In this document: one piece after another, positions 1-35,546 of the stretch
Layout of the letters: every line of letters begins with the position of its first letter
How positions within the stretch are numbered: position 1 is the first letter of the stretch
DNA from: a virus
Taxonomy: Duplodnaviria > Heunggongvirae > Uroviricota > Caudoviricetes
Length of the DNA stretch: 35,546 nucleotides
IMG/VR virus record: IMGVR_UViG_2778261064_000019
Direction: 5' to 3' (one strand)
Made by a program: the position numbers and the translations under genes
The notes under the pieces: model-generated
Seen by the model: only the letters and a program-made list of their open reading frames with translations
What the model was told of the DNA's origin: nothing
The model's database searches: none

Positions 1-1200
1 ATGCTGACCGATACCAAACTGAAAAACCTCAAAGCGCGGGAAAAACTTTATAAAGTTGCAGACCGTGATGGGCTGTATGTAACCGTATCTCCCAAGGGAT
101 TGGTGACGTTTCGCTATGACTATCGAATCAATGGTCGTCGTGAAACGTTAACTATTGGTCGCTATGGTGACGGTATTTCTCTGGCGCAGGCGCGCGAAAA
201 ATTAGTGGAAGCCAAAAAACGCGTAAATGCAGGAATATCGCCCGCTGGAGAGAAGCGTGACGGTAAAACAAAGCGAAAAGAAGAAAAGACACTCCACGAT
301 TTTACCGTCAGCTACATGAAACACACCCGGCTGGCGGACAGCACAAGGGCGATGAAGCAAAGCATTATCGACAGAGACATCACGCCAGTATGGGGGCGCA
401 AGCTGCTGTCAGAGATAACCCCCTCTCTCCTACGTGAGTATTGCGACAAGATAAAAGCGCGTGGTGCGCCAGCGACGGCGATTCAGGTTCGCAATATCGT
501 TAGTGCGGTATTTAAGTTCGCCGCGCTTCACGGCGACTATTACCCCAATCCTGCCGAAGAGGTTTTACCGGCTTCAATTGCGACATTCGAAGCGCGCGAC
601 AGGGCGCTCAAGCCAGAGGAGATAGGCTGGTTTTTCAATCAGCTTGAACAAACGGGTACATTACCCACCATCAAGCTGGCCATTAAATTGGTTTTATTAA
701 CGATGGTACGTAAAAGTGAACTGCTGAACGCTCCGTGGGGTGAGGTTAATTTTAATGCCTGCCTTTGGACGATTGACGCCAGCCGGATGAAGGGATCACG
801 GGATCATAATGTTTATCTGTCCCGGCAGGCACAGGACATTCTGATTGCCCTGAAAATGTGCGCAGGAAGCAGTGATTGGGTTTTGCCTTCATGCAATCAG
901 TCGTCGCATAAGACCATGTCGGCGGCGACCTTAAACCGGGTCATTAATCTTACGGTTAAGCAGGCGCAGGAACGGGGGATCAGGCTGGCGTCGTTTTCCG
1001 TTCACGATATGCGCCGAACGGCATCGACGTTATTGCATGAGGCGGGGTTTAATTCCGACTGGATAGAAAAATGCCTCGCGCACGAGGAAAGAAGCGTCAG
1101 AGCCGTTTATAACAAAGCGGAATACGCAGAGCAGCGCCGTGATATGTTGCAGCAGTGGGCGGATATGGTTGATGGGTGGATCAAGCAATACCGCCCGTAA
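1..1200 (+). CDS. int: Tyrosine integrase, P4/CP4-57-like family
   Basis: 399-aa ORF. N-terminus LTDTKLKNLK...DGLYVTVSPKG...FRYDYR is typical of P4-type integrases; C-terminal region HDMRRT...AHEERSVRAVY fits the tyrosine-recombinase catalytic region. ORF starts at the window edge, so the true 5' end and the att site are not visible. Confidence 0.85.
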   Translation: MLTDTKLKNLKAREKLYKVADRDGLYVTVSPKGLVTFRYDYRINGRRETLTIGRYGDGISLAQAREKLVEAKKRVNAGISPAGEKRDGKTKRKEEKTLHDFTVSYMKHTRLADSTRAMKQSIIDRDITPVWGRKLLSEITPSLLREYCDKIKARGAPATAIQVRNIVSAVFKFAALHGDYYPNPAEEVLPASIATFEARDRALKPEEIGWFFNQLEQTGTLPTIKLAIKLVLLTMVRKSELLNAPWGEVNFNACLWTIDASRMKGSRDHNVYLSRQAQDILIALKMCAGSSDWVLPSCNQSSHKTMSAATLNRVINLTVKQAQERGIRLASFSVHDMRRTASTLLHEAGFNSDWIEKCLAHEERSVRAVYNKAEYAEQRRDMLQQWADMVDGWIKQYRP

Positions 1201-1203
1201 GTA

Positions 1204-1458
1204 CTATGCGGGGATCTTGGTACCAGAGCGCTTTGGGACTTTGGCCAGATTTTTCTGTACCGCGTTATCAATATGGTGATGGTTATTTTCCTGCCGTGCT
1301 TTGAGCCAGCGTTCCACTTCCTCTTTGTCCCACGCGACGGCGCGCTTCGTTAGCGCAAAACGTTTGGGAAACAGGCCTTTTTGCTCCAACGCATAAATCG
1401 TACTTTCAGAGAGTGGCACCATCTGTAAAAGCACGTTTTTTCTAATGGCAATTTTCAT
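1204..1458 (-). CDS. AlpA-family HTH regulator / excisionase-like protein
   Basis: 84-aa ORF convergent with int (3-bp gap). Segment STIYALEQKGLFPKRFALTKRAVAWDKEEVERWL resembles AlpA/phage regulatory protein family. Start may be the internal Met at 1422. Confidence 0.65.
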   Translation of the reverse strand: MKIAIRKNVLLQMVPLSESTIYALEQKGLFPKRFALTKRAVAWDKEEVERWLKARQENNHHHIDNAVQKNLAKVPKRSGTKIPA

Positions 1459-2269
1459 TGTTTATTCCTTTAATCCAAAGGCACTCAGTTCTGATAACAG
1501 ATCCTTTTTTACCAGCAGCGGCAGATTGCTTTGTCTCTTTACGCCAGCCGGTTAGCAAATCGTTATACATTTCGGTGTCGTAGCCGCTGATAACCACGCT
1601 TCCTTGTAACCGGGTGACGGTCTCCAGTAAGCGCAGGTGGGCACCATCGTCCATTTCGTGGCGATAATATTTGTTAGTCAGATTACGGGTGCTATGAACA
1701 TACGGCGGATCGACAAAATGCAGCGTGTCGGCGGCGTCATGATCCAGAATACACTGGATGGCATCGCGGTTTTCCACCAGAACCCCTTCAAAACGCTGAC
1801 CAACGGCGGCCAGATTATCGGGCATACGGCTCCAGATGTGTTGGGCCGTTCCACTGGCGCGTTTAGTGTCCAGCCGAAAGCCGGTAGTGCCTTTAGTTGC
1901 CCCGGCAGAACCGAAGCCCATCGTGGCGCGAATCACTAAACGCCTTGCCTGTTCAACAGAATTTTTCCCATAGCGATAGGCCGAAATAAACTCGGTGCGG
2001 GAATAGGGTGTCAGGCTGCAGGCTTCAACCAGTCTTTCGCGCAGTTGTGGGGTACGAAGAACGGCGAACAGGTTAACGACGTCGCCATCCAGATCGTTGT
2101 AAACCTCGGCGTAGCTACGTGGTTTTCTGAGCAGTACGCTGGCTGCACCGCCGAAGGGTTCCACATAGCATCTGTGGGCCGGAAAGTGGCTAATGATCCA
2201 CGGAGCTAGTCGCCACTTGCCGCCGTGGTAGCGGATTGCAGGGTGCTTAATCATCCAGTTTTTCTCCAC
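1442..2269 (-). CDS. DNA N6-adenine methyltransferase (Dam-like, orphan)
   Basis: 275-aa ORF with N-terminal AdoMet-binding motif YVEPFGGAASVLL and catalytic DPPY motif (FVDPPYVHSTRN). No adjacent restriction enzyme gene. Confidence 0.8.
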   Translation of the reverse strand: MEKNWMIKHPAIRYHGGKWRLAPWIISHFPAHRCYVEPFGGAASVLLRKPRSYAEVYNDLDGDVVNLFAVLRTPQLRERLVEACSLTPYSRTEFISAYRYGKNSVEQARRLVIRATMGFGSAGATKGTTGFRLDTKRASGTAQHIWSRMPDNLAAVGQRFEGVLVENRDAIQCILDHDAADTLHFVDPPYVHSTRNLTNKYYRHEMDDGAHLRLLETVTRLQGSVVISGYDTEMYNDLLTGWRKETKQSAAAGKKGSVIRTECLWIKGINNENCH

Positions 2270-2846
2270 GCCGTTCTACGTTCAGGTGTCGCCACTGCAC
2301 CGCAATCCGTTTCATCACCGCATTCCCCTCTGGGATCACCTCCTGCGGCTCCTTCATCAACATGACCCGCCCCCGAATAACGATCAGCGCTTGTTCCAGC
2401 AGGCCATAGTCCAGATAACAGAGATCGGGAATATCCAGTTGCCACACATAGCCATTCCATGCTGAAAGTAGCACTTGCGCGGCGGCGCGTCCGCCGCTGG
2501 TTTCTGTGAGCGCGATTTTGGCAAGTGTATTGACGGCTGCGCCATATTCCTCTGGCGTGACGCGGAGTTTCTGCTGGCTGTTATCTTCTTTTGCCAGCGT
2601 TAATAATCCAATCGGGTGTAATACGCCCAGCTCTTCCATCTTTTCTTTCAATGTTGCAGCTGTATTCCATCCAATTCTGAATTTGCGCTGCAGGCGGCTG
2701 ATACTGATAATGCCTTCCGCCTCGGCCAGTTCGACCGCTTTGGGATAGAGTTCATTGAGCCGATATTCGTAATCAGCGAAGGGCGCACCGCTATTCTCTG
2801 GCAGGCCAGAGAGTGTTTGTGAATTATTTCCAGAGGATTTCATCAT
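2247..2846 (-). CDS. Hypothetical protein with FtsK-gamma-like winged-helix segment
   Basis: 199-aa ORF in the same minus-strand gene string as primase and Dam. Segment ISISRLQRKFRIGWNTAATLKEKMEELGVL resembles the FtsK gamma DNA-binding domain, judged from memory only. Confidence 0.45.
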   Translation of the reverse strand: MMKSSGNNSQTLSGLPENSGAPFADYEYRLNELYPKAVELAEAEGIISISRLQRKFRIGWNTAATLKEKMEELGVLHPIGLLTLAKEDNSQQKLRVTPEEYGAAVNTLAKIALTETSGGRAAAQVLLSAWNGYVWQLDIPDLCYLDYGLLEQALIVIRGRVMLMKEPQEVIPEGNAVMKRIAVQWRHLNVERRGEKLDD

Positions 2847-2856
2847 AATTTCCTTT

Positions 2857-5514
2857 TTAACGTTGAAAAACCCAACACTTCACCGTCGCCGGGCGGCGCG
2901 GTGCGGCTGGGTAACGGCGGTTAAATTCAGCGTTGATGCCGCTGTTAACCGTTCTGACTTCAATAAACTTGTGGGTACGGCTGGTTTTTAGCACTCGCTT
3001 CAAATCGCTGATCGGCGGGATCTGCTGGCGGCGCTCGGTAGCCAGTTGAATAAAGTGGTTAAGGTTAACGGCGATAAGCTGTTCATCGCGCGAGTGGTTG
3101 AGCTGTGGTTCGTCGTCGCCATCGAGGAAGTCGAAAATATCCCAGAACTCCTGCACCAGAGGATGGTCGGCGCTGATGGCCTGTTGGCGCTCCAGACTGA
3201 GGCGGATAAACATTTCTCTGGTCGCCTGTAGCTGCTCTTCCGTGACCGGAATAACCAGCGCCAGCGCGTCGAGCAGCGCCATAAGCTGGGCGTGGTTTTT
3301 AATGATGCGGATATGGCGAATATCTGGGTGGGAGTGAAGTTGCTGCTCGTATAGCGGGATCTGACGGTTAACGCACTCCAGCACGGCCTGTTCCGCCAGC
3401 GCTGCCTTCAGCATAAAGCCGGAAAGCTGTTCTACCGGCAGGCGTTCGAGCTGCTCGGCAGCGACCTTGGTCTGAGTATTCTGGCCGCTGCGGTCGGTGT
3501 ACAGGTGAATAATACGTTCCAGCACCGGGTTAGAGGCGCTAACATCGGCGTTTTGCGCAATCACAATCGCGCCCCGGAACGGCGGTTCATAGGTCTCGTT
3601 GCCGCTGTTACGCAGACCGCGAGAACGCACCGACCGCCCGTTATAGGCGGTTTTCAGCTCTTCCCAATCAAAGCCACGCTGCTTTGCCCCCTCCTGATTA
3701 CGGTCACCCTCGATCAGCACCACCGGCATATTTGCTACCTGCGCAAAGTTGCGCGCGCGGGCGGCCAGCGTTGATTTAGACGGATCGAAACCTTCATAGT
3801 CGCGTCGGCCCAACAGTTTTCAGAGGAACTCTATCAGCGTGGTTTTACCGCTGCCGGGTTCGCCAACGATTTCCAGAAATGGAAAGCTCTTGTGCTTGTC
3901 GCGGATCTGTTCGGCAAACATCGTCCCAAACCAGTACGCCAGCGCCACAAACCCCTTTGCGCCAAACGCCTGCCAGAGTAGCTGGGGCCACTGGCTGTCC
4001 ATCTGTTTTAAATTGTCGTTCAGCGTCAGGCTGACCGACTGGTTCAGGCTTTTAAGGCTAAGTTTGCCCATGTCGAAGAAGTCTTCTTCGTTGAGTGTGT
4101 ACAGCCGACCATCGCGAACGGCCAGATCGTTGAACACGTAAGCGCGGTATTCTTTGCTGTAGCCGATAAAATCAGTGGTCTGGACAGTTTTGATTTTGGG
4201 AAGCTGCTTGAGCAGCAACTTATCTAACTGCTGACTGGTGCCGGTGAAGATGCCGCCCTGCGCGATATGCAGCAGGCGCTTTTTGAATTCTGAGCCGCTG
4301 GAAAGTTGGGAGCCGGTGAAGGTGTTTTTTATCGGTGGAGTGTCGTCGGGGAAGTTAATGCGAAAGTAATACCAGCTTTCGTCGGTAATGGTGTTGGCCT
4401 GATAGTAGAGGGTGGTCGGGTAGCAGTTGGCTATCTCAACAACGGCGGCTGACTCCTGTAGCGCTTTATGTTTGGCTTCTTCTTCGTCCAGCTCCTCTTT
4501 GCCGTTATACATCACGTTATCAAAGGCACGCATATAACGGTCAATATCCAGCTTGAACCAGTACAGGCGGCTGTCGAACTCGAAGTGAAACTCTTTGCGT
4601 TCGGTACGCTCATGCATCAGTAATGCTTTGGCATTCGGATTGGGAGCGATCAACAGTGAACCGTAGTAACGATATTTTTTAATCAGATCCGGGTTTAGCC
4701 GATCGCGCTGGTGCAAATCGTTCCAGTCCAGCTTGGTGCGGGAATAGGGCGTTTGTGCGGCGGTGGAAAGCCAGCCGTCGTCGCGGCTGCGTTTTACCCA
4801 GCGGCGGGTGTAATTCATGCCCGCTTTGTCGTTATCCAGCGCCCAGACCAGTAAAGGACGCTTTTTATCCACGAACAGCGCGGCCAGTTGGCTTAACGCC
4901 TGCGCCGGATAGTTGTTACAGGTCATCAGGGAAACGGCGGCAATGCCGTGGTGGTGCAGGGCGATAGCGTCAAAAATGCCCTCAACCAGCCAGATCTCCT
5001 GCTGTTCTTCCAGCTTAAGCGTTGGCAATTGCCACCATAGCCCGCTGTAAGCGCCGTGAAAATTGGCTTTGCGATCGCCGAAACGCTGTGGGCGGTCAAC
5101 GATCCGCTCCCACCACACGCCGTCAGCCAGCGGGAAACGCACAGTGGCCGAGCCGAGATCGCGCCGTGCGTCATAGTAGTTCTCTTGAGCGTAACAGTTA
5201 CGGAGCAGCGAAAGGTCAAAGCCGCGCATCTCGCGCAGGTAGGCATCGGCGGCGGCCTGTGGGTTTTCCGGGGTTGGGGGATATCTGTCTGACCAGCTTT
5301 CAAATAGATCCGGGTACACCTCTTTGATATGGATTTCGGCATTGCATTTATTCAGGCGACCGCAGCGCAGTACCCACGGGCTGATGGCGTAGGTGTACAG
5401 CTCTTTTTTCTGGCAGTCCGGGCAGACGCCCTGCCGCAGCCAGTCGCCCTGTTCTTTAAAGGAAAAATCGGCTAGCAGTCGCCGCGTAATTTCCTGATGA
5501 AGTTGTGGTTGCAT
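2857..5514 (-). pseudogene. P4 alpha-like primase-helicase interrupted by an in-frame TGA (fragments 3820..5514 and 2857..3813)
   Basis: The two ORFs are in the same frame, separated by a single TGA at 3820..3822 (translation ...GEPGSGKTTLIEFL*KLLGRRDYEGF...). N-terminal Cys-rich zinc-binding motifs (CPDCQKK, CGRLNKC) and a Toprim-like segment (LVEGIFDAIALHHHG); Walker A (GEPGSGKTT) sits just before the stop, and the helicase region continues after it. Confidence 0.6.
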
Positions 5515-5602
5515 TGCCAGTACCTTTATTCAGGTAATACTTACCCGTCGCATAGACACGTTGTTTATGCGTTGTGGTTGTGAGTCTTTTATTTACTGAG
5601 CG

Positions 5603-5833
5603 TTACGCGATTTTCTGCTTTTGCAGAAATTGCCCGCGTGTGGATAGCGGTATGTGTATCTTAGGATTCGGGCAACCGCTGGGTACTACCGTTCCCATCA
5701 CGGTCTCCATCGCGATAAATGAAAACGAACAGTTAACGTTCTTGCACTGGTAATAGAGCTTACGTACCAGCGGTGACATATATTCGCTGCTGCGAATTAT
5801 CGCCTTACCGTCGCAGTGTGGGCATTTCATCAT
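5603..5833 (-). CDS. ogr: Ogr/Delta-family zinc-finger late-gene transcriptional activator
   Basis: MMKCPHCDGKAIIRSSE...YYQCKNVNCSFSF matches the Cys4 motif of P2 Ogr. Start set at ATG 5833 (AGGAG 7 nt upstream) rather than the longer ORF start at 5851. Monomer size (76 aa) is Ogr-like, not the duplicated P4 Delta. Confidence 0.85.
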   Translation of the reverse strand: MMKCPHCDGKAIIRSSEYMSPLVRKLYYQCKNVNCSFSFIAMETVMGTVVPSGCPNPKIHIPLSTRGQFLQKQKIA

Positions 5834-6156
5834 GTCCGATCTCCTTACCACTTTTAACTAACTGAAACACTAACGCTTTTCGTTAACGGACTGACGAAAT
5901 AGTGTGATGCCGTTCAAAAAAATGATTCTTGCCATGCTGGACATCGAACGGTTCTGCTCCAGCGCTAATGCTTACAGTTCCGCGATTTCAGCGGGGAGCA
6001 GACGCATTGCCACCGGTTTGTTCGACATCACCCCGCGGGGTGCTCGTGAGCGTAAGACGTTCTCATTTGTTTTCATGGTGGTATATTGTGGTTATTAACA
6101 TTACACAATCTATAATTCCCTCAATTGAGTGAATTGTCAATGGTAATTATATCCAA
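5834..6156. promoter_or_regulatory. Divergent intergenic control region between ogr (minus) and the XRE gene (plus)
   Basis: 323-bp non-coding gap between divergently transcribed genes. Contains a 14-bp perfect palindrome CACCCCGCGGGGTG (6029..6042), palindrome TCAATTGA (6121..6128), TATAAT (6111..6116) and TTGTCA (6135..6140). Promoter assignment is not resolved. Confidence 0.35.
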
Positions 6157-6495
6157 ATGAAAGAATTTGGCATCCGTTTGAAGGAAGAACGTATCCGACT
6201 TGGCCTTGATCAAGACGGCTTTGGACAACTTGGGGGCGTGAAGAAAAACGCACAAAGTAACTATGAGAATGGACTGCGCAAGCCGGACAGTGACTATCTT
6301 GCTGGCATAGCGGCAGCGGGAGTTGATGTTCTGTATGTTCTAACAGGCAACCGCACGCCTGTGGCTACGTTGTCCAGTAAAGAGAGTGTGTTGGTGGAGA
6401 ACTATCGTTCTGCTACGCCAGAACACCAGTCCACCCTTGACACGGTTAGCGCTGCGCTTGCGCAACCGGGAGTAGGGAAAGCAGCTAAGGGATAA
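6157..6495 (+). CDS. XRE-family helix-turn-helix regulator (candidate prophage repressor or cargo regulator)
   Basis: 112-aa ORF; N-terminal HTH pattern (IRLKEERIRLGLDQDGFGQLGGVKKNAQSNYENGLRKP) is typical of Cro/CI-type regulators. Divergent from the ogr-primase string, directly upstream of the AT-rich operon. Confidence 0.7.
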   Translation: MKEFGIRLKEERIRLGLDQDGFGQLGGVKKNAQSNYENGLRKPDSDYLAGIAAAGVDVLYVLTGNRTPVATLSSKESVLVENYRSATPEHQSTLDTVSAALAQPGVGKAAKG

Positions 6496-6535
6496 CGAGT
6501 AGAATGAATTTGGTTATTGTCTGTATGGAGGCAAA

Positions 6536-7108
6536 ATGAAGTTGAATAATCTGGTTGCTCTTTACAGGAACATGACAGAGCAAAAATTGGATAGGGTTAA
6601 ATTCCCATACAGACACAATAATTTACATTTTGATGTATTTTTCTTTATTGATGGAAAACCGTTTGAGCTTCTTTTCGGAGCATTAGGCGCTAATCTTTGC
6701 TTTCGTCTAAAAGTCGAGAAGGGATTCGTCATAAATCCTAATCTGGGAAGTGAGACTTATAAAGAATTATGCAAGGCGCTAGGTTTGAAATATGACCCTG
6801 CCAATCCATTTAGAACAAGTAAGTTTTTTGAAGATTTTGATGGGAAAATCCCTACATCGGTTACTGTTAAGAATAAGGCAAAATATACTGATATTGCTGT
6901 GCATGTCAGGGATGTTGAAGAAGCAGACAGAATATATTTCTGTGGATGGAAAAACAACAATGAAGAAAAGAGTCATGTTACTGAAGATAATTTAAAGAAA
7001 ACGAAAGAGTTTTTAGGGTATCAGGCTTTTCTTGTTTGTAAGGAAAAGAATATTAGCAGTAGATGGACTGATTTAGAAAATAAAGCAAAAGATTTTTATT
7101 TACCATAG
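6536..7108 (+). CDS. Hypothetical protein, AT-rich cargo operon gene 1
   Basis: 190-aa ORF with GGAGG-like RBS before the ATG. Strongly AT-biased codon usage unlike the flanking phage genes. No family recognised. Confidence 0.6.
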   Translation: MKLNNLVALYRNMTEQKLDRVKFPYRHNNLHFDVFFFIDGKPFELLFGALGANLCFRLKVEKGFVINPNLGSETYKELCKALGLKYDPANPFRTSKFFEDFDGKIPTSVTVKNKAKYTDIAVHVRDVEEADRIYFCGWKNNNEEKSHVTEDNLKKTKEFLGYQAFLVCKEKNISSRWTDLENKAKDFYLP

Positions 7109-7122
7109 GATTGTGAGGTTAT

Positions 7123-8271
7123 ATGTCTGATATTTCATTAGGGTGCGTGGTTGTTCATAGGTTGATAAAAGAGCAACATAAAGATTTCGATCACTCAAAA
7201 CCATATAGTCGCCGTGATACGGTTCTTGACCGAAATAATGAAATCGTAATTAAACTAGTGTCCAGTATAGCCGCATTGTATGGTAAAAAATCTAATAGCT
7301 CGCATTATGGTATATTTAATTTAGATGAAACACGCAGGGGGCCTTTTCCAGCGGAATTTGATAAATATCGGAATGATACATCCAAGAAGTTAGACGATGA
7401 ATTGTTTATAGGATTATCAAAAAATGTTATGCATCAGTTATATATTGAGGCAAAGGATCGACCTGCTGCATCAGGAGGATTACTTCTTTTTGCTGATTAT
7501 ATCAGTAAATCCGTGCGTTACTTTCTTATTGCAATGATTAAGCAAAAGGAAGGTATAGTTATTAGTGATAAATTAGAGCCAAAGGAGTTAGAGCATCTTG
7601 ATCTGGCAAAACTAAACCAGGCGGCACGAATAAACTATGATTTGTATGATAAATATATTTCCGCTGATGAGAATGAAAGACAGGATGTTAATTATTTAAG
7701 TTTTGTTAGTCCCAGTTCTAACCAGACAACTTCAGGGTATTTCATTACTGCCTTAGGTTGTGATAAAGGTAATACATCAACTAAAGCTACGAGTAATTTA
7801 ATTAATGAATCTTTTAACTTCTTCAGAAATCATCAAGAATTAAAGGATAATGCCCGTAAATTTAAAAATGAAATTATTGAGTATTTATTCGATTGTTCTG
7901 AAAATAACATTTCAGCTAAGCTCTCTGTTGTTAGTGAGATGGCGGCGAAGCATATGGTTAATTTAGAAGATGACATTAAAGATAAATTGTCAGAAGAATT
8001 ATATGCTCATTTGAATAGTGAAAGTATTCGTGTGCCTGTGGAATTTAGGGTAAGCAAATCAGTAGTTAAGAAAAACAGAAATATTAAATATACAAGTGAT
8101 AATGTTAATTTTGAGTTTAAATCTAGTTTACTAGGCAATACTCTTGATAATGAGATATGCTATAATAAGAAAACTGGACATTTAACTTTTACTCGGATTA
8201 CTCCTGAGAAAAAAAGTGAAATAGCTCAATTGCTTGATGAGTTAATAAAAGAAAGAAATAGCGAAAAATAA
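7123..8271 (+). CDS. YejK/NdpA-like (NA37 family) nucleoid-associated protein homologue, cargo gene 2
   Basis: 382-aa ORF, 14 bp after gene 1 with a GTGAGG RBS. Full-length pattern similarity to E. coli YejK as recalled: MSDISLGCVVVHRLIK vs MSLDINQIALHQLIK; ASGGLLLFADYISKSVRYFLIAMI vs [25 protein letters not shown]. Not verified by search. Confidence 0.6.
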   Translation: MSDISLGCVVVHRLIKEQHKDFDHSKPYSRRDTVLDRNNEIVIKLVSSIAALYGKKSNSSHYGIFNLDETRRGPFPAEFDKYRNDTSKKLDDELFIGLSKNVMHQLYIEAKDRPAASGGLLLFADYISKSVRYFLIAMIKQKEGIVISDKLEPKELEHLDLAKLNQAARINYDLYDKYISADENERQDVNYLSFVSPSSNQTTSGYFITALGCDKGNTSTKATSNLINESFNFFRNHQELKDNARKFKNEIIEYLFDCSENNISAKLSVVSEMAAKHMVNLEDDIKDKLSEELYAHLNSESIRVPVEFRVSKSVVKKNRNIKYTSDNVNFEFKSSLLGNTLDNEICYNKKTGHLTFTRITPEKKSEIAQLLDELIKERNSEK

Positions 8272-8282
8272 GGTTGCTTAAT

Positions 8283-8912
8283 ATGTCATGTTTTGAAACG
8301 GTTGTTGAGCTTTTCAGATATGTAGGGCGTCCTAAATTTGATGCTATTAATAATCGTTTTTCAGCAACTATTTCTTATGATGCTCATATATATGAACTCT
8401 TAGTTTCTTTGCAACCTCATACAGCGTGGGGAGAAATTGAAGAGATTGTCATTGATGATGTGGATATAGATGTTGATGATAGCCTTCCCGCTAAAGGAAC
8501 ATCAATAACACTGACAATCTCTATATCAACTGGAGCTAGTGAGTCATTTTTTATCGATATTAAAGATCTAATTCAAAAGTCTCCGATGTTAAATAGAGGT
8601 ATTTTAAGAAAGTCTTTTTACTTGGTTGAGGAAGATTTTTATTTTAATGAAGGAATGGTTGAGGGATTAGCAAAAATACCAGAACTATCTGTTTTAAAGA
8701 ATCTTTGTGATTTTATTTTATGTCTATCAAAAGTTGCACACTACAGCAATAGTAAAAGTGATGATGTATGCCATAAGTTAGTTTTCTTGAAAAATACTAA
8801 TGCTAAGTCATTACCTTTAATTATTGAAACTAATGTTGATTATTCACTTCTTTTAACAGGTATTAAGGATTTAAAAATCATCGAATCTTTTTCTGATGAA
8901 AAAAAGCTATAA
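8283..8912 (+). CDS. Hypothetical acidic protein, cargo gene 3
   Basis: ORF track starts at TTG 8274; the first ATG is at 8283, about 11 nt after the gene 2 stop. Contains acidic stretch EEIVIDDVDIDVDDS. No family recognised. Confidence 0.55.
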   Translation: MSCFETVVELFRYVGRPKFDAINNRFSATISYDAHIYELLVSLQPHTAWGEIEEIVIDDVDIDVDDSLPAKGTSITLTISISTGASESFFIDIKDLIQKSPMLNRGILRKSFYLVEEDFYFNEGMVEGLAKIPELSVLKNLCDFILCLSKVAHYSNSKSDDVCHKLVFLKNTNAKSLPLIIETNVDYSLLLTGIKDLKIIESFSDEKKL

Positions 8913-8956
8913 CGGATGATAATTATTTTGAGCGAAAAGGGATTTTCATTAATACG

Positions 8957-9538
8957 GTGGTCGATTTTCTTGAATCAATCGATGTAAAGAAACAGTTTCA
9001 TTTTTTATTCTGTGAGTGGGATGAATTTCTAAAACTATACCATAATAACCTCGGTGTATATCTTAGTGGTTTTTCATTTCATAAAGTAAGAAAGGAAGTG
9101 GCAGAGGCAGAAGCTAATTTAGCTGAGCGTTTTTCAAAAATAATGTCAGACATGATAGCTAAGCTTTTAGGTATTCCTGTTTCTTTGGTTGCTACTTTTG
9201 GCATGATAAAATTAAATACCCTGCCGGAAATGTTAGTGGTTTTTTTAGGTGTATTGCTCACGTCGATAATTATGTTTTTTATTGTAAGAAGTCAATACAC
9301 ACAGTTTAGGATGATTTGTGATGCTAAAGATATTATATTTTCCCCATTAGTGAAAAAATCTGTAGGTTATACAGAAGATTTGAAAAAATTAGTATGCAAT
9401 GCAAAGGATAATTTAGACAAAAATCAGGTCATGTTAAATCGTTACCTTCTTTTCTTTCAATGCTTATGCTGGATTCCGACAGCCTTAGGTGGTGGAATGA
9501 TCTTAATGGCTATTATGGTTCATTTAGGATTACTATAA
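8957..9538 (+). CDS. Predicted multi-pass membrane protein, cargo gene 4
   Basis: Hydrophobic segments IPVSLVATFGMI, MLVVFLGVLLTSIIMFFIV and YLLFFQCLCWIPTALGGGMILMAIMVHLGLL. Track start is a GTG at 8957, so the true start is uncertain. Stop codon overlaps the gpD stop convergently. Confidence 0.5.
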   Translation: MVDFLESIDVKKQFHFLFCEWDEFLKLYHNNLGVYLSGFSFHKVRKEVAEAEANLAERFSKIMSDMIAKLLGIPVSLVATFGMIKLNTLPEMLVVFLGVLLTSIIMFFIVRSQYTQFRMICDAKDIIFSPLVKKSVGYTEDLKKLVCNAKDNLDKNQVMLNRYLLFFQCLCWIPTALGGGMILMAIMVHLGLL

Positions 9539-10633
9539 ACTTAATTCCATTTCTAATGCGGTGACATAACCAGTACCGCCATCCAACGTATGCACGCACC
9601 GCGTAATCACCCACGCGGTGCCATCAATTTCCGCCTTAAACCCCTTCACCTGCAGCGGTAATTCCGGGAACAAATCGGGCCGTCCACGCGCAAGATTCAG
9701 GCTGAACGTTGCCGCGCCGCGCTGTAGCTGCTCCCACGCGCTTTTTGCCGCTCTGTAGGCGTTATTTTTGTTGGCATAGGTGTGGCGCAGCACCTTGATA
9801 TTTCCCTCTTCGCCAACCATCACGTTATCAGCATTGAATGAGGCGTCTGACGGCGGAGATTCTGTTGGTTGCGTTTGTGGACGGTTTTTCCGTGTCTTGC
9901 GCTTCATGTCAGTGGACTGCTTTTTTGCCTGCCGTGTATCCAGCCAGTAGGCCGTCACACCGGTATACGCCTCCCTGTCCGCGATGCTGAACCGGTGGCT
10001 GTCGCCGTCCTCGCGGGTAATGGTTGCGACCGGCAGCGGTTTGCCGCTGGCACTTTTACCGGAACCTGTCGGCATTAGCAGCAGAGCATCATTTTTCACG
10101 CAGGCGATAGCGCCGTGCAGTTGCGCCAGCCGGGTCAGGAAGGAGGCATCGGATTCGTTAGTCTGGTCAACGTGCTCAATGGCGATCCCAGCCAGCTCGC
10201 CGCTGACGGTTGATTCCAGCTTATGACGCGCCGCCACGGTTTGCACAATCGCGCCCAGCGTCGCATCATGGTAGCTCTGTTCCCGTTTAACGTTCAGCGA
10301 ATCGCGGAAATCGGCGCTGCGGGCGCGGAGGCTGAGTACGTCCGGTGCGCCGCTGTGCTCCAGTTCGTCCACTGTGAAGACATTCTGGTGCATCACGCCG
10401 TCACCCTTCCAGCCTAGAGAAACCGTTAGCTTTTCGCCCTTTGCCGGAAACGCCAGCAGGCCGTCGCTGTCGTCCAGTTCGAGCTGCAGTTCGTCGGCCT
10501 CAAAGCCCCGGTTGTCGGTGATACGCAGGCTGATTAAGCGGTTGTCCAGATTCCGCGTAATGTCCTTACCGTTCAGCACCACGCTGTACTCCGGCTGCGG
10601 CTGGGCGTTTAAGAGTGCGTTTAACATCGTCAT
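9533..10633 (-). CDS. D: P2 gpD-like tail protein (late control D)
   Basis: 366-aa ORF at the end of the T-U-D string, in the order and size expected for P2 D. Confidence 0.8.
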   Translation of the reverse strand: MTMLNALLNAQPQPEYSVVLNGKDITRNLDNRLISLRITDNRGFEADELQLELDDSDGLLAFPAKGEKLTVSLGWKGDGVMHQNVFTVDELEHSGAPDVLSLRARSADFRDSLNVKREQSYHDATLGAIVQTVAARHKLESTVSGELAGIAIEHVDQTNESDASFLTRLAQLHGAIACVKNDALLLMPTGSGKSASGKPLPVATITREDGDSHRFSIADREAYTGVTAYWLDTRQAKKQSTDMKRKTRKNRPQTQPTESPPSDASFNADNVMVGEEGNIKVLRHTYANKNNAYRAAKSAWEQLQRGAATFSLNLARGRPDLFPELPLQVKGFKAEIDGTAWVITRCVHTLDGGTGYVTALEMELSL

Positions 10634-11058
10634 AGTCCGTCTACCATCGTGATGATGTCGCCCAGCAAGCCACCCAGCTTCGGCGGATCGACACGTTTTA
10701 ACGCCAGCGTAAACTCAATGCGCCGGGCCGCACCGTCGCGAAAAAAGACGCTCCGGGTGACGTTCAGACTCTCAATCACAAACCAGCCATGCAGCGATCC
10801 GGTGCCTTCAATCAGCGGCCAAGCCATCCCCTGATCGGCCATCTTTCGCAGGAAAAACAGGGTAAATCGCCCGCCGGTCAGTTCCGGCAACAGCACGCCG
10901 TTTAGCGTAATGGTTTCGTCACCCACGCCGATAAACTGGCTGGCCGGACGTAGCCCCACGCGGGAACTGGCAGGATGCCGCCACGCTACGGCGTGCTGCA
11001 TATCCTGATAGGGCAGGGTTTTCAGGCTGAAGACGAACAGCCCCAGTACCATCATCAT
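10630..11058 (-). CDS. U: P2 gpU-like tail protein
   Basis: Start set at the ATG-ATG-ATG triplet ending at 11058 (MMMVLGLFVFSLK...), preceded by AAGGAGG. The longer ORF to 11166 would overlap the tape measure gene. Confidence 0.75.
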   Translation of the reverse strand: MMMVLGLFVFSLKTLPYQDMQHAVAWRHPASSRVGLRPASQFIGVGDETITLNGVLLPELTGGRFTLFFLRKMADQGMAWPLIEGTGSLHGWFVIESLNVTRSVFFRDGAARRIEFTLALKRVDPPKLGGLLGDIITMVDGL

Positions 11059-11068
11059 AAGAGCCTCC

Positions 11069-13918
11069 TTAATCAATATCGCGCAGGCTGCTGCGGGTTC
11101 TGGCGGCATTCTGCCTTTCGCGCTTGTCCAGTTCCTGCGCCACCAGTTTCGCCAGTTGTTGTTCATTCATGCCGGGAGCAGCGTGGATGTGAATAGTGAC
11201 AGGCCCGCCGCTGGCTGCCGGTACAGAAAGGGATGCTGGCGCGAGCGGGGCGCGATTATCCGGCAGGGCGGCGATAGGGGGCATGGCGACAGCGGCGGCG
11301 CTGAGCGTCAGCCCGGCACCGGCGGCGATTAACTGCTTCGAGAGTTGCCCTACGCTGGCCAGCGCCGTTTGCGTGTTGCCCTCAATCCCGACCGCCAGCC
11401 CGTCCACGGTATAGCGGCCCATTTCGGCGAACACCCGCGACGGTGAATGAATACCGAGCTTGTCCTTAAACCAGTTGGAAATATTGCTGCCCAGATCCAG
11501 CACGCCCTGTTTAATCGCTTCCCATTTGGCAAAGATCCCCTGTTTCAGCCCTTCCATGATATTGCCGCTGATCTCGGTAAAGCGGGTGGACAGGTTACTG
11601 AAACTGTTCAGAACGTTATCCCAGACTGTGGTAAACACCGTGGACAGGTTCCAGTTGGTGAAAAAAGCAATGATGGCATTCAGGGCAGTGCTGACGGTGG
11701 TTTTAATTCCCTCCCAGATACCGGTGGCGGTAGTGGTAATGCCCGTCCAGATTTGCCCCAGAAATGCCACCACGCTGTTCCACGCCTCAGCGGTACTGGC
11801 TTTGATAGTATCCCAGTGCTGGTAAATCAGGCCGGGAAGCGTCCAGTTCAGCAGGATATTCACCAGCCCGTTCCAGCAGCCGGAGAGAAACGTTTTAATC
11901 CCTTCCCAGACGGCGCTGGTTGTGGCTTTTACACTGTTCCACGCATCGCTGCATACCTGCTTAAAACTATTCCAGAGCGCGGCGAACTTCGGCCCCAGCC
12001 AGTCCCAGTTACTCCAGATCCAGATGGCGGCACCGGCGATCAGCGCAATCACCGCCAGAATCGGGTTAGCCATCATTGCGCGGCCCAGCCAAATTACCGC
12101 TTTTCCCGCGCCTTTAAAGGCATTCGCCAGCAGCCCCAGCGCGCTGCCGCCCTTAATACCGAGCACCGACAGGCTGAGTTTTAGCGCCGCCATCGGGCCG
12201 AGGATACCGGCCAGCGTCAGGGATATGCCTCCGAGCGCCACGGCGAACGCGCCGATCGCCATGCCGATTTTCACCAGCGTGGCGGTTAATTGTGGGTTGG
12301 CCTTCATCCATGCGCCGATGGACTGTAAAACGCCGGTTATGCGTTGGGTAATACTGCGCAACGGGCTGTCAACTGATTCGAACATCTCAATACCGAGATC
12401 TTCCCACGCCGAGTCAAGATTCTGGAGATCACCCTTCATATTATCGGCCATCGTTTTGGCAACTTTGCCAGCGGTACCGAGGGAGGCTTTCACCTGTTCG
12501 GCATAGGCTTCAATACGCTGCGACGGATCGAGTGACGCCTGTTTGTCGAGCAGTTCCATCATCGCGGAAGAGGCTTCCACACCGAAAATATCCTTGATGT
12601 AGGACATTTTCTTCACGTTGCCGACGCCGCCGATCCCTTGCTTCTCAAACGCGGCGGAGATTTCTGCCAGTAGCTGCGGCATCTCTTTCATTTTTCCGGT
12701 GCTGTCCGCCACCGAGGCTTTCAGGTCTTCCAGCGCGGCGGCGGCTTTTTTCGGCTGTGATGCCAGCCGCAACAGCGCCATACGTAAGGATGTACCTGCC
12801 TGCGCTCCCTGAATCCCCACGTTACCCAGCATCCCGACCATCGCTGACATGGTTTCAAAGTCCTGCCCCGCAGCCTGTGCAGCCGGGCCGACGTATTTCA
12901 TGGTTTCACCCAGCATCTGCAGGTCGGTATTAGACGTAGTGAACGTGAAGGTGAGCGCGTCAGCCATGCGTTGCATCTGGTCTGCCGGGATTTTATAGGC
13001 GCTCTGAATATTGGAGGCGATATCGGAAACCTGAGCAAGCTGCGTGTCCATCCCCGCCGCTTTCGCCAGATCCAACATGTGCGGCATCGCCTTTTCGATT
13101 TTATCTGGCGTGTAGCCCGCCATTGCCAGAAAACCCTGCCCCTGCGCCACATCGTTGGCGGTAAAGCTGGTTGATGCGCCTAAATCTCGCGATTGCGTTC
13201 GCAGCCGTTTCAGTTCATCAGAGTTTTTATCGGTGCGTGTTAACGCCTGTACGCGCGACATGCCCACGTCGAAATCGTAGCCGGGCATCATTACCCGCGC
13301 GCTGCCGTAAAGCATACCCACGCCGGTGGCCGTCGTGGTTGCGCCGAATCCGGCCAGTTTGTTGCGGGCGTCCATTGCTCCTGCGTAGCTATTTTTTGCT
13401 GCGTTCATCCGCTGCTGCTGCCGGTTTAGCCGTTCCAGTCGCCTGCGCTGTTCCTCCATGCTACGGTTAGCACTCTCCAGTCGTTGCCGTAGTTCACTCT
13501 GGCGCTGGCTGAGATTACGGGTATCGATACCAGCGTTGCGCAGTACGGTGCGGCTATGCTGCTGGGCCTGAGTAAGCTGACCATGCCGTTCTTTAAGTCG
13601 CCGCGCCTCCTGCTGAGCACGTTCAAACTCCCGACGCATCGCAGCCGTGGGCGCAGTGCTGCTTTGCATTGCCGTGGCCAGCGCCCGGACGCGATCCTGC
13701 GCGCTTTTAAGCTGATTGCCGGTGACGGCGACATCGCGCGCCAGCTTGCGGTAGCCATCGATTTGTCCGGCCTGTTTGTTCAGGTCTTTGACCTGCTGCT
13801 GCGCCGCTTTCAGTGCTCTGGCGGTGTCGCTGCTGCTTTGCGTGACGGCTTTTAGCGGACGGGTGATTTTATCTACGGCGCTGAGTAGTACCTGTAAACG
13901 AAGGTTTTGTGTGCTCAT
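11069..13918 (-). CDS. T: Tail tape measure protein (gpT-like)
   Basis: 949-aa ORF, Ala/Gln-rich with coiled-coil-like N-terminus and hydrophobic central segments, located after the E/E' chaperone genes as in P2. Confidence 0.85.
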   Translation of the reverse strand: MSTQNLRLQVLLSAVDKITRPLKAVTQSSSDTARALKAAQQQVKDLNKQAGQIDGYRKLARDVAVTGNQLKSAQDRVRALATAMQSSTAPTAAMRREFERAQQEARRLKERHGQLTQAQQHSRTVLRNAGIDTRNLSQRQSELRQRLESANRSMEEQRRRLERLNRQQQRMNAAKNSYAGAMDARNKLAGFGATTTATGVGMLYGSARVMMPGYDFDVGMSRVQALTRTDKNSDELKRLRTQSRDLGASTSFTANDVAQGQGFLAMAGYTPDKIEKAMPHMLDLAKAAGMDTQLAQVSDIASNIQSAYKIPADQMQRMADALTFTFTTSNTDLQMLGETMKYVGPAAQAAGQDFETMSAMVGMLGNVGIQGAQAGTSLRMALLRLASQPKKAAAALEDLKASVADSTGKMKEMPQLLAEISAAFEKQGIGGVGNVKKMSYIKDIFGVEASSAMMELLDKQASLDPSQRIEAYAEQVKASLGTAGKVAKTMADNMKGDLQNLDSAWEDLGIEMFESVDSPLRSITQRITGVLQSIGAWMKANPQLTATLVKIGMAIGAFAVALGGISLTLAGILGPMAALKLSLSVLGIKGGSALGLLANAFKGAGKAVIWLGRAMMANPILAVIALIAGAAIWIWSNWDWLGPKFAALWNSFKQVCSDAWNSVKATTSAVWEGIKTFLSGCWNGLVNILLNWTLPGLIYQHWDTIKASTAEAWNSVVAFLGQIWTGITTTATGIWEGIKTTVSTALNAIIAFFTNWNLSTVFTTVWDNVLNSFSNLSTRFTEISGNIMEGLKQGIFAKWEAIKQGVLDLGSNISNWFKDKLGIHSPSRVFAEMGRYTVDGLAVGIEGNTQTALASVGQLSKQLIAAGAGLTLSAAAVAMPPIAALPDNRAPLAPASLSVPAASGGPVTIHIHAAPGMNEQQLAKLVAQELDKRERQNAARTRSSLRDID

Positions 13919-14088
13919 GATTCAACACCGCTGCGCTGGCGGGCCTGCTCCCGCCAGTAAAGGGTTTCGCCAAGGGTTAATGCGTCCATCGCGGATAGTG
14001 GCCAATGGAAGATGACGGCTATGTCGCCTTGAGCCTCCTCTATGCGTCCGGGGTATCCGTTGCTTCCGGCGAGGTCTGCGGCAAAAAA
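13915..14088 (-). other. Programmed -1 frameshift site (T_TTT_TTG at 14082..14088) and E' extension giving the E+E' fusion
   Basis: Minus-strand mRNA reads GGU UUU UUG. The -1 frame downstream stays open for about 57 codons (FFAADLAGSNGYPGRIEEAQGDIAVIFHWPLSAMDALTLGETLYWREQARQRSGVES) and ends at a TGA overlapping the tape measure ATG. Confidence 0.7.
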
Positions 14089-14336
14089 CCGACAAGCGCC
14101 GTACCGAAAGCCGTCAGGTCGATAAAATCCAGTTGCGCCACCTCATGCTTATTCAGCGGCGGTGCGGTGATGCGCGGTAGAACGCTGGTGAGTGCATCTA
14201 CGTTAAGGCTTAACAGCTCCACCAGACTGACACCGCGCAGGTCGCCGCCCAGTGGTTTACGGATCTGGAACTCGACAAATTCGGTTTCGCCGCGTTTCAG
14301 GGGAGTATTCAGGGTAACGGTTTTACGTTCGCTCAT
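14040..14336 (-). CDS. E: Tail assembly chaperone gpE (zero-frame product)
   Basis: 98-aa ORF between the tail tube and tape measure genes. Contains a TTTTTTG slippery site near its 3' end. Confidence 0.8.
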   Translation of the reverse strand: MSERKTVTLNTPLKRGETEFVEFQIRKPLGGDLRGVSLVELLSLNVDALTSVLPRITAPPLNKHEVAQLDFIDLTAFGTALVGFLPQTSPEATDTPDA

Positions 14337-14345
14337 GGTTCATCC

Positions 14346-14861
14346 TTACAGGCCAATGGCGCGACGTGCGCCAGCCAGACGGTCTTTGCCGTCGATATTT
14401 TCAATAAAGTTCACGGTGTCGATTTCGACGATGGTTTCACCGTTGACGCTCTCTTTGTAATAGGTACAAAGGGTGCTGATTTTGGTCGCGGAGTTCTCGC
14501 CCTGCTTGTATTCGCCGCGATCCAGCTCTTTGTGGCGACCACGCACCACGATTTCCACCGCGTCGTACTCTTCGCTGTCTTCACGCTGGATAGCGCCGGA
14601 GAATCGCAGCATCACGCCGCTGATCTTCGTCCAGCCGATCTGCCGCAGCGCCAGCAGCTCATAGCCGCCGATTGACCATTCCACGCTGAGCGCCTCGTCA
14701 TCCAGTCCCAGATCGACATGCGCCGCGCCGTTCATGCCGCCGCCGCGATAGGCTTCCAGCTTGCGCGTCAGCTTTGCCGGGGTGAAGGACTCCACCTGTG
14801 CCAGATAGATATCGCCCTCGTTAAACAGGTTGAGGTATTTCAGTTTGCTGGGTAGTGCCAT
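14346..14861 (-). CDS. FII: Tail tube protein (gpFII-like)
   Basis: 171-aa ORF, size and position as P2 FII, immediately after the sheath gene. Confidence 0.85.
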   Translation of the reverse strand: MALPSKLKYLNLFNEGDIYLAQVESFTPAKLTRKLEAYRGGGMNGAAHVDLGLDDEALSVEWSIGGYELLALRQIGWTKISGVMLRFSGAIQREDSEEYDAVEIVVRGRHKELDRGEYKQGENSATKISTLCTYYKESVNGETIVEIDTVNFIENIDGKDRLAGARRAIGL

Positions 14862-14875
14862 GGTGCGTTCTCCTG

Positions 14876-16054
14876 TTACACGGTGGTGGCGATGGATTCA
14901 GCCAGATTGACCAGATAGCGGTCAGTGATGCGCTGGCGGAACATCAGGTTTTCCAGCGGCGGCACCGGGGTGTAGTCGTAGTCGATATACGCTTTACCCG
15001 CTTTCAGGATGTCCGGCGTGTTGGCGGCGGGATCGAACCATGCGGAGCCGTCGACGATGTAGCCGTTGCCTTTCAGTTCGCGGAATTTGGCGTTCACGCC
15101 TTCGATAATGTCGCGGAACAGAGAAGCGTGTTGCGGTTTATCTATCGCCCAGAAGTGGGCGTCGGCGATGGTATCCGCCAGCACCTGCGCGGTGCGGGTG
15201 TAGTTCTCAAAGGCAAACAGCGGATCGGTGCTGCAGGTGCGCGATCCCCAGAAGCGATAGCCGGCGTTGCAAATCAGCGTGGTGACGTCGTGGCTGTTGA
15301 GGTAATCCGAATCGGTGGCGGTGGACTGCAGATCCCAGAATACGCTGCGGGAAATGCCGGTCACGCCGTTGACGTCAACGTTGGACAGCGTTTTATGCCA
15401 GCCGGTTTCTTCATCAATTTTTGCACGCAGGCCCACGGCGCGGGCGGTGGCGTATAGGGTACGTTCGGCGGCAGCCTGTGTATCAAAGCCGACAAAATCC
15501 GGCCAGATAATCATCGCCTCTCGCGCACCTAGCTGATCGCGATACAGCACCGCCTCTTCTTTGGTCTGCGCGCCGAACGCCGACAGATAGCTGAAGGCGC
15601 GAAGCTGTTGTGAAATGCTGACCAGTTCGGTGGCGATGGGCAGAGAATCCAGCCCTGGTACCGCCAGAATGCGCGGTTTTATTTTCAGTTTGGTTTGCGA
15701 GTCCAGTAGCGCCTTCATGCCGGTGTATTTCCCGGCTGGCGTGCTGCCGCCGATGATATTGGCGGTGGTTTCGGCGGCGGAGTCACCTTCGGCTACGCGC
15801 ACGGCGACCACCACCGGCTGCGTCTGGTCGGCGATGGCATCCAGAGAGTGTGCCAGCGTACCGCTATCACCGGCTTTACCCAGCGCAGATCGCACGTCGG
15901 TTAACAGTACTGGGGTATCAAGGGGAAAGGTTTTTTCATCGGCATCTGAACCGGTACAGACAATGCCGATCACGGCAGTGGAAATGGTACGGATCGGGCG
16001 CACGCCTTCATTGATTTCAATAACGCGCGCGCCGTGGTGGTAGTCGGTTGCCAT
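14876..16054 (-). CDS. FI: Tail sheath protein (gpFI-like)
   Basis: Start set at ATG 16054 (MATDYHHGARVIEINEG..., GGAGG 8 nt upstream), matching the P2 FI N-terminus as recalled. The ORF track extends to 16141. Confidence 0.85.
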   Translation of the reverse strand: MATDYHHGARVIEINEGVRPIRTISTAVIGIVCTGSDADEKTFPLDTPVLLTDVRSALGKAGDSGTLAHSLDAIADQTQPVVVAVRVAEGDSAAETTANIIGGSTPAGKYTGMKALLDSQTKLKIKPRILAVPGLDSLPIATELVSISQQLRAFSYLSAFGAQTKEEAVLYRDQLGAREAMIIWPDFVGFDTQAAAERTLYATARAVGLRAKIDEETGWHKTLSNVDVNGVTGISRSVFWDLQSTATDSDYLNSHDVTTLICNAGYRFWGSRTCSTDPLFAFENYTRTAQVLADTIADAHFWAIDKPQHASLFRDIIEGVNAKFRELKGNGYIVDGSAWFDPAANTPDILKAGKAYIDYDYTPVPPLENLMFRQRITDRYLVNLAESIATTV

Positions 16055-16124
16055 GAGGCGAGCCTCCATCAGGTCAATAAATGACGATGGTGGCACAGAG
16101 CGAAAAGGGCGGTGACGGCTTCCA

Positions 16125-16147
16125 CTTGTAACCACTGGCACTACAAG
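16125..16147. promoter_or_regulatory. Dyad CTTGTA-N11-TACAAG upstream of FI (candidate Ogr-responsive late promoter element)
   Basis: Inverted repeat with imperfect extended arms (GGCTTCCACTTGTA / TACAAGCAGAAGCG, 16117..16155), 70-100 bp upstream of the FI start. Same half-sites and spacing at three other late-operon positions. Confidence 0.5.
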
Positions 16148-16159
16148 CAGAAGCGGTTT

Positions 16160-16918
16160 TTAATTCAGGATAATCAGTTCTGATGTGGTGCTGGCTGGCT
16201 TTCCACCTACGGTATAGCGAATCCCTACCGTTGAGAATGTCAGGCCGTGGAAGATATCGCGCATTTCCGGGATGTCGTTAACCGAGATAATCATCCGGCC
16301 CTGCATGGTGCGCGCCAGCTCTGCCATACGCTGGTACTGCTCAAGGCCAAATGGTACGCCGTAGCCTTCGGTTTTCCAGTATGGTGGGTCGCAGTAGAAC
16401 AGGGTATGCGGGCGGTCATAGCGGCGAATACAGTCGGCCCAGTCCAGATTTTCAATGCAGACGCGCGCCAGCCGCAGATGGGCGGCGGATAAATCCTCTT
16501 CCATACGCAGCAGGTTCAGGCGCGGCGGTGAGGTGGTGGCGGTACCGAACGTGCGACTTTCCACTTTGCCGCCGAATGCCAGCTTTTGCAGATAGTAGAA
16601 GCGCGCCGCGCGCTGGATATCGGTCAGCGTTTCTTCCGGGGTGATCTGGAGCCAGCGGTACATTTCGCGGCTGACCAGCGACCATTTAAACTGGCGGACA
16701 AACTCTTCTAAATGGTGCTGAAGTACGCGGTAGAGGTTGGTAACGTCACCGTTGATATCGTTCAGCACCTCGGCCTGTGCGGGCTGTTTCATAAAGAACA
16801 ACGCTGCCGCCCCGCAGAACGGTTCAACGTAGCAGCGGTGTTTGGGAAACAGTGGCAGAATGTGTTTTGCCAGCCTGCGCTTACCGCCGATCCACGGAAT
16901 AACGGGTAACGTATTCAA
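16160..16918 (-). CDS. DNA N6-adenine methyltransferase (Dam-like), second copy
   Basis: 252-aa ORF with YVEPFCGAAALF AdoMet motif and DPPY motif (FYCDPPYWKTEGYG). Sits between the tail fibre assembly gene and FI, the position of the P2 Z/fun locus. Confidence 0.8.
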   Translation of the reverse strand: MNTLPVIPWIGGKRRLAKHILPLFPKHRCYVEPFCGAAALFFMKQPAQAEVLNDINGDVTNLYRVLQHHLEEFVRQFKWSLVSREMYRWLQITPEETLTDIQRAARFYYLQKLAFGGKVESRTFGTATTSPPRLNLLRMEEDLSAAHLRLARVCIENLDWADCIRRYDRPHTLFYCDPPYWKTEGYGVPFGLEQYQRMAELARTMQGRMIISVNDIPEMRDIFHGLTFSTVGIRYTVGGKPASTTSELIILN

Positions 16919-17382
16919 ATTGTCAATTTTCCAGACCGACTGCTGACCAACGCATACAGCAGATTAGGAGACCAGCGCCAACTATCGCGCAGGTGCAGAA
17001 ATTCGGCGCAGAACTCGCTGCAAAACAGGCGTTCCTGTTTACCCTGACTGAGTAACACAAAACCCATGGCGCCCAGCCAGTCGTAACCTTTATCGTCGTG
17101 CTGACGAAAAAAGGTTTCCAGTGCCAGCGGATCGGCGTTGATCGGGAGTAAATCCCATTTCTCAATCGGCAGCGGCATTCGTTTGCTGCGCACGCCTTTA
17201 TCCCGTACCGATGATGAGTAACAGATAAACAGGCCATCCGGCAGGCGTTCGACCAGTTCGCAGTGAGAGTAAGGGCCGCGCGTGACCTGTCGCGTCAACC
17301 AGTCGGAGAGCCGGGCAAGGCTGAAAAAGCGTTCAGCCCGGCCACGGTAGAACGCCATGTAAACCTGACTCATGGTTGCCAT
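16915..17382 (-). CDS. Hypothetical protein (Z/fun-position cargo)
   Basis: 155-aa ORF translationally coupled to the neighbours (4-bp overlap with Dam, 13-bp overlap with the upstream gene). Cys/His-containing segments (CELVERL, LFCSEFCAEFLH); no family recognised. Confidence 0.5.
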   Translation of the reverse strand: MATMSQVYMAFYRGRAERFFSLARLSDWLTRQVTRGPYSHCELVERLPDGLFICYSSSVRDKGVRSKRMPLPIEKWDLLPINADPLALETFFRQHDDKGYDWLGAMGFVLLSQGKQERLFCSEFCAEFLHLRDSWRWSPNLLYALVSSRSGKLTI

Positions 17383-18077
17383 CCTGATGAGTAGTCGTAA
17401 CCCATAACCGCCTGCACCTCCGTCAACGCTTCAACGGCGGCAATATGCTGCTGGGCAGCGGCGAACAGGCGCATATCGTGCGCCATTGTTTCGGTTTCAA
17501 ACCGGGCGGCGATCTCGTTGGTTAGTTCAATCAGGTTGTGATTTTTGGTCTGCCACATTAAGCCTGCCGGTATTTGTTTAGCCACGCCCATTTTGGTGAG
17601 CGAGAGCTGCTGGATGCGGCTGTTAGCGTCGCTGTGGAAATGGTGATTATCGATGATGATGTAGTCAGCGGTGATTCGATCGCGATACTGCTTTATTTCT
17701 GCCACCTTTGCCTGTCGGGCTTTTTCGATATCGGGCTGCCAGCGTTTGCCGTCCCAACGGACAAAGGCGTTATCGGGCTTCAGCAGAGTGACGTTATCCG
17801 GCAATGGCCCCAGATGATGAAGCTGTACCTCACTGCCCGCATCGGTATCAAACGCGGTTTTACCGCGATGATCTTCTACCGCAAGCCATGTTTCTCCGTT
17901 GAATGTCAGGGCAAAGCCGCTCTGGCATTCGGGCGGTTCGATAGTGGTACAGCATTCCGGTAAGCCGGTGTTGGGGGCGATATAGGCGTCGCTGACGCCG
18001 ATAAATTCCTGAGTATCTGCCGCGTAGTTAAAGATGCGCAGGGTTTGCGGTTCGTCGGAAAATGCGAATGTGCTCAT
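17370..18077 (-). CDS. Putative tail fibre assembly protein (gpG position)
   Basis: 235-aa ORF directly after the tail fibre gene with a 4-bp overlap. Assignment is by position only. Confidence 0.5.
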
Positions 18078-19339
18078 GCCAGCCTCACGATATAGTTGAA
18101 AGCGATATTTTTAACGGTGTTTTCGGTGTTCCCGGCGGCGTTCACCGTAATAGTGTGGCTGTGGGAACCCAAGGCGATAGCGTGGTTATGCGCGCCGATA
18201 GTCAGCGAATGGGTATGAGCGCCGATGGCTACTGTGTGAGTATGGACACCGTCTGTACTGGTTCTGAATTTGTAGTTATCCCAGTCTGTGTCTGCAGACC
18301 CCTGATTATTACGGGTACTGTCGAAGTAACCGTGACGTCCACCGCTGGCTTCACCCCATCCGCTGTCGTGGTTGTGAGCACCGGCTGACGCTGTTGATTT
18401 TGTCCCGTAGTCAAACGCGCTGGTATTTTTAGTACCCAAATCGGTGGAACTGGCAGTTTTAGTGCCTAAATCTGTGTTAGTGGCGCTGGCTGTGTGACTA
18501 TGAGATTTAACGCCATCCTGTTCCTGAGACAGTATCGAGCGTCCGCTGGCGGGTTTCCCCTTGATTGTCCAGCCGCGCATATCCGGGATTACCCCAGAGG
18601 GGTAAGCGATTGCCAGTTTAGGGTAGGCGGTTTTATTGAAGGACTGACCGACCATCAGGGCGTAGCCGCTGGGGATTGCATCGGATGACCACGGTATCGG
18701 CGTGCCGACCGGACAGGTTTCCGCCGCCAGCGCTTTGTCTACTGCCGCTTTCACCGCCTTGGGCGTGGCGGCCAGTGTTTCGCTGATGCTGTTGGTCGCA
18801 CTGCTTAATTGAGTAAAACCTTTGGCAGTTAACGTGGCGTCAGGATGGTTACGGGACTGCACGTGGCACGTCAGGCTTTCATCCACATACTGTCTTGTTG
18901 CCAGCACCACGGCAGGGTCGATTTTCAGCTCCACGTTTTCCGTATGGGAGACAATCAGCACCATGCGGATAATCTGCGTGCGGCCCGAACCTTCGATTAA
19001 CTGCGGCTTGTAGGTTGGCGGGCAGTTGCCGACGGCAATCAGCCGGTCGTGCTCGTCGTACAGGCCAATTTCTCTGATCCACCATCCGCCTACATCCTCC
19101 GGTAGTACCTGTTCGGCAATAATCTGGTTGGGGTTGTTAGGGTCAATACTGAGCGTATTCAGCGGCGCACGTCGGCGTTCGTTGATTAACCGGGTTTGGC
19201 CAGTCTCCGGTGTTGGCAGGTTACCGTTTCCGTCGCCCACGGCCATTTGCGTCAGATGAAGAGGTGAACCCTGTGCGGTGGCGGTCGCCAGCGCGGATTC
19301 GCCGGTAGTGGTTAATAGCGTGAAATAGGTAGCGCTCAT
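18074..19339 (-). CDS. H: Tail fibre protein (gpH-like)
   Basis: 421-aa ORF with a gpH-like N-terminus ([20 protein letters not shown]...MAVGDGNG) and C-terminal Gly/His-rich repeats (TDLGTK x2, GAHTHS / GAHNHA / GSHSHT). Confidence 0.75.
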
Positions 19340-19950
19340 GGGGCGATCCTTAGCGTATCAATCAGATGCAGCGCAGCCCCGCGGTAGTTACGGCCCACGC
19401 TGTATACATGTTCGGGAATAAAGGGATAAACGGTGAGCGTATCGCCGGTATAGTTCGTCGCGCTGAACCAGACGTATCCGTTGCTCTGCAGGCTGATCGC
19501 CAGTCCGATTAAGTGGCGTGAACAGGGTTTGGCATCATCGATCAGGCGCTCCAGCTCCACATACATCTGCTCGGTGATGCCCTGTTCGCGCACGCCGACC
19601 TCCAGTGCGAAGGTGCCGGGAATACCTTCCGGGCGCAGTTGCCACCATTCGGTTACCCGGATAAGGAAACCGAGCGGTTCCACCGCACGTTGCAGTGCGC
19701 CGATGGTGCCTTTGTGCTGATGGATGTAGAAAGAGGCGGCAATCACCTGCCGCTTGGTATCGACTGGCCAGTTTTCATCCCAGCGGTCAACGGAAAACGC
19801 CCATGCCAGATAAGGCAACAGCGCGGCGGGGCAGCTACCCGGTTGCCACAAGCTACGCAGCGGGACTGGCACTTGTTCAGTCAGGCTGCCGGTTTGTGCC
19901 AGATTCTGCTCCAGCGGGCTGGCATTGTTGGGGAGCAGGGAGCTATTCAT
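19336..19950 (-). CDS. I: Baseplate/tail protein gpI-like
   Basis: Start set at Met 24 of the track ORF ([15 protein letters not shown]...), matching the P2 I N-terminus as recalled. Contains [17 protein letters not shown]. Confidence 0.8.
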
Positions 19951-20854
19951 CGCTTCCCCCGATGGCAATTTTCCATCCGGTGCAGTAGCTGGCCTGCGTT
20001 TTGTTGATAATGACATCAACGGCAGGGGAGAGCAGTTCTACGCGCTGAACACCGGTGACATGCAGTGCGGCGTAAATCGCGCTGCGGCGAATATCACGCC
20101 CGATCCGATGCTGGTCATTAACGTAGCTTTTTAGCCGCTGCTCGGCGGCCTGCCGAATGGGTTCCTGCTCCGGGCCAGGATAGCAATAAAGTACGGCATC
20201 AATCTGATATGGGATCACTTCGGCGGACTGAATGGTTGGGCGATCACCTACCGGACGAATATCAATATCGTTCAGGGCGGAATCGACTATCGCCAGCAGT
20301 TCTGCGCTGGCCAGCCCGTTGCCTTCGCGGGAGAGTACCGACACGGTGACGTAACAAGGATAGGGGCTGATAGCGGAGACGTCTGCGATACGCCCGTCTG
20401 CGCTGCGGGCGTGATATTCGTAGGCGGCGGTCGGGCCTGCGACGGACAGACCTTCAAACGCCTGCTGTGCGCGCATTCGTAAATCGCTGTCGGATTCATA
20501 AACCGGATCAACGGGCGGTATCGCCGTACTGTCTCCGGGCGAAATTTGCAGGCGAAAAACCTTAAAGTTAGCGACCAGATTATCCAGATCGCGCCCGGCG
20601 GCATGGGCCAGCATATTAGCAACGGCGGCTTCATTGATGCGTACCCGCAGCGCCATCTCTAAGTAAGTATTTTCCTGCAACAGCTTGACGAAGGGTTCTG
20701 ATTCATAGCCCAGTGTGCGGGTAACTTCTGCTTGCTGTTCGGCAGGATACAGGCTGATAAAGCGCTGCTTGCGGGCGGTTAGCAGGGTTTCAAAATCGAC
20801 TGTTTCCACCACATCGGGGATCGGTAATTGGCTTAAATCGGTCAGTGCGCTCAT
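19943..20854 (-). CDS. J: Baseplate assembly protein gpJ-like
   Basis: Start set at internal Met (MSALTDLSQLPIPDV...), overlapping the gpW stop. Size about 303 aa, as P2 J. Confidence 0.8.
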   Translation of the reverse strand: MSALTDLSQLPIPDVVETVDFETLLTARKQRFISLYPAEQQAEVTRTLGYESEPFVKLLQENTYLEMALRVRINEAAVANMLAHAAGRDLDNLVANFKVFRLQISPGDSTAIPPVDPVYESDSDLRMRAQQAFEGLSVAGPTAAYEYHARSADGRIADVSAISPYPCYVTVSVLSREGNGLASAELLAIVDSALNDIDIRPVGDRPTIQSAEVIPYQIDAVLYCYPGPEQEPIRQAAEQRLKSYVNDQHRIGRDIRRSAIYAALHVTGVQRVELLSPAVDVIINKTQASYCTGWKIAIGGSDE

Positions 20855-21168
20855 GGACGTCTCCTGTCGATTGGAATGGAGAATGTCCACGGCTGGCCGG
20901 GGATATCGGTACGTTCGGCTTCAATAGTGACGCTAAGATCGGCATTATCCGCAGCAAAGTCCACACCGATAATCTCGATGCGGGGTTCCCAGCGCGTCAG
21001 CGCCATGACCACTGCCGACATCACCCGTAGCCGGGTAGCGCCATCGTTGGGCTGGTCGATCAGGTTGCCGATCAGTGAGCCATAATCGCGACGCATCACG
21101 CGCGTACCTACCGGCGTGGTCAAAATATCTTTTACGGATTGCTTAATGTGCAACTCGTCGCTTAACAC
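20851..21168 (-). CDS. W: Baseplate protein gpW-like
   Basis: 105-aa ORF between V and J, size and position as P2 W. Confidence 0.8.
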   Translation of the reverse strand: MLSDELHIKQSVKDILTTPVGTRVMRRDYGSLIGNLIDQPNDGATRLRVMSAVVMALTRWEPRIEIIGVDFAADNADLSVTIEAERTDIPGQPWTFSIPIDRRRP

Positions 21169-21199
21169 TCTGCCGGTTTCGCGTTCATACCGAGGTACA

Positions 21200-21799
21200 T
21201 TACTGCGGCCCTCCGGTATTGCTACCCCCGCGCTCTACGCCTGTGTGCGTGTGGGTATGAACGGTGACGCCGTTGGAGGTAAAACTGCCGCCGCTGTGGG
21301 TGTAAGCACCTTTAAGCGTGCCGCCTTTTTTAACCGACAGCGTGGCGGTTTCCAGATGCTGGGTGCAGACGACGAGCGGTGTATCCAGCGTGACGCGGGT
21401 GCTGGCTTCGACCAGTGCGGTCTTGATGCCGGTAGCTTTTAACGTGCTGGAGCGCGGATCATATTCAATCACCGCACCATCGGGGTAAACGCTATGGTGA
21501 ACCTGTTCATCCAGCAGCGGGGCGGGGTTGGCGTCAGAGTAAATGGCCGGAAGTGCCACGGCGGTGGTTAACTCACCGCTTAAACAGAGCAGTAACACCT
21601 GTTCGCCTGTTGATGGCCGCCACCACGTCCGGGCATCACCGGCGCGTAGCGTCAGCCACGGTATCCAGTTGGTGGTCAGTTCACCAGTGTGAATGCGTAC
21701 TCGATCGCCCTTCACCTCTTCAACGGTGCCGGTACGGATCAGGTTTTCAATGCGCCGGTGCAGCTCGGCGAGGTTGGCTGGGTGGTTTGCGTCGCTCAT
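21200..21799 (-). CDS. V: Baseplate spike/assembly protein gpV-like
   Basis: 199-aa ORF, first gene of the V-W-J-I-H string, preceded by a dyad element. Confidence 0.8.
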   Translation of the reverse strand: MSDANHPANLAELHRRIENLIRTGTVEEVKGDRVRIHTGELTTNWIPWLTLRAGDARTWWRPSTGEQVLLLCLSGELTTAVALPAIYSDANPAPLLDEQVHHSVYPDGAVIEYDPRSSTLKATGIKTALVEASTRVTLDTPLVVCTQHLETATLSVKKGGTLKGAYTHSGGSFTSNGVTVHTHTHTGVERGGSNTGGPQ

Positions 21800-21843
21800 G
21801 CCGGAATCATTGGGATTCGCGGGCGAAGAGGGAAGGGCTAAGG

Positions 21844-21866
21844 CTTGTAGGATAATGGGCTACAAG
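21844..21866. promoter_or_regulatory. Dyad CTTGTA-N11-TACAAG upstream of gpV (candidate late promoter element)
   Basis: Inverted repeat CTTGTAG-N9-CTACAAG about 50-65 bp upstream of the gpV ATG. Confidence 0.5.
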
Positions 21867-21869
21867 TAA

Positions 21870-21891
21870 AACGCCCCTGAGTAGGGGCGTT
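21870..21891 (-). terminator. Possible hairpin terminator after hicB
   Basis: Stem AACGCCCCT / AGGGGCGTT with a 4-nt loop just downstream of the hicB stop on the minus strand. The following run is only weakly T-rich (TTACTTG). Confidence 0.35.
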
Positions 21892-21905
21892 GAACGAAAA
21901 AGAGC

Positions 21906-22241
21906 TTAACCGTGCGCAGCCTTCATCAGTGTATCGTTAATCCACTGGTTAACGCTTTTACCGGAGACTTCTGCCGCAACGTTAATGGCAGAGTGAATTT
22001 CAGGTGGAATACGCAGGCTGATTTTTCCGCTGGCCGGACGCAACGGCTCCCGGCCCCGTTCCTCGCAGTAAGCCAGATAGTCGTCTACCGCCTCTTCAAA
22101 CGCTTTACGCAGATCGGCAACATTATCGGCATGAAAGCCAATGACATCCCGAATGCCTGCAACGTGACCAACAATGCATTGATCTTCATCGCTGTATTCA
22201 ATTTTTGCGGCATAGCCTCTATATGTCATGGTATTCATCAT
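21906..22241 (-). CDS. hicB: HicB-family antitoxin
   Basis: 111-aa ORF 4 bp-overlapped with the upstream hicA-like gene. C-terminal RHH-like segment (KISLRIPPEIHSAINVAAEVSGKSVNQWINDTL). Confidence 0.75.
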   Translation of the reverse strand: MMNTMTYRGYAAKIEYSDEDQCIVGHVAGIRDVIGFHADNVADLRKAFEEAVDDYLAYCEERGREPLRPASGKISLRIPPEIHSAINVAAEVSGKSVNQWINDTLMKAAHG

Positions 22242-22501
22242 GGTGTTACCCCTACAGCTTCAAGGAATGTTCTGGCATCGCGAACCTGATAGGCTTTCGC
22301 TTCTTTTTCCGGGTGTGGACGATGAAATGAAGCCACAACCTGATTAATTTCAAACCTGACGCGGGAACCGTTTCCTTCCGTAGCAATAGCCCCCAAAGCA
22401 ATAAATAAGGCTTCTATTTTTCGCCATTCCAGCGTGACAGGTGTTGGCGTAGAAAAAACAGCTTGTAAGGTTTTTTTATGTTTGGCGCTTAACGTATTCA
22501 T
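22238..22501 (-). CDS. hicA: HicA-family toxin (mRNA interferase)
   Basis: 87-aa ORF with GS..RF.......FHRPHP.KE pattern consistent with the HicA fold, in hicA-hicB order. Confidence 0.65.
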   Translation of the reverse strand: MNTLSAKHKKTLQAVFSTPTPVTLEWRKIEALFIALGAIATEGNGSRVRFEINQVVASFHRPHPEKEAKAYQVRDARTFLEAVGVTP

Positions 22502-22550
22502 ACAGGGTATTTTCCATAAGTTATTTTATTCTTCCGCCAAGATATAATGA

Positions 22551-22571
22551 TGATATCATTTTTTGATATCA
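22551..22571. promoter_or_regulatory. Tandem palindromes TGATATCA (22551..22558, 22564..22571) in the hicA promoter region
   Basis: Two identical 8-bp palindromes separated by TTTTT, overlapping candidate -35/-10 elements for the minus-strand hicAB transcript. Confidence 0.4.
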
Positions 22572-22573
22572 TT

Positions 22574-23020
22574 TCAAGTCAGGAAGTGAACGATTAGCGC
22601 CTCTATCTTTCGCACATCCTCCGCCGAAACCCCCAGCAACTGCCTTTGTGCGTAATCCACCTCCAACCCGTAGCGATTTACCCGATCGCGCAGGCCATAC
22701 TGATGAACGGCGGCCATATGTCGAACGCTGCTGAGAAACGAAATGGTTACACCCTGCCCATCGCCTTTTCCTTTCATATAGCGTGCGGTACGCAGCTTAC
22801 GGAACATCTGGCGGCGGATCTTTCCTTTTTTACTGCGTAGCTGGGGCTTACGGGGGGCGAACGATGAGCCGTCCGGGTTTTTCTGCGCGGCTATCCGCTG
22901 GCTTTGTGACTGGCGCAGGCTGCGGGCGATTTCCCGCGCCAGTTGGGTTCGGCTTGCCGGGGAGAGCTTTACGAGCAGGCCATCGGCCCAGCGGTGGAGT
23001 TGTTGCAGGTCTTCGCTCAT
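22574..23020 (-). CDS. S: Tail completion protein gpS-like
   Basis: 148-aa ORF after gpR, size and position as P2 S. Confidence 0.75.
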   Translation of the reverse strand: MSEDLQQLHRWADGLLVKLSPASRTQLAREIARSLRQSQSQRIAAQKNPDGSSFAPRKPQLRSKKGKIRRQMFRKLRTARYMKGKGDGQGVTISFLSSVRHMAAVHQYGLRDRVNRYGLEVDYAQRQLLGVSAEDVRKIEALIVHFLT

Positions 23021-23478
23021 CAGGTGCTCACAATCGTTTCACCGCGACAGGCGATTTCCCAGCCGTTGTAACCGCTTTCTGGCTGCTGGTCGTTACAGTG
23101 CTTTGCTTCCAGACCACCGTCGCGCTGGCGAACAATGACGCGCTCGGTCAGCGCCAGTTTGATGCTGATATCGTAGCTTTGATGGTCGATGGCTTCGGCC
23201 TCAAACTGAAACGCCTGCTCGCGCAGGTCGCTATTGGCGAAGGCTTCCTGCTGGTGAAGCGACATCCAGCCGACCAGTAGCACCATCAGCGTATCGGGAT
23301 CGGCGGCGTAGTCGGTGATCAACAGTTCCAGCGTGTACTGGTATTCAAAACTGGTGCTGCGCCCTGCGGTGGCGACGATCCGGCCCTTATTGATAAAGAT
23401 CCGCAGCGCGTCCGGGTTCTGCTGTAGATGCGGGACGCTGGCGGCCAGCAGTTCACGGATGAGCTGCGCTTTGTGCAT
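23020..23478 (-). CDS. R: Tail completion protein gpR-like
   Basis: 152-aa ORF after the spanin genes, size as P2 R. Confidence 0.7.
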   Translation of the reverse strand: MHKAQLIRELLAASVPHLQQNPDALRIFINKGRIVATAGRSTSFEYQYTLELLITDYAADPDTLMVLLVGWMSLHQQEAFANSDLREQAFQFEAEAIDHQSYDISIKLALTERVIVRQRDGGLEAKHCNDQQPESGYNGWEIACRGETIVST

Positions 23479-23728
23479 CGATACGCTCCTGACAGCTAAT
23501 CGTCATATCCACCTGCGCAGCGCACTGGTGCCACGCGTTTTCAGTGTCCAGCAGTGCGCGGCTTAAATCTTCATTACTCTGCGGTTGCAGCGCCGGAAGC
23601 TGGCAGGGCCTCAGTTTCGGGCAATTGACGGTAAGCCGCACTGCCGGTAATGGTGGTGTGCTGGTGCAGGCGGATAATATCAGCGGGCAAAGCAGTATCA
23701 GCCCATTCACGAAGCTGTTGATTTTCAC
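23453..23728 (-). CDS. lysC: o-spanin (LysC/Rz1-like lipoprotein)
   Basis: Signal peptide with lipobox (LILLCPLILSAC), Pro-rich body; start embedded out of frame in the i-spanin gene, as in P2 lysB/lysC. Confidence 0.6.
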   Translation of the reverse strand: MKINSFVNGLILLCPLILSACTSTPPLPAVRLTVNCPKLRPCQLPALQPQSNEDLSRALLDTENAWHQCAAQVDMTISCQERIDAQSAAHP

Positions 23729-24023
23729 GTTTCAGTTTCTCCAGTTGCTGATTGCGCTGCCGTAGCTGGTCATGGGCGGCGGCGGTTTGCTGTTGCAGCG
23801 TCAGGTATGCCTGCTGGTCGGCGTCGGCCTGTTGCTGGAGTTCGTCCAGTTCCCGCACTTTTGTCATCAGGGATTCGGTCAGGCTGGCAATCTGAGTGTC
23901 GGCCAGCCTGATGTGCTGCTGCTGTTCAATAAGCTGTTCCTGCTGCGTCATACGCTGCCAGTTAGTCCAGAGCAGCATCACACCGAGCAACAGCAGCGGC
24001 GCGGCTTTCATCCAGCCCATCAT
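23574..24023 (-). CDS. lysB: i-spanin (LysB/Rz-like)
   Basis: N-terminal transmembrane segment (AAPLLLLGVMLLW) followed by a Gln/Leu-rich coiled-coil. Confidence 0.65.
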   Translation of the reverse strand: MMGWMKAAPLLLLGVMLLWTNWQRMTQQEQLIEQQQHIRLADTQIASLTESLMTKVRELDELQQQADADQQAYLTLQQQTAAAHDQLRQRNQQLEKLKRENQQLREWADTALPADIIRLHQHTTITGSAAYRQLPETEALPASGAATAE

Positions 24024-24610
24024 GCTGCCGCCTTACTGAATTTTTCGAAGGCGACCGCCAGCTTAGTATCGTACTGGTTGCGTTTGTACTGTGGCCCGTT
24101 GTAGCGGCGGGCGAACTCTGGCCAGTTCTGTACCTTCATCGCGTCGTGGATCTTCGAATTGGCCTCAACAAAGCGCACGAAGGTATCAAGCTGCATCTGC
24201 TCGCTGTCGTTCATCTGTTTTTCAAAGTCGGCAGCAGAGGTGTAGCCCAGCGTTTTCCAGTGAAAGCCCATAATCTGGAACAGTCCCCAGCTTGCGCTCT
24301 CAATGGCGGCGGCGCTGTGGATCTGTTTCGCCAGATTCAGACGGTAGTGCTCACGGCTTCCGCCCTGATAGCCGCCTGCGCTCTTGTTCACCAGATCCGG
24401 GTAATTCTGCGCCAGCCGATCGGCGTCCAGTCCGTGGCTTTTTAACTGGCGGTACATGACGTGGCGTTCAAACAGAATAGCTGGGCGGCCATCGGGCAAG
24501 AAGCCGTGAGATCGGGCTTCAACCTCCTGCACTGCCTGTAATGTCGCCAGCGGGATGCCCAGATACAGCGCGGCGGCCTGCTGCTGATCATGAGTGAGTG
24601 TACGAGTCAT
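24020..24610 (-). CDS. Putative endolysin (N-acetylmuramidase-type)
   Basis: 196-aa soluble protein between the holin-like genes and the spanins; motif SWGLFQIMGFHW recalled from phage muramidase-family proteins. Confidence 0.6.
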   Translation of the reverse strand: MTRTLTHDQQQAAALYLGIPLATLQAVQEVEARSHGFLPDGRPAILFERHVMYRQLKSHGLDADRLAQNYPDLVNKSAGGYQGGSREHYRLNLAKQIHSAAAIESASWGLFQIMGFHWKTLGYTSAADFEKQMNDSEQMQLDTFVRFVEANSKIHDAMKVQNWPEFARRYNGPQYKRNQYDTKLAVAFEKFSKAAA

Positions 24611-24902
24611 GGCGTGGCTCCTTCGGGTGGTGACGTAAGGGTTTAATCAGGCTGGCGACGTTGCCGCGTGCGGCAGTCAGGCAAATCAGCAGCACGATGT
24701 TGATGGCGGTTTCGGCGATAAACACGTAGCGGTACAGGCTGAAACAAATCAGTACCGCCACTGATGCGGTGCAGCACATCAGCAGCCACGCCAGCCAGCT
24801 ATACAGCGGGCGATAGGTAGTACCGTGAACGCGGCGATAGAGGAACAGACGGATGGTAATCAGCAGGCAAATAATGGCGTTAAGGCTCAGGATTAGTTTC
24901 AT
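24588..24902 (-). CDS. Small membrane protein (putative holin/antiholin, LysA position)
   Basis: 104-aa ORF with three hydrophobic segments, located in the lysis cassette. Confidence 0.5.
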   Translation of the reverse strand: MKLILSLNAIICLLITIRLFLYRRVHGTTYRPLYSWLAWLLMCCTASVAVLICFSLYRYVFIAETAINIVLLICLTAARGNVASLIKPLRHHPKEPRHDSYTHS

Positions 24903-25288
24903 TTGCGTCCCCTTAAAAAGTCGAGCAGTTGACCGGGGTTATCCAGTTGTCGGATGGCCCATAGCAGCGCCTTGACGGTAAGCGCCGATGAGAGCAGCGC
25001 CCCGATACCGGGGGAGACTTTTTCCGTCAGATGTTGCGGCAGATATCCGGCGACCAGTGCAGTGAACAGGTCGGCGGTCAGCAGGCCGATCACAAACGCC
25101 ACGCAGAAGAAAATGATGCGCAGGAACAGGCCGATCTCTTTTTGCGAAATCACCAGCAGCAGCGCGCCACACAATGCGCCGAGCACCACCGGAGCCTGTA
25201 GCGTCGGGAACAGCGTGGCAATGGAGAATGCGCTTACGGAAGCGGCGACGACGGTGCCGGTTACGGGTTCGTTCATAGTCAGTCCCAC
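24899..25288 (-). CDS. Holin-like membrane protein (gpY position)
   Basis: 129-aa ORF with several transmembrane segments, directly after gpX. Confidence 0.6.
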   Translation of the reverse strand: MGLTMNEPVTGTVVAASVSAFSIATLFPTLQAPVVLGALCGALLLVISQKEIGLFLRIIFFCVAFVIGLLTADLFTALVAGYLPQHLTEKVSPGIGALLSSALTVKALLWAIRQLDNPGQLLDFLRGRK

Positions 25289-25482
25289 AGGTTGATTCGT
25301 TGACGTTCGGCGGCGGGAGCCTGTTCAGGTACGTTCACCGCCGTACCGTGCGGCAGGCGCAGCGGCAGTTCGCATAGGCGCGGGTTGTCGCGGTAAAGCC
25401 GTTCGACAATCCCGGCAGTGCGCCCGAAGGTGCGCCAGCAGAGCTGGTCGAGCGTTTCGTTTTGCAGGCTATAGACAATCAT
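25279..25482 (-). CDS. X: Tail protein X (gpX-like)
   Basis: 67-aa ORF, the same size as P2 X, heading the lysis cassette. Confidence 0.75.
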   Translation of the reverse strand: MIVYSLQNETLDQLCWRTFGRTAGIVERLYRDNPRLCELPLRLPHGTAVNVPEQAPAAERQRINLWD

Positions 25483-25554
25483 GGTGTTTCCCGCGCGGCG
25501 TCAGGTGATGCGGGGATGGTGGCACAGGGGCGGGAAGTGAAGGGAAGGCTTCCG

Positions 25555-25577
25555 CTTGTAACTGAGGACAGTACAAG
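25555..25577. promoter_or_regulatory. Dyad CTTGTA-N11-TACAAG with 13-bp extended arms upstream of gpX
   Basis: Near-perfect inverted repeat GGCTTCCGCTTGTA-N11-TACAAGCGGAAGCG (25547..25585). The surrounding ~70 bp is near-identical to the element upstream of FI. Confidence 0.5.
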
Positions 25578-25596
25578 CGGAAGCGATTGGCGAGGG

Positions 25597-25917
25597 CTAT
25601 GCCTCGTCGCTGTCGGTATTGATGATTTTCAGTTCAGCGGACTTCTGGAGCTGGATCAGCGCCGGGATCAGAAGCGCGGTAGCCGACAGGCCGTGCCCTA
25701 ACTGGCACAGGCTTTCAGCGGAGAATTCCAGCACGTTGCTGTCGGCAAAGGAGACGAAGGTTTTACCCAGAAAATGCAGGCCGTGACATAGCCCGGCATA
25801 GCACTCTTCGCTGCTGTTGGCCAGTTGCAGAGTATCGTCGGCGTTCAGGTGTGAAATATCCAGCTTGCGGATCGCGTCCGCCAGTTCAGAGGACAGAATA
25901 TTGGTTTCAGGCACCAT
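25597..25917 (-). CDS. Hypothetical protein
   Basis: 106-aa ORF, last of three tightly coupled small ORFs between the Doc module and gpX. No family recognised. Confidence 0.4.
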   Translation of the reverse strand: MVPETNILSSELADAIRKLDISHLNADDTLQLANSSEECYAGLCHGLHFLGKTFVSFADSNVLEFSAESLCQLGHGLSATALLIPALIQLQKSAELKIINTDSDEA

Positions 25918-26083
25918 GGCGCACCTCCAGCGGTTTGCAGGAGACGAACACCAGCGGGAAACCCGCCAGCAGGCCGCGAGCCTCTGTCTCTGTTGTCGCC
26001 AGTACGGATACCAGACGCAGTGGCTGGATCTCGCGCAGCAGGCGGTTGGAACGGGCGTTCAGGAAGGTGTAGAGCTTAGGCAT
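25910..26083 (-). CDS. Hypothetical small protein (57 aa)
   Basis: Not in the ORF track (below 60 aa). ATG at 26081..26083 preceded by GGAGGTGAA; translates MPKLYTFLNARSNRLLREIQPLRLVSVLATTETEARGLLAGFPLVFVSCKPLEVRHGA; stop overlaps the next ATG. Confidence 0.3.
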
Positions 26084-26315
26084 GGTTCACCTCCTCTACC
26101 GGGGTGCTACGTGGGGGATTGAACGACTGAGCGATAACGCTCAGTGCCTGCTTACCTTCGGGATGCGCAAGACGGTAGTAAGTTAACAGGACTTGCTCCT
26201 GTGGGCTGAGATCGTCCCACGTGAGAGTTGTGTTACTATTAGCGGTAGCCATAGCATTACCTCGATTAATGTTGTGGTTAGATGCCTTGGCAGTGTTCGC
26301 GCACTGTCGGGGCAT
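26076..26315 (-). CDS. Hypothetical protein
   Basis: 79-aa ORF (possibly starting at internal Met, MATANSNTTL...). First of the three coupled small ORFs. Confidence 0.35.
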   Translation of the reverse strand: MPRQCANTAKASNHNINRGNAMATANSNTTLTWDDLSPQEQVLLTYYRLAHPEGKQALSVIAQSFNPPRSTPVEEVNHA

Positions 26316-26394
26316 TGTTATTTATGTCATGTGATAGTAATGTGTCATCACACAGTACTACATTAACCTGAGTGTGATTTAGGTGTCAATACAC

Positions 26395-26562
26395 ATGAAT
26401 GAAAGAAGAGGAAATCCTCCGTTTCAGTTTCGACTCGATCCTGAACTGAGAAACGCGATGGAAGAAGCTAAAAAGCAAGATGGTGATGAATCACTGGCTG
26501 CGTGGATTAAGCGAATTATCAGAAAAGAGCTTCAGTCACGGGGTATAGAACCAAAAGATTAG
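26395..26562 (+). CDS. Arc/MetJ-type ribbon-helix-helix DNA-binding protein
   Basis: 55-aa ORF not in the track. FQFRLDPELRNAMEEAKKQDGDESLAAWIKRIIRKEL follows the Arc-like beta-strand/helix pattern. Inverted repeat TGTGAT-N10-ATCACA (26331..26352) lies upstream. Confidence 0.55.
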   Translation: MNERRGNPPFQFRLDPELRNAMEEAKKQDGDESLAAWIKRIIRKELQSRGIEPKD

Positions 26563-26608
26563 CAGATAGGTATATACTTTGAATAAAGAGTATTAGAGGT
26601 AAAAAATA

Positions 26609-26797
26609 ATGGCGAAGAATAGCAGTCCTGCCAGCCGATACGGTATCAAGGTCGTAAAAAGAGACAGTATGAGCGGGCAGTTTGTACCCGTCGAAATGAA
26701 GCTGGACGGCCCGGAAGGTGAGCGTGTGATTAAAAAGTCGGCAGAGCGTATTTATGCCAGACACAACAAAGTCATTAAGGCGCTGGCTAACCGATGA
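26609..26797 (+). CDS. Putative antitoxin partner of Doc (family unassigned)
   Basis: 62-aa ORF whose stop overlaps the doc ATG (ATGA), the classic coupled toxin-antitoxin arrangement. Sequence does not resemble Phd as recalled. Confidence 0.45.
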   Translation: MAKNSSPASRYGIKVVKRDSMSGQFVPVEMKLDGPEGERVIKKSAERIYARHNKVIKALANR

Positions 26798-27171
26798 TTG
26801 ATGCACATTTGGTGATTGGAATTCACGACTTTATTCTTGCTCATGAGCCGGGATTGGTTGGTTATCAGGATGCTGGCCGGGTCGAGGCAACACTGGCACG
26901 GGTGGATAACCGTATTCTGTATGAGCAGATGAATGATATTTTCCAGATCGCCGCATCTTATGCGGTTGCCATCGCCAGAGGGCACGTTTTTGCTGATGCC
27001 AACAAGCGAACGGCACTGGTGACGGCGTTGACATACCTTGATATGCAGGGTGTGAACCTCAAGCGAACACAAAAGCTGGAAGATATTATGGTGGATGTGG
27101 CTGAGGGAACGCTAAATCTGGATGATTTAGCCGATATTTTCTATACCCTTAGTGATGTAAATGCTTCCTGA
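26794..27171 (+). CDS. doc: Doc (death-on-curing) / Fic-family toxin
   Basis: 125-aa ORF with the Fic/Doc active-site motif HVFADANKRTAL. Confidence 0.8.
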   Translation: MIDAHLVIGIHDFILAHEPGLVGYQDAGRVEATLARVDNRILYEQMNDIFQIAASYAVAIARGHVFADANKRTALVTALTYLDMQGVNLKRTQKLEDIMVDVAEGTLNLDDLADIFYTLSDVNAS

Positions 27172-27176
27172 CGTTA

Positions 27177-27201
27177 CAGCCCGACAGATCGGGCTGTTTT
27201 T
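27177..27201 (+). terminator. Rho-independent terminator after doc
   Basis: 8-bp stem CAGCCCGA / TCGGGCTG with a 4-nt loop, followed by TTTTT. Confidence 0.6.
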
Positions 27202-27203
27202 AA

Positions 27204-27440
27204 TTATGCCGCCTCAATACCCGCGTTGGTTAACATATAGTGGCCCCAGTGGTTTTTTTTCAGGTAACCGGCCAGTTCCATCTGCGTCACAATAAATTCA
27301 GCGTTAACCATTTCTATACCTGCGTAGTCGGCCAGATCGCGCAGCGGCCATGTGCTGCGAACGCCGACGCTAACTATGGTGTCTCTGATGCGGCGAGCGG
27401 TATCGGTCATTGGGCGGGTTCTGGCTGCCTGAATAGTCAT
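27204..27440 (-). CDS. Hypothetical protein
   Basis: 78-aa ORF downstream of gpL on the minus strand. No family recognised. Confidence 0.4.
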   Translation of the reverse strand: MTIQAARTRPMTDTARRIRDTIVSVGVRSTWPLRDLADYAGIEMVNAEFIVTQMELAGYLKKNHWGHYMLTNAGIEAA

Positions 27441-27556
27441 GGTATTTTCCCCTGTAGATTCTTTCTGTTAGGTCAGACACTAACTCTGGTGGGGAAGGGG
27501 CATCCAGCGTTCAGATGAGGCGATACGGTGATGCGCATCGCATATCCGTACTCTTT

Positions 27557-28024
27557 TTATACCAGAACAAACGTACTGCGCGGCTTGCCCAGAATATCCC
27601 GCACGGCGAAGCGGGCATCGCGCGCCAGATCGTCGGCGGTGCTTTCCTTCTGTTCCGCCAGTTTGCTGCCGTGGGCGGTGGCATCAAAGTTACGGTAGCG
27701 TTCCAGCAGGTTTGCGTGCGTCAGGCTGTACACCGCGTAGCGGTAGCGGTGCAGGTTAACGCTTTCGCCGTCCAGCCGTTCGGTAGTAGTTTCCACAATG
27801 CCGGTTGTGCCACGGCTTTCCTGCTCCAGCCGCCATTCCCGCAGGTCGTCGTTCACGCTGGCCAGCGCAATCAGCAGCGCCTCGCGCAGCCGTTCGTTGG
27901 TGATGGTGCTGTCCAGCGGTTGGGTTGCACGCAGATGTTGCGTATCGATATTGGGAAAGAAAGGGTGGTTGCTGATAACCAGCCCCGGCAGACTGGCGGC
28001 GGGGGCAACCTGAATAAAGCTCAT
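27557..28024 (-). CDS. L: Head completion protein gpL-like
   Basis: Start set at ATG 28024 (MSFIQVAPAAS..., GGGAGA RBS upstream); the longer ORF would overlap gpM. Size about 155 aa, as P2 L. Confidence 0.75.
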   Translation of the reverse strand: MSFIQVAPAASLPGLVISNHPFFPNIDTQHLRATQPLDSTITNERLREALLIALASVNDDLREWRLEQESRGTTGIVETTTERLDGESVNLHRYRYAVYSLTHANLLERYRNFDATAHGSKLAEQKESTADDLARDARFAVRDILGKPRSTFVLV

Positions 28025-28109
28025 TATATTCTCCCTGTTCGGCGGTGGACGGCGGGCGTTGCAGTGGTAAAACCACGCGCGGCCAGCCGTGCCGCCGGTC
28101 GTGAGGGTC

Positions 28110-28763
28110 TCACTCGGTAGGCTGACTGTTGCGAATTTGTCGCTCCAGTTGCTCAATCAGCTTTTTCACGCCGACGTTCTCATCCAGTTGTAGCGCGCGC
28201 TGGAACTGCGCCAGCGCCTCCTGCGGCTGGCTTTCGCTGTGTGCCAGCCCCAATGCCTTGTGCAGGCGAGCGCGAACCTGATCCGGCATGTCCTGATCGG
28301 CTAACAGCCCGGCAAAGGCCAGCAGGCTGTCCAGCGCCGCAAAGGTACCGGCGGTAAGCTGTTTCAGGGTGGTGTCGGCGACCTCTTCAGCCACCATGCA
28401 GGCGGTCTGCCGCTGGTACTGATCCGGCGTTACCCAGCCGTGTTTCAGGGCGTGTTCCGCCATGGGGTAGGCAGCGGGAAAGTCGCCGGTATCCAGCGTC
28501 CAGAGCAGCACCGTCATAAACACATCGTCCTGCTGTTGGCTGTCGGCAGCCAGAACGCCGCTTACCCATGGCTGGTAATCGGGCAGCAGTTCACCCTTAA
28601 CCTCGATTTTGCGTTCAATGGACTGGATCGCTTTCAGGCGGCGTTTATCGGTTGCCAGCTTTGCCAGCATCAGTTCATAGCCGCTGGCGTAGGTCTGATT
28701 TTCCTGTTGATTTGCGGCCTGCGCCTGATGGCGCAGCAGGTGGCGGCGGGCAGGCGTCATCAT
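28110..28763 (-). CDS. M: Terminase small subunit gpM-like
   Basis: 217-aa ORF between the capsid gene and L, as in P2. Confidence 0.75.
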   Translation of the reverse strand: MMTPARRHLLRHQAQAANQQENQTYASGYELMLAKLATDKRRLKAIQSIERKIEVKGELLPDYQPWVSGVLAADSQQQDDVFMTVLLWTLDTGDFPAAYPMAEHALKHGWVTPDQYQRQTACMVAEEVADTTLKQLTAGTFAALDSLLAFAGLLADQDMPDQVRARLHKALGLAHSESQPQEALAQFQRALQLDENVGVKKLIEQLERQIRNSQPTE

Positions 28764-29779
28764 GCGTCTTTATCCTCAAACTTGATGTTTTCAAACAGGC
28801 AACCGCAGCCGAAGTCTTCCACCACAAAGGCATCGTTGGAAGACTCGAAGTTCTCTACCCGGTCACGTTTGGGGTTATCAATAATGGCGCGGCGGCGGGT
28901 GCCTTTCTGGACATAGATAGACAGGTTACTGAAGGCGGTGACCAGAATGGTGTTGTGCGGGAAACCCGGCACGCGCACGGCAGGGCGACTGCCGATGGTT
29001 TTCTGGCTGACCAGAATCTGCCCCGCCAGTTTTTCGCTGTTCTCATTGTGCTGGTTGAGGATCGGGAAGTATTTGTCGTGCAGGACGCCACGGCCACAAA
29101 TGGCGACCAGATCTGCGCCGTCGACATGCCATTCGTCAATCAGGTTTTCTTCGCCGTCATTGACCATGGCGTCCAGATTCTCATAGTCGCCGCCTTTGCC
29201 AATGATGATTTTGCCGGAACCTTCCACACCTTCGTTCATGACGCGTTCCGGGGCGTGATCGCGATACTGCTGCAGCCAGCCTTTGTTAACGTCCTGCAGA
29301 AGGGGGTAACGCTGGAAGTCGGTCTGGGCTGCAACGAGGATACCGTTGAAGCCAATCAGGATGCGGTCTAATCCCTGTCGCCGGGTGATGCTGTCGCGCA
29401 CGCGGATCTGAAAATCTGGGTGGGCGGCCCATGCGTCCAGTTTGGCGTATTTCAGCGCGGTATCGTAGTTGGTTTTTTCGCAGCGGTAGCGGTTAGTCGT
29501 CATTGACGTGGGGTCGACGGGTTCACGTTCACGCTGACTGGTATCGGTACGACTGGCCGTGGGGCGATCAATGCCGATACCGACTTTTTCACCTTCCTGA
29601 TCCACCACTTCATGGACGTTGATTTTGGTCAGGAATTCTACGGACGCCTGAATTTTGGTTTCCAGCGTCTGCTGTACGGAAGGTTCTACCGTGAATTCGA
29701 CGGCGGCGCTCTGGACACCGGACAGCCCGGCGACGGTTTCAACGTAAGCGTTGTATTTTAAGCGGGTTTCGTTACGCAT
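28760..29779 (-). CDS. N: Major capsid protein gpN-like
   Basis: 339-aa ORF following the scaffold gene, size as P2 N. Confidence 0.85.
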   Translation of the reverse strand: MRNETRLKYNAYVETVAGLSGVQSAAVEFTVEPSVQQTLETKIQASVEFLTKINVHEVVDQEGEKVGIGIDRPTASRTDTSQREREPVDPTSMTTNRYRCEKTNYDTALKYAKLDAWAAHPDFQIRVRDSITRRQGLDRILIGFNGILVAAQTDFQRYPLLQDVNKGWLQQYRDHAPERVMNEGVEGSGKIIIGKGGDYENLDAMVNDGEENLIDEWHVDGADLVAICGRGVLHDKYFPILNQHNENSEKLAGQILVSQKTIGSRPAVRVPGFPHNTILVTAFSNLSIYVQKGTRRRAIIDNPKRDRVENFESSNDAFVVEDFGCGCLFENIKFEDKDA

Positions 29780-29789
29780 CGGGGGTTCC

Positions 29790-30617
29790 TTAACAGTCGG
29801 TTTTCAGGTCGGTGTTGCCACCGGTGGCAGGCTGGCGCGGCGGTGTGGCCGGTTGTTTTGCAAGCTGAGTTTTCAGCGTGGAATAATCGGTCTGTAGCTG
29901 CTGATGCTGCGTTTGCAGCTCAGACAGCTCAGCGCGAATTTGGTCGACCTGTTCGCTACAGAACGTCGCTACTTCCTCCACCGCCAGATGCACGTCGTCC
30001 CGTTGCTGGTCGTCGTGGTTCTGCTTTTTACTTAACAGCGCCTTGATGCGGGTAAACAGAGATTCGCCGCTGCTTTCCTCCACTTCTTCAAACTCCAGTT
30101 CAATCTCTTCTGCCACGCTGAAAATGTTCTCCGGCGAGCGTTTACGCGCCGCCAGCGGGTTGCTTTGCGCGCTGGCGCAGAAGGAGAGCATTTCGGTGCC
30201 GAGGCTGGCCGGATCGTCGGTGACCGCCAGCCCGACCAGATAGGCTTTGCCCGTGTCGGCAAATTTCGGATTGACTTCCACCGAGGTATAAACCTTCTGC
30301 CCTTTGCGGTTCATTTCGACCAGCGAATCCGTTGGGGCCAGACGCGCCAGCAGCGCCAGTTTGCCTTTCAGGGGACCGTCTTCGGCGATCTCTTCTTTCT
30401 TCACCATCGCCACGTCGCCGTAGCGCTGGAACGGGCCGTCCGGCAGGATGCCTTTCAGGTGCTCCAGATTAATGCGCGCGCCGTACACTTTTGGGCTGTA
30501 TGTATCGGCCATTTGCTCGATCCACTGGCGTTCAATCGTGCGCTTGTCGCAGGTTGCGCCTTCTACGGCGATACGCACCCATTTAGAGAGCAGTTTTTTC
30601 TTTGGCTTTTTGTCCAT
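29790..30617 (-). CDS. O: Capsid scaffolding protein gpO-like
   Basis: 275-aa ORF with an acidic coiled-coil C-terminal half, first gene of the minus-strand head operon, divergent from P. Confidence 0.85.
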   Translation of the reverse strand: MDKKPKKKLLSKWVRIAVEGATCDKRTIERQWIEQMADTYSPKVYGARINLEHLKGILPDGPFQRYGDVAMVKKEEIAEDGPLKGKLALLARLAPTDSLVEMNRKGQKVYTSVEVNPKFADTGKAYLVGLAVTDDPASLGTEMLSFCASAQSNPLAARKRSPENIFSVAEEIELEFEEVEESSGESLFTRIKALLSKKQNHDDQQRDDVHLAVEEVATFCSEQVDQIRAELSELQTQHQQLQTDYSTLKTQLAKQPATPPRQPATGGNTDLKTDC

Positions 30618-30689
30618 AACGTTCAGTCCCGGCGTTGGCTAAATAAGCGAATGGTCGGGTAGTCCTCCGCTATCAGGCAACGGGCTTCG

Positions 30690-30712
30690 CTTGTAATCAT
30701 CCGGGTTACAAG
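30690..30712. promoter_or_regulatory. Dyad CTTGTA-N11-TACAAG in the O/P divergent intergenic region
   Basis: Inverted repeat at the centre of the 155-bp gap between the divergent O and P genes. Confidence 0.5.
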
Positions 30713-30772
30713 CGGCATTGCTACGCGCAGACAGCGGCTTGTTTACGCTGACGGCAGAAACGAGAGGACGTT

Positions 30773-32557
30773 ATGCCGCCAGACATCGAAAAACATCTGC
30801 TTGCCCTTCAGGACGAAGATCCACGCCGTAAAGCCCGCTATCTGTACTGGCAGGGTTTTCGCATTGCGCGGATCGCTGAACTATTGGGGGTGAAAGTTAC
30901 CACGCTGCATAGCTGGAAGCGGCGCGATGGCTGGGACGAATCCGCCCCGCTGGAGCGGGTGACGGCGGTGACCGAAGCGCGGCTGATCCAGCTCACGGTG
31001 AAGGAAAATAAGGAGGGAAAGGATTTTAAGGAGATCGACCTGCTCTGGCGGCAGATGGAGCGCGGGGCAAGGGTTGAACGCTATCAGCAGGGGGGCAATG
31101 AGGTCGACCTGAACCCTGCTCTTGCGAAGCGTAACGCCGGGCCGCGCAGACAGCCGGAAACCAACCATATCAGCGAGGAGCAGGCGGAGAAGCTGAAACA
31201 GTTATTTCTGGACGGACTGTATCCGCACCAGAAACACTGGTACCGCGCCGGGCTGGAACACCGTATCCGCGATATCAACAAGTCGCGCCAGATTGGGGCG
31301 ACGATGTTCTTCGGGCGGGAAGGATTTATGGATGCGGTGGAGAGCGGGCGCAACCAGATCTTTCTCTCGGCCTCCAAAGCGCAGGCGCACCAGTTCCGCC
31401 AGTACATTGTCGATTTTGCTCGTGAGGCGGATGTTGAGCTGAAGGGCGAAGTCATTCACTTGCCGCATAATGATAGCCGGATGTATTTTCTCGGCACCAA
31501 TGCCCGCACCGCCCAGACCTATCATGGCAACCTGTATCTGGATGAATACTTCTGGATACACCGCTTTTTGGAACTGCGCCGTAACGCGGCGGGGATGGCC
31601 AGCCAGAAACGCTGGCGGCAGACCTACTTTTCCACACCGTCCAGCATTACCCACGAAGCCTATAAGTTCTGGACAGGGCAACTGTTCAACAAGGGCAGGC
31701 CGAAGAGCGAACAGATTCGACTGGATATCAGCCATCGGGCGCTGGCGGCGGGGCGTCTGTGTGAAGACGGCCAGTGGCGGCAAATCGTCACCGTTGAGGA
31801 TGCCATCAATCAGGGTTATGACCTGTTCGACCTTGAGCAACTCAGGCTGGAGAACTCGCCGGAAGAGTTCGCCAACCTGTTTATGTGCCAGTTTATCGAC
31901 GATACCGCATCGGTATTCCCACTAAGCATGTTGCAGGGTTGCATGGTCGATAGCTGGGAAGTCTGGGACGACTACAAGCCGTTTGCCCTGCGTCCGCTCG
32001 GCGAACGCTCGGTGTGGGTGGGGTACGATCCCGCATTAAGCGGTGACAGCGCCGGGTGCGTGATGGTCGCGCCGCCGGTCATTGAGGGCGGCAAGTTTCG
32101 GGTAATTGAAAAGCACCAGTGGCACGGGATGGACTTCGCGGCGCAGGCGGAAAATATCCGCAAAATTACCGAGCGCTATAACGTGACTTACATCGGTATT
32201 GACGTGACCGGCATCGGCCACGGCGTGCATCAACTGGTGAAACAGTTCTTCCCGGCAGTGCAGGCATTCTCTTATTCCCCAGAAGTGAAACAGCGTCTGG
32301 TGCTGAAAACGCTGGACGTTGTCCGTAAACGCCGACTGGAGTTTGACGCCGGATGGACGGATCTGGCGCAGGCGTTTATGGCAATTCGCAAAACCCTGAC
32401 TCCGTCCGGGCGTCAGGTGACCTTCGAGGCCAGCCGTTCGGAAGAAGTCTCCCACGCGGATCTGGCATGGGCGTGTATGCACGCCATTATCAATGAACCA
32501 CTGGAAAGCTCCGGCGGCGCGAACAGCGGGCGGGGCTTAATTAAGGTGTACGGATGA
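30773..32557 (+). CDS. P: Terminase large (ATPase) subunit gpP-like
   Basis: 594-aa ORF, size and divergent position as P2 P. Confidence 0.9.
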   Translation: MPPDIEKHLLALQDEDPRRKARYLYWQGFRIARIAELLGVKVTTLHSWKRRDGWDESAPLERVTAVTEARLIQLTVKENKEGKDFKEIDLLWRQMERGARVERYQQGGNEVDLNPALAKRNAGPRRQPETNHISEEQAEKLKQLFLDGLYPHQKHWYRAGLEHRIRDINKSRQIGATMFFGREGFMDAVESGRNQIFLSASKAQAHQFRQYIVDFAREADVELKGEVIHLPHNDSRMYFLGTNARTAQTYHGNLYLDEYFWIHRFLELRRNAAGMASQKRWRQTYFSTPSSITHEAYKFWTGQLFNKGRPKSEQIRLDISHRALAAGRLCEDGQWRQIVTVEDAINQGYDLFDLEQLRLENSPEEFANLFMCQFIDDTASVFPLSMLQGCMVDSWEVWDDYKPFALRPLGERSVWVGYDPALSGDSAGCVMVAPPVIEGGKFRVIEKHQWHGMDFAAQAENIRKITERYNVTYIGIDVTGIGHGVHQLVKQFFPAVQAFSYSPEVKQRLVLKTLDVVRKRRLEFDAGWTDLAQAFMAIRKTLTPSGRQVTFEASRSEEVSHADLAWACMHAIINEPLESSGGANSGRGLIKVYG

Positions 32558-33534
32558 ATAACTCAATGGCTTTCACCTTCGGTGAACCTGAAGCCCTGCT
32601 GGACAGGCGGGAAATACTGAACTATCTGGAGTGCGTGGACTTTGGCAAATGGTATGCGCCGCCGGTGGATTTTAATTCGCTGGCGCTGTCGTTCCGCGCT
32701 TCGGCGCATCATACCAGCCCGATCTGCGTGAAGCGCAACGTGCTGGTTGGTACCTTCATACCTCATCCGTTGTTGACCCGGCAGGCGTTCAGCCGCCTTG
32801 CGCTGGACTATCTGGTATTCGGCAATGCCTATCTGGAGCGGCAGGATAACCGGCTGGGCCAGCCGTTAACGCTGGTGCCTGCGCTGGCGAAGTATGTCCG
32901 GCGCGGCAAGGCGCTGGACAGCTATTTCTTTGTTCAGCCCGGTAAAGTGGATCATGAGTTTGCGTCGGGCAGTATCGGCCACCTGCTGGAGCCGGATATC
33001 AATCAGGAAATCTACGGCCTGTCGGAATACCTCTCTGCGCTGAACGCGGCATGGCTGGATAACTCCGCCACGCTGTTTCGCCGTCGTTACTACAAGAACG
33101 GCAGTCATGCCGGTTTCATCCTCTACCTGAGCGACCCGGCCCACAACGAGGCGGATATTGGGGCGTTACAGGAAGCGCTAGCGAACAGCCGTGGCCCCGG
33201 CAACTTCCGCAATCTGCTGATGTATCTGCCGAACGGCAAGCCAGACAGCGTAAAGGTTATCCCGATTGGCGAGGTGGCGGCGAAAGATAACTTCTCCGAT
33301 ATCAAGAGTGTCAGCCGTGACGACCAGTTAGCTGCGCACCGGGTACCACCTGCGCTCATGGGCGTGGTACCGAGTAACGCCGGTGGCTTTGGTGATGCCA
33401 TCAAAGCGGCGAAGGTATTCAACTGCAATGAGATCGAGCCGCTACAGGAACGGTTCAAGGAGCTGAACGACTGGCTGGGGCTGGAGGTTATTCGCTTCAA
33501 AAAGTACCGCCTTGCCGACGACGATTCAGAGTAA
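32554..33534 (+). CDS. Q: Portal protein gpQ-like
   Basis: 326-aa ORF overlapping the P stop by 4 bp. Confidence 0.85.
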   Translation: MNNSMAFTFGEPEALLDRREILNYLECVDFGKWYAPPVDFNSLALSFRASAHHTSPICVKRNVLVGTFIPHPLLTRQAFSRLALDYLVFGNAYLERQDNRLGQPLTLVPALAKYVRRGKALDSYFFVQPGKVDHEFASGSIGHLLEPDINQEIYGLSEYLSALNAAWLDNSATLFRRRYYKNGSHAGFILYLSDPAHNEADIGALQEALANSRGPGNFRNLLMYLPNGKPDSVKVIPIGEVAAKDNFSDIKSVSRDDQLAAHRVPPALMGVVPSNAGGFGDAIKAAKVFNCNEIEPLQERFKELNDWLGLEVIRFKKYRLADDDSE

Positions 33535-33579
33535 CCCCACCAACGACCAGCTCACTATCAGAGCCACCATGCGCCATTC

Positions 33580-33603
33580 AGCCCGCTTCCTGCGGGCTTT
33601 TTT
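33580..33603 (+). terminator. Rho-independent terminator after the portal gene
   Basis: Stem AGCCCGC / GCGGGCT with a 5-nt loop, followed by TTTTT. Confidence 0.65.
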
Positions 33604-33853
33604 ACGCCTTCTCACCGCCAGAATCCCCGGTCAGCACCGCCAGCGCGCGGTTGTGACCCCGCCACGCCTGCGCAGTAAATAGATCGCTTTTTTTGCACTG
33701 GTGCGTAAGCGTCGGAGCGGGCCATAACGGGAGGGCGTGGTCGGGTTGCAGTTGCAGCAGAATCATGCGGATTTATACGCCCTGTGTATGCGCCAGAGAC
33801 GATCGGGAGGGCAATGCCACGATCCTTTCGGTATTTTTGGATCGCCTGTCGGG

Positions 33854-34138
33854 AAAAGGTAACCTCAGTAATTAGCAGTAAAAATAATGCTTATTCTATT
33901 GTTTATAAAAGAGAAATTTGGTTACCCCTAAAAGGTAATCTGAGGTAACCCAAAAGGTAACCTGTTTTATATTTTCATATAAATCATGATGTTACAAATT
34001 AGAAGACATCACTATTATAAAAGGTAACCTGATTACGCTTTGGTTACCAAAAGATTACCTTTCTCTGTTTTTGAAAAATCCTTTTTATTCATTAAGTTAT
34101 TTTGATTTTTCGTTGCAGGTTACTAAGGTTACCTTTTT
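33854..34138. repeat. Cluster of about nine AAAGGTAACC-type short repeats in both orientations
   Basis: GGTAACC/GGTTACC cores at 33858, 33920, 33944, 33956, 34023, 34042 and 34127, plus GGTAATC variants at 33933 and 34053. Most are flanked by an A-tract; three sit at 11-12 bp spacing (33933, 33944, 33956). Region is A/T-rich and non-coding. Confidence 0.7.
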
Positions 34139-34407
34139 CCGAAGTCCCCACGGACTTTGGTATATATAGATAGGTTAAAAAGTAGCCGTTATGTTTGCCA
34201 GCTATTTACTTCCCATTCTTCCACTGGCCAGCATGTTAATATGCCCGGTAATGATAACTAGTTGCCATTGGGTTACTTTCTTCTGTGGACGGTAAAACTG
34301 ACGGTAAATTGGGTTGTGGGTCTCGATTTAGATTAGTAAAATCAAGTGATTAAGTCGACTGTAGATAATCGAGTGGGAATGATTTGATCCCTGCACTATG
34401 AATTAGC

Positions 34408-34437
34408 AAAACCCTCTGTTACTACAGAGGGTTTTTT
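34408..34437. terminator. Bidirectional Rho-independent terminator
   Basis: 9-bp stem AACCCTCTG / CAGAGGGTT with a 6-nt loop, flanked by AAAA upstream and TTTTTT downstream. Lies just after the stop of the minus-strand gene 34476..35015. Confidence 0.6.
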
Positions 34438-34475
34438 ATACTCACGAATCATAGGATTGAAGTTACTGACATCGC

Positions 34476-35015
34476 TTAGTTAAACCAGCTGTCCGATTTG
34501 TTTTCTTCTGCTTTGCCCACGCTTTTCATCAGATCGCGACCGCCTTCAGTCATATTCCTGTTTGCGTCAGCTTCAGATTGCACCACATCGGTTTGCGCAG
34601 CTTTGTGCTTCAGTTCCTGATCGATAAATTCGTTTTCTCGCTTAACGCGGGCTTCTTCTTTCGCCAGCGCCAGTTTTTGTTTCTGAATCTCTAAGCTGCG
34701 TAGCTCATCTTCATAACTTTGATCGCGTTTCTTGTCCGCAGTGGCTTCGGCGTCCAGTTTATCCTGACGAGCTTTCTTATTCGCCGCTGCCGTTGCCGCT
34801 CTTTTATTAGCCGCGGCCTGGGCGTTTGCGCGACGTTGCTTCTCTTGCTGGATTTCCCTGTTGCGCTCCGCGACCCATTCGTCATGCTGCCTTTGCTCTT
34901 CGTTTTTACCTTGCTGTTCCGCTTCTGCGACAGCAGAGAGTTGATCCTGCAATGATGAGGCGATAGCCGGATAGCTTAAGGAGGCTAAGATGGCGCAAAG
35001 AAAAACTTTCTTCAT
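34476..35015 (-). CDS. Secreted coiled-coil protein (likely host-encoded)
   Basis: 179-aa ORF with a signal peptide (MKKVFLCAILASLSYPAIA) and a Lys/Glu/Ala-rich coiled-coil body. Confidence 0.5.
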   Translation of the reverse strand: MKKVFLCAILASLSYPAIASSLQDQLSAVAEAEQQGKNEEQRQHDEWVAERNREIQQEKQRRANAQAAANKRAATAAANKKARQDKLDAEATADKKRDQSYEDELRSLEIQKQKLALAKEEARVKRENEFIDQELKHKAAQTDVVQSEADANRNMTEGGRDLMKSVGKAEENKSDSWFN

Positions 35016-35030
35016 GACTCCTCCTGATTA

Positions 35031-35546
35031 TTAGCTCTTTTCAGGACATTTGGTATTTGGCTGAATACGCGTTTCGTTATACGTCGTGGTAATAACAACG
35101 GCTAAACCTGTCGTAAACTGGCACTCTTTACCCACCTGGGTGGAGGTATACACTTTGGTGCCTTCCTTATACGTTAGAGAAACACCTTCCACTAAGGTTT
35201 TATCATTCACCATAGAACCTGCTGCCGCGCCAACAGCTCCGCCGCCAACTGCACCTGCCGTCGTTCCGGAATTGCTGCCAGACCCCACGTTGTGGCCGAT
35301 AACACCGCCAGCGACTGCACCAATAAGCGCGCCGAAGGCTTGTGCGTTTCGTTTATTTTGGGAGTTGTCTACGGCAACTTTTGCGGGAAGAATGGAAATA
35401 ATATTAACGGTTTTAGTTTCTTGTTTGGTATTCAGTTGATCGGTTTGATAAACATCGGCGGCATGATCATCAGCATTTGACTGGCATCCTGCCAGAGTGA
35501 ATGACGCTAACATTGCCACAGGCAGAAGACATTTTTTAAATTTCAT
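35031..35546 (-). CDS. Lipoprotein with glycine-zipper segment (likely host-encoded)
   Basis: 171-aa ORF with lipobox (FTLAGC) and Gly-rich segment GALIGAVAGGVIGHNVGSG...GAVGGGAVGAAAGS. Confidence 0.55.
   Translation of the reverse strand: MKFKKCLLPVAMLASFTLAGCQSNADDHAADVYQTDQLNTKQETKTVNIISILPAKVAVDNSQNKRNAQAFGALIGAVAGGVIGHNVGSGSNSGTTAGAVGGGAVGAAAGSMVNDKTLVEGVSLTYKEGTKVYTSTQVGKECQFTTGLAVVITTTYNETRIQPNTKCPEKS

Follow-up and report, generated by a model that had tools for sequence, protein, structure and literature searches.

The Ralstonia phage RSY1 (Arsyunavirus, Peduoviridae; PMC5694545) couples late genes in the P2 order to an early operon that contains an ogr homologue, a primase of the phiCTX orf37 family and the AlpA/Vis-like ORF48, followed by a convergent gene for an arm-type integrase. 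Its attP lies in the vicinity of cos (PMC5694545), with Q next; it has four late promoter regions and carries cargo at hot spots in several positions. In the Pseudomonas phage phiCTX (Citexvirus), which lacks P2 A, B, C and cox and encodes the orf37 primase, attP is annotated about 630 nt from cosR, so that its prophage is bounded by int at one end and by the portal side at the other. The coliphages P2 and 186 (Peduovirus, Eganvirus) have the P2-type late gene set and order, an Ogr-type activator with dyad late promoters, a 19-nt GC-rich cos beside the Q terminator and moron hot spots at orf30 and Z/fun; their attP falls between ogr and int, which stand at opposite prophage ends. The satellite phage P4 combines an arm-type integrase and Vis/AlpA with a Delta/Ogr zinc finger and a large replication primase-NTPase. 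The Uetakevirus podoviruses epsilon15, phiV10 and vB_EcoP_ZX5 have a published 17-nt core, attgagtgggaatgatt, at the guaA 3' end, and the GAGTGGGAATGATT contained within it is the proven attP/attB core of epsilon15, phiV10 and ZX5 (PMC9782041).

We analysed a window of 35,546 nucleotides (IMG/VR record IMGVR_UViG_2778261064_000019) together with 8 kb to its left and 6 kb to its right, 50 kb in all, using PGAP gene names taken from a near-identical record. It very probably holds a single integrated temperate myovirus of the Peduoviridae (P2-like) that belongs to the phiCTX/RSA1/RSY1 branch and not to that of P2 and 186 (Table 1). All the features of RSY1 listed above recur in it, and the moron hot spots of P2 and 186 recur as well; RSY1 differs in its tRNA-Ser target, in an integrase only 25% identical, in additional small early genes that separate ogr from the primase, and in T6SS-type cargo between cos and Q, where our element has nothing. 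phiCTX differs in its P2-type int, co-oriented with the early operon, in the want of AlpA and in the ctx toxin gene between cos and Q.

Table 1. Features of the element, in window coordinates
Feature	Position	Strand	Remarks
Tyrosine integrase, arm-type (P4-type architecture)	1–1200	+	Pfam Arm-DNA-bind_3, Phage_int_M, Phage_integrase
AlpA/Vis-type excisionase and regulator	1204–1458	-	Pfam Phage_AlpA, E 7e-13; convergent with int
Dam-type N6-adenine methyltransferase, accessory, early operon	1442–2254	-	Pfam MethyltransfD12
DUF7673 protein	2247–2846	-	Pfam DUF7673 and N-terminal FtsK_gamma winged-helix domain; phrog_6694
Primase with P-loop NTPase domain, Toprim	2857–5514	-	phiCTX orf37 family (phrog_1139)
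Ogr/Delta-type zinc-finger late activator	5603–5833	-	Pfam Ogr_Delta, E 1e-19
Arc-like ribbon-helix-helix gene, first in early operon	5870–6028	-	phrog_3431 Arc-like repressor, E 6e-19
Candidate face-to-face switch promoters with dyad operators	6060–6140	.	Consensus matches
HTH_3-type candidate immunity repressor	6157–6495	+	Pfam HTH_3, HTH_31; PHROG repressor families
Low-GC cargo island	6536–9538	+	GC 30–42%; Pfam NA37, DUF6037
YejK-like nucleoid-associated protein	7123–8271	+	NA37, E 5e-45
DS1_2-like gene, split	8283–8912 and 8957–9538	+	A8-to-A7 frameshift near 8898
P2-type late genes	9533–30617	-	D, U, T, E', E, FII, FI, (Dam2), fibre-assembly genes, H, I, J, W, V, (HicBA), S, R, lysis genes, X, (Doc island), L, M, N, O
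Late-promoter dyad CTTGTA-N11-TACAAG	16125–16147	.	Upstream of FI
Late-promoter dyad CTTGTA-N11-TACAAG	21844–21866		Upstream of V
Late-promoter dyad CTTGTA-N11-TACAAG	25555–25577		Upstream of X
Late-promoter dyad CTTGTA-N11-TACAAG	30690–30712		Between O and P
Terminase large subunit P and portal Q	30773–33534	+	
cos	33650–33668	-	Minus strand reads GGCGTGGCGGGGTCACAAC, then CGCGCGC
AT-rich AGGTWACC palindromic repeat field	33857–34134	.	Between cos and attP
Two GACGGTAAA arm-type Int sites, P arm	34288–34308	+	Exact copies, L001 42685 and 42697 (attR side)
attR core GAGTGGGAATGATT	34371–34384	+	14 bp

Integration module and boundaries

The integrase combines an Arm-DNA-bind_3 and a catalytic domain with 30% identity to P4 Int across 410 aa (E 2e-37), which places it among the arm-type enzymes. 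It is 60–62% identical to the Uetakevirus-type integrases of epsilon15, SPN1S and Tyrion, and integrase and core together match, by sequence, the guaA-targeting module of epsilon15 and phiV10. The structural and replication genes of these podoviruses are unrelated to those of our element, and the integration module alone is in common.

An earlier note, made from the window alone, had suggested an att site between int and the portal end and had proposed a look for a matching direct repeat near 33600..34450. The attR core lies in that interval, and the same 14-mer forms attL across the guaA stop codon, 236 nt before the window begins. These are the only two copies in the 50 kb even with 2 mismatches, and none falls inside the element. 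The 14-nt core is identical at both junctions, and the host side of the junction matches 17/17 of the published core. The GACGGTAAA arm motif recurs outside the window, in the stretch from attL to int; on the attL side its exact copies are at 7943, 7969, 8259 and 8301 of L001, with one further copy, at one mismatch, at 7905. The prophage, 34,607 bp between guaA and yfgI of E. coli, extends from attL to attR, not over positions 1–34140 as first delimited. The rebuilt empty site, with guaA and yfgI contiguous, occurs in 4567 of 5426 E. coli genomes. Tyrosine-integrase recombination at this core accounts for the insertion.

That this module uses the Uetakevirus core, in an element as rare as one found in 4/5426 E. 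coli genomes, might suggest a recent one-off hybrid, formed inside E. coli when a P2-like phage recombined with an epsilon15-like podovirus. We consider this barely credible: an identity of 60% implies that the module exchange is old, int, AlpA and the primase are linked in Edwardsiella at 80–92% identity to our element, and its GC content of 55–60% points to a source outside E. coli. Moreover, swapping of integrase modules is routine in Peduoviridae, with RSY1 and RSA1 differing from one another in the same manner (PMC5694545).

Late genes, cos and predicted virion map

The late genes from Q through D had been read as following the P2 order, and a tblastn comparison with 8 reference phages bears this out, with 31–70% amino acid identity to P2, 186, Fels-2, phiCTX, RSA1 and RSY1 (37–70% for RSY1). 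P and Q are 61–63% and 54–62% identical to their P2-family homologues, and the best terminase match among the phage collection is at 64%. With late proteins no closer than this to the reference phages, we assign the branch chiefly from the early region and from where att and cos are placed. The CTTGTA-N11-TACAAG dyad occurs exactly four times in the window, every time in a late intergenic region; its spacing is TGT-N13-ACA, as against N12 in P2 and 186.

The predicted cos lies 116 nt past the Q stop codon, just beyond the Q terminator (33580–33598), and matches the ends of 186 (15/15), RSA1 (20/21) and phiCTX (37/43), as well as those of P2. It has the appearance of a P2-type, 19-nt GC-rich cohesive end adjoining the portal gene, and is the only cos in the element. 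The late gene set and order, an Ogr_Delta activator with its dyads, and this cos place the element in Peduoviridae.

The attR core is 702 nt from cos; int bounds the prophage at one end and the cos/Q side at the other, and ogr is internal. Thus, unlike in P2 and 186, attP lies beside cos and not between ogr and int, and int and ogr do not occupy opposite prophage ends; int closing the early region and attP near cos are instead as in phiCTX, RSA1 and RSY1. After excision attP would be 702 nt from cos, and the virion DNA would accordingly start at cos, pass through Q, P and O to D, continue with the cargo and the candidate repressor, then the Arc-like gene and the operon from ogr over the primase, DUF7673 and Dam to AlpA, and return by way of int and attP to cos. 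The collinearity of prophage and virion maps proposed earlier agrees with these positions of cos and attR. Between cos and attP, the AGGTWACC field holds 9 of the 11 matches to this palindrome in the window, against about 1 expected across the whole of it, and is a candidate origin or protein-binding array.

The early operon, its proposed switch and the cargo island

P2-type early genes (C, cox, B, A) had been reported missing from the window, and the flanks hold none either. At a cut-off of E 0.01 or better, ogr was the only match when genes of P2 (int, C, cox, B, A, orf78-91, tin, old) and of 186 (int, cI, apl, cII, A, tum) were compared by tblastn with the 50 kb. Hence, the C/cI, cox/apl, B, A and P2-type int genes that mark the P2/186 early region are all wanting, and P2 A, B, C and cox occur at 0 of 112 loci carrying an orf37-family primase. 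In their place, as first described, stands an operon of ogr, primase, a then hypothetical protein (DUF7673), Dam and AlpA that converges on int. It had also been said that ogr follows the late genes; this is correct as to order, but a 3.7-kb stretch (5834–9538) separates it from D, with the Arc-like gene on the minus strand followed by the HTH gene and the low-GC island on the plus strand.

Ogr is 47% identical to RSY1 orf40, 42% to P2 Ogr and 28–32% to P4 Delta. Its gene sits in the early operon downstream of the divergent HTH regulator, as in phiCTX, RSA1 and RSY1, and homologues occupy matching positions in RSA1 (ORF35, ORF36 and ORF38) and also in RSY1 and phiCTX. AlpA shares 39% identity with P4 Vis and 38% with RSY1 ORF48, and falls in a PHROG family annotated as excisionase and regulator. 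The DUF7673 gene is kept beside the primase in close relatives, and Dam is missing in the relatives GMF054 and L725 and present in Edwardsiella. The order D-cargo-HTH-RHH-ogr-primase-DUF7673-Dam-AlpA-int is identical in Edwardsiella ictaluri, and is shared as far as DUF7673 in one Erwinia MAG and in IMG/VR contigs.

The replication gene is of the phiCTX/RSA1/RSY1 type: the primase shows full-length homology to phiCTX orf37 (48% identity), RSY1 ORF47 (58%), Smp131 (46%) and ev239 (53%), and its phrog_1139 match spans residues 3–885 of 885. RSA1's own primase gave no tblastn match to it. The earlier designation as P4 alpha-like does not stand as homology. Pfam detects only Toprim_2 and a weak P-loop match, in contrast to the full Zn_Ribbon_Prim, Toprim_3, D5_N, DUF5906 and Pox_D5 set of alpha; tblastn found no match between the two, and hhalign aligned the Toprim region alone, at a probability of 30%.

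These results bear on whether two adjacent elements are present, namely a P4-like satellite (int, AlpA, Dam, primase, Ogr/Delta) and an early-less P2-like prophage remnant. The homology of the integrase and AlpA to P4 Int and Vis, the resemblance of the zinc finger to Delta and the low-GC island separating the two halves could be so construed. Nevertheless, the 50 kb contain one att pair, with none internal and arm sites at both outer ends, where the earlier note had reckoned that further att sites might reveal two elements; there is a single cos; the primase belongs to the orf37 and not the alpha family; and plaque-forming RSY1 and phiCTX, like prophages of Edwardsiella and Erwinia, have the same linkage. 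By tblastn the 50 kb gave no match to P4 alpha, epsilon, sid, psu or cII, Rfam gave no matches, the P4 CI-type RNA immunity family included, and, unlike P4, the element encodes a full virion. A pair of elements is therefore highly improbable, and indeed close to refuted already.

The proposed switch between ogr and D, consisting of the HTH gene and the Arc-like gene, and the nucleoid-protein cargo after it had been overlooked in the earlier note. The HTH gene diverges from the early operon, is present at 78/112 primase loci, and encodes a protein that shares 43% identity with RSA1 ORF35 and 49% with an unannotated minus-strand phiCTX ORF at the same switch position (the HTH112 homologue, 26227–26027). 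The Arc-like gene is an intact 52-aa ORF in L725 and GMF054, and is kept in Edwardsiella, Erwinia, Arsenophonus and as the N-terminus of RSA1 ORF36. From position, fold family and conservation, we propose the HTH protein as a candidate immunity repressor and the Arc-like protein as a candidate Cro/Cox analogue. Consensus matches on the plus (6060–6087) and minus (6140–6112) strands and inverted repeats at 6082–6144 suggest candidate switch promoters and operators.

In the cargo island, the DS1_2-like gene is a single 418-aa ORF in GMF054, and L725 has NAP and RelA_SpoT genes at this position. Matches to the NCBIfam antiphage models DS1_1 and DS1_2 are weak (81 and 71 bits; curated cut-offs 330 and 315), and PADLOC gave no match. 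We posit that the cargo may be a nucleoid-protein defence, comparable to the NAP-sensor systems PANGU and DS-1, which pair a YejK-like NAP gene with an effector gene in one operon; the effector candidate here would be the frameshifted DS1_2-like gene.

Condition of this copy and proposed working

The window copy bears four disabling lesions: a TAA at 5972–5974 interrupts the Arc-like gene (E19*), an in-frame TGA at 3820–3822 breaks the primase (W565*), a 1-nt deletion near 21181 shifts the frame of gpW, and the cargo is frameshifted. Primase codon 565 is TGG in a near-identical RefSeq genome, and all 9 sequences of a family alignment keep W565. In part the four lesions could be assembly errors; against this, two of them recur in an independent RefSeq assembly, and the gpW deletion lies outside any homopolymer. 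With the Arc-like protein, the primase and the baseplate gpW broken, the copy is probably non-viable, through point lesions and not rearrangement.

Such lesions, together with 7 missense and 1 nonsense against 3 synonymous changes relative to the nearest relative, might be taken as signs of a canonical P2/186-type prophage that has been rearranged or has decayed to a remnant, with its early region deleted and replaced. This is very unlikely: the gene order is that of functional phiCTX/RSY1-type phages, the same genes are all intact in the E. coli relatives GMF054 and L725, 34.6 kb is a full P2-family genome, the late genes, cos, late promoters and att arms are all there, and the decay is by point mutation. 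The terms non-canonical, hybrid lineage and rearranged remnant, offered earlier, do not fit an element whose layout recurs in the isolated lysogenising phages phiCTX, RSA1, RSY1 and Smp131, relative to which nothing is rearranged.

The sequence establishes the gene identities and boundaries, the empty site, the motifs of cos and of the dyads, and a conserved layout. For the working of a single P2-like prophage with these parts we propose the following. The HTH protein would keep it silent, acting from the face-to-face promoters, and derepression would open the leftward early operon for the Arc-like protein, Ogr, the orf37-family primase/NTPase, DUF7673, Dam and AlpA. The primase/NTPase might drive a theta-type replication in place of the P2 A/B rolling-circle system, AlpA and Int would excise the element, Ogr would activate the four late promoters through their dyads, and terminase would cut at the P2-type cos. 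The layout is the previously described phiCTX/RSY1 type of P2-like phage, and not a new one.

Early region and primase of the phiCTX/RSY1 branch

The gene content and order reported in the earlier note were confirmed, with some corrections, by the PGAP names, Pfam and a tblastn table against P2, P4, 186, Fels-2, phiCTX, RSA1, RSY1 and ESSI2_ev239. We searched all six frames of a 50-kb segment of Escherichia coli 24A16CRGN010 (NZ_CM148325.1), spanning the window and its flanks, by reverse tblastn with P2 int, C, cox, orf78, B, orf80-83, A, orf91, tin and old, 186 int, cI, apl, cII, A and tum, and P4 alpha, epsilon, sid, psu and cII. The only matches were to ogr and to P4 Int (30%), Vis (39%) and Delta (28%). 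Hence, P2-type early genes are absent both from the window and from the sequence immediately outside it, where their presence would have undone the proposed layout.

This layout recurs in phages already described. In RSY1 the primase is followed by the AlpA/Vis-like ORF48 and a convergent arm-type integrase, attP lies "in the vicinity of cos", and an ogr homologue is part of the early operon (PMC5694545); Smp131 has been described in the same terms (PMC3931495). In the annotation of phiCTX, attP is about 630 nt from cosR and int ends the early region. The order D-cargo-HTH-RHH-ogr-primase-DUF7673(-Dam-AlpA-int) is also kept in Edwardsiella ictaluri, an Erwinia MAG and IMG/VR contigs, with primases 92% identical in the Edwardsiella ictaluri prophage and 82% in the Erwinia MAG. 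P2 A, B, C and cox are missing from all of 112 loci carrying a primase of the phiCTX orf37 family, and the HTH homologue is present in 78. As the layout is common to phiCTX, RSY1, Smp131 and the Edwardsiella and Erwinia prophages, the architecture that the earlier note called non-canonical, and possibly a hybrid or a rearranged remnant, is the standard one for a branch of the Peduoviridae already described. Among deposited phages the closest terminase is 64% identical, and portal identity falls to 65% once two close relatives are passed, so that the lineage probably amounts to a genus without an isolated representative. We consider the element a new, probably genus-level member of the phiCTX/RSY1-type Peduoviridae, probably defective in this copy.

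The intact primase, as encoded in the 24A16CRGN010 segment, has 885 aa and matches phrog_1139 end to end. Its full-length homologues include RSY1 ORF47 (58%), Escherichia phage ESSI2_ev239 (53%), phiCTX orf37 and Dobby (48% each) and Smp131 (46%). It has been called P4 alpha-like, and the two proteins do have a common plan of an N-terminal Cys cluster, a Toprim domain, a Walker A NTPase and a C-terminal domain. However, Pfam recognizes Zn_Ribbon_Prim, Toprim_3, D5_N, DUF5906 and Pox_D5 in P4 alpha, against only Toprim_2 and a weak P-loop match in the prophage primase; tblastn between the two gave no match, and hhalign could align a nine-member family profile with alpha over the Toprim region only, at a probability of 30%. 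PDB sequence searches with the primase and the family profile returned only weak DnaG Toprim matches (E 0.01), and none for the NTPase half. The likeness thus does not extend to descent beyond the Toprim domain, and these comparisons suggest that the two are working analogues rather than members of one family.

Integration at guaA and the cos-attP interval

The first 18.8 kb and the last 16.8 kb of the window are 99.95-99.97% identical to the 24A16CRGN010 genome, from which it differs by 15 substitutions or single-base indels (coding changes: 7 missense and 1 nonsense, besides 3 synonymous). On the left the host gene guaA ends 225 nt short of window position 1, and on the other side yfgI occupies 34476-35015; the late genes, at 55-60% GC, exceed the adjoining host sequence. 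Related elements are rare: of 5426 complete E. coli genomes, 4 carry one.

The 14-mer GAGTGGGAATGATT lies over the guaA stop codon (7764-7777 of the 50-kb segment) and again at window 34371-34384. The outer flanks, when joined, form a contiguous sequence in 4567 of the 5426 E. coli genomes, with up to 99.8% identity, and the element is hence a precise 34,607-bp insertion. Two separate adjacent elements would need an internal att core, and no third copy, inside the element or elsewhere in the 50 kb, was found at up to 2 mismatches. Nor is there a tRNA or tmRNA gene within the window to serve as a target, which is instead the 3' end of guaA. These cores confirm the earlier prediction of an att site between int and the portal end. 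Repeats of GACGGTAAA, the Int arm-type motif, occur on both sides, in the stretch from attL to int and the 5' end of int, and at a distance of 62-83 nt to the left of the attR core, as would be expected of the arm sites of a single attP. The 14-mer core forms part of the attP/attB established by experiment for epsilon15, phiV10 and vB_EcoP_ZX5 (PMC9782041), and the integrases of this podovirus group are 60-62% identical to that of the prophage, which carries an epsilon15-type guaA integration module.

The cos site, GGCGTGGCGGGGTCACAAC followed by CGCGCGC, comes shortly after a terminator (33580-33598), at a distance of 116 nt from the Q stop, and is placed with respect to Q as its P2 counterpart is. 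attP would lie 702 nt from cos, and the prophage map is almost that of the virion, as had been guessed. Between cos and the attP arm we observed an AT-rich field (33857-34134) of palindromic AGGTWACC repeats, holding 9 of the 11 matches in the window, across the whole of which about one is expected; it is a candidate origin or protein-binding array. In two close relatives the IMG/VR contigs stop 12-15 nt after Q, short of this field. A search for late promoters as TGT-N12-ACA gave no excess (6 found, about 9 expected), the true dyad spacing being N13 (TGT-N13-ACA). The dyad CTTGTA-N11-TACAAG has exactly four copies in the window, one each ahead of FI, V and X and one in the O-P intergenic region.

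Candidate switch genes and cargo

Features of the prophage, in window coordinates
Feature	Position	Strand	Remarks
Arc-like RHH, 52 aa	5870-6028	-	Upstream of ogr; intact in relatives, interrupted at E19 here; phrog_3431, E 6e-19
HTH_3 protein	6157-6495	+	Between ogr and D
Low-GC cargo island	6536-9538	+	Between gpD and candidate repressor; DUF6037, YejK-like NAP, DS1_2-like 418-aa gene (split)
Second Dam	16160-16918		P2 Z/fun moron position
HicA/HicB	21906-22501		P2 orf30 position
Doc moron island	25597-27440		Between L and X; YlcI-like gene, small ORF, Doc toxin, at least 3 hypotheticals
cos	33650-33668	-	Matches cohesive ends of 186, P2, RSA1 and phiCTX

The HTH_3 protein, overlooked in the earlier note, is 43% identical to RSA1 ORF35 and 49% to an unannotated phiCTX ORF, both at the switch position. 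The latter ORF, at 26027-26227 on the minus strand of phiCTX, is a candidate for the phiCTX repressor. The Arc-like protein is conserved in Edwardsiella, Erwinia, Arsenophonus and the N-terminus of RSA1 ORF36; a 64-aa plus-strand ORF predicted by PGAP at 5904-6098 was rejected as a shadow of this conserved minus-strand gene. The interval between the two genes may contain consensus-type promoters placed face to face, with dyads. When P2-like regulatory regions were surveyed in 2011, neither the repressor nor a Cox/Apl equivalent of phiCTX and RSA1 could be identified (PMC3448106), and we regard the HTH and Arc-like genes as reasonable candidates for these roles. An Rfam scan of the window returned no RNA family at gathering score, and hence no curated regulatory RNA family was seen, which covers P4-type immunity RNA provided that the library has it.

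In the cargo island, the NAP and the split gene have weak matches to the NCBIfam antiphage models DS1_1 and DS1_2 (scores of 81 and 71 bits, well short of the cut-offs); PADLOC gave no match for these two or for DUF6037, which is not mentioned in any paper of the literature searched. At the same spot the related element of E. coli L725 (7493-9579 of its locus) encodes an NAP and a RelA_SpoT protein (toxSAS), the pairing reported for type I PANGU (bioRxiv 10.64898/2026.04.06.716658), and YejK nucleoid-associated is one of the domains for which DefensePredictor newly validated a role in defence (PMC13092281). The spot between gpD and the candidate repressor is a cargo hot spot that swaps alternative nucleoid-protein operons with a putative role in defence. 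Elsewhere, X and the lysis genes lie downstream of the Doc island, and a fourth late-promoter dyad, at 25555, apparently gives them back their transcription. The prophage has two different Dam-type methyltransferases, the one in the moron position and another in the early operon (1442-2254); the relatives in E. coli GMF054 and L725 lack the latter, and lack the FtsK-gamma N-terminus of DUF7673 as well.

Lesions of this copy and their implications

At primase codon 565 the window has TGA (3820-3822) in place of the TGG of an invariant Trp just after Walker A, a change seen in the window only. The stop cuts through the P-loop domain, such that an intact primase is not encoded; as the near-identical RefSeq genome keeps TGG, the primase is a pseudogene in the window copy. 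Likewise confined to the window in comparison with the 24A16CRGN010 segment is a 1-nt deletion in codon 7 of gene W (20851-21200, minus strand), at about 21181 and outside any homopolymer, giving MYLGMNAKPAEC and a stop; this frameshift predicts loss of an essential tail protein. The window copy is thus most likely unable to replicate or build baseplates, judging from the sequence as assembled, in which an error is possible. A frameshift near 8898 (A8 to A7) divides the 418-aa cargo gene in two. In the Arc-like gene, invariant E19 is replaced by a stop (GAA to TAA, 5972-5974) in both the window and 24A16CRGN010; the gene is intact in GMF054 and L725. Tail-fibre gene H (18074-19339) is without three 44-aa tandem repeats present in NZ_CM148325.1, an in-frame loss of 132 aa that represents repeat-number variation in the fibre shaft.

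We offer one joint reading tentatively, as possible rather than probable. The HTH and Arc-like genes with their face-to-face promoters would form the immunity switch, and the AGGTWACC field would serve the orf37-family primase/NTPase as its origin. The E19 stop would have locked the prophage in place, and the primase and gpW lesions would represent later decay of a grounded prophage retained for its defence and toxin-antitoxin cargo.

Our findings indicate that the lack of C, cox, B and A is no reason to flag a P2-like prophage as a hybrid or remnant. The integration module common to podoviruses and a myovirus provides a clean example of its kind, and the candidate switch genes are a usable by-product for the phiCTX/RSA1 branch. 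Moreover, the phiCTX/RSY1 layout extends to the Enterobacterales, in E. coli, Edwardsiella and Erwinia, even if it is rare in E. coli.

Follow-up and report, generated by a model that had tools for sequence, protein, structure and literature searches.

The D12 class of N6-adenine DNA methyltransferases includes E. coli Dam (EcoDam), T4 Dam and DpnM, in which motif I, a recognition domain and DPPY follow one another in this order. The DPPY motif is typical of N6-adenine enzymes, and in EcoDam–DNA structures the residues K9, N120, L122, R124, P134 and Y138 contact GATC. The modification genes of the Mu mom and Hia5/Hin1523/NMA1821 systems are late genes placed last, after the tail-fibre genes (Mom itself is not a methyltransferase), and phage P2 has a moron slot, Z/fun, between G and FI.

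D12 orphans closest to those described here are Pseudomonas phage B3 ORF48, Burkholderia phage phiE125 gp27 and a gene of Vibrio phage VP882, all at the distal end of the late region; B3 ORF48 adjoins Com at the mom position, and the phiE125 gene is located after the lysis cassette. The methylase genes of Hafnia phage Meifeng, Yersinia vB_YenM phages and Pseudomonas phage F116, which are lambdoid-style or other temperate phages, are the last or near-last genes of early operons and are closely followed by an HTH/excisionase gene and the integrase gene. The activity of B3 ORF48 was still untested in 2011 (PMC3299994), and a search of the literature yielded no characterized recognition sequence for the subfamily of B3 ORF48 and phiE125 gp27 and no characterized specificity for the Meifeng, vB_YenM and F116 enzymes. 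M.EcoMIV, a D12 orphan of an E. coli ST131 prophage, has no assigned motif and is silent (PMC4659465), and there are further precedents for prophage methylases that are silent in lysogens (PMC4659465; PMC4996451; PMC4393132).

The window analyzed here, a stretch of viral DNA of 35,546 nucleotides, encodes one relative of each kind, termed MT1 and MT2. The pair is real, already annotated and an ordinary feature of anti-restriction type, as few kinds of phage counter-defence gene are commoner than orphan methyltransferases. The element is a P2-like phage with two orphan D12 enzymes, one in an early and one in a late operon; with somewhat more confidence than doubt, we propose that they would methylate the phage's own DNA in lytic growth, probably at different motifs.

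Two transcription units of a P2-like prophage

The element is a P2-like prophage of ~34.6 kb at the 3' end of E. coli guaA, with guaA and yfgI as flanking host genes in the RefSeq annotation; it is rare in E. coli. The probable attR core is deduced from a 14-bp identity with L001 4764-4777, a stretch that spans the guaA stop codon. In the RefSeq annotation of an identical prophage, the P2-type late genes are ordered Q, P, O, N, M, L, X, lysis, R, S, V, W, J, I, H, G, FI, FII, E, T, U and D. An Ogr/Delta activator is present alongside this late set, as in P2-like (Peduoviridae-type) temperate phages, and the sheath/tube region has DNA similarity to RSA1 and P2-like phages. The features of the integration site and the early region are as follows.

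1204..1458, minus strand: AlpA-family regulator/excisionase (PF05930, E 7e-13; phrog_66 and phrog_2790, excisionase)
1442..2254, minus strand: MT1, orphan D12-class DNA adenine methyltransferase (PF02086, motif I and DPPY, RefSeq)
1464..2842, no strand assigned: mosaic block relative to E. coli sibling prophages (blastn against sibling L006)
2247..2846, minus strand: DUF7673 protein extended at its N terminus by an FtsK-gamma domain (PF24720, PF09397)
2857..5514, minus strand: early-operon replication gene of Toprim primase/helicase-like type (Toprim_2)
6112..6173, minus strand: promoter-like sites facing the early operon (two 10/12 sigma-70 matches, consensus matches only)
34371..34384, plus strand: probable attR core GAGTGGGAATGATT, which repeats the final guaA codons in direct orientation

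MT1 is the fourth gene in the early operon (ogr, primase/helicase, DUF7673, MT1, alpA), and the same order around the gene is seen in an Edwardsiella version of the prophage. The promoter-like sites facing this operon are divergent from an HTH repressor-like gene (6157-6495, plus strand). The genes are tightly packed: the alpA start overlaps the MT1 stop by 17 nt, the DUF7673 stop overlaps the MT1 start, and no promoter or terminator was found in the MT1 flanks. The coordinates first given for MT1, 1442..2269, are those of the maximal ORF, which begins at GTG 2269; as a gene start, this position gives way to ATG 2254 (MIKHPAIRYHGGK...), which is probably the true one because homologues and the RefSeq entry begin there and a GGAG Shine-Dalgarno sequence lies 9 nt upstream. 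The resulting protein has 270 aa (RefSeq WP_103253369.1, 'DNA adenine methylase'). The upstream DUF7673 protein has 123-125 aa in sibling and Edwardsiella prophages, where it lacks the FtsK-gamma part. The replication gene is interrupted in the window by a TGA codon at 3820-3822 (W565*), located after the GEPGSGKT Walker A motif, where the RefSeq codon is TGG; the gene is intact in E. coli 24A16CRGN010 and in E. ictaluri. Because of this nonsense codon, the lytic programme and both enzymes may never be effectively used in the window copy.

The second enzyme is encoded in the late region, in the following context.

16127..16145, no strand assigned: late-promoter dyad TGTA-N11-TACA, in the 105-bp gap from the MT2 stop to the tail sheath gene
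16160..16918, minus strand: MT2, orphan D12-class DNA adenine methyltransferase (PF02086, RefSeq WP_103253379.1)
16915..17382, minus strand: 155-aa ORF of the phrog_1128 'moron' family (PHROGs E 1e-53), translationally coupled to MT2
17370..18077, minus strand: tail-fibre assembly protein, P2 G equivalent (DUF4376, Caudo_TAP; phrog_1807, phrog_105)
21846..21864, no strand assigned: late-promoter dyad TGTA-N11-TACA, upstream of gene V

Exactly four TGTA-N11-TACA dyads occur in the window, against 0.25 expected, and all four are upstream of late operons; the promoter assignments, early and late, are consensus or dyad matches. The dyad at 16127..16145 starts the next late operon (FI-FII-E-T-U-D), so that the operon before it, which runs V-W-J-I-H, tail-fibre assembly, 155-aa ORF and MT2, has MT2 at its 3' end. 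The dyad at 21846..21864 would be the start of the operon ending in MT2, and neither a promoter nor a terminator was found from gene V to MT2. MT2 has 252 aa, and its TTG start at 16918 overlaps the stop of the upstream ORF (TTGA overlap) with no Shine-Dalgarno sequence. The 155-aa ORF, which lies downstream of the tail-fibre assembly gene, has no match in Pfam, PADLOC or PDB and shares 40% identity with SuMu gp51, which is placed between the tail-fibre assembly gene and a com-methylase pair. MT2, but not MT1, occupies the mom-equivalent slot, that is, the last late gene after the tail-fibre genes.

The view in the preliminary description that neither gene has an adjacent restriction gene holds: the neighbours of MT1 (the AlpA-family regulator/excisionase and the DUF7673 and FtsK-gamma protein) and of MT2 (the tail-fibre assembly protein, the 155-aa phrog_1128 protein and the tail sheath) match no nuclease and no defence system in Pfam, PADLOC or PHROGs, and the RefSeq annotation of the whole prophage includes no restriction enzyme. 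As no cognate endonuclease is adjacent, both enzymes are orphans rather than parts of Type II restriction-modification systems.

Family membership, recognition segments and ancestry

Two Dam-family ORFs had been proposed for this element, and both, which are on the minus strand, are borne out by PF02086 matches (D12 class N6-adenine DNA methyltransferase) well above the gathering score of 22 bits: 72.7 bits for MT1 (E 5e-20) and 101.9 bits for MT2 (E 6e-29). An FxGxG-like motif I (EPFGGAAS in MT1, EPFCGAAAL in MT2) is N-terminal to the DPPY motif IV (D182 of MT1, counted from ATG 2254; D176/D177 of MT2, according to the numbering of its start codon), the recognition domain separates the two motifs, and the motif I and DPPY residues are invariant in the family alignments of both enzymes. 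The two proteins share 32% identity over 233 aa (BLASTP E 1e-29) and are therefore old paralogues, in agreement with the initial view that they are clearly different and not a recent duplication. The term 'Dam-like' stands for the class and fails for the subfamily: scores for TIGR00571 (NCBIfam Dam subfamily) are 64 for MT1 and 105.6 for MT2, below the cut-off of 114.85, and those for PRK10904 (Dam equivalog) are 36.9 and 62.3, far below the cut-off of 441. By these profile scores, both enzymes are better called D12 class than Dam-like.

Assignment to other described groups was also considered. T1/HP1-type Dam was rejected for MT1 and MT2, which have no similarity to it in BLASTP; comparison with T1 Dam, of the T1/HP1/VT2 type, gave E 0.57 for MT1 and 0.021 for MT2, in short segments only. 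A Hia5-type non-specific enzyme was suspected for MT2 from its relatives in Mu-like phages. This family assignment was rejected because the com-linked SuMu methylase is dissimilar, a com gene is absent and B3 ORF48 is distant from Hia5. Against SuMu gp53, a proxy taken as Hia5-type by its position, both enzymes gave only short motif matches in BLASTP (E 0.008-0.04), and the 500 nt preceding MT2, like those preceding five homologues, contain no Com-like ORF (two CxxC pairs), with SuMu as a positive control. In addition, B3 ORF48 is not among the 1,000 closest relatives of Hia5 (Drozdz et al.).

The target-recognition regions, whose alignment had been proposed as a check, are unlike: the segment is near-invariant within each subfamily, differs between MT1-type and MT2-type proteins and, in both cases, differs from that of EcoDam. 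At the positions of EcoDam K9, N120, L122, R124, P134 and Y138, MT2 has P, G, V, S, P and N in a HMMER alignment of low reliability in the hairpin; the alignment of MT1 covers the N-terminal 62 residues only, with R at the K9 position. As the EcoDam alignment is unreliable exactly in the recognition region, the loss of the GATC-contact residues is suggestive only. Different target specificities, one of the two possibilities raised for the pair at the outset, are plausible, given that each subfamily has its own near-invariant segment and the GATC-reading residues of Dam are not kept. The annotation 'DNA adenine methylase' covers at least two subfamilies, with motifs that are probably not simply GATC. 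AlphaFold models had low confidence (pLDDT 61 and 68 overall, <50 in the recognition loops); a reading of specificity from structure was dropped because such models, with disordered recognition loops, are unusable at the residue level. Foldseek searches with these low-confidence models returned only EcoDam, DpnM, T4 Dam and Mcbe1 at E < about 1e-5, with TM values of 0.6 for MT1 and 0.45 for MT2.

Both genes are present in the same slots in the Edwardsiella ictaluri version of the prophage. Identity to the Edwardsiella orthologue is 90% for MT1 (dN/dS 0.061) and 95% for MT2 (dN/dS 0.070), and dN/dS is 0.055-0.078 for the integrase, primase and sheath in the same comparison; judging from these ratios, both enzymes are maintained under purifying selection. 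Synonymous divergence from Edwardsiella is, for each of MT1 and MT2, like that of its own neighbours, which, together with the presence of both genes in Edwardsiella, points to a long co-inherited pair rather than a recently assembled one. Compositional foreignness was not detected, and the GC content of each gene matches that of its module.

Sibling prophages in E. coli are polymorphic for the presence of MT1. MT2 is kept and MT1 is absent in three of four related E. coli prophages, with alpA and int intact at 96-100% identity, so that MT1 is dispensable at least in E. coli. The mosaic block consists of 1464-2259 (the MT1 gene), absent from the siblings, 2260-2563, only 87.5% identical, and 2564-2842, replaced there by 51 bp; its junctions have the last six codons, NNENCH*, in common and AAAC microhomology. 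The MT1 block was found in one of 5,426 complete E. coli genomes. All family-invariant residues of MT1 are kept, including the C-terminal G251, R255, E257, C258 and W260.

Elsewhere, the early operons of lambdoid-style phages carry MT1-type genes at their int-proximal end, and MT2-type genes occur in phiE125, in VP882 and, at the right or tail-fibre-distal end, in Mu-like phages. Genes 75-90% identical to those of the pair are carried, for example, by strains of E. ictaluri, Pectobacterium or Yersinia. The MT2-type subfamily (B3 ORF48/phiE125 gp27) has >8,000 database relatives. In IMG/VR, a contig end lies less than 1.5 kb away for 43 of 80 MT2-type genes, and 15 of the 80 are preceded by the tail-fibre assembly gene and/or the 155-aa ORF in the same order. 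A gpD-anchored census of P2-like relatives (8 + 7 loci) found the Edwardsiella pair and is too small for frequencies. The occurrence of 28 Burkholderia records in both match lists suggested phiE125-like phages with one enzyme of each type; this idea was rejected, as phiE125 has a single MT2-type gene alongside an unrelated PF01555 enzyme, and the lists overlap through cross-detection of that gene. The other initial suggestion, origin from different ancestral elements, thus survives in part: phage mosaicism, the distinct homes of the two gene types and the MT1 polymorphism speak for it, but the co-inheritance of the pair with the Edwardsiella ictaluri relative speaks against recent assembly.

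Possible roles of the two enzymes

In the self-methylation reading favored above, two D12 subfamilies, with one enzyme each, would be wired into two transcription units of the lytic cycle. MT1 would be made once the prophage is derepressed and replication begins, a timing suggested by its early-operon place and own Shine-Dalgarno sequence. MT2 would be made late and at a low level, before packaging, as suggested by its position at the end of the late operon and its weak TTG start overlapping the upstream stop. As neither gene has a nuclease partner or a promoter of its own, both enzymes would be silent in the lysogen, and the phage's own DNA would be methylated in lytic growth. Progeny with methylated DNA would then escape restriction in the next host, and the marking of two motifs would provide cover against different restriction systems; MT1 and MT2 most likely mark different motifs, as far as their recognition segments indicate. 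What the analysis shows directly is the identity and family of the enzymes, their intact motifs, the gene order, the orphan status, the conserved pair in Edwardsiella and selection of the purifying kind; expression timing, anti-restriction role and different specificities are what we infer.

It is conceivable, but unlikely, that both enzymes are redundant GATC-specific equivalents of Dam, brought into separate modules through mosaic ancestry, which would ensure full GATC methylation whatever the Dam status or capacity of the host, as for T2/T4, P1 and T1. Both belong to the D12/Dam superfamily, and their only solved relatives are the GATC enzymes EcoDam, DpnM and T4 Dam; REBASE-type homology predictions for Salmonella prophage alpha-class enzymes are commonly GATC; and a cloned Bibersteinia prophage enzyme methylated GATC, with off-target activity. 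The prophage also shows no avoidance of GATC (137 sites, observed/expected 0.77), although GATC and palindrome statistics are uninformative on specificity. However, the sub-threshold Dam profile scores, the lack of similarity to T1/HP1-type GATC Dam and the unmatched EcoDam K9, N120, L122, R124 and Y138 argue against a shared GATC target, and two unlike recognition segments, each near-invariant in its family, are unexpected for one motif. A rather smaller chance is given to one or both enzymes, MT2 above all, being relaxed or almost sequence-independent adenine methyltransferases analogous to mom, Hia5 or M.EcoGII. Such enzymes would afford blanket protection against many restriction enzymes, and the weak TTG start, which lacks a Shine-Dalgarno sequence, and translational coupling would hold a toxic activity low. 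MT2 occupies the slot in which Hia5, Hin1523, NMA1821 and M.Btr192IV are promiscuous, a Com-type translational regulator accompanies its homologue in B3 (PMC3299994), and prophage methylases are often promiscuous and silent (PMC4659465). By contrast, MT1 and MT2 match the com-linked SuMu methylase only in short motifs, the B3 enzyme falls outside the closest Hia5 relatives, MT2 and its five homologues lack an upstream Com-like ORF, and the strongly conserved MT2 recognition loop is expected of a sequence-reading enzyme.

Mainly regulatory methyltransferases, rather than anti-restriction devices, seem improbable. MT1, beside alpA/int, might set the methylation of promoters of the phage or the host, of replication or packaging sites or of excision/integration control regions; MT1-type genes recurrently adjoin xis/alpA-int modules, and Dam methylation is reported to influence Salmonella prophage reintegration (PMC12455584). 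Yet no methylation-sensitive site was identified, siblings with intact alpA and int manage without MT1, and the end of the early operon may simply be a permissive cargo site. Most improbable of these alternatives is that one enzyme has no present function and is a passenger in decay, for which MT1 in E. coli would be the likeliest candidate. The absence of MT1 from most of the related E. coli prophages, the replacement of its native C-terminal tail by six codons overlapping alpA and the truncated replication gene in the window copy would fit decay, but the intact invariant residues, the low dN/dS against the Edwardsiella copy and the intact reading frame and Shine-Dalgarno sequence do not.

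The self-methylation reading also has a stronger form, which we hold to be unlikely: a timed, two-layer self-methylation by two uncharacterized D12 specificities, with the MT2/B3-ORF48 subfamily possibly a second, independently evolved broad-specificity family. If so, MT1 would methylate during early replication and MT2 just before packaging, and the MT2/B3-ORF48 subfamily would be a possible alternative to Hia5 or M.EcoGII for chromatin footprinting. Near-identical prophages with both genes or with MT2 only, together with a cross-genus relative with both, provide a natural comparison from which the benefit of a second methyltransferase to a temperate phage could be gauged.

Comparison with known systems

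MT2 is 66-72% identical to the enzymes of Pseudomonas phage B3 (ORF48), Burkholderia phage phiE125 (gp27), Vibrio phage VP882 and PhiKM, and its full-length identity to the first three is 65-72%. It shares with the B3, phiE125 and VP882 enzymes the D12 class, orphan status and position at the distal end of the late region, and differs from them in being carried by a P2-like myophage, in a slot between tail-fibre assembly and sheath genes, without com and with a coupled 155-aa ORF. Two phage architectures that are unrelated to each other thereby have a member of the large and widespread MT2-type D12 subfamily at the mom-equivalent position. MT1 is 51-77% identical to the methylases of Meifeng, the vB_YenM phages and F116, which have the same early-operon placement as MT1 in phages that, unlike its own element, are not P2-like.

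E. coli Dam, T4 Dam and DpnM are the best matches by sequence among solved structures, at about 17-24% identity, with the Pfam family and motif order of MT1 and MT2; the GATC-reading hairpin residues of E. coli Dam are not conserved in MT1 and MT2, according to a low-reliability alignment. The genomic logic of MT2 is that of Mu mom and Hia5/Hin1523/NMA1821, and the SuMu order (tail fibre-TFA-phrog_1128-com-methylase) has the phrog_1128 neighbour in common with it, but no close sequence relationship to these systems was detected and MT2 is without the Com regulator. Among P2-like phages, Burkholderia KS5 has com and a DNA methylase between tail-fibre assembly and tail sheath, the slot of MT2, and Burkholderia KL3 has two methylases (Lynch et al., 2010; PMC3091744). 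The methylases of both these phages belong to the PF01555 (N4/N6) or C5 type, whereas MT1 and MT2 are both D12; and the second KL3 methylase is part of an EcoRII-type restriction-modification module, whereas MT1 and MT2 are both orphans.

Two D12-class methyltransferase genes in a P2-like prophage

A P2-like prophage fills nearly all of the window: positions 1-18792 are 100% identical to the annotated RefSeq prophage of E. coli 24A16CRGN010, located between guaA and yfgI. A related element is present in four of 5,426 complete E. coli genomes. The guaA stop codon is covered by a 14-bp sequence, GAGTGGGAATGATT (4764-4777 in the comparison locus L001), which is directly repeated at 34371-34384. 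This sets the right end of the element at 34371-34384 and places its left end roughly 230 bp ahead of the window's first position; the repeat, with its overlap of the stop codon, is probably the att core. Upon integration, the guaA 3' end is restored by the phage, and an Edwardsiella ictaluri prophage uses the same site. Besides the complete set of P2 late genes, RefSeq annotates an Ogr/Delta activator, a toprim primase/helicase and an integrase, together with two genes named 'DNA adenine methylase'. The latter correspond to two genes termed here MT1 and MT2:

1442-2254 (-): MT1, Pfam PF02086 (D12 class), 72.7 bits
16160-16918 (-): MT2, Pfam PF02086 (D12 class), 101.9 bits

Both scores exceed the PF02086 cut-off of 22 bits, and motif I followed by DPPY is found in each protein, so the two Dam-family ORFs of the preliminary description are real. 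Their identity of 32% indicates ancient paralogues, in agreement with its claim of clear divergence without recent duplication. The MT1 ORF itself stands, but the end at 2269 proposed there marks only where its longest reading frame meets a first GTG; in RefSeq and in homologues the protein starts at the ATG at 2254, which is preceded by GGAG. MT1 is flanked by genes for a DUF7673 protein, which has an FtsK-gamma domain, and for a regulator/excisionase of AlpA type (PF05930); next to MT2 are the genes for tail-fibre assembly, for the tail sheath and for a 155-aa protein assigned to phrog_1128. No nuclease or defence-system match is found for any of these neighbours, consistent with the reported lack of an adjacent restriction gene. 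The methylases are an ordinary, already annotated feature, correctly observed and reasonably interpreted; that interpretation is refined by their early/late wiring, a mom-like slot, conservation in Edwardsiella and MT1 polymorphism.

Predicted early and late wiring

MT1 is contained in a run of overlapping genes:

5603-5833 (-): ogr
2857-5514 (-): primase
2247-2846 (-): DUF7673
1204-1458 (-): alpA

This run sits 3' of promoter-like sites (6112-6173) that point away from a repressor-like HTH gene, and promoter-like or terminator-like sites flanking MT1 are absent. Such wiring would make MT1 an early gene of the lytic cycle. At 3820-3822 (-), the primase/helicase-like gene has a TGA stop in place of the TGG of the RefSeq prophage (W565*), immediately behind the Walker A motif GEPGSGKT; given this stop, the window's prophage copy may be unable to replicate. 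The FtsK-gamma (KOPS-binding winged-helix) domain is N-terminal in the window's DUF7673 protein (2564-2842, -) and absent from the DUF7673 proteins of sibling E. coli prophages (125 aa) and Edwardsiella (123 aa).

Four copies of a TGTA-N11-TACA dyad, and no more, are present in the window, where chance would give 0.25; each is intergenic and upstream of a late operon:

16127-16145
21846-21864
25557-25575
30692-30710

The Ogr-dependent late-promoter element of P2 is TGT-N12-ACA, which the dyad resembles with a spacing one base different. The four dyads are probably binding sites of the phage's Ogr/Delta-type late activator. As MT2 lies between the 21846 and 16127 dyads, it is the last gene of the V-W-J-I-H-G operon; no sigma-70-like promoter is found between gene V and MT2. 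Its TTG start, without a clear Shine-Dalgarno sequence, shares TTGA with the stop of the 155-aa ORF (16915-17382, -; phrog_1128). MT2 would accordingly appear to be a weakly translated late gene of the lytic cycle. Prophage methylases are commonly silent in lysogens, as published methylomes indicate (PMC4659465, PMC4996451, PMC4393132).

The MT2-coupled 155-aa ORF lacks Pfam and PDB matches, has conserved YSHCE and FCSE(F/W)C motifs in common with gp51 of Haemophilus phage SuMu, and is repeatedly found with tail-fibre assembly genes on one side and methylase genes on the other. The annotation of SuMu gp51 seems to be the source of the phrog_1128 label 'enoyl-CoA hydratase/carnithine racemase-like'. 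In the Edwardsiella prophage, no more than the last ~20 codons of the 155-aa ORF can be detected ahead of MT2.

Recognition specificity and conservation

The segment from motif I to DPPY is almost invariant within each family, being RATMGFGSAGATKGTTGFRLDTKR in the MT1 family and YLQKxAFGGKVxxxTFGTATTSPPRxNLLR in the MT2 family. These segments differ from each other, and profile-profile alignment is confident only outside them. In alignments to EcoDam, its K9, N120, L122, R124 and Y138 are unmatched in MT2, and MT1 aligns at the N-terminus only. Both proteins score below the NCBIfam Dam cut-offs and resemble neither T1 Dam nor the com-linked SuMu methylase, and no com gene precedes MT2. The only significant fold matches of the AlphaFold models (pLDDT 61 and 68, too weak for loops) are Dam-family structures. 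Taken together, these features suggest that MT1 and MT2 likely read different, non-canonical motifs. Alternatively, GATC may be the target of both enzymes, or specificity may be relaxed.

The Edwardsiella prophage carries ogr-primase-DUF7673-MT1-alpA-int at guaA, with MT1 90% identical, and its MT2 (95% identical) adjoins the sheath gene. Between the E. coli and Edwardsiella copies, dN/dS is 0.061 for MT1 and 0.070 for MT2, comparable to integrase (0.055), primase (0.061) and sheath (0.078). The dS of each gene is in line with its own module (MT1, 0.87 vs 0.68-1.19 for early genes; MT2, 0.35 vs 0.43 for sheath).

E. coli siblings GMF054 and L725 keep MT2 and the 155-aa ORF without MT1, and CEC15 looks the same as L725 from its coverage pattern. 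Among the 5,426 genomes, the MT1 block is found in one and the MT2 block in four. Relative to the window, the siblings lack 1464-2259, retain 2260-2563 at 87.5% identity and have 51 bp in place of 2564-2842. The six terminal codons NNENCH*, which overlap alpA, are common to the sibling DUF7673 protein and the window's MT1, and the sibling state is most simply read as MT1 deletion from a window-like ancestor, though it may instead reflect module exchange.

Variable cargo and relation to known phages

Only seven single-base differences from the RefSeq prophage precede position 18786. From there, the tail-fibre gene (18786-19339 onward) diverges sharply and is ~400 nt shorter, which suggests host-range module exchange. 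The stretch from the repressor-like HTH gene to gene D includes a low-GC island at 6536-9538 (+) (0.30-0.34 vs about 0.57 in the backbone). It encodes DUF6037, a nucleoid-associated protein of 37 kDa (PF04245) and two ORFs matching two halves of phrog_5023, which look like a split gene; the GMF054 counterpart is a single 1257-nt ORF. L725 has different cargo there, a nucleoid-associated protein and a 'GTP pyrophosphokinase'. The island has no PADLOC matches and resembles a hotspot for variable cargo or defence genes. By correspondence with the RefSeq annotation, the late region contains toxin-antitoxin cargo: HicB/HicA (21906-22501, -) in the interval from V to S and, close to lysis/head genes, a toxin of the Doc family (26794-27171, +). 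The siblings fill the HicAB position differently, L725 with an 'abortive phage resistance protein' and GMF054 with a hypothetical gene, making this another variable slot.

The MT1 and MT2 families each exceed 8,000 database proteins (E <= 1e-10), all generically named. MT1-type genes of Hafnia phage Meifeng and Yersinia vB_YenM phages (76-77% identity) are the last early-operon gene just before xis/int, and 41 of 80 in IMG/VR lie 1.5-4.5 kb from a contig end. MT2-type genes occur in Mu-like PhiKM and B3, phiE125 and VP882 (65-72% identity) and in a Pectobacterium Mu-like prophage (75%); that of B3 (ORF48) adjoins Com, and that of phiE125 (gp27) follows the lysis genes. In IMG/VR, 28/80 lie within 300 bp and 43/80 within 1.5 kb of a contig end, and in 15/80 the gene follows a tail-fibre assembly gene, the 155-aa ORF or both, ordered as in the window. 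In SuMu, the tail-fibre gene is followed by those for the assembly protein, a phrog_1128 protein with 40% identity to the 155-aa ORF, Com and a methylase; Burkholderia P2-like phage KS5 has com and a PF01555 methylase in the interval from tail-fibre assembly to sheath. By these gene orders, the slot that MT2 occupies is one known for cargo and corresponds to the mom position.

D12 matches in the phage collection comprise 252 places in 249 records and 683 places in 676 records, and a second D12 gene lies within 10 kb at 4/80 and 0/80 IMG/VR loci. Two D12 genes per phage, at roughly 1-5%, are thus less common than several methylases, as documented in KL3 and phiE125; the pair is uncommon, but of a kind already known.

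Follow-up and report, generated by a model that had tools for sequence, protein, structure and literature searches.

An inherited TGG-to-TGA stop codon interrupts the phiCTX-type primase-helicase gene of a P2-like Escherichia prophage

A P2-like prophage of Escherichia carries a real, inherited TGG-to-TGA stop codon in its replication gene, a phiCTX-orf37-type primase-helicase gene of PHROG 1139 (positions 2857 to 5514, minus strand; 885 codons plus the natural stop). Together with a frameshift in the baseplate wedge gene gpW, this stop marks an ordinary decaying prophage, a reading to which we assign a probability of about 0.88 and which two independent knock-outs in essential lytic genes fit. 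A G-to-A transition in one Escherichia lineage turned the invariant Trp565 codon, TGG, into TGA, so that translation ends about six to seven residues past the Walker A motif in a prophage presumably decaying under relaxed selection for lytic growth. The feature is an ordinary nonsense pseudogene and is already known in kind.

The window, that is, the whole stretch of 35,546 nucleotides analyzed here (IMG/VR record IMGVR_UViG_2778261064_000019), is a P2-like prophage. Its gene layout was read off a 99.95% identical prophage adjacent to guaA in E. coli 24A16CRGN010 (NZ_CM148325.1), hereafter called the twin. The integrase gene int (1 to 1200) adjoins guaA, and the right end and flank of the window carry the host genes yfgI and yfgH. 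An early operon on the minus strand encodes an Ogr/Delta protein, the large Toprim protein that is the subject of this report, a DUF7673/FtsK-gamma protein, a Dam methylase, and an AlpA-like regulator. The prophage has a complete P2-type tail, lysis, and head set, with the terminase and portal genes last (30773 to 33534), and a phiCTX-type replication gene stands in place of the P2 rolling-circle protein gpA.

Between the early region and gpD lies a plus-strand cargo block (6157 to 9538) that encodes an HTH protein, a DUF6037 protein, an NA37 nucleoid-associated protein, and two hypothetical proteins. This block varies among relatives, with a “GTP pyrophosphokinase” and a nucleoid-associated protein in L725 and a different 418-aa hypothetical protein in GMF054, and it looks like a variable accessory or defense hotspot. 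A second variable cargo site lies at the right end of the prophage, where the portal gene and yfgI flank it. Two DUF262 genes occupy this site in GMF054, a 94% related prophage (L014, 33890 to 37119), while its counterpart in the window (33535 to 34475) holds non-coding or short sequence only. A HicA/HicB toxin-antitoxin pair lies within the tail-gene cluster (21906 to 22501, minus strand), a Doc/Fic-type toxin gene with a small upstream gene lies near the head genes (26794 to 27171, plus strand), and there are two separate DNA adenine methylase genes (1442 to 2269 and 16160 to 16918, both on the minus strand).

Translation of 2857 to 5514 on the minus strand yields 885 codons with a single internal stop, a TGA at 3820 to 3822 that is codon 565 and is TGG in the twin. 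The context of the stop in the joined frame is ...GEPGSGKTTLIEFL*KLLGRRDYEGF, and in fuller form ...VGEPGSGKTTLIEFL*KLLGRRDYEGF, where the asterisk is the stop codon. The initial annotation had described two open reading frames in the same frame, 3820 to 5514 and 2857 to 3813, split by this TGA just after the Walker A motif. Translation reproduced both coordinates and sequence exactly, and the motif GEPGSGKT ends six residues before the stop codon and seven before the lost Trp565. The upstream frame starts with ATG and encodes a truncated product of 564 aa (3823 to 5514) that includes only the putative zinc ribbon, the Toprim primase, the helicase N-terminal or collar domain, and the P-loop, with domain limits taken from a Pfam scan and an AlphaFold model. 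The remainder, aa 566 to 885 (2857 to 3819, minus strand), is untranslated. A chance juxtaposition of two reading frames is excluded, since the joined frame aligns at 100% coverage with single-polypeptide homologues of 877 to 910 aa and with PHROG 1139. The match to the “DNA primase” profile of that family is full length (E = 0, 1,260 bits; residues 3 to 885 against profile positions 2 to 889 of 895).

The ancestry of the stop is evident from close relatives. The twin encodes an intact orthologue of 885 aa (WP_103253370.1; P0123) at the same position in a prophage with the same insertion site, and its gene differs from that of the window at 2 of 2,658 nucleotides (99.9% identity). One difference is at position 3820 (TGG to TGA, W565*) and the other at position 4413 (GCC to ACC, A368T). 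The base mutated in the stop codon is position 3820, which is T on the plus strand of the window and C in relatives, corresponding to G to A on the coding strand. The polarity of changes was set with GMF054 as the outgroup. GMF054 has C at 3820, showing that the change is derived on the window lineage, and Trp565 is encoded in both of the ∼94% relatives examined, GMF054 (94.3%) and L725 (93.8%).

Conservation of the residue is complete over much greater distances. Tryptophan is found in 120 of the best 120 database matches, all of which are 877 to 910 aa long and none of which is truncated, and at the equivalent position in the proteins of phiCTX, BR319a, and Sirocco, the three phages of the phiCTX group that were checked. 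Across 32 aligned homologues with identities down to 56%, the W565 column is likewise invariant. In an 86-member cluster, the sole entries of 564 aa and 290 aa are identical to the window allele. Homologues that end naturally at this position, which would have spoken against a mutation, were found neither among the best 120 matches nor among the phages inspected or the cluster members. The proposal of a TGG-to-TGA nonsense mutation is thus borne out by the twin, the outgroup, and all 120 homologues. A premature stop relative to full-length homologues and an ancestral sense codon one substitution away are what characterize a nonsense pseudogene.

The second derived change in the gene, A368T (4411 to 4413, minus strand), was placed by the same twin and outgroup comparison and replaces an alanine that is nearly invariant in the helicase N-terminal domain of the 32 aligned homologues. 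A368T was seen solely alongside the stop codon. Seven derived single-nucleotide changes fall on the window branch and four on the twin branch, with non-synonymous to synonymous ratios of 5:2 and 3:1, respectively, which are too few sites to show relaxed selection statistically.

The initial annotation had also raised the alternative of a sequencing error, and one mismatched base against a gene of 99.9% identity is what such an error, with TGG as the true codon, would look like. This alternative did not survive the search for further carriers. Among the 7 to 9 contigs that carry the exact 564-aa product are NCBI records and Logan assemblies from separate SRA runs (SRR5185401 and SRR2914463), and the product has a RefSeq entry (WP_241957483.1). 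The TGA is visible in the DNA of other carriers (L005 and L006), the site is outside any homopolymer, and members of the lineage are 1 to 2 single-nucleotide changes apart, indicating separate isolates rather than copies of one assembly. The stop is therefore reproducible and not an assembly artifact, and we consider a sequencing or assembly error extremely improbable. The intact allele, which differs from that of the window at residues 368 and 565 alone, is present on 359 contigs. Because about nine separate contigs carry TGA versus 359 with the intact allele, we conclude that the TGA allele is a real, inherited minority variant.

A natural or programmed split, in which the locus would encode a primase and a separate helicase C-terminal part or in which UGA would be recoded, for example as selenocysteine, must also be weighed. 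Certain phage replication proteins, T7 gp4 being one example, exist as two forms, and gene callers do annotate a 290-aa open reading frame downstream of the stop (2857 to 3729, minus strand), which starts at Met596 (position 3729) and contains no P-loop. This frame was called in L005 and L006, and its exact sequence occurs on 9 contigs. However, only a weak AGGT lies upstream of its start, at a distance of 9 nt, and position 3813, where the downstream frame opens, offers TTG without a Shine-Dalgarno sequence and thus no credible start of its own. A split here would separate Walker A from Walker B within the ATPase core, and the best 120 homologues, the genes of phiCTX, BR319a, and Sirocco, and the other cluster members are single polypeptides with tryptophan. 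BR319a and Sirocco, which show two features under the match and were considered as possible natural splits, proved to have single coding sequences with an overlapping neighbor gene. Selenocysteine is further disfavored by the homologous residue, which is Trp and not Cys, and by the absence of a SECIS-like hairpin after the stop. The predicted fold of the 76 nt that surround and follow the stop is no more stable than that of shuffled controls (z = +0.73), and no Rfam family matches within 2700 to 6200, on which grounds selenocysteine insertion and programmed readthrough were rejected; a phage-borne suppressor tRNA was rejected because the window has no tRNA genes. A natural or programmed split is accordingly most unlikely, and the evidence continues to favor a nonsense mutation in a gene for one polypeptide.

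What the truncation removes was assessed from the architecture of the intact protein. Pfam recognizes the Toprim domain only (aa 175 to 267; Toprim_2, E = 2.6e−12), and about two thirds of the protein lies outside Pfam coverage. A search of PDB chains with the family profile returned marginal DnaG Toprim matches (E ≥ 0.06) and nothing for the helicase half, and NCBIfam returned only sub-threshold dnaG matches and P-loop noise. An AlphaFold model of the intact protein, built from the 32-sequence alignment, is confident (mean pLDDT of 85.5). Near the N terminus, a putative Cys4 zinc ribbon (aa 29 to 57; 5344 to 5430, minus strand) is modeled as short β strands with a pLDDT of ∼90. Its four cysteines, C31, C34, C51, and C57, are invariant among the 32 homologues, although no Pfam zinc-ribbon profile, including Zn_Ribbon_Prim (PF08273), matches the window protein. 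The Toprim domain, the catalytic domain of a DnaG-type primase, follows at aa ∼173 to 270 (4705 to 4998, minus strand), and the full model matches the structure of the zinc-binding and RNA-polymerase domains of Aquifex DnaG (2au3).

The C-terminal half has the marks of an AAA+ ATPase. The Walker A motif or P-loop GEPGSGKT (aa 551 to 558; 3841 to 3864, minus strand) contains G551, G554, G556, and K557, all invariant in the 32 homologues, and is modeled as a strand (546 to 551) followed by a helix (557 to 567) in which the stop falls. Beyond the stop lie the Walker B strand VVLIEGD (aa 598 to 604; 3703 to 3723, minus strand) with invariant E602 and D604, a sensor-1-like strand IVIAQN (aa 650 to 655) with Q654 and N655 invariant in the same alignment, and R667, which is also invariant. 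According to the predicted structure, the lost part further includes lid helices and a C-terminal helical or winged-helix-like domain. The modeled fold of the helicase part matches Cch and SaPIbov1 Rep, with the same three tiers of N-terminal domain, AAA+ ATPase, and C-terminal winged helix. The intact protein thus appears to begin with a zinc ribbon and a DnaG-type primase, to continue with an N-terminal helicase domain like that of Cch and an AAA+ ATPase, and to end in a C-terminal domain that binds DNA.

On this model, the 564-aa product should keep a folded primase along with the helicase N-terminal domain, but Walker B, sensor-1, and the lid are missing from it, as are a candidate arginine finger and the C-terminal domain. 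Because Walker B, sensor-1, and the C-terminal domain are absent, we infer that the product would be unable to hydrolyze ATP, unwind DNA, or bind an origin. It is a reasonable inference from the sequence that the prophage has lost replication initiation and with it autonomous replication. The stop may also exert Rho-dependent polarity on the genes downstream, which encode the DUF7673, Dam, and AlpA-like proteins. A search of 1200 to 6600 for iterons or an origin gave no convincing iterons, only short two-copy repeats typical of chance, and a scan for promoters and terminators near the gene gave nothing above shuffled expectation.

Comparison of the whole window with the twin revealed 11 confidently placed substitutions outside the tail-fiber repeat junction, one length difference of 396 bp, and one gap of 1 bp; the BLAST total is 15 mismatches, the remainder being in the repeat overlap at 18744 to 18792. 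The 1-bp gap is a deletion in codon 7 of gpW (baseplate wedge, GPW_gp25; 20851 to 21199, minus strand), between positions 21180 and 21181. The deleted base is a T, with GCGAA in the window versus GCTGAA in the twin and GCCGAA in the outgroup. The site is not a homopolymer, and the frame shifts after 7 residues. At least three other assemblies of the lineage share the deletion. They include NCBI assembly GCA_015336985.1 and two further SRA assemblies, and these two represent separate isolates of one lineage since they differ from the window by 1 to 2 single-nucleotide changes. The twin has an intact gpW, and the deletion is a second inactivating lesion in this prophage. The length difference reflects the copy number of a 132-bp (44-aa) tandem repeat, with a motif ending ...GIVQLSS, in the tail-fiber gene (18074 to 19339, minus strand), which has one copy in the window and four in the twin. 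The change is in frame, giving a protein of 421 aa versus 553 aa, and is not obviously disabling; the one-copy form is found on 13 contigs.

Of the E. coli stop codons UGA is the leakiest, and near-cognate Trp-tRNA might yield enough full-length primase-helicase for the prophage to stay replication competent. In E. coli K-12, Trp-tRNA competes with RF2 at UGA and supports readthrough of ∼2% at 37°C and 4% at 25°C (PMC10570021). The inserted residue would be the ancestral Trp565, and since readthrough would restore the exact wild-type protein, the TGA allele may be a strong hypomorph rather than a strict null. Against its sufficiency, no readthrough stimulator was seen in the RNA fold, the Rfam search, or the tRNA gene content of the window; the allele is rare (about 9 contigs versus 359 intact); and the lineage tolerates a gpW frameshift, which speaks against continuing selection for lytic function. 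If the helicase acts as a hexamer, as Cch and Rep do, a large excess of truncated subunits still bearing the N-terminal domain could poison its assembly. Because truncated subunits would outnumber full-length ones in the hexamer and the lineage shows no sign of lytic selection, it is unlikely that the leaky stop suffices for function.

Still less probable is that the TGA allele has been kept for a function, either as a domesticated superinfection-exclusion factor, whose abundant 564-aa fragment of primase and helicase N-terminal domain would poison the hexameric replication protein of incoming related phages, or as a throttle on prophage replication, with Trp readthrough supplying a low dose of exact wild-type protein that depends on growth state. 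The known leakiness of UGA, and nothing further, supports these proposals, and plain decay is favored by the gpW frameshift found alongside the stop and by how rare the allele is. With plain decay as the preferred reading, both open reading frames should be annotated together as one replication-gene pseudogene and not as two proteins, and the prophage of this lineage should be scored as probably defective given its two independent lesions.

The closest known systems are the phiCTX orf37-type proteins, which are full-length homologues with 45 to 58% identity and 98 to 100% query coverage for those at 48 to 58%. A megablast search of the phage collection gave no match, and the phage relatives were found by tblastn alone; these are full-length, single-CDS genes in Ralstonia phage RSY1, Escherichia phage ESSI2_ev239, phiCTX (orf37), Dobby, Sirocco, Smp131 (Stenotrophomonas, orf39), and others. 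Genes of the phiCTX (Citexvirus) type share the genomic position of the window gene, following ogr in the early operon of P2-like genomes, but they are intact and encode the tryptophan where the window has TGA. No biochemical study of these proteins is apparent, and the literature found describes them only as “DNA primase-like.”

The initial annotation had called the protein P4 alpha-like, a name that fits by analogy, for its order of domains and its role, but not as a statement of family membership. The predicted order of functions is the one in P4 alpha, namely, a zinc-binding N terminus (putative in the window protein), a Toprim primase, a P-loop helicase of hexameric type, and a domain for DNA binding at the C terminus. 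P4-type proteins carry D5_N/Primase_Cterm domains, as do Cch2 and SaPI5 Rep (PMC9371898; PMC7581432). In sequence, only the Toprim domain is shared, and an hhalign alignment to P4 alpha covered the Toprim region alone (P4 alpha residues 184 to 345; probability 83%, E = 9.5e−6). P4 alpha (NC_001609) matches Zn_Ribbon_Prim, Toprim_3, D5_N, DUF5906, and Pox_D5, whereas the window protein matches Toprim alone above threshold, with no D5_N plus DUF5906/SF3 ATPase core and no Pox_D5/Primase_Cterm domain at its C terminus (E = 3.6e−16 in P4 alpha). Membership in the P4 alpha/D5 (SF3) family was therefore rejected; the modeled fold is like that of Cch and SaPIbov1 Rep and not D5-like. Nor was an SF4 RecA-type helicase domain of the T7 gp4/Twinkle type found C-terminal to the primase. 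Matches to T7 gp4 and Twinkle are short (∼159 to 242 aligned residues or columns) and fall among the DnaG-type primase-domain matches, and the helicase thus does not look like one of SF4 type.

The fold is instead shared with Cch of SCCmec (5dgk) and SaPIbov1 Rep (8tch), at an identity of only 11 to 13%; a profile search of the PDB gave no sequence-level match to either at an E value of ≤1, and Pfam DUF927 does not match the window protein at an E value of ≤0.1. Cch (DUF927) and SaPIbov1 Rep are MCM-like self-loading initiator helicases whose C-terminal winged helix recognizes origin iterons (PMC9371898; PMC7581432), and 3′-5′ helicase activity and iteron or origin binding are known biochemically for the staphylococcal proteins only (PMC9371898). 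The assignment of the helicase part of phiCTX-type proteins to this fold, which comes from the structural model, is mildly new. Cch and SaPIbov1 Rep have no fused primase, whereas the intact protein of ∼885 aa would join an N-terminal zinc ribbon and DnaG-type Toprim primase to an AAA+ self-loading initiator helicase of the Cch/SaPIbov1-Rep, MCM-like fold. The uncharacterized “DNA primase” that replaces gpA in phiCTX-type phages would then be such a fusion, which offers a concrete hypothesis for how replication starts in a large group of P2-like phages.

Follow-up and report, generated by a model that had tools for sequence, protein, structure and literature searches.

Which protein, acting at which site, would hold the prophage in this stretch of DNA in the lysogenic state? 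The first-pass annotation of the 35,546-nucleotide stretch (hereafter, the window) described a non-coding control region at positions 5834-6156, between a minus-strand string of genes beginning with ogr and primase and a plus-strand gene for an XRE-family regulator. It proposed a face-to-face lysis/lysogeny switch with XRE as the immunity repressor. Comparative evidence supports the proposal, and XRE is very probably the immunity repressor as judged from related sequences; the details concerning the interval, its size and its palindromes had to be corrected. The model as a whole, in which the 80 bp at 6077-6156 and the two flanking genes constitute a developmental switch, is one that we hold with considerable confidence. 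The features on which it is built are collected in Table 1.

The chromosome of Escherichia coli strain 24A16CRGN010 matches the window nearly base for base, and three other E. coli strains are 97-99% identical to it. The window is a P2-like prophage inserted beside guaA: guaA and yfgI enclose the integrase gene, an early string, and P2-type tail, lysis and head genes. After the integrase gene, the minus strand carries genes for an AlpA-like protein, a Dam methylase, a DUF7673/FtsK-gamma protein, a toprim primase and Ogr. On the plus strand, the interval is followed by the XRE gene, an AT-rich cargo and the P2-type tail/lysis/head genes up to portal, and then by yfgI. The regulatory region occurred in 4 of 5,426 complete E. 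coli genomes, and no relatives at the DNA level were found among sequenced phages. The annotation of the whole prophage includes no further CI-like regulator, and no known RNA families were detected across 5400-6700.

Table 1. Positions of genes, predicted promoters and candidate regulatory sites in the window.
Feature	Position	Strand	Basis or description
Integrase gene	1-1200	+	First gene in the order of the window
AlpA-type excisionase-like gene	1204-1458	-	Far end of the early string, next to int
ogr/delta-type zinc-finger late activator gene	5603-5833	-	Pfam Ogr_Delta, E=1e-19; RefSeq annotation of the identical gene
Arc-like gene, 68 codons, pseudogene here	5870-6076	-	PHROG 3431 'Arc-like repressor', E=3.8e-18
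14-bp GC palindrome	6029-6042		Codons 12-16 (A-P-R-G-V) of the Arc-like gene
Predicted repressor-gene promoter	6060-6087	+	-35 TTCTCA 6060-6065, 16-bp spacer, extended -10 TGgTATATT 6079-6087; start ~6094
Exchangeable immunity cassette	6109-6329		Early-promoter core, operator and repressor HTH domain (~codons 1-58)
Predicted early (lytic) promoter	6112-6140	-	-35 TTGACA 6140-6135, 17-bp spacer, -10 AATTAT 6117-6112; start ~6105
Operator-like dyad, TTCCCTCA-AT-TGAGTGAA	6116-6133		Constant placement in relatives; covaries with the repressor HTH domain
Possible weak second half-site, ATGAAAGAAT	6157-6166		By eye, over the XRE start codon; uncertain
XRE-family HTH protein, 112 aa, proposed immunity repressor	6157-6495	+	Pfam HTH_3, 24.4 bits vs cut-off of 23
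AT-rich cargo (DUF6037, NA37 nucleoid-associated protein, split 418-aa gene)	6536-9538	+	Pfam/PHROG matches

The bounds given for the interval proved correct, with the ogr gene starting at 5833 and the XRE gene at 6157. Its description as non-coding did not hold: two thirds of it consist of a broken gene for a small regulator on the minus strand, whose match to PHROG 3431 was obtained with the premature stop replaced. The minus strand from 6076 to 5870 translates as MKTNENVLRSRAPRGVMSNKPVAMRLLPAEIAEL*ALALEQNRSMSSMARIIFLNGITLFRQSVNEKR, the interruption being a premature TAA at 5972-5974 (E35*) where strain L725 has GAA. L725 and the window differ by six substitutions within this ORF: four silent ones, a conservative replacement of E by D, and the nonsense mutation. 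Intact 68-aa versions of the Arc-like protein are encoded in several hundred E. coli contigs (the three largest clusters have 340, 138 and 93), and gene callers also report a 68-aa gene here in contigs from Salmonella, Edwardsiella and metagenomes. The gene is annotated in strains L725 and GMF054. Relatives share the N-terminal residues encoded from the ATG at 6076 onward, which makes the RefSeq call of 52 aa in these two strains too short. Two plus-strand ORFs, 5904-6098 and 5929-6132, were rejected as genes as they are antisense to the Arc-like gene. The first of these is annotated as a 'hypothetical protein' in the near-identical strain and is an antisense artefact of the broken Arc-like gene.

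The Arc-like gene is the first gene of the early string and ogr the second, the latter having its ATG at 5833 and an AAGGAG Shine-Dalgarno sequence 7 nt upstream. Neither the Arc-like gene nor the XRE gene has a Shine-Dalgarno sequence. Ogr appears to be a product of the early operon, because only 36 bp separate its gene from the Arc-like gene, too few for a promoter of its own. A terminator or attenuator in this gap (hairpin at 5868-5888) was rejected, the predicted RNA fold being no better than that of shuffled sequences (z=0.63). The Arc-like protein may be a ribbon-helix-helix (RHH) protein. It matched Pfam RHH_5 at E=0.008, short of the cut-off, and its hhalign alignment to P22 Arc placed the strand, first helix and G/N-R-S turn in register at a score that was not significant. 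The AlphaFold monomer, a single long helix with a pTM of 0.33, is a poor model and was left out of the fold search. By its position, the protein is a likely lytic-side regulator.

The intergenic region proper therefore spans 6077-6156. It is exactly 80 bp long in the window, L725, the Enterobacteriaceae MAG and the Erwinia MAG, 80-81 bp in other relatives of the same immunity type and 82 bp in the Burkholderia phage phiE202. The 14-bp GC-rich palindrome reported as an element of the control region, CACCCCGCGGGGTG, is present at the quoted position, but it belongs to the coding sequence, is unconserved and is not a regulatory site. L725 has the broken form CACCCCGCGAGGCG in its place, and its three substitutions across 6029-6076 all leave the amino acids of the Arc-like frame unchanged; neither the Enterobacteriaceae MAG nor the Erwinia relative has the palindrome intact. 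The window has four perfect 14-bp palindromes against approximately 2.6 expected, the other three lying inside long ORFs. For the interval alone, the probability of one such palindrome was ~0.03, uncorrected. The palindrome is treated as a chance feature of coding sequence; a role as operator or terminator was ruled out, as it is coding, unconserved and without a T-tract.

The second reported palindrome fared better. The sequence TCAATTGA occurs at 6121-6128 as quoted and extends to a 10-bp palindrome, CTCAATTGAG, at 6120-6129, but it is only the centre of a larger operator-like dyad of 18-20 bp. The full dyad reads TTCCCTCAATTGAGTGAA, has a looser form spanning 6114-6135, and is the proposed binding site of an XRE dimer. 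Within the 323-bp interval, 8-bp palindromes numbered three against 1.4 expected (P ~0.15), and the window dyad alone is unremarkable, with 108 of 300 shuffles of the intergenic region reaching 7/8. Because these single-sequence statistics are weak, the case for an operator is built on where the dyad sits in relatives and on how it covaries with the repressor.

Seven sequences were compared for this purpose: the window, a Citrobacter-type MAG, Salmonella, two read-archive contigs, Erwinia and a Morganella remnant. Their XRE proteins have the predicted recognition helix KKNAQSNYENG in common. The dyad, with the consensus TTYCMCTCA-WW-TGAGKGRAA, was found in all seven at +39 to +59 from the arc ATG. 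Of the seven relatives of this repressor type, four retain TCAATTGA and three have changes in it; the dyad's flanking arms are preserved. The dyad of L098 is a perfect 18-bp palindrome and that of L092 a perfect 20-bp palindrome, and between L089 and L092 one position of the dyad is altered symmetrically on both arms, from C..G to A..T. Such a dyad occurs once in the 35.5-kb window, and relaxed searches for further operator copies in the window returned no matches above chance. The possible second half-site, ATGAAAGAAT, at a distance of ~32 bp from the main dyad's centre, may reflect mere coding constraint. A clear second dyad, read from the sequences, is present in L097 and phiE202, where it is 31 bp from the first and overlaps the repressor start codon.

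Where relatives retain the Arc-like gene but differ in the XRE HTH domain, the dyad found at this position differs too. In 13 further relatives, at least seven other kinds of dyad were seen, and a dyad was present at this position in 12 of the 13. The dyad is TTGCAG-N4-CTGCAA in L087, L088 and L097 (two copies), TAGGAAA-N4-TTCCCTA in L085 and L093, and AGTGGTC-N4-GGCCACT in phiE202; L227 to L234 contribute six further kinds, all at +42 to +63. Recognition helices of the RTYCDYE type pair with half-sites of the TTGCAG/CTGCAA type (TGCAG/CTGCA) in L097, L228 and L234, and repressors of the MSTxK type pair with AGGAA..TTCCT in L093 and L227. Thus, in the sequences compared, similar recognition helices in otherwise diverged phages go with similar half-sites. 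Of the evidence presented, this pairing speaks most strongly for binding of the dyad by XRE. A scan of viral contigs with an exact pattern for the arc-side block gave almost exclusively chance matches and one useful locus.

The alignment of the window with L093 delimits what is exchanged between immunity types. The two are identical up to 6108, cannot be aligned from 6109 to ~6329 and are near-identical beyond. Because these breakpoints enclose the early-promoter core, the operator and the HTH domain of the repressor, we take the three together as the exchanged unit. In P2-like phages, immunity classes are defined by the pairing of repressor and operator specificity (PMC3448106).

Promoters were predicted using a position-weight scan of both strands in the window and seven relatives, and a simpler scan agreed. 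The sigma70-like hexamers noted in the first-pass annotation are present on both strands, and the face-to-face layout is consistent with the best predicted starts, ~6094 on the plus strand and ~6105 on the minus strand, from which transcripts would overlap by ~12 nt at their 5' ends. The minus-strand site, the predicted early promoter, had the top score on its strand in the window and six of the seven relatives, ranked second in L098, and was at the same position in all. In phiE202, TTGACA-17-TATTCT occupies this position. The dyad fills the spacer of this promoter and touches both hexamers. The predicted repressor promoter had the top plus-strand score in the window and six enterobacterial relatives of three immunity types, and scored poorly in phiE202; its -35 hexamer lies inside the first codons of the Arc-like gene. 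Nearly all relatives, including most of the more distant loci, preserve the TGnTATAnT block beside the arc ATG; it varies mainly at hexamer position 5, a position at which the -10 element tolerates change. Leaderless transcripts of either gene were rejected, as no acceptable -35 hexamer was found by eye and such sites were absent from the top sites of the scan.

The plus strand also carries a perfect TATAAT at 6111-6116 with a nearly equal score in the window. Reading the repressor gene from this hexamer, with a start at ~6123, would leave the switch otherwise the same and change its geometry: the -10 hexamers would overlap on opposite strands, the promoters would be divergent and mutually exclusive, and the operator would lie over the repressor start, allowing direct autoregulation. 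We consider this arrangement, including its geometry, unlikely. The TATAAT site scores 9.2-10.5 in the window, L089 and L098, as compared with 11.0 for the preferred site, but it is not among the top scores in L092, L006, the other immunity types or phiE202 and lacks a good -35 hexamer (TGGTTA or GTGGTT), whereas it is the extended -10 beside the arc ATG that nearly all relatives keep.

The properties of the XRE protein fit those of a small repressor. Its AlphaFold model (pLDDT 87) comprises a five-helix HTH and two C-terminal helices, the latter resembling the two-helix tail of SinR. The nearest solved folds are SinR, the 434 repressor, P22 c2 and restriction-modification controller proteins, and the model superposes on the 434 and P22 c2 domains with an rmsd of 1.4-2.2 Å. 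No Pfam match to the LexA-like Peptidase_S24 domain was found in the 112 residues; self-cleavage driven by RecA is not expected because XRE lacks a peptidase domain. Homology to P2 C or 186 CI was seen neither in a sequence search of the PDB nor among the top 50 Foldseek hits, and the PHROG matches are to generic HTH families. Against the PADLOC anti-phage models, XRE gave a weak match to the RmrA model (E=2.4e-06), and the four cargo proteins had no matches.

The genes that follow XRE raise a different possibility, namely that the protein is a dedicated regulator of the cargo, like the HTH regulators of defence systems, and that lysogeny is held by other means. The cargo has a GC content of 28-35% and lies directly 3' of the XRE gene, with no terminator between them and no terminator-like site anywhere from 6400 to 9700; a decayed copy of XRE also sits beside cargo in the Morganella remnant, which is devoid of phage genes. 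Nevertheless, the cargo changes completely among relatives while XRE stays with the phage backbone, the operator sits in the early-promoter core rather than before the cargo, and the prophage holds no other repressor candidate. In the Burkholderia phage phiBP82.2, moreover, loss of the homologous gene region leads to lytic growth (PMC13026187). A dedicated cargo regulator is thus very improbable, and XRE as immunity repressor, its gene probably co-transcribed with the cargo, is the reading retained. That the palindromes are chance features with no specific operator among them is less credible still: single-sequence statistics are weak and the GC palindrome is coding and unconserved, but the dyad recurs at one fixed position and tracks the recognition helix of the repressor.

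In the preferred model, XRE dimers would occupy 6116-6133 in the lysogen and keep RNA polymerase off the early promoter, repressing the string of the Arc-like gene, ogr, primase, DUF7673, Dam and AlpA. The repressor gene would be read from the Arc-side promoter, as would probably the cargo. The operator would then lie at approximately +22 to +39 of the repressor transcript, making self-limitation possible. With their opposed orientation and ~12 nt of transcript overlap, the two promoters should interfere. Upon derepression, the Arc-like protein would be made first, followed by Ogr, primase and the rest. As an analogue of Cro or Cox, the Arc-like protein would shut the repressor promoter. The comparisons establish the gene content and synteny, the placement and single occurrence of the dyad, its covariation with the DNA-binding domain of the repressor, and the conserved positions of the predicted promoters. 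Binding of XRE, the transcription starts, the promoter interference, cargo co-transcription and this role of the Arc-like protein are inferred.

The present copy of the switch is decaying. The E35* mutation of the Arc-like gene is common to the window and the near-identical strain, and the primase gene has a further nonsense mutation, W565*, with TGA at 3820-3822 in the window vs TGG in that strain. The prophage is probably defective, and lytic growth probably lost, because both of these genes carry nonsense mutations. In addition, one cargo gene is split in the window, where GMF054 has an intact 418-aa version.

Although this is otherwise an ordinary prophage control region, the switch adds an E. 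coli member to a type that is known but has seen little dissection. A member in this host would make the type accessible to mapping with standard tools; the control region is precisely delimited at 80 bp, an operator is predicted within it, and natural variants represent at least seven other specificities. Annotation also needs correcting, as existing annotations often omit the short Arc-like gene or truncate it to 52 aa. A 2011 study could not identify the regulators of the phiE202, phiCTX and phiRSA1 group and recognized no analogues of C, cox, cI or apl in phages of the phiE202 type (PMC3448106). The known work since then consists of gene deletions in phiBP82.2 and a study of mutants of the P2-like phage Milagro that is cited in PMC13026187. 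In the account of the latter study given there, face-to-face competing promoters were proposed for Milagro. According to the 2026 report on phiBP82.2, lysogens express the HTH regulator gene region at a high level, none could be recovered once this region was deleted, and the mutant phages killed better (PMC13026187). The assignment of the deletions to genes is tentative, because the gene numbers in the paper and the sequence record do not match cleanly: gp38 of the record, a 259-aa ORF, extends over the site of the Arc-like match, the control region and the 5' end of the repressor gene.

The closest likeness is to these Burkholderia phages, of which phiE202 and phiBP82.2 belong to Tigrvirus, and KS5 and Carl1 to Kisquinquevirus. 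The phages phiE202, Carl1 and phiBP82.2 share the order gpD, cargo and XRE, with the Arc-like gene, ogr, small ORFs and a large gene at the primase position on the opposite strand; the published gene table of KS5 also fits this layout. In phiE202 and Carl1, the integrase gene follows the primase-position gene as part of the opposite-strand order, and in Carl1 an additional small ORF separates the Arc-like gene from ogr. The protein at the primase position is annotated as 'DNA primase' in phiE202 and Carl1 and as 'DNA segregation ATPase' in phiBP82.2. Using tblastn, XRE was 61.6% identical over residues 4-89 to the regulator of phiE202 and phiBP82.2, and 47% identical over its full length to that of Carl1. 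Its homolog in phiE202, gp21, lies between the gpD/cargo side and the early string, as XRE does. The Arc-like protein is 55% identical to gp20 of phiE202 (52-55% across the Burkholderia relatives), and its gene is likewise divergent from the regulator gene, with ogr and the primase-position gene on the same strand, although the copy in the window is a pseudogene. As in the window, the intergenic region of the Burkholderia phages is 80-82 bp, TTGACA-17-(-10) is at the same position and a dyad lies in the spacer. The window differs in its host, E. coli, and in its GC content (~50% vs ~63%), in the length of the repressor (112 aa vs 143-160 aa) and in the operator sequence. A single clear dyad is seen in its type and a pair 31 bp apart in phiE202, and the end of the string bearing the integrase and AlpA/Dam genes differs as well.

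Other known switches share some of these properties. XRE is modelled with a five-helix HTH fold of the 434/P22 c2 type, and its candidate operator, like those of the 434, P22 and lambda switches, is dyad-symmetric. In lambda, rexAB follow cI, just as accessory genes follow the repressor gene of the window. Repressors of the lambda CI type, however, have a LexA-like cleavage domain, a tripartite operator and back-to-back promoters; the window has no such domain, one main operator and promoters predicted to be face-to-face. The lytic regulator of the lambda type is the HTH protein Cro, and that of the window would be Arc-like. With respect to the Arc/Mnt proteins of P22 immI, the small protein aligns in register with Arc, at a similarity that is not significant, and belongs to the PHROG 'Arc-like repressor' family. 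Its presumed role differs in that P22 Arc regulates an antirepressor, whereas the Arc-like gene of the window is the first gene of the main early operon.

The C/Cox switch of P2, with promoters Pe and Pc, has in common with the window that the repressor and early genes diverge; the promoters of the window are predicted to face each other with overlapping 5' ends, as those of P2 do. The repressor is small and without a peptidase domain in both, its site (a candidate one in the window) is in the core of the early promoter, and the repressor and the spacer, which set the immunity class in P2-like phages (PMC3448106), appear to do so here. Nevertheless, P2 C binds direct repeats while the site in the window is an inverted repeat, and the first early gene of P2 encodes the HTH excisionase Cox. 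No Cox- or Apl-type gene was found at that position in the window; it is held by the Arc-like gene, and a separate AlpA-type gene lies beside int. The ogr gene of P2 follows gene D while that of the window is inside the early string, and P2 replicates using gpA rather than a toprim primase. On these comparisons, the switch is not of the P2 C/Cox or 186 CI/Apl family and is of the type of phiE202, KS5 and phiBP82.2. Whether this type amounts to a third, mechanistically distinct switch of the P2 family is, in our judgment, evenly balanced: in such a switch, an Arc-like protein would replace Cox or Apl, Ogr would be made with the early genes, immunity would be swapped as a cassette of ~220 bp, and the repressor promoter would drive a slot for exchangeable anti-phage cargo.

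The slot between the XRE repressor gene and gpD looks like a hotspot for anti-phage defence. Its AT-rich cargo varies by relative (L002, L089, L092, L093, L094, L097 and L098): examples are NA37 with a RelA/SpoT-like kinase, WYL with TIR and a caspase-like peptidase, and DUF2971 with Abi_alpha. PADLOC models gave no match to the window's four cargo proteins. The two neighbouring ORFs matching PHROG 5023 have as their counterpart a single 418-aa gene in E. coli strain GMF054, and the gene was therefore split in the window lineage. NA37 was found again beside a 418-423-aa protein in locus L098 and in Morganella (L100).

Coordinates of the features discussed, in the window
Feature	Position	Strand	Remark
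D12-class adenine methylase	1442-2269		In early string; missing from L725 and GMF054
Toprim primase ORF	2857-5514	minus	Broken by an in-frame TGA (3820-3822)
ogr	5603-5833	minus	Late activator
Arc-like gene	5870-6076	minus	First early gene; broken
WP_165289437.1	5904-6098	plus	RefSeq 64-aa 'hypothetical protein'; L001 20505-20699
Cargo	6536-9538	plus	DUF6037 + NA37 + 418-aa protein
Cargo ORF	8274-8912	plus	N-terminal half of PHROG 5023
Cargo ORF	8957-9538	plus	C-terminal half of PHROG 5023
D12-class adenine methylase, second	16160-16918		Among tail-fibre genes
HicB/HicA-like ORFs	21906-22501		Matched by size and position
Doc-like ORF and small upstream gene	~26500-27200		Matched by size and position

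The Morganella morganii contigs (L100 and L101) carry a remnant in which the integrase, the arc-side promoter block and a degraded operator are all kept. The XRE gene is truncated to 64 aa, NA37 and the 418-aa cargo gene are still present, and no ogr, primase or other phage genes were called in this remnant. It looks as if the prophage decayed and the promoter and cargo were kept.

Of the two adenine methylase genes of the window prophage, the one in the early string is absent from L725 and GMF054, in which the DUF7673 gene is also shorter than in the window. The codon that interrupts the primase (W565*) is TGG in the otherwise near-identical strain 24A16CRGN010, whose 885-aa protein is intact; W565* is either a true inactivating mutation or a sequencing error. 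The annotation of 24A16CRGN010 places a HicB/HicA pair, and a toxin of the Doc type preceded by a small gene, in its late region. If the assignment of the corresponding window ORFs is true, toxin-antitoxin morons sit within the structural genes.

At the Arc-like locus, WP_165289437.1 is almost certainly spurious, its ORF being antisense to the broken gene. The RefSeq call for the intact Arc-like gene is 52 aa, not 68. Only 36 bp separate the Arc-like gene from ogr, and this gap contains neither a promoter nor a significant hairpin; the late activator therefore appears to be a member of the early operon. In P2, ogr sits after gene D, whereas in the window it directly follows the first early gene.

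Follow-up and report, generated by a model that had tools for sequence, protein, structure and literature searches.

Introduction

Two recent studies have described anti-phage systems in which a nucleoid-associated protein (NAP) is encoded next to a second, effector-like protein. DS-1 (working id D390; WP_000355468.1 and WP_000150292.1; NCBIfam NF053868 and NF053869) was validated by DeWeirdt et al. (Science 2026), where it scored as defensive with a -log EOP of 7.6 on Bas1; the authors' table gives a NinF-like match for the N-terminus of its first protein, DS-1A. Type II PANGU, consisting of Pag2A and Pag2B, was reported by Li et al. (bioRxiv 2026, doi 10.64898/2026.04.06.716658). According to this study, phage-induced DNA degradation frees the NAP, which quits the nucleoid on infection and binds the DNA-mimic (DMK) domain of the effector at nanomolar affinity, resulting in abortive infection; the NAP was likewise found to activate Pag1B. 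Both Type II genes were needed for abortive-infection protection against T4 and Bas34, PANGU constructs were not toxic, and the killing mode of Pag2B was left open in the tested system. The same authors described NAP operon clusters in which further conserved hypothetical genes flank the NAP gene on its 5' or 3' side (Li et al. 2026).

Three other arrangements serve for comparison. In lambda, cI-rexA-rexB places a cytoplasmic, nucleic-acid-related sensor and a membrane protein downstream of the repressor, with an abortive or exclusion outcome. Kiwa combines a membrane protein with a DNA-binder. P2 and P4 prophages reportedly carry defence hotspots (tin, old, fun(Z)).

Here, we analysed a stretch of 35,546 nucleotides of a virus of the Caudoviricetes (IMG/VR record IMGVR_UViG_2778261064_000019; the window). 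Within it, we consider it likely, at a probability of roughly three in four, that positions 6469-9564 are prophage cargo made of two stacked modules: a stand-alone DUF6037 gene and a divergent abortive-infection pair of the Type II PANGU/DS-1 kind with a frameshifted effector.

Results

A low-GC cargo block downstream of the probable prophage repressor

The present analysis itself established which genes are present, what they are homologous to, how strictly they are paired, how the site varies, and the frameshift together with its range of alleles. The features of the locus, in window coordinates, are the following.

6060..6087, plus strand: sigma-70-like promoter match (TTCTCA-16-TATATT with TG), from a consensus scan only
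6157..6495, plus strand: XRE/HTH_3 regulator of the prophage backbone (PF01381, PF13560; PHROG 8 and 4 repressor families)
6469..9564, no strand: variable low-GC cargo block, or moron locus (blastn against the L725 prophage, and GC)
6536..7108, plus strand (ORF1): DUF6037 protein, 190 aa, basic, no transmembrane (TM) segment (PF19503)
7123..8271, plus strand (ORF2): YejK/NA37-family nucleoid-associated protein, 382 aa (PF04245, PHROG 3767, PDB 9be2)
8283..8912, plus strand (ORF3): 5' part of a pag2B-like effector gene, 209 aa, acidic N-terminal alpha/beta domain, DMK-like (PHROG 5023, AF2 model of the intact protein)
8899..8906, plus strand: poly-A tract, A7 here at 8899-8905 (alignment to GMF054)
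8957..9538, plus strand (ORF4): 3' part of the pag2B-like effector gene with the conserved SGFSFHK helix region and TM helices (NF053869, hhalign against DS-1B)
9533..10633, minus strand: gpD, phage late control D, the right-hand backbone flank

The block resides in a P2-like prophage adjoining guaA, where it lies between the backbone XRE gene and gpD, with ogr (5603-5833, PF04606) beyond the XRE gene. The cassette, with its four tightly spaced reading frames, has a GC content of 0.322, compared to 0.55 in the rest of the window; along the sequence, GC was 0.28-0.35 over 6501-9500 and about 0.53-0.61 in the flanks. Homology to the L725 prophage, as determined by blastn, ends at 6468 and restarts at 9565, and the recombination junctions fall within the final codons at the 3' end of either gene, XRE and gpD. 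The gpD gene runs towards the cargo and shares 6 nt with it. Prophages of this lineage, which has a toprim primase early region, are rare: they occur in 4 of 5,426 complete E. coli genomes, two of which carry this cassette and two a different cargo. The same cassette is present in E. coli GMF054 at 99.4% identity, while the sister prophage in L725 and CEC15 holds, in the same slot, an NA37 gene together with a RelA_SpoT protein, which is the composition of Type I PANGU (NAP and toxSAS). The view of a horizontally acquired block, carried as prophage cargo in a site of variable content, thus holds up. The original prediction, made from the sequence alone, had described a separately acquired set of AT-rich, co-oriented genes between ogr and gpD downstream of an XRE regulator, and ORF and Pfam positions, the GC calculation and the variability of the D-ogr interval in related prophages all agree with it. 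The layout resembles that of the P2 and P4 hotspots, in which low-GC anti-phage cargo between conserved backbone genes is swapped for alternatives in sister prophages; the XRE-gpD slot next to ogr is likened to them by this layout and is not equated with a catalogued hotspot.

The XRE gene itself was rejected as a component of the system, since it stays with the backbone when the cargo swaps: its GC content is 0.51, and it is 98.4% identical in the L725/CEC15 prophages with their different cargo. It is the sole repressor-like gene of the prophage, diverges from the ogr-primase operon and is probably the immunity repressor. The promoter match upstream of XRE would be a candidate promoter for XRE and cargo together, and no terminator-like site was found on the plus strand from this match to 9538. 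We consider it probable that the cargo is co-transcribed with XRE and, in the lysogen, driven from the XRE promoter. The cI-rexAB-like arrangement proposed earlier is reasonable because the cargo follows directly 3' of the sole repressor-like gene, with a gap of 40 nt and no terminator-like site in between. As in rexAB, a sensor would be combined with a membrane protein downstream of a prophage repressor, but there is no sequence relation; the putative sensor of the window belongs to the YejK family of nucleoid proteins, and Pfam searches at E up to 1 returned neither RexA (PF15969) nor any other Rex match.

ORF3 and ORF4 are the halves of one gene

The cargo had been proposed to be a four-gene operon. 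Co-orientation and tight spacing were borne out, but the genes number three: ORF3 (209 aa) and ORF4 (193 aa) are the two halves of a single 418-aa gene, split by a 1-nt deletion that turns A8 into A7. GMF054 carries A8 at this position and encodes a single 418-aa CDS, all eight of the remoter homologues consist of one uninterrupted polypeptide (401-419 aa), and PHROG 5023 (412 positions) is matched by ORF3 at 9-198 and by ORF4 at 224-397. A reading as two separate genes was rejected on these grounds. The frameshift leads to a stop at 8910-8912, two codons further on, and the GTG 'start' at 8957 has no convincing ribosome-binding site.

The 209-aa N-terminal fragment has a pI of 4.8 and a net charge of -11, and residues 1-213 of the product of the intact allele have a pI of 4.6-4.8. 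In the intact 418-aa protein, TM-like segments span residues about 291-340 and 388-418, and the C-terminal part is basic. For this intact form, AF2 predicts an alpha/beta N-domain and, C-terminal to it, long helices. The deletion is located exactly between the acidic, putatively sensor-binding domain and the membrane domain.

The pair is a remote relative of DS-1 and shares the architecture of Type II PANGU

ORF2 encodes a clear NA37-family protein (PF04245, 5.1e-45, 154.7 bits against a cut-off of 24.6; PHROG 3767, 4e-63; YejK in PDB 9be2, E 1.4e-9). In NCBIfam, the only named families matched by both proteins were DS1_1 and DS1_2, each below its cut-off: the NAP scored 80.8 bits against NF053868 (DS1_1; cut-off 330), and the intact partner and the C fragment scored 70.5 and 48.5 bits, respectively, against NF053869 (DS1_2; cut-off 315). 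BLASTP against DS-1 gave about 26% identity, with E values of 8e-9 for the NAP and 2e-7 for the partner. Comparison by hhalign related DS-1A to the window-type NA37 clade (97.3%, E 2e-11, 318 columns) and DS-1B to the window-type partner clade (96.2%, E 2e-9, 260 columns), in both cases across the greater part of the protein. The two systems agree in gene order, protein sizes are similar (391 and 404 aa in DS-1; 382 and 418 aa here), and both partners have an acidic N-terminal half and hydrophobic C-terminal helices. The two differ in that DS-1A carries an N-terminal zinc ribbon (residues 1 to about 40-49, CxxC...CxxC) that is absent from the window NA37 clade; the window NAP begins directly with the NA37 domain and leaves these residues unaligned. 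In addition, DS-1A branches outside the whole window-type clade in the NA37 tree, and the cloned DS-1 unit is listed without a DUF6037 gene. Judged by sequence, both proteins of the window pair are remotely homologous to their DS-1 counterparts, with conserved gene order. A transfer of DS-1 function to them would be an extrapolation, because identity is only about 26% and the scores are far below the cut-offs.

Type II PANGU was likened to the locus by architecture, not by sequence. Both have a two-gene core with the YejK-like NAP gene first and a partner with an N-terminal acidic and a C-terminal TM domain, DNA mimicry being putative here; Type II PANGU likewise occurs in E. coli and is linked to mobile elements and defence genes. 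Unlike the Type II effector, which is one DMK-TM polypeptide, the A7 allele of the window is split between the two domains, whereas the A8 allele of GMF054 encodes a single protein. Further differences are the extra DUF6037 gene that precedes the pair and the position in a P2-like prophage downstream of a repressor, as the text of Li et al. mentions prophages 0 times.

In 58 of 59 viral contigs the NA37 gene lies directly before a 403-428-aa partner gene, down to 31% identity; the remaining contig is cut by its end at the locus, so that all 58 assessable loci are paired. The same pairing was found in Serratia, Salmonella and E. coli lambdoid prophages, a P4-like element and the Klebsiella phage P7641. 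The pair sits where morons are classically found and is oriented against the phage genes. In the sister prophage, the same slot pairs NA37 with a RelA/SpoT-type enzyme, a typical effector, so that NA37 is the invariant module and the output varies with the partner.

The pair in the cassette belongs, as a divergent representative, to a kind of anti-phage system that is no longer undescribed. Here the original prediction, which matched the genes to no defence system, has been overtaken by the validation of such NA37 and TM-protein pairs in 2026. Of the searches it had proposed, PADLOC-DB v2 (2023) assigned no cargo ORF, with no model matching NA37 or either partner fragment and a chance-level DruD match (E 0.031) for DUF6037. 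Pfam assigned DUF6037 and NA37, in addition to the sub-threshold NCBIfam matches, while structure searches gave no match to the DUF6037 fold, and Foldseek related the partner to no pore or channel with significance.

Allele spectrum of the effector gene

The frameshifted allele is found far beyond the window, as the exact 209-aa product occurs on 355 public contigs. The tract is hypervariable: other isolates carry A6 and A9, which reproduce the proteins P0160 and P0169. Within the A7 allele, the ribosome would meet the in-frame sequence A_AAA_AAG (8900-8906), a -1 slippery heptamer, followed by CTA TAA; when a -1 shift was simulated at this site, the 418-aa product showed 0 mismatches to the intact protein. 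A slip of this kind could restore the full-length protein.

These data bear on the possibility that the cassette in this genome is a decaying, non-functional remnant, with a pseudogene for an effector and no benefit conferred. We take this seriously, as somewhat less than an even chance. The early stop and the poorly equipped downstream GTG are in line with it, as is the requirement for both genes in the Type II system tested by Li et al. (2026). The partner gene has moreover been disrupted independently in E. coli, by frameshifts near residues 119 and 241 (P0146/P0143 and P0017) and by a truncation at 217 (P0152), and split copies of NA37 occur in Serratia (L022) and in two viral loci (L078 and L083). 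However, both halves are intact but for one indel, the three substitutions in the partner gene relative to GMF054 are all silent, and the A7 allele is present on more than 350 contigs. The A6/A7/A8/A9 length series is as in reversible contingency loci, and the simulated slip exactly restores the protein.

The upstream DUF6037 gene

ORF1 matches PF19503 over its full length (110.3 bits against a cut-off of 28.8). Its predicted fold is confident, and there is no published function for the family. DeWeirdt et al. (Science 2026) listed the copy in the GMF054 cassette (WP_024247617.1; the window copy is WP_103253371.1) as a 'predicted novel defense gene'.

The gene is separated from NA37 by 14 nt, on the same strand and at the same low GC, and might thus be a functional third subunit of an integrated system, acting as regulator, second sensor or safety catch. 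The same trio occurs in Salmonella lambdoid prophages, in very many assemblies (P0059 is indexed in 846 blocks), and in three viral contigs. The two trio lineages have DUF6037 proteins of different clades and form separate tips on the NA37 tree, which suggests that DUF6037 was placed upstream of the pair at least twice independently; this could reflect selection for the combination, and the extra conserved genes in the NAP clusters of Li et al. (2026) would fit. Nevertheless, we regard a three-component system as unlikely. DUF6037 is missing from 55 of the 58 assessable viral loci and from the E. coli, Klebsiella and Serratia examples of the pair, and L025, whose cassette is the most closely related to that of the window (80% identity in NA37), retains a decayed DUF6037 remnant upstream of two intact genes. 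Conversely, phmmer found no homologue of NA37 or of the partner at any of the 18 DUF6037 loci in species genomes. In three prophage contexts DUF6037 stands alone in slots where the pair also inserts; therefore, shared insertion hotspots can explain the repeated co-location. A role as an obligate part of the system was rejected in view of this distribution, by which DUF6037 behaves as a separately mobile module that occurs near defence genes.

Proposed mode of action

The NA37 protein is a putative sensor of the Pag2A or DS-1A kind. By analogy, we infer that the divergent window clade works as its PANGU and DS-1 relatives do, for which the literature provides the defence phenotype, a NAP that relocalises and the binding of this NAP to the DMK domain. 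The YejK-like protein would sit on the host chromosome and be released once the DNA of the host is degraded or remodelled by an infecting phage. Once free, it may bind the acidic, presumably DNA-mimicking N-terminal domain of the partner, whose C-terminal TM helices would then abort the infection, possibly by damaging the membrane. With the A7 frameshift, the system of the window would be switched off or much weakened, unless some full-length protein arises from slippage at A_AAA_AAG during translation or transcription; such leakiness we likewise infer. Abortive infection by a DNA-binder together with a membrane protein, as envisaged in the original prediction, has been demonstrated experimentally for the homologous or architecturally identical systems DS-1 and Type II PANGU.

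The polarity could also be reversed, such that the membrane protein senses at the envelope and NA37 acts as an effector that coats or blocks phage DNA. The composition of a membrane protein and a DNA-binder does resemble Kiwa. The mechanism of Pag2B, left open by Li et al. (2026), would leave room for this as well. We hold it to be improbable, as the sister prophage couples NA37 to a typical effector and the NAP has been shown to relocalise on infection and to activate Pag1B (Li et al. 2026). The absence of any match for the four cargo ORFs in PADLOC (2023), whose models may or may not include Kiwa, also speaks against it.

A role outside defence, in prophage physiology (silencing, lysogenic conversion) or as an XRE-controlled, toxin-antitoxin-like addiction module, is very improbable: NA37 is a family of generic nucleoid proteins, a yejK-like gene stands alone in Pseudomonas phages such as F116 and the XRE protein has weak matches to antitoxin-type HTH families, but the DS-1 homologues with the same architecture protect against phages, the pair occupies moron slots, XRE remains with the backbone and does not adjoin the pair in lambdoid phages, and the PANGU constructs of Li et al. 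(2026) lacked toxicity.

A 382-aa nucleoid-associated protein, WP_120130707.1, is also listed by DeWeirdt et al. (Science 2026) and is not equated with the window NA37 protein. As a further observation, the A7 allele is commoner than the intact allele (355-377 contigs versus 178), which is unexpected for a simple loss of function, unless it reflects clonal sampling.

An exchangeable cargo slot behind the probable prophage repressor

The AT-rich, co-oriented block described in the original prediction proved real: the GC content is 0.28-0.35 over 6501-9500 compared to 0.53-0.61 in both flanks, with means of 0.322 for the cassette, 0.513 for the XRE gene and 0.55 for the remaining window. The genes are arranged as follows:

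5603-5833, minus strand: ogr (PF04606), upstream of the cargo
upstream of the cargo, minus strand: toprim primase
6157-6495, plus strand: HTH_3/XRE regulator, 112 aa
6536-7108, plus strand: ORF1, 190 aa (DUF6037)
7123-8271, plus strand: ORF2, 382 aa (NA37)
8283-8912, plus strand: ORF3, 209 aa from ATG or 212 aa from an upstream TTG
8957-9538, plus strand: ORF4, 193 aa, GTG start
9533-10633: gpD, convergent with the cargo and overlapping it by 6 nt

The gaps between XRE, ORF1, ORF2, ORF3 and ORF4 measure 40, 14, 11 and 44 nt; promoters and terminators were called by consensus matching alone. The prophage gene order is integrase, AlpA-like regulator, (Dam), DUF7673, toprim primase, ogr, XRE, cargo, gpD and tail genes, and this lineage was found in 4 of 5,426 complete E. 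coli genomes. Two of these, 24A16CRGN010 and GMF054, carry the cassette (100% and 99.4% identical to the window, respectively) inside a prophage adjoining guaA. The other two, L725 and CEC15, share the XRE gene at 98.4% identity but harbor different cargo, and their homology to the window ends at 6468 and restarts at 9565, within the final codons of the XRE and gpD genes. Thus, XRE is prophage backbone, and 6469-9564 is an exchangeable cargo slot. The locus is variable among related prophages, and its position directly downstream of XRE fits the proposed repressor-linked moron. The suggestion that XRE forms part of the system did not hold; a role as antitoxin or system regulator is ruled out because XRE stays with the backbone as the cargo changes. 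Megablast of the cassette against INPHARED gave no match, and Rfam and tRNA scans of the window returned nothing.

ORF3 and ORF4 are one frameshifted gene

ORF2 encodes a YejK/NA37 nucleoid-associated protein (NAP; PF04245, 5.1e-45; PHROG 3767, 4e-63; solved YejK structure 9be2, E 1.4e-9). ORF3 and ORF4 are both covered end to end by PHROG 5023. In GMF054, the homopolymer at window position 8899-8905 is one A longer (A8 instead of A7), yielding a single 418-aa CDS, and each of the eight more distant homologues is a single protein (401-419 aa). The cargo therefore is composed of three genes and not the four initially counted. Together with the tract analysis below, these data rule out ORF4 as an independent membrane-protein gene; the GTG at 8957 also has no convincing ribosome-binding site.

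The 418-aa partner matched no Pfam family. In its AF2 model (pLDDT 81.9), long helices come after an N-terminal domain of alpha/beta type. The protein is acidic in its N-terminal half (pI 4.8, net charge -11) and basic in its C-terminal part, which contains two TM-like segments (291-340 and 388-418). Foldseek against the PDB gave a best E of 0.8, and a likeness to alpha-pore-forming toxins (probability <=0.08) was dismissed as evidence.

The NA37-partner pair is the conserved unit

Among 59 viral contigs encoding an NA37 relative (31-53% identity), a partner homologue of 403-428 aa directly follows NA37 in 58, and the exception ends at the contig edge. DUF6037 precedes NA37 in only 3 of the 59. 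Hence, the conserved unit is the NA37-partner pair. It also occurs in a Serratia prophage-like region, in a P4-like element, in lambdoid prophages, where it is placed between the lysis genes and Q, in common lambdoid prophages of E. coli, and in the isolated Klebsiella phage P7641. In all these settings, the pair runs on the other strand from the phage genes and has a low GC content. Lambdoid prophages of Salmonella carry the full trio of DUF6037, NA37 and partner (39%, 46% and 35% identical to the window proteins), with NA37 indexed in 846 blocks.

In E. coli lambdoid prophages (L029-L031:4514-4726), a hok/gef-family toxin gene adjoins the pair of NA37 and a 406-aa protein, located between the nin/RusA region and a Q antiterminator. 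NA37 itself is broken into two ORFs in a Serratia marcescens prophage-like region (L022:4866-5999) and likewise in two viral contigs (L078:3986-5126 and L083:3977-5132), indicating that disruption strikes either partner of the pair.

The pair resembles DS-1 and Type II PANGU

The original prediction regarded the block as a candidate undescribed system; its kind has been described since 2026 in the form of DS-1 and PANGU. In DS-1 (working id D390), the gene for a YejK-domain protein precedes that for a 404-aa protein; the system was scored defensive, with -log EOP values of 7.6 for Bas1, 2.7 for Bas26 and 1.7 for Bas3 and T3 (DeWeirdt et al., Science 2026). The window NA37 reached 80.8 bits against NCBIfam DS1_1 and the intact partner 70.5 bits against DS1_2, both sub-threshold (cut-offs 330 and 315, respectively). 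Profile comparison extended over most of the length of both proteins (NA37, 97.3% over 318 columns; partner, 96.2% over 260) and supports their homology to DS-1. However, the window proteins are only about 26% identical to those of DS-1, and the DS-1A zinc ribbon is missing from the window NA37.

PANGU has been reported in a preprint. Type I combines a YejK-like NAP with a GRel toxSAS. In Type II, a NAP is paired with a TM effector that carries an acidic DNA-mimic (DMK) domain at its N-terminus, and this domain binds the NAP (KD 19 nM). Neither gene is dispensable, infection ends abortively, and the NAP departs from the nucleoid once T4 degrades the host DNA (Li et al., bioRxiv 2026). By published description, the window locus has the architecture of Type II. 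In L725 (NZ_CP036202.1, L003:7425-9511), the XRE-gpD slot holds NA37 (362 aa; 55 bits) and a RelA_SpoT 'GTP pyrophosphokinase' (333 aa; 67 bits), and CEC15 (NZ_CP133657.1) carries the same cargo at exactly the same position. This cargo matches Type I PANGU in gene composition, so that the two PANGU types seem to replace each other at a single site of the prophage. The NA37 of L725/CEC15 is a representative on a list of predictions (DeWeirdt et al., Science 2026). PADLOC v2, whose library predates DS-1 and PANGU, left the cargo proteins unmatched.

The best-supported reading is a stacked cargo, DUF6037 plus a DS-1/PANGU-II-like sensor-effector pair, expressed along with the repressor. The nucleoid protein would act as sentinel for genome integrity and the membrane protein as killer, a polarity supported by the constant NA37 and variable partner at one prophage slot. 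The expectation of defence cargo is borne out, and by analogy to Type II PANGU the proposed DNA-binder and membrane protein may indeed act by abortive infection.

NAP-sensor defence systems thus travel as prophage cargo, be it behind a P2-like phage repressor, in the lysis genes-Q interval of lambdoid phages, in P4-like elements or in an isolated Klebsiella phage. The Type I-like/Type II-like swap offers natural near-isogenic material for comparison, and the analysis flags a large clade far below the DS-1 equivalog cut-offs that is very common in Salmonella and present in E. coli. What is new is not the kind of system; the residual novelty is DUF6037 and the frameshift-prone domain junction. 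This isolates two concrete questions, the function of DUF6037 and the effect of a tract that uncouples the sensor-binding from the killing domain.

A hypervariable poly-A tract at the effector domain junction

The exact 209-aa product is present on 355 public contigs and the exact 193-aa product on 377, and the intact form on 178 contigs of E. coli, 42 of Morganella and 10 of Salmonella houtenae, counts which may mirror clonal sampling. As the exact fragments recur on 355-377 contigs with RefSeq accessions, a sequencing error is ruled out as the origin of the split. Tract versions A6, A7, A8 and A9 all occur in public E. coli assemblies (P0160 and P0169 among the proteins). Simulated A6 and A9 tracts exactly reproduced the gene calls MKKAIT... 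(213 aa) and MKKKAIT... (214 aa), demonstrating that the tract is hypervariable. In both alleles, the C-terminal half gains its own ATG from an overlapping GATG. Independent lesions hit the same effector gene elsewhere: the reading frame shifts near residue 119 or 241, or the protein is truncated at 217 (P0017, P0143/P0146 and P0152).

Judged from the sequence, the A7 frameshift, lying between the sensor-binding and membrane domains, probably leaves the system off or attenuated in the window. The in-frame reading of A7 is GA-A_AAA_AAG-CTA-TAA, in which A_AAA_AAG is a heptamer of the dnaX/IS911 type. A simulated -1 slip at this site gave the 418-aa product with 0 mismatches to the intact protein; slippage could possibly restore the full-length effector in a leaky fashion. 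A search for frameshift stimulators around the tract yielded only a weak hairpin downstream (-5.9 kcal/mol), and upstream no SD-like element was seen. A conserved programmed frameshift as a family feature is ruled out, since homologues such as P0015 read ...DDNKAIT... and lack the lysine pair, which makes the A-run allele-specific. The tract sits exactly at the junction of the NAP-binding and membrane domains and may act as a contingency switch or as a leaky site of -1 frameshifting. If so, it would determine how much free DNA-mimic decoy is made relative to full-length killer and provide a built-in ON/OFF switch or safety catch in an abortive-infection system.

DUF6037 is a separate mobile module

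ORF1 belongs to DUF6037 (PF19503, 1.7e-31), a small family (638 of 1.84 billion representatives) that is always single-domain; eight longer members inspected for fusions showed no second domain. The protein is basic and without a TM segment, and its confidently predicted fold (AF2, pLDDT 91.5) was matched neither in the PDB nor in BFVD (best E 0.13 in BFVD).

A phmmer search with the proteins of the window and of DS-1 detected neither an NA37 nor a partner ORF at any of 18 species-genome DUF6037 loci, which rules out an obligate DUF6037-NA37 link. Neighbours at these loci include Type III R-M, GmrSD, OLD/AAA_15, NERD, Mrr and HigB. DUF6037 stands alone in cargo slots of prophages in Yersinia ruckeri, of another lambdoid prophage and of a Ralstonia prophage. 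In neighbour-joining trees, simple distance trees that are indicative only, the window DUF6037 groups with a Ralstonia-type clade and the Salmonella trio copy with stand-alone lambdoid copies, and in the NA37 tree the two trio lineages form separate tips among relatives that have the duo alone. The closest relative of the window cassette, in a P4-like element, has an intact pair directly behind a C-terminal DUF6037 remnant with in-frame stops (L025:4762-4821), evidence for a recent loss of DUF6037. We conclude that DUF6037 is a separate mobile module.

In two Paenibacillus loci (L005:7001-12020 and L007:6935-12017), a co-oriented Type III restriction-modification mod-res pair lies immediately downstream of DUF6037, which takes the 'first gene' position there as it does ahead of NA37 in the window.

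No mention of DUF6037 was found in the literature searched. The GMF054 protein, WP_024247617.1, is listed as a predicted, untested defence gene (DeWeirdt et al., Science 2026), and this machine-learning prediction is the sole 'defensive' pointer for DUF6037. The family may represent a new anti-phage or exclusion determinant made up of a single gene; alternatively, it may be a modulator recruited twice independently before PANGU-II-like pairs. Taken as one reading, this role of DUF6037 and the switch or leaky site at the poly-A tract are, in our estimate, unlikely.

Further variable sites of the prophage

A second variable site is present in the early region, where 1464-2842 differs from the sister prophages. 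A gene for a D12-class (Dam-like) DNA adenine methyltransferase (1442-2254, minus strand) occurs in the window and 24A16CRGN010 and is missing in the GMF054 and L725 copies; the adjoining DUF7673 gene is longer in the window. Annotation of the XRE-ogr intergenic 'switch' region (5870-6098) also differs among near-identical prophages: 24A16CRGN010 has a 64-aa ORF on the plus strand (5904-6098), and GMF054 and L725 have a 52-aa minus-strand ORF, whose window counterpart (5870-6028) is interrupted by a stop codon. Towards the right end of the window (34001-35546), the GC content falls to 0.37 at 34001-34500, followed by genes for a DUF5384 protein (34476-35015, minus strand) and a glycine-zipper lipoprotein (35031-35546, minus strand), which resemble host chromosome and may be yfgI and yfgH. 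The prophage thus probably ends on the right, with its att site, at around 33.6-34.4 kb.

Follow-up and report, generated by a model that had tools for sequence, protein, structure and literature searches.

A divergent NA37/YejK-family protein as the likely sensor half of a frameshifted two-gene defense module in a P2-like Escherichia coli prophage

RESULTS AND DISCUSSION

A P2-like Escherichia coli prophage encodes a 382-aa protein that we consider likely to be the nucleoid-associated sensor of an abortive-infection module made up of two genes. The prophage is represented by a 35,546-nucleotide stretch of DNA (IMG/VR record IMGVR_UViG_2778261064_000019), which is called the window here. In this reading, the module occupies the ogr-gpD hotspot of the prophage as AT-rich cargo, is a divergent relative of DS-1 with the architecture of type II PANGU, and has an effector gene that is frameshifted in the window. 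The 382-aa protein itself is best described as a putative nucleoid-bound sensor resembling PagA and DS-1A, and we regard the locus as a divergent example of an established type of defense system, probably crippled in this copy. The features on which the argument rests are listed in Table 1.

Table 1. Features of the cargo region in the window
Feature	Position	Strand	Details
XRE-type HTH protein gene (112 aa)	6157..6495	+	HTH_3 and HTH_31 matches; left edge of cargo hotspot
DUF6037 protein gene (190 aa)	6536..7108	+	PF19503 E = 1.7e-31; AT-rich, 14 nt upstream of NA37 gene
NA37/YejK-family protein gene	7123..8271	+	ATG start, 382 aa; PF04245 match
Partner gene 5' fragment (ORF4)	8283..8912	+	PHROG 5023 positions 9-198/412; 209 aa from annotated ATG
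A7 homopolymer, 1-nt deletion site	8899..8905	+	Sole indel in 3.4-kb alignment with E. coli GMF054
Partner gene 3' fragment (ORF5)	8957..9538	+	PHROG 5023 positions 224-397/412; 193 aa from GTG

The 382-aa protein is a diverged member of the NA37/YejK family

A preliminary description, made from the DNA letters alone, had described a full-length, highly diverged YejK/NdpA-like homolog and had proposed a profile search, a pairwise alignment, and a comparison of an AlphaFold model with a YejK structure, all three of which bore it out. The Pfam NA37 profile (PF04245) matched the protein with an E value of 5.1e-45 and 154.7 bits, against a cut-off of 24.6 bits, over profile positions 1 to 322 of 325, and PHROG 3767, annotated "nucleoid associated protein," matched with an E value of 4e-63. 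The BLASTP alignment with E. coli K-12 YejK ran end to end over 363 columns at 20% identity (pairwise E = 1e-14), and phmmer matched the YejK entry 9be2 in the PDB with an E value of 1.4e-9. When an AlphaFold2 model (pLDDT 85.7) was compared with the PDB using Foldseek, 9be2 was the sole significant match (E = 1.1e-14, probability 1.0, TM 0.45/0.51), and the protein is predicted to have the two-domain YejK fold. The motifs that it had named could also be placed: the HxLIK motif as HRLIK (H12 to K16), opposite HQLIK of YejK, the central GG-hydrophobic block as SGGLLLF, opposite DGGFVLF, and the TL/TF segment as HLTF, opposite TLTI. Residues H12, K16, G118, and G119 show no variation across the NA37 subfamily to which the window protein belongs.

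Judged by its sequence, the protein is not an ortholog of YejK, the housekeeping nucleoid-associated DNA clamp of E. coli. It scored 108.1 bits against the NCBIfam YejK equivalog model (PRK00378), short of the threshold of 341 bits, and the true yejK lies at another site in E. coli. The two proteins have the two-domain fold and the core motifs in common, but the window protein carries about 45 additional residues in loops and at the C terminus and, unlike the housekeeping gene, its gene is accessory, AT-rich, prophage-borne, and in an operon with an effector.

A further difference concerns DNA contacts. YejK is a nonspecific DNA-binding clamp (PMC11229321), and the basic pore triad on which DNA binding depends in YejK (R173/R176/K177) and in Pag1A (K200/R203/K204) is not conserved in the window protein, where it aligned unambiguously to S198/Q201/T202. 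These positions were mostly nonbasic throughout the subfamily. A second YejK pore patch, R276/R280/K284, aligned to K312/K316/N320, of which two of three are basic (K312 and K316), and other conserved K/R residues were present in the subfamily.

An obligate partner lies directly downstream

All 29 species-level genome loci had a homolog of one partner gene directly downstream of the NA37 gene, as did 70 of the 72 viral contigs (contig ends cut the remaining two), and the homolog also adjoined the NA37 gene in every context that was inspected individually. Across about 100 loci, drawn from prophages and a wide range of bacteria, the NA37 subfamily gene was followed by a partner of approximately 400 to 430 aa with an acidic N-terminal half and two to three C-terminal membrane helices. 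The identities of sensor and partner to the reference co-varied (Spearman 0.70, 88 nonredundant pairs); the pairing is obligate, and the two proteins diverge together. An exhaustive search of representative sequences with the partner gave 1,048 matches, and clustering at 50% identity gives about 1,000 partner clusters. Neither this obligatory partner nor its frameshift figured in the preliminary description. That description had also called phage carriage of such a gene unusual, a view that has to be given up, as a PHROG family exists and the subfamily is carried by 72 IMG/VR viral contigs.

The intact arrangement is seen in E. coli GMF054, in which the NA37 gene is followed, after a 12-nt gap, by a 418-aa partner. 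In the window, the NA37 stop at 8271 and the partner ATG at 8283 likewise form a tight bicistron (an alternative in-frame TTG is at 8274), and the partner is in two fragments. The 5' fragment encodes an acidic N-terminal alpha/beta domain (pI 4.8, net charge -11, or -11/-12), is identical to residues 1 to 208 of the intact 418-aa open reading frame (ORF) of locus L001, and stops at a premature TAA because of the frameshift. The 3' fragment, whose frame is open from 8900, encodes the helical, transmembrane C-terminal half and is also identical to the L001 sequence. In the intact partner, hydrophobic segments lie at about residues 314 to 336 and 394 to 418, with a weaker one at 291 to 309. The same polarity was found among 88 homologs, with a median pI of 4.96 (net charge -11) for the N-terminal half and a pI of 8.6 with two to three TM-like segments for the C-terminal half. 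An AlphaFold2 model of the partner (pLDDT 83.6) gave an alpha/beta N-domain followed by long helices; fold searches with the partner returned generic helical bundles alone, with no informative structural match.

The module is cargo in a P2-like prophage

The preliminary description had placed the gene as AT-rich phage cargo within an accessory operon, and this was confirmed. The gene is part of a same-strand string between ogr and gpD of the P2-like prophage, and its GC content is 32%, versus approximately 57% for the prophage. The cargo as a whole has 31 to 34% GC, and the HTH gene has 51%. The HTH gene is common to prophages with different cargo, at 98% nucleotide identity; it is phage backbone, outside the cassette, and possibly acts as a regulator or promoter donor for the cargo. 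A promoter-like site was found at 6060 to 6087, and no terminator-like site was found before 9538. The DUF6037 gene was considered as an obligate third component and rejected on locus counts: it adjoined the NA37 module in 3 of 72 viral loci and in none of 29 genome loci, and 17 of 20 viral DUF6037 loci were without the module, making it an optional accessory neighbor. In E. coli L725 and CEC15, the ogr-gpD hotspot of the same prophage lineage holds a type-I-like NA37 gene paired with a RelA/SpoT-domain gene. The DNA of the cargo island had no match among 50,697 phage records, and PADLOC-DB 2023 had no match for the NA37 protein, the DUF6037 protein, or either partner fragment.

This setting bears on whether the NA37 protein might be no immune sensor but a mobile-element nucleoid protein that regulates prophage or host expression or DNA topology. 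Such a role would suit the DNA-clamp activity of YejK (PMC11229321) and the presence of an HTH regulator gene upstream, and it has a precedent in NdpA2, a NA37 homolog on the integrative element ICE PAPI-1 that reportedly controls element transfer (PMC8565334). We nevertheless find it very unlikely, given that a chromatin regulator would not be expected to pair strictly with a membrane protein and to diverge along with it, that both genes are homologous to a validated defense pair, and that the HTH gene belongs to the backbone.

Relationship to DS-1 and PANGU

Pairs of a NA37 protein and an effector have already been published as anti-phage systems, namely, DS-1 (PMC13092281) and PANGU (bioRxiv 10.64898/2026.04.06.716658). 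DS-1, in which a YejK-domain protein is paired with one of 404 aa, was validated as anti-phage in E. coli (Science 2026; PMC13092281) and was protective from a plasmid without any prophage (PMC13092281). It corresponds to DefensePredictor system D390 (WP_000355468.1 and WP_000150292.1; NCBIfam NF053868 and NF053869). Relatives of the window genes carry no more than the label "predicted novel defense gene" in that study, which did not clone them (PMC13092281). Both DS-1 and the window pair come from E. coli and consist of a NA37/YejK-domain gene followed by a gene for an approximately 400-aa protein with a C-terminal hydrophobic region. The window sensor scored 80.8 bits (E = 9e-23) against NF053868 (DS1_1), far short of the equivalog cut-off of 330, with a DS-1A control scoring 451 bits. 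Against NF053869 (DS1_2), the intact partner allele scored 70.5 bits (E = 1.4e-19) and ORF5 scored 48.5, both far short of the cut-off of 315. Alignment of the partner family with DS-1B by hhalign gave a probability of 96.8% and an E value of 2.5e-10 over 205 columns, and BLASTP of the sensor against DS-1A gave an E value of 8e-9. By these scores, both window genes are distant homologs of DS-1A and DS-1B, with approximately 26% identity over part of the length only. DS-1A has an additional N-terminal zinc-ribbon of about 40 residues, which the window sensor lacks, and the window module differs further in its P2-like prophage site, its upstream DUF6037 gene, and its frameshifted effector.

Type II PANGU (Pag2A and Pag2B) is a nucleoid-associated protein (NAP) with a transmembrane (TM) effector bearing an acidic, DNA-mimicking "DMK" domain (bioRxiv 10.64898/2026.04.06.716658). 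The acidic domain binds Pag2A with a KD of 19 nM, both genes are needed, the NAP departs from the nucleoid when T4 infects, and the phenotype is that of abortive infection (bioRxiv 10.64898/2026.04.06.716658). In architecture alone, the window module is alike: a YejK-like NAP and an effector with an acidic N-domain and a C-terminal TM region, in a tight bicistron with a gap under 40 bp. Type II PANGU is found in E. coli, which it has in common with the window module, and in many phyla; a complete system differs from the window in that the window effector ORF is not intact, owing to the A7 frameshift. Type I PANGU (NAP plus GRel toxSAS) shares the logic of a NAP sensor with a swappable effector, but its effector is a nucleotide pyrophosphokinase, whereas that of the window is a membrane protein, and the type-I-like NA37 protein of the L725/CEC15 hotspot is only approximately 20% identical to the window protein. 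As an analogy only, lambda RexA/RexB is also a prophage-expressed pair of a DNA-status-linked cytoplasmic sensor and an infection-aborting membrane effector, and the window pair possibly lies, in a similar way, downstream of a repressor-like HTH gene, its repressor role being putative; no sequence or fold relationship was found between RexA/RexB and the window pair.

If the window family works as proposed in the PANGU preprint (bioRxiv 10.64898/2026.04.06.716658), a NA37 dimer would sit nonspecifically on chromosomal DNA until an infecting phage degraded the host genome and released it. The released protein would then bind the acidic, DNA-mimicking N-domain of the effector, and this binding would switch on the membrane domain, so that growth would be arrested before phage release. 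For the window pair, we infer DNA binding, relocalization, acidic-domain binding, membrane toxicity, and an anti-phage phenotype from the systems described above. The preliminary description had suggested that the protein could sense or bind invading DNA. A sensing role is plausible, but in the published model, the nucleoid protein reports the loss of host chromosomal DNA (bioRxiv 10.64898/2026.04.06.716658) rather than binding the DNA of an invader.

The genomic contexts of the pair also bear on its role. In lambdoid prophages, the pair has the antiterminator Q gene on one side and the holin/lysozyme genes on the other, an interval that is the classical moron/cargo slot. The flanks of the pair are enriched in antiterminator Q, DUF968, methylases, integrases, and holins. 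Outside prophages, the pair was found near icd in the chromosome of Proteus and, beside a type I R-M system, in an island of Rheinheimera. It is highly improbable that the pair is part of the lysis or superinfection-exclusion program of the phage itself, with the membrane protein under the control of a DNA-binding partner, and not of abortive-infection immunity: the lambdoid position and the long helical, membrane-inserting bundle of the partner C-terminal half would fit, but that position is a cargo slot, prophages are not the only setting of the pair, the window pair is in a P2-like tail-gene region, and DS-1 protected from a plasmid with no prophage (PMC13092281).

The putative effector is disrupted by a common frameshift

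The partner is split in the window by an A8-to-A7 deletion, which falls precisely at the junction of the acidic and membrane domains; an E. coli locus of 99.4% identity has a single 418-aa ORF. Sequencing error was ruled out, because hundreds of independent assemblies contain exactly the same split products. The exact 193-aa product was found in 377 contigs and in 744 sample blocks, versus 178 contigs for the commonest intact allele; the split A7 allele is real and is the commonest form of the locus in E. coli assemblies. Poly-A tracts of A6, A8, and A9 were found in other assemblies, and E. coli has at least five further disrupted effector alleles (A6, A9, two T-run frameshifts, and one nonsense). 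The partner is likewise split or degraded at loci L033, L037, and L039. The tract was also considered as a conserved family feature and rejected; A8/T8 runs are scattered over both genes family-wide, as expected in AT-rich DNA.

With the effector cut in two, the module in the window is most likely inactive or strongly attenuated. An in-phase heptamer of the upstream frame, A_AAA_AAG, lies at 8900 to 8906. Heptamers of this sequence are known to be -1 slippery, and slippage could yield some full-length effector, though at most a little. Programmed -1 frameshifting was rejected, except as a low-probability reading, on the grounds that the 84 nt 3' of the heptamer folded no better than shuffles (z = -0.08), that no SD-like element was found in the sequence upstream, and that a close relative has A8 and one ORF.

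It is a serious possibility, if one that we tend slightly to doubt, that the window holds dead cargo, with the effector lost to the frameshift and the NA37 gene a functionless leftover in a decaying prophage. The deletion itself, the other disrupted alleles, and the degraded partners elsewhere all fit this, as does a TGG-to-TGA stop (W565*) in the toprim replication gene of the same prophage copy. Set against it are the prevalence of the split allele, the slippery heptamer, and the absence of further decay: relative to the intact allele, there are five synonymous and one nonsynonymous in the NA37 gene, three synonymous and none nonsynonymous in ORF4, and an identical ORF5. Moreover, this explanation concerns the state of the window copy and not the nature of the gene family.

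We think it unlikely that the split A7 allele is a working variant. Such a variant would make the free acidic N-domain as its main product, which could buffer the NA37 sensor or act as its decoy in the manner of an antitoxin, and a little full-length effector by -1 slippage. The A6-to-A9 tract would then turn a costly abortive-infection effector on and off or set its dosage. In this reading, since the subfamily does without the canonical basic triad, the target that it senses may also be something other than bulk chromosomal DNA.

Implications

For years, no clear role could be given to NA37/YejK proteins, which were known as abundant proteins of the nucleoid. Work from 2026 showed that they act as infection sensors with swappable effectors. 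If our preferred reading of the window pair as a divergent sensor and effector is right, the locus adds to these a large, prophage-borne subfamily of the type that combines a NAP with a membrane effector, with about 1,000 partner clusters, as well as evidence that a single prophage hotspot alternates between type-I-like and type-II-like NAP systems. The natural occurrence of several alleles that disrupt the effector suggests that the effector carries a fitness cost. For annotation, two adjacent "hypothetical proteins" are one frameshifted gene for the putative effector, and a prophage "nucleoid-associated protein" should be read as a component of a defense system.

The NA37 protein is a diverged homolog of YejK

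The 382-aa product, which the preliminary description had likened to E. coli YejK, matched the Pfam NA37 profile PF04245 over its whole length (154.7 bits against a threshold of 24.6 bits; E=5.1e-45) and PHROG 3767, "nucleoid associated protein" (E=4e-63). BLASTP aligned it with E. coli K-12 YejK end to end over 363 columns at 20% identity (E=1e-14), as befits a diverged homolog, and the motifs named in the preliminary description (HxLIK, a GG-hydrophobic block, and a C-terminal TL/TF strand) did align with YejK and do not vary within the subfamily. The YejK structure 9be2 was found by phmmer in the PDB (E=1.4e-9). When an AlphaFold2 model built with 48 homologs as input (pLDDT 85.7, pTM 0.74) was compared with the PDB by Foldseek, 9be2 was the only match to reach significance (E=1.1e-14, probability 1.0, TM score 0.45 to 0.51). 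The gene is indeed AT-rich, with 32% GC versus about 57% for the prophage. The key to reading this protein is the gene that follows it.

A cargo slot in a P2-like prophage

The window is a P2-like prophage. Between ogr and gpD it holds five same-strand open reading frames (ORFs), encoding a helix-turn-helix (HTH) protein, DUF6037, NA37, and two "hypothetical" products, ORF4 and ORF5. The last four have a GC content of 31 to 34%, versus 51% in the HTH gene.

Features of the prophage and its cargo
Feature	Position	Strand	Remarks
Integrase	1..1200
Toprim replication gene	TGA at 3820..3822	-	885-aa gene
Ogr/Delta	5603..5851	-
HTH gene	6157..6495	+	GC 51%
DUF6037	6536..7108	+
NA37	7123..8271	+	ATG start, clean reading frame, 382 aa
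ORF4	8283..8912	+	"hypothetical"
ORF5	8957..9538	+	"hypothetical"
gpD	9533..10633	-	Then gpU, tape measure, further structural genes
Fic/Doc-family protein, 125 aa	26609..27171 (including 62-aa ORF)	+	PF02661, E=2.6e-10
Host yfgI-like DUF5384	34476..35015

The same backbone occurs in E. coli L725 and CEC15, where ogr, the HTH gene, and gpD are 96 to 98% identical. Their slot (in L725, NZ_CP036202.1, positions 6425-8511 of locus L013) carries a different NA37 protein of 362 aa, about 20% identical to that in the window, and a 333-aa RelA/SpoT-domain protein, a pair resembling type I PANGU. The slot thus exchanges whole systems based on nucleoid-associated proteins (NAPs). The HTH gene belongs to the phage backbone and is divergently oriented to both ogr and the early genes, with a promoter-like site upstream at 6060-6087. 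No terminator-like site was found between that site and the end of the cargo, and cotranscription of the HTH gene and cargo in the lysogen is plausible. The HTH protein might even be an immunity repressor, in a layout like that of cI-rexAB.

DUF6037 is not a core part of the module. Only 3 of 72 viral loci, and none of 29 genome loci, have it beside NA37 and its partner, and 17 of the 20 viral loci with DUF6037 have no type II-like module (NA37 plus a transmembrane [TM] protein) within 5 kb. It directly precedes NA37-TM pairs in L057, L059, and L063, type I-like NA37-RelA/SpoT pairs in 2 of the 17 module-less loci (L055 and L060), and other cargo in L062 and L064; in Ralstonia phages it stands alone, adjoining tail genes. 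It is an independently mobile prophage gene (the window, L044, and L046 to L065); in DefensePredictor its status is no more than that of a predicted defense gene (PMC13092281).

Two further features were observed in this prophage. The toprim gene has TGA for the TGG of relatives (W565*), which splits it into in-frame ORFs of 564 and 318 aa, and this prophage copy may therefore be replication defective; a toprim gene call of the same length, 564 aa, suggests that strain AP025754.1 (L138) may share W565*. In a patch of lower GC, a 62-aa ORF precedes and overlaps the Fic/Doc gene, and the two look like a Phd/Doc-type toxin-antitoxin cargo pair.

NA37 and its partner form a conserved pair

Homologs at 40 to 50% identity define a subfamily of about 370 to 390 aa in Enterobacterales and other bacteria, and in every context examined a protein of about 400 to 430 aa, with no Pfam domain, is encoded directly 3' of NA37. 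In lambdoid prophages of E. coli, Salmonella, and Yersinia, the pair is flanked by antiterminator Q on one side and the lysis genes on the other; it also lies in the Proteus chromosome and in a Rheinheimera island adjoining a type I restriction-modification system. In a systematic survey with home-built hidden Markov models, the partner was immediately 3' in 29/29 species-level genome loci and in 70 of 72 IMG/VR viral contigs, the other two stopping at a contig edge. Phage carriage, thought unusual in the preliminary description, is thus common. Across 88 nonredundant pairs, identity to the reference rises and falls together in the two proteins (Spearman 0.70). Pairs with about 35 to 43% identity to the window protein were also seen on contigs binned to metagenome-assembled genomes of an archaeon, Methanosarcina (L022), and of the candidate phyla Moraniibacteriota (L025) and Riflebacteria (L038), which could reflect long-range transfer or binning contamination.

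Among representatives clustered at 50%, an exhaustive profile search identified 1,048 partners, most of them 400 to 430 aa long. The partner is acidic in its N-terminal half (pI 4.8, net charge -11/-12 here; family median pI 4.96) and basic in its C-terminal half, which has two to three hydrophobic segments. An AlphaFold2 model (pLDDT 83.6) shows an alpha/beta N-terminal domain followed by long helices; fold searches returned only nonspecific helical-bundle matches.

The partner gene is split by a frameshift

ORF4 and ORF5 match positions 9 to 198 and 224 to 397, respectively, of the 412 positions of PHROG 5023. The cargo island has an exact (100%) copy in E. coli 24A16CRGN010 and a counterpart of 99.4% identity in E. 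coli GMF054, where a single 418-aa gene replaces the two ORFs. The sole indel in 3.4 kb is a run of seven adenines in the window (8899-8905) versus eight in GMF054; with the deletion, the upstream frame stops at TAA 8910-8912, and the downstream frame is open from 8900. ORF4 and ORF5 are one effector gene cut by an A8-to-A7 deletion.

An assembly artifact is ruled out, since 377 contigs encode exactly the 193-aa product and 355 exactly the 209-aa product, in every case within this prophage setting, and the index of sample blocks has the 193-aa product in 744 of its entries. No other form is as common in public E. coli assemblies as the split allele; among intact 418-aa alleles of E. coli, the most frequent was found on 178 contigs. 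Morganella and Salmonella houtenae have intact alleles as well. Programmed -1 frameshifting is a less likely alternative. The tract in the upstream frame reads A_AAA_AAG, the classical -1 slippery heptamer known from dnaX and IS911, at which slippage by -1 would yield the complete protein. However, neither a downstream stimulatory structure (z=-0.08) nor an upstream Shine-Dalgarno-like element was found at the tract, and A8 and T8 runs lie at many scattered positions across the partner/NA37 family, which makes plain mutation the parsimonious reading. At least five further null alleles (A6, A9, two distinct frameshifts in T runs, and a nonsense codon) suggest that a costly effector is lost repeatedly or that the tract is hypermutable. 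Differences between the window copy and the intact allele are almost all synonymous, and ORF5 is identical; the disruption is therefore recent, or the gene is still under constraint.

Relation to DS-1 and PANGU

DS-1, one of 42 systems protecting MG1655 from a phage panel, is an E. coli transcription unit of a 391-aa protein with a YejK domain (WP_000355468.1) and a hypothetical protein of 404 aa, WP_000150292.1 (DefensePredictor, Science 2026, PMC13092281). The same study includes, as predictions only, an E. coli "nucleoid-associated protein" of 382 aa and the GMF054 allele of DUF6037 (WP_024247617.1). The putative sensor in the window matches NF053868, "DS1_1 nucleoid-associated anti-phage protein" (E=9e-23), and the intact partner, like ORF5, matches NF053869, "DS1_2 anti-phage protein" (E=1.4e-19 for the intact partner), with scores far below the NCBIfam equivalog cutoffs, whereas the DS-1A control clears its own at 451 bits. 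Direct comparison with DS-1A (BLASTP, E=8e-9) and DS-1B (hhalign, 96.8%, E=2.5e-10, 205 columns) likewise indicates that both genes are homologous to those of DS-1. Unlike the window protein, DS-1A carries an N-terminal zinc ribbon.

Type I PANGU joins a YejK-like NAP to a GRel toxSAS, and type II joins the NAP Pag2A to a TM effector, Pag2B, whose acidic, DNA-mimicking N-terminal domain binds Pag2A (KD 19 nM) and whose C-terminal domain is transmembrane; both genes are needed, the type II phenotype is abortive, and when T4 infects, the PANGU NAP departs from the nucleoid (bioRxiv 10.64898/2026.04.06.716658). In architecture, the window module matches type II exactly. The best-supported mechanism, taken from this literature, would be as follows: an NA37 dimer sits on the chromosome and is released when the phage brings about degradation of the genome, the relocalized sensor binds the acidic domain of the effector, and the membrane domain, thereby activated, becomes toxic and aborts infection. 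The suggested role in sensing or binding invading DNA stands in part: a sensor is likely, but the published model has it report the loss of host DNA and not bind that of the invader.

Mutation of a basic triad abolishes DNA binding in YejK (R173/R176/K177; PMC11229321) and in Pag1A (K200/R203/K204; bioRxiv 10.64898/2026.04.06.716658). The triad aligns without gaps to S198/Q201/T202 in the window protein (7714..7728), positions mostly nonbasic in the subfamily, and only K312 and K316 are left of a second YejK patch. Other lysines and arginines are conserved in the subfamily (e.g., K140, K142, R169, and R186), so that DNA binding is plausible but unproven.

On these homologies and this architecture, we regard the module as a new, divergent, predicted member of the DS-1/PANGU type II-like kind that is naturally frameshifted. 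Because the frameshift leaves the acidic and membrane domains on separate ORFs, the system in this prophage is probably off or much weakened.

Follow-up and report, generated by a model that had tools for sequence, protein, structure and literature searches.

DS-1 (working ID D390) is a validated anti-phage system of DefensePredictor (Science 2026; PMC13092281). It is made up of DS-1A, a YejK-domain protein of 391 aa (WP_000355468.1), followed by DS-1B (WP_000150292.1; 404 aa), and in an E. coli screen it gave -log EOP values of 7.6 for Bas1, 2.7 for Bas26, 1.7 for Bas3 and 1.7 for T3 (PMC13092281). The two components are defined by the NCBIfam equivalogs NF053868 and NF053869, with cut-offs of 330 and 315 bits, respectively. 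The combination of a cytoplasmic sensor with a membrane partner is a feature of RexA/RexB, the two-part abortive-infection system of phage lambda. Accessory anti-phage genes are, in addition, known from P2-like prophages, in which Rousset et al. (2022) described a cos-proximal hotspot between gpA and gpQ as well as the old/tin locus (PMC9122126).

Here, we analyze a stretch of 35,546 nucleotides (IMG/VR record IMGVR_UViG_2778261064_000019), referred to as the window, which comprises a P2-like prophage that is integrated beside guaA in E. coli. Our focus is an open reading frame (ORF) at positions 8957..9538 on the plus strand, which starts with GTG and has a coding capacity of 193 aa. Our results identify this ORF as a pseudogene remnant that derives from the gene for a putative, divergent DS-1-like defence partner. 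Very probably, it represents the 3' remnant of a gene in a divergent DS-1-like cassette that occupies the slot between ogr and gpD of the prophage and whose partner protein has been knocked out, or nearly so, by a frameshift.

A single gene in two reading frames

The ORF at 8957..9538 is preceded by an ORF at 8283..8912 on the same strand, which encodes a soluble alpha/beta domain of 209 aa when read from ATG 8283, with a TTG at 8274 also open as a start. Both are related to PHROG 5023, a family of prophage and phage proteins with 412 profile positions and no assigned function. In profile searches, the upstream ORF matches its positions 9-198 (E 3.2e-14) and the downstream ORF its positions 224-397 (E 5.6e-31). 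Since the two ORFs match this family in order, they constitute one gene in two frames, whereas the family itself is made up of single polypeptides. Accordingly, the E. coli prophage of strain GMF054 has a single coding sequence (CDS) for a 418-aa protein at the same place. Across this gene, the window and GMF054 differ only by an indel in an A run and by three synonymous changes, so that the encoded protein is otherwise identical, and the alignment reveals a sole gene-disrupting change, with eight A residues in GMF054 and seven in the window (8899..8905, plus strand).

The frame of the upstream ORF ends with GAT GAA AAA AAG CTA TAA and contains the heptamer A_AAA_AAG at 8900-8906, whereas the downstream frame, open as of 8900, has GTG 8957 as the first start codon available after the frameshift. 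The ORF starting at this codon corresponds to residues 226-418 of the intact protein and is identical to the C-terminus of the GMF054 protein. Together, these comparisons indicate that a one-base deletion in the poly-A tract (A8 to A7) split a gene for a ~418-aa protein that extends from 8283 to 9538. A previous reading of this DNA from the sequence alone had taken the ORF for an independent gene, the last one of the cargo; instead, it comprises the C-terminal 193 codons of the frameshifted gene. A protein search with the 193-aa fragment as the sole query returned one partial match, and the full-length query was required to recover the family.

A widespread family paired with NA37 proteins

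A profile built from eight full-length homologs matched 991 cluster representatives at E<=1e-3, 196 of them even at E<=1e-30, and almost all of the best 150 of the 991 have a length of 400-430 aa. PADLOC v2 (2023), Pfam and a PDB sequence search returned no match, whether queried with the fragments or with the intact family.

The gene immediately upstream (7123..8271, plus strand) encodes a nucleoid-associated protein of the NA37/YejK type with a length of 382 aa, which matches Pfam NA37 over residues 10-361 (E 5.1e-45) and phrog_3767 (E 4e-63). This arrangement is not specific to the window. Using the pattern [VTI]Y[LM]SGF[SA]FH, we retrieved 24 loci in other genera from a set of species-representative genomes, and in every one of them the next gene upstream, in the same orientation, encodes a NA37 protein. 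The taxa concerned are diverse and include gamma- and deltaproteobacteria, a metagenome-assembled genome (MAG) of the Moraniibacteriota and a MAG labelled Methanosarcina. In the last two (L022, Candidatus Moraniibacteriota; L019, Methanosarcina sp.), the pair is present with 33-34% identity to the E. coli protein, with misbinning being a possibility.

A NA37 gene also precedes the family member in three mobile-element contexts (L004, L006 and L007), namely a Serratia island carrying NA37 and its partner (L004), a satellite- or island-like contig with D5-type primase genes, and a lambdoid-type contig on which the pair is flanked by an antiterminator Q-like gene and by holin genes. In Salinicola socius (L023, 2094-2771), a homolog of the helix-turn-helix (HTH) protein of the window (E 1.4e-18) is encoded directly upstream of NA37, which hints that an Xre-type regulator sometimes accompanies the NA37 pair.

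Relationship to DS-1 and other described systems

The gene pair in the window resembles DS-1 in its order and in the sizes of its products, with a NA37/YejK-like gene followed by an adjacent, co-directional gene for a ~400-aa protein, and the second protein combines an N-terminal soluble region with C-terminal hydrophobic helices in both cases. The similarity extends to the sequence level. The NA37 protein shares 26% identity with DS-1A over 214 aa (BLASTP; E 8e-9), and a profile-profile comparison of the family with DS-1B (hhalign) gave a probability of 96.2% and an E-value of 2e-9 over 260 columns, at 25% identity. All eight aligned homologs match NF053869 (DS1_2), with a best E-value of 2e-28, as does the 193-aa ORF on its own (E 6.8e-13).

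There are, however, clear differences. Identity to DS-1 is only ~25%, and the equivalog cut-offs are missed by far, both by the NA37 protein (80.8 bits for NF053868, DS1_1, against a cut-off of 330) and by its partner (48.5 bits for the ORF, 71.6 bits for the intact protein and up to 104.2 bits for its relatives, against a cut-off of 315). Moreover, DS-1A begins with a zinc-ribbon-like CxxC...CxxC element (MDITCLECG...CDKCG), which the NA37 protein of the window appears to lack, as judged by reading the sequence and by one BLASTP alignment, in which its residue 9 aligns with residue 41 of DS-1A. Finally, in the P2-like prophage described here, a DUF6037 gene accompanies the pair, whose second gene is frameshifted. 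By these sequence measures, the window pair is related to DS-1 but too divergent to be DS-1 proper, and since its scores fall far below the equivalog cut-offs, the function of DS-1 is not simply transferable to it. Nevertheless, by analogy to the validated system, we infer an anti-phage function for this clade.

With RexA/RexB, the pair shares the combination of a cytoplasmic, nucleic acid-associated component and a prophage-encoded membrane protein. This likeness is one of analogy only, as we found no sequence or fold relationship to abortive-infection systems of the RexA/RexB type.

Architecture of the intact protein

The ORF had also been proposed to encode a plausible membrane effector with at least three hydrophobic helices. 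Hydropathy analysis with the Kyte-Doolittle (KD) scale and a Hessa-type scale bears this out insofar as there are three hydrophobic segments, for all of which AlphaFold2 (AF2) predicts helices. One of them (aa 92-110 of the ORF) is a clear transmembrane segment, with a hydrophobicity sufficient for crossing the membrane (KD 2.9; summed dG -4.3). The other two, at aa 66-84 (summed dG +3.4) and aa 175-193 (KD 1.9; summed dG +1.2), are marginal, so that the protein may, but need not, have three transmembrane helices. The first two segments, separated by a loop of seven residues, may form a transmembrane hairpin (9152..9286, plus strand), onto which DS-1B aligns and for which the AF2 model of the intact protein shows helices at residues 297-310 and 314-362. 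The third lies within a C-terminal helix (9449..9535, plus strand; aa 165-193) that is hydrophobic in 8/8 aligned homologs. Just before the membrane segments is the most conserved motif of the family, NNLxxYLSGFSFHKxRKEVAxAE (9044..9112, plus strand), which includes invariant alignment columns.

On this basis, the intact protein would consist of a cytoplasmic alpha/beta N-domain, a helical region with the YLSGFSFHK motif and, C-terminally, a membrane anchor that comprises the transmembrane hairpin, a basic loop of ~55 residues and the final hydrophobic helix. The charge distribution suggests that the N-terminus and the basic loop face the cytoplasm and that the C-terminus is located outside. 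Structure searches retrieved generic helical bundles (CorA, ClyA, AhlB and designed proteins) and no specific effector fold. The ORF accounts for the part that anchors a plausible defence partner or effector in the membrane, in line with the role that had been envisaged for it.

The cargo slot between ogr and gpD

The cargo status of the ORF is supported by its base composition, as it is situated within an island of ~30% GC in a P2-like prophage with ~55-60% GC. This island extends from approximately 6500 to 9540, with a GC content of about 28-35%, and its genes are all on the plus strand, between ogr (5603-5833, minus strand) and gpD (9533..10633, minus strand), and thus convergent with the tail genes. 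gpD, also known as late control D, encodes the tail or baseplate hub protein and matches Pfam Phage_GPD over residues 66-350 of 366 (E 3.5e-23). Upstream of the cargo, there is a gene for an HTH regulator of the Xre type (6157..6495, plus strand; Pfam HTH_3/HTH_31), whose GC content of 0.50 is backbone-like and which is also present in E. coli strain L725, where the cargo is different.

The first gene in the low-GC island (6536..7108, plus strand) encodes a DUF6037 protein (Pfam, E 1.7e-31). Table S10 of the DefensePredictor study gives its counterpart in GMF054 (WP_024247617.1) as a 'Predicted novel defense gene' (PMC13092281). We considered this gene as a core component of the system and rejected this idea, as it is absent from all of the 24 other loci with a NA37 pair; it is probably a separate or accessory cargo gene.

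Over positions 5500-10700, the window has the same sequence as strain 24A16CRGN010 (100% identity) and shares 98.7% identity with strain GMF054. The cargo is rare among complete E. coli genomes, with matches over at least 80% of the query in 2 of 5426. A megablast search of the phage collection returned no match to the region, and gpD is <60% identical to every record of that collection. Elsewhere in the prophage, a gene for an 885-aa toprim/primase-like replication protein (2857-5514) is interrupted at codon 565 by an in-frame TGA (3820-3822, minus strand), shortly after a GEPGSGKT Walker A motif; the otherwise near-identical genome L001 has TGG at this position, and the gene calls of L015 (AP025754.1) display the same split into 318 and 564 aa. 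The prophage copy in the window may be replication-defective.

At its distal end, the cargo directly abuts gpD in convergent orientation, as had been noted before. The two stop codons had been described as overlapping, but they are in fact adjacent, with the TAA of the cargo gene at 9536-9538 on the plus strand and the TAG of gpD at 9533-9535 on the minus strand (CTA on the plus strand). As each stop codon is opposite the last sense codon of the other gene, the coding sequences overlap by 6 nt (9533-9538) and leave no spacer. The reported lack of an intergenic terminator is likewise borne out, given that there is no intergenic space and that a terminator scan found no convincing candidate near the junction; across positions 5500-10800, it identified 6 terminator-like sites, compared with 5.0 +/- 1.9 expected by chance. 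The geometry of the junction was identical in every locus examined that carries the cargo type of the window.

A different cargo occupies the same slot in the E. coli strains L725 and CEC15. It consists of a very divergent NA37 gene (20% identity to that of the window) and a gene for a 333-aa 'GTP pyrophosphokinase' with a RelA/SpoT domain (locus L002, 4025-6111, in L725), with a 4-nt overlap between its coding sequence and gpD. Prophages with either cargo are near-identical across ogr, the HTH gene and most of gpD but diverge in the last ~17 gpD codons (9533..9586 including the stop, minus strand), whereas the codons upstream of these are identical. The terminal codons co-vary with the cargo type: gpD ends with ...GGTGYVTALEMELSL in the window and with ...NSSGYGTAVECELGLED in L725. 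In the window, this segment is AT-rich like the cargo, and it lies outside the Pfam GPD match. Because the gpD end varies with the cargo and is not part of the GPD domain, the exchange boundary appears to be located inside the 3'-terminal part of gpD, which would tolerate such changes. On the sequences compared, a cargo exchange boundary of this kind within the gpD reading frame is the best explanation for the tight convergent junction.

In phage P2, ogr immediately follows D and has the same orientation. Since ogr and gpD are both encoded on the minus strand of the window as well, read-through from the late operon would cross the cargo in antisense orientation before reaching ogr. An interference of late transcription with cargo expression, as implied by the earlier proposal of an inverse coupling, is thus conceivable.

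The slot is reminiscent of the hotspot of Rousset et al. (2022) in that both are variable accessory sites of P2-like prophages with alternative anti-phage cargo (PMC9122126). However, that hotspot extends from the replication gene to the portal gene, by cos, whereas the cargo of the window is placed between ogr and gpD, terms that are absent from the main text of that study (PMC9122126). The alternative cargo suggests that NA37-like proteins pair with different effectors. It is tempting to speculate, as a reading that we hold to be rather unlikely, that NA37/YejK proteins are modular sensors with swappable effectors, which may be a DS-1B-like membrane protein in the window and a RelA/SpoT-domain protein in its sister prophages. 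The ogr-gpD junction would then be a previously undescribed hotspot of cargo exchange with its boundary inside gpD, and the poly-A tract may additionally allow a costly membrane effector to be switched off reversibly.

Possible function of the gene pair

We favor the more restricted view that the intact pair is a DS-1-like defence cassette. In this cassette, the NA37-like protein would sense phage DNA or a disturbance of the nucleoid and act through its membrane-anchored partner to stop the infection, most likely by compromising the membrane and thus by abortive infection.

Alternatively, the pair could serve the mobile element itself, for instance by tethering the nucleoid to the membrane, by mediating superinfection exclusion at the stage of DNA entry or by maintaining lysogeny. 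NA37/YejK proteins are indeed general DNA binders, a mechanism of DS-1 has not been published and the clade scores below the DS-1 family cut-offs. However, the homologous DS-1 pair is protective in experiments, and the occurrence of low-GC cargo in unrelated slots (between ogr and gpD in P2-like prophages, between the Q-like and holin genes on a lambdoid element and with primase genes on two elements) is a pattern typical of accessory defence genes. The frequent inactivation of the pair, described below, argues against an essential function for the element. We therefore regard a role outside defence as improbable.

Origin and spread of the A7 allele

The split form of the gene is common. In sequence databases, the exact 193-aa product was found on 377 contigs and the 209-aa product on 355, compared with 178 contigs for the intact 418-aa protein, and the A7 product was present in 744 index blocks, as against 366 for the intact product. 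Counting the A run at individual loci assigned A7 to the window, L001 and L015-L017 and A8 to L003 and L008-L014. The five A7 loci compared belong to one haplotype, which is identical across 4.5 kb and separated from the A8 haplotypes by 55-60 single-nucleotide polymorphisms (SNPs). The existence of a single A7 haplotype points to one origin of the allele, followed by its spread with a prophage sub-lineage, and not to recurrent switching.

Other disruptions of the gene are also on record, including a frameshift in a T run at 9001-9006, a frameshift near aa 119 and a nonsense mutation at R218. In addition, database proteins starting with MKKAITDD and MKKKAITDD fit A6 and A9 alleles, respectively, as inferred from the peptides alone; the corresponding forms were detected on two contigs (A6) and one contig (A9), and both may be errors.

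At three loci, it is the NA37 partner that is broken, although the gene for the ~400-aa protein is intact (L004, 6866-7999; L013, 5840-6989; L012, 4496-6937). NA37 is split into 233 and 105 aa in the Serratia locus L004 and into 159 and 209 aa in one of the two E. coli genomes represented by L012 and L013. In the other, it has a length of 365 instead of 382 aa, and an IS1 element is inserted between the HTH and DUF6037 genes.

The position of the break within a slippery sequence raises the question of whether the A tract acts as an ON/OFF or attenuating switch, operating through -1 frameshifting, transcriptional slippage or reversible flipping between A7 and A8. As in -1 sites of the dnaX or IS type, an identical heptamer, A_AAA_AAG, joins two ORFs in the right frame, with the 0-frame stop codon following two codons on, and tract lengths fitting A6, A7, A8 and A9 exist in the databases. 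Given stimulators, few heptamers are as efficient in E. coli as A_AA.A_AA.G, but heptamers without stimulators reach merely 2.1-10 times the background of 0.055% (PMC4066793). At the window site, in contrast to dnaX- and IS-type sites, no stimulatory element was found: the sequence downstream is not predicted to form a stable structure (z -0.08 relative to shuffled sequence), and an upstream Shine-Dalgarno-like element was not seen on reading the sequence around the heptamer. Furthermore, homologs are single ORFs, so that the frameshift lacks conservation across the family, and the heptamer arose from an in-frame A8 run. In the absence of stimulators and conservation, and with this origin, the heptamer looks like a mutation and not like a programmed signal. 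Repeated switching is equally not apparent from the five sampled A7 loci with their single haplotype, and the A6 and A9 forms are near-singletons. We thus consider a switch function of the tract to be quite improbable. Recoding at A7 would be a minor leak, not a programme, and could at most provide traces of full-length protein via -1 slippage.

Another explanation is that the 193-aa ORF has GTG 8957 as its genuine start codon and yields a stand-alone membrane effector, acting either alone or as part of a version of the gene that was split by gene fission. PGAP calls this CDS in the identical genome of strain 24A16CRGN010, and the fragment retains the conserved motif together with all hydrophobic helices. 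The A7 allele is, moreover, widespread and has incurred no further damage at the five identical loci. However, because these loci form one clonal haplotype, the abundance of A7 does not demonstrate selection. There is an AAGGGA sequence upstream of GTG 8957 (-5.1 kcal/mol), but this Shine-Dalgarno match is badly spaced, at a distance of 13 nt, and weaker than those of the neighboring DUF6037 and NA37 genes (-9.3 and -6.3 at proper spacing). In addition, the great majority of the family representatives listed are single chains of ~400-430 aa, and the break is located at a mutable homopolymer and not at a domain linker with its own start signals. It is therefore very unlikely that the ORF acts as a gene in its own right. 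A residual function of the two A7 pieces is possible, considering that A7 is more common than the intact allele and that the five A7 loci lack further differences.

Finally, although homopolymer indels are common errors and some of the deposited variants are singletons, we reject the idea that the A7 run is a sequencing or assembly error in an intact gene as virtually excluded, because many assemblies contain the exact products (377 and 355 contigs; 744 index blocks), and these are linked to a distinct SNP haplotype.

The ORF is thus best understood as the distal part of a gene disrupted by a single-base deletion. Since its membrane partner is truncated, the cassette in the window is probably inactive or nearly so, as judged from its sequence.

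Implications for DS-1-like cassettes

Collectively, our findings concern a type of system that has already been described and of which the window probably contains a defective copy. Their interest lies in the family of NA37 partners and in the cargo slot between ogr and gpD, and the correction of the annotation is useful, given that two 'hypothetical proteins' on hundreds of E. coli contigs are the halves of one gene. The A8 and A7 alleles constitute a matched ON/OFF pair and hence natural controls. Moreover, the validated DS-1 pair is now linked to a large and taxonomically broad family, and the constant adjacency of NA37 in the genomes scanned provides comparative material on the role of the YejK-like protein in immunity. 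The repeated inactivation of either partner suggests that a DS-1-like cassette is costly to carry.

Follow-up and report, generated by a model that had tools for sequence, protein, structure and literature searches.

What does a perfect inverted repeat do in four identical copies around the late genes of a prophage, and why does one copy stand at a junction where the coliphage P2 has no promoter? The question is raised by a 35,546-nucleotide stretch of viral DNA (IMG/VR virus record IMGVR_UViG_2778261064_000019; this whole stretch is called the window below), in which the dyad CTTGTA-N11-TACAAG occurs before FI, V and X and between the divergent genes O and P. It was originally predicted, from the letters alone, that these dyads are Ogr-type elements placed where P2 late promoters are expected. 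The present comparison makes it highly probable that the four dyads are the activator boxes of Ogr-type late promoters in a P2-like prophage. The copy before X is the least canonical of the four and is treated separately.

The prophage and its presumed activator gene

Judged by its gene content and order, the window is a P2-like prophage (Peduoviridae). Genes were identified with Pfam and PHROGs as well as by tblastn against P2; the tblastn hits keep the order of P2 at 36-62% identity, and the Pfam families agree. The late set is of P2 type, with Q and P on one side and O, N, M, L, X, lysis, R, S, V, W, J, I, H, FI, FII, E, T, U and D on the other. The genes from O to D are read from the minus strand, from 30617 down to 9533, and P and Q from the plus strand, beginning at 30773. 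The left end of the window carries genes for an integrase, an AlpA-like protein, a Dam methyltransferase and a Toprim primase. DNA searches of a phage collection found no close sequenced phage; the best similarity there is about 73% identity over FI, to Ralstonia phages, and the X region has no match. Among species-representative genomes the closest is that of Edwardsiella ictaluri, with a gpV 92% identical, and an identical gpX is recorded in 782 blocks of public assemblies.

An Ogr/Delta-family zinc-finger protein (Table 1) presumably binds the four boxes. Its match to PF04606 (E = 1e-19) is above the curated cut-off, it is 42% identical to P2 Ogr, and its cysteines follow the pattern CX2CX22CX4C, a spacing that no other real ORF has in the six frames of the window. 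No solved structure of a relative was found. Unlike in P2, where ogr comes directly after D, the gene is not adjacent to D but leads the leftward primase operon, where a small ORF precedes it, so the late activator may be expressed together with early genes.

Between D and ogr there is an AT-rich island of plus-strand genes (window 6100-9530; 30-41% GC, against about 57% elsewhere) that encodes an HTH_3 protein, a DUF6037 protein, an NA37-family nucleoid-associated protein and two ORFs without a family. The island looks like accessory cargo, possibly of a defensive kind. A sigma-70-like sequence, TTGACA-N17-AATTAT (about 6138-6110), is found near ogr and faces the HTH gene.

Table 1. Candidate late promoter elements and associated features in the window
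Feature	Position	Strand or orientation	Basis or remark
Ogr/Delta-family zinc-finger gene, presumed binder of the four boxes	5603..5833	-	PF04606; 76 aa from ATG at 5833
FI, tail sheath gene, opens F operon	14876..16055	-	Pfam Phage_sheath_1, Phage_sheath_1C, Gp18_domIII_N; 62% identity to P2 FI
PF -10-like hexamer CACCAT, preceded by TGC (extended -10 type)	16087..16092	-	33 nt after dyad
PF candidate activator box	16125..16147	faces FI on -	exact match; imperfect extended arms to 16119-16153
V, baseplate spike gene, opens V operon	21200..21799	-	PHROGs baseplate assembly protein; Pfam Phage_base_V on identical locus
PV -10-like hexamer AATGAT	21806..21811	-	33 nt after dyad
PV candidate activator box	21844..21866	faces V on -	exact match
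Intrinsic terminator closing the S/HicAB unit	21870..21891	-	9-pair stem, T-rich tail reaching into PV dyad
X (Phage_tail_X / baseplate hub)	25279..25482	-	PHROGs phrog_46; Pfam Phage_tail_X
PX -10-like hexamer CACCAT, preceded by TGC (extended -10 type)	25516..25521	-	34 nt after dyad
PX candidate activator box, non-canonical	25555..25577	faces X on -	perfect 12-bp arms CTTCCGCTTGTA/TACAAGCGGAAG, 25549-25583
Variable cargo between L and PX box	25597..27440	both	ORF calls; Fic/DOC Pfam hit
Terminator of Doc module	27176-27197	T-run on + only	terminator scan
PO -10-like hexamer GACCAT	30651..30656	-	34 nt after dyad, O side
Shared PO/PP candidate activator box	30690..30712	divergent O (-) and P (+)	exact match
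PP -10-like hexamer TACGCT	30744..30749	+	32 nt after dyad, P side

Occurrence of the dyad in the window

An exact pattern search of the 35.5-kb window returns the four dyads of Table 1, at the positions first proposed for them, and no others, and all four are intergenic. In 100 dinucleotide-preserving shuffles the dyad appears 0 times, with 0 copies expected. When up to three mismatches are allowed, there are 8 hits in the window against a chance expectation of 9.3, and the four extra hits each carry exactly three mismatches. Since near-miss copies are absent and the total is below chance, the perfect dyads form a discrete class rather than the top of a continuum. The looser pattern TGT-N13-ACA has 13 matches in the window, and only the four dyads have full arms. 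Each box faces late genes, namely FI, V, X and the divergent O/P pair; measured from the dyad centre, the ATGs of FI, V, X, O and P lie at 81, 56, 84, 84 and 72 nt, respectively.

Position of the boxes relative to -10-like hexamers

At all five candidate promoters a -10-like hexamer (xAxxAT or TAxxxT) begins 32-34 nt past the 23-bp dyad, although these assignments are weak matches (xAxxAT) picked by position. The end of the hexamer lies 48.5-50.5 bp from the dyad centre in five of five promoters, whose start sites are estimates. With a start 6-7 nt past the hexamer, the dyad centre would fall at about -55 to -57. The start of PF would then be at about 16080, with a leader of about 25 nt, and that of PX at about 25509, with a leader of about 27 nt. 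At PV the A of the V start codon is the seventh nucleotide past the hexamer, so the V mRNA would be leaderless.

The arrangement is also oriented. PF, PV and PX have the hexamer on the gene side only, and a search for a second promoter on their other side found no -10-like hexamer at the required distance; the O/P dyad has one on both sides. None of the sigma-70 consensus promoters returned by a generic scan coincides with the five positions.

Comparison with P2, 186 and related prophages

The geometry of the P2 and 186 promoters was taken from their annotated RefSeq records; the promoters compared are the Ogr-dependent PP, PO, PV and PF of P2 and the B-dependent p12, pV, p32 and pJ of 186. 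In the P2 record a single activator site (3057-3087) is given for both pO (start 3127) and pP (start 3016), pV starts on the first base of the V CDS, and the pF site has a 26-nt leader. In the 186 record one B-protein site is given for the divergent pV/p12 promoters and another for pJ. The PF box of the window corresponds in position to the activator sites of P2 pF and 186 pJ. Three of the dyads coincide with annotated P2/186 activator sites, and these three boxes reproduce the experimentally derived layout, including the shared divergent site and the geometry of a leaderless V. In common with P2 and 186, the window has an upstream TGT...ACA dyad at these three positions, one site for the two head promoters that diverge, a predicted start of V transcription on the V start codon, a putative weak -10 with no -35, and a phage-encoded activator of the CX2CX22CX4C type. 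However, the boxes of P2 and 186 are degenerate and mostly N12 (TGT-N12-CCA at pO and pF), whereas those of the window have perfect arms of 6 bp to 12 bp and N13, and the resemblance to the experimentally studied coliphage boxes is therefore loose at the level of the letters. In addition, L and X are contiguous in P2 and 186 with no promoter between them, whereas the window has a fourth box before X.

A similar element is also found in P4, whose Delta/Ogr-dependent late promoters Psid and PLL rely on an activator of this family and have an upstream dyad of this type. P4 is a satellite, whereas the element in the window is a helper-type prophage itself, in which satellite genes (sid, psu) were not seen.

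The original prediction had set the 13-nt distance between TGT and ACA, which is confirmed here, against the 12 nt of P2. This distance is not a peculiarity of the window, as it is the common form outside the coliphages among 80 related prophages. N13 boxes have been reported as Ogr motifs in phiRSA1 and phiRSY1 (TGTTGT-N13-ACAACA; PMC5694545), and the late promoters of Smp131 have TGT-N12-ACA (PMC3931495). A literature search for N13 spacing or Ogr binding found nothing beyond phiRSY1.

The 80 related loci were fetched from species-representative genomes by gpV similarity, with 10 kb on each side. They contain 128 TGTA-N11-TACA cores against about 24 expected, and none of the 128 lies inside a mapped gene. 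Nearly all (117 of 128) are placed as in the window, 40 upstream of O (between P and O), 42 upstream of V, where they are equivalent to the PV box, and 35 upstream of FI. The hosts of the prophages are Pseudomonas, Halomonadaceae, Azotobacter, Variovorax, Lysobacter and Edwardsiella, and phiCTX has three perfect cores and no more, one each at P/O, V and FI. The window shares the core, and an identical distance to the -10-like hexamer, with prophages of Pseudomonas, Halomonadaceae, Azotobacter and Variovorax. It differs in the outer arm bases, which read CTTGTA in the window and CTGTAG, TTGTAA or TGTTGT elsewhere. Similarly, phiRSA1, phiRSY1 and phiCTX-like Pseudomonas prophages have the 13-nt TGT/ACA spacing at the same three positions; unlike the window, they have no box between L and X. 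Perfect palindromes, N13 spacing and a shared divergent site are ordinary for P2-like phages. The element belongs to a class that is already well known, with three ordinary boxes and a fourth that probably adds a lineage-specific promoter before X.

The same loci give the distance from box to -10 more sharply. Of 159 related promoters, 149 have an NAnnnT sequence that begins exactly 33 nt past the dyad, and 7 have it at 34 nt; among 77 V and FI sites, 72 have it towards the gene and 2 have it on the opposite side. Such rigid, oriented spacing is predicted by an activator box coupled to a -10, and not by a hairpin or a chance repeat. The rule of 33 nt from box to -10, which extends across many genera, is new, and its novelty is modest.

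Two observations on individual prophages can be added. In many Pseudomonas and Halomonadaceae loci (L015, L020, L024 and L027 among them) the three boxes of a single prophage have almost the same 11-bp spacer (for example GCGCGCCCCGC or ACGCCCGCTTT), while the four spacers of the window are mutually unrelated. The likeness within prophages is a hint that recognition by some Ogr homologues extends beyond the arms. Furthermore, a locus from Pseudomonas mangiferae (L078) has a perfect GCTTGTA-N11-TACAAGC box at 6479-6501, 83 nt upstream of its L homologue, and homologues of O, N, M, P and Q were not detected upstream of that box. Possibly this locus is a rearranged or tail-only (tailocin-like) element in which a late promoter of its own precedes L.

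Proposed mechanism of late activation

The Ogr-type nature of the element is backed by the Ogr/Delta gene, the P2/186 positions, the 80 prophages and the oriented hexamers, and the following scheme is built on these comparisons. The Ogr homologue would bind each CTTGTA-N11-TACAAG, presumably as a dimer with one subunit on each arm. From there, about 55-57 bp upstream of the start, it would recruit the host sigma-70 RNA polymerase to promoters that offer only a weak -10 (xAxxAT or TAxxxT) and no -35. P2 Ogr contacts RNA polymerase at its alpha subunit, and a similar polymerase contact is presumed here. PF would drive FI through D, and PV would drive V through the tail-fibre genes from a leaderless mRNA. 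The O/P box, midway between its two genes, would serve both divergent promoters. PX would give an activator-dependent start of its own to X, the lysis genes, R and S; the genes of this proposed unit are X, two holins, a muramidase, spanins, R and S. On this scheme four boxes would serve five promoters, compared to three boxes and four promoters in canonical P2, 186 and phiCTX.

A fourth box at the L-X junction

The box before X had been singled out as non-canonical, and it is rare indeed: P2, 186, phiCTX and 60 of 61 other loci have no dyad there. The two genes are contiguous in phiCTX as they are in P2 and 186, and the gap between L and X is 18 nt or less in 57 of the 61 loci in which both could be mapped. 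Of the other four, three have about 200 nt between the genes and no dyad, and one, the E. ictaluri prophage (L001), has 110 nt and the dyad. All five IMG/VR contigs related by gpL (L083-L087; 79-94% identity) also have the box, and the clade with PX consists of the window, the E. ictaluri prophage and these five contigs. The arms in the relatives read CTTCCGCTTGTA/TACAAGCGGAAG, with one variant reading TACAGG. A wider IMG/VR scan for long-armed dyads of the PX type returned the same relatives and one other P2-like O/P site; the AT-rich contigs that it also returned were dismissed as bidirectional terminator hairpins with no P2-like genes nearby.

In an alignment of seven relatives the PX arms and the -10 region (GTGCCA..ATC; TGnCAYYAT) are invariant, while the 11-bp spacer, like the stretch from box to -10 (-45 to -15), diverges in the more distant members L086 and L087. 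Conservation of arms and -10 across a diverging spacer is what a functional promoter with its protein-binding site would be expected to show, and on this pattern PX is probably an active promoter. We think it unlikely that PX is an inactive relic, for example a duplicate of the PF region left at a recombination junction, with X to S transcribed by read-through from PO as in P2. It is true that PX is closest to PF, with which it has in common the flanks CGCTTCYG and GGAAGCC and CTGTGCCACCATC, and the two are identical at 45 of 68 non-arm positions compared to 35-40 for other pairs, a small margin. Moreover, there is no terminator between L and the dyad in the cargo-free relatives, so read-through from PO would reach X and the need for PX is not obvious. 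However, the relic reading does not sit well with arms and a -10 that stay fixed while the DNA between them changes, nor with a geometry that matches the functional class exactly. Reliance on read-through alone is also less plausible in the window, where the cargo places a Doc operon on the opposite strand between L and X. A terminator that would block PO read-through before X was also sought in the window, and only the hairpin of the Doc module was found, with its T-run on the plus strand only.

The cargo itself consists of three small ORFs on the minus strand and, on the plus strand, an opposite-facing module (26383-27197) of an RHH-like protein (59 aa), a putative antitoxin (62 aa) and a Fic/Doc toxin (125 aa). 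A promoter-like site, TTGACA-N17-TTAATG, with inverted repeats is present in the divergent region 26316-26420. L085-L087 and the window have differing cargo, always upstream of the PX box, and in L001, L083 and L084 no gene separates L from the box, the gap between L and X being about 110 nt. It had been suggested that the dyad before X might be linked to these accessory insertions; since the same dyad is present in the three cargo-free relatives, the insertion did not deliver it. The relation may be the reverse, with a pre-existing independent X promoter making the L-X junction tolerant of insertions.

Taken as a whole, the proposal that PX is a functional Ogr-dependent fifth late promoter, that it arose in one small clade, that it uncouples X, lysis, R and S from the head operon and opens the L-X junction as a cargo site, and that its 12-bp arms perhaps also form an RNA hairpin delimiting cargo transcripts, is one that we hold evenly balanced between acceptance and rejection. 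Such a fifth late promoter before X, specific to one lineage and preceded by variable cargo, would be modestly new.

Other readings of the dyads

The boxes could in principle be promoter-associated operators for a regulator other than the Ogr homologue, from another prophage or from the host, and we regard this as very unlikely. It would draw on the 12-nt rather than 13-nt spacing of the P2 consensus and on the displacement of ogr from its P2 position to a place beside the primase operon, with the AT-rich island between it and D. Against this, the positions match the annotated P2 Ogr and 186 B sites, the N13 boxes of phiRSY1 and phiRSA1 are published as Ogr motifs, the same core is found at three late promoters across dozens of P2-like prophages, and no other regulator adjoining the late genes was seen in the window.

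Slightly weaker still, and highly improbable, is the reading that the dyads are mainly RNA or DNA hairpins (transcript 3'-end, processing or terminator elements that close upstream units): PX and PF do have arms of 12-13 bp with predicted folds of -26.2 and -19.4 kcal/mol, directly behind same-strand genes without a canonical terminator (a106 for PX, the Dam methyltransferase for PF), but the arms of PV and PO/PP are only 6-8 bp (-7 and -11 kcal/mol), none of the four dyads is followed by a U-tract, and the fixed 33-nt distance to a gene-side -10-like hexamer speaks against a hairpin. When PX and PF were examined as rho-independent terminators, the hairpins were stable, their tails (CGGAAGCC and TGGAAGCC) had no U-run and the terminator scan was silent, whereas PV already has a separate canonical terminator immediately upstream of its box. 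The long arms of PX and PF, which would pair stably in any transcript that contains them, may have a secondary role of this kind. Furthermore, the O/P dyad lies between divergent genes, so that neither late operon would transcribe it, and it is the arm sequence YTGTA/TACAR itself, and not just its pairing, that is kept from Pseudomonas to Edwardsiella with a spacer fixed at 11 nt.

Implications

With Ogr-type late promoters as the preferred reading, the late transcription units of a widespread prophage can be annotated with confidence, as five promoters from four boxes. The perfect palindrome is an unusually clean operator for studying how Ogr-family zinc-finger activators read DNA. In addition, the rule of 33 nt after a 23-bp box could be used to locate late promoters in P2-like prophages and possibly in satellites. 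PX, if it acts as proposed, would be a small example of how an added promoter can open a site for cargo insertion in a compact phage operon.

Other features of the prophage and its relatives

Several observations outside the late promoters were made along the same stretch. The prophage has two D12-class (Dam-like) adenine methyltransferase genes, one in the early region (1442-2269) and one between the tail-fibre genes and FI (16160-16918), which is the Z/fun position of P2. The Toprim primase ORF (3820-5514, minus strand) terminates shortly past a Walker-A-like GEPGSGKT motif, and a 318-aa ORF without a Pfam match starts 6 nt beyond it (region 2857-5514, minus strand); together they are either a split primase-helicase or a frameshifted gene. 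A HicA/HicB toxin-antitoxin pair (21906-22501) occupies the S-V junction, the position of P2 orf30, with a good sigma-70-like promoter upstream (TTGAAA-16-TATCAT with TG, 22577-22550) and the terminator at 21891-21870 downstream. Finally, a relative with an identical gpX (L101) carries an IS605-family insertion, with OrfB/TnpB and a Y1 transposase, at 6641-8301 within its lysis cluster.
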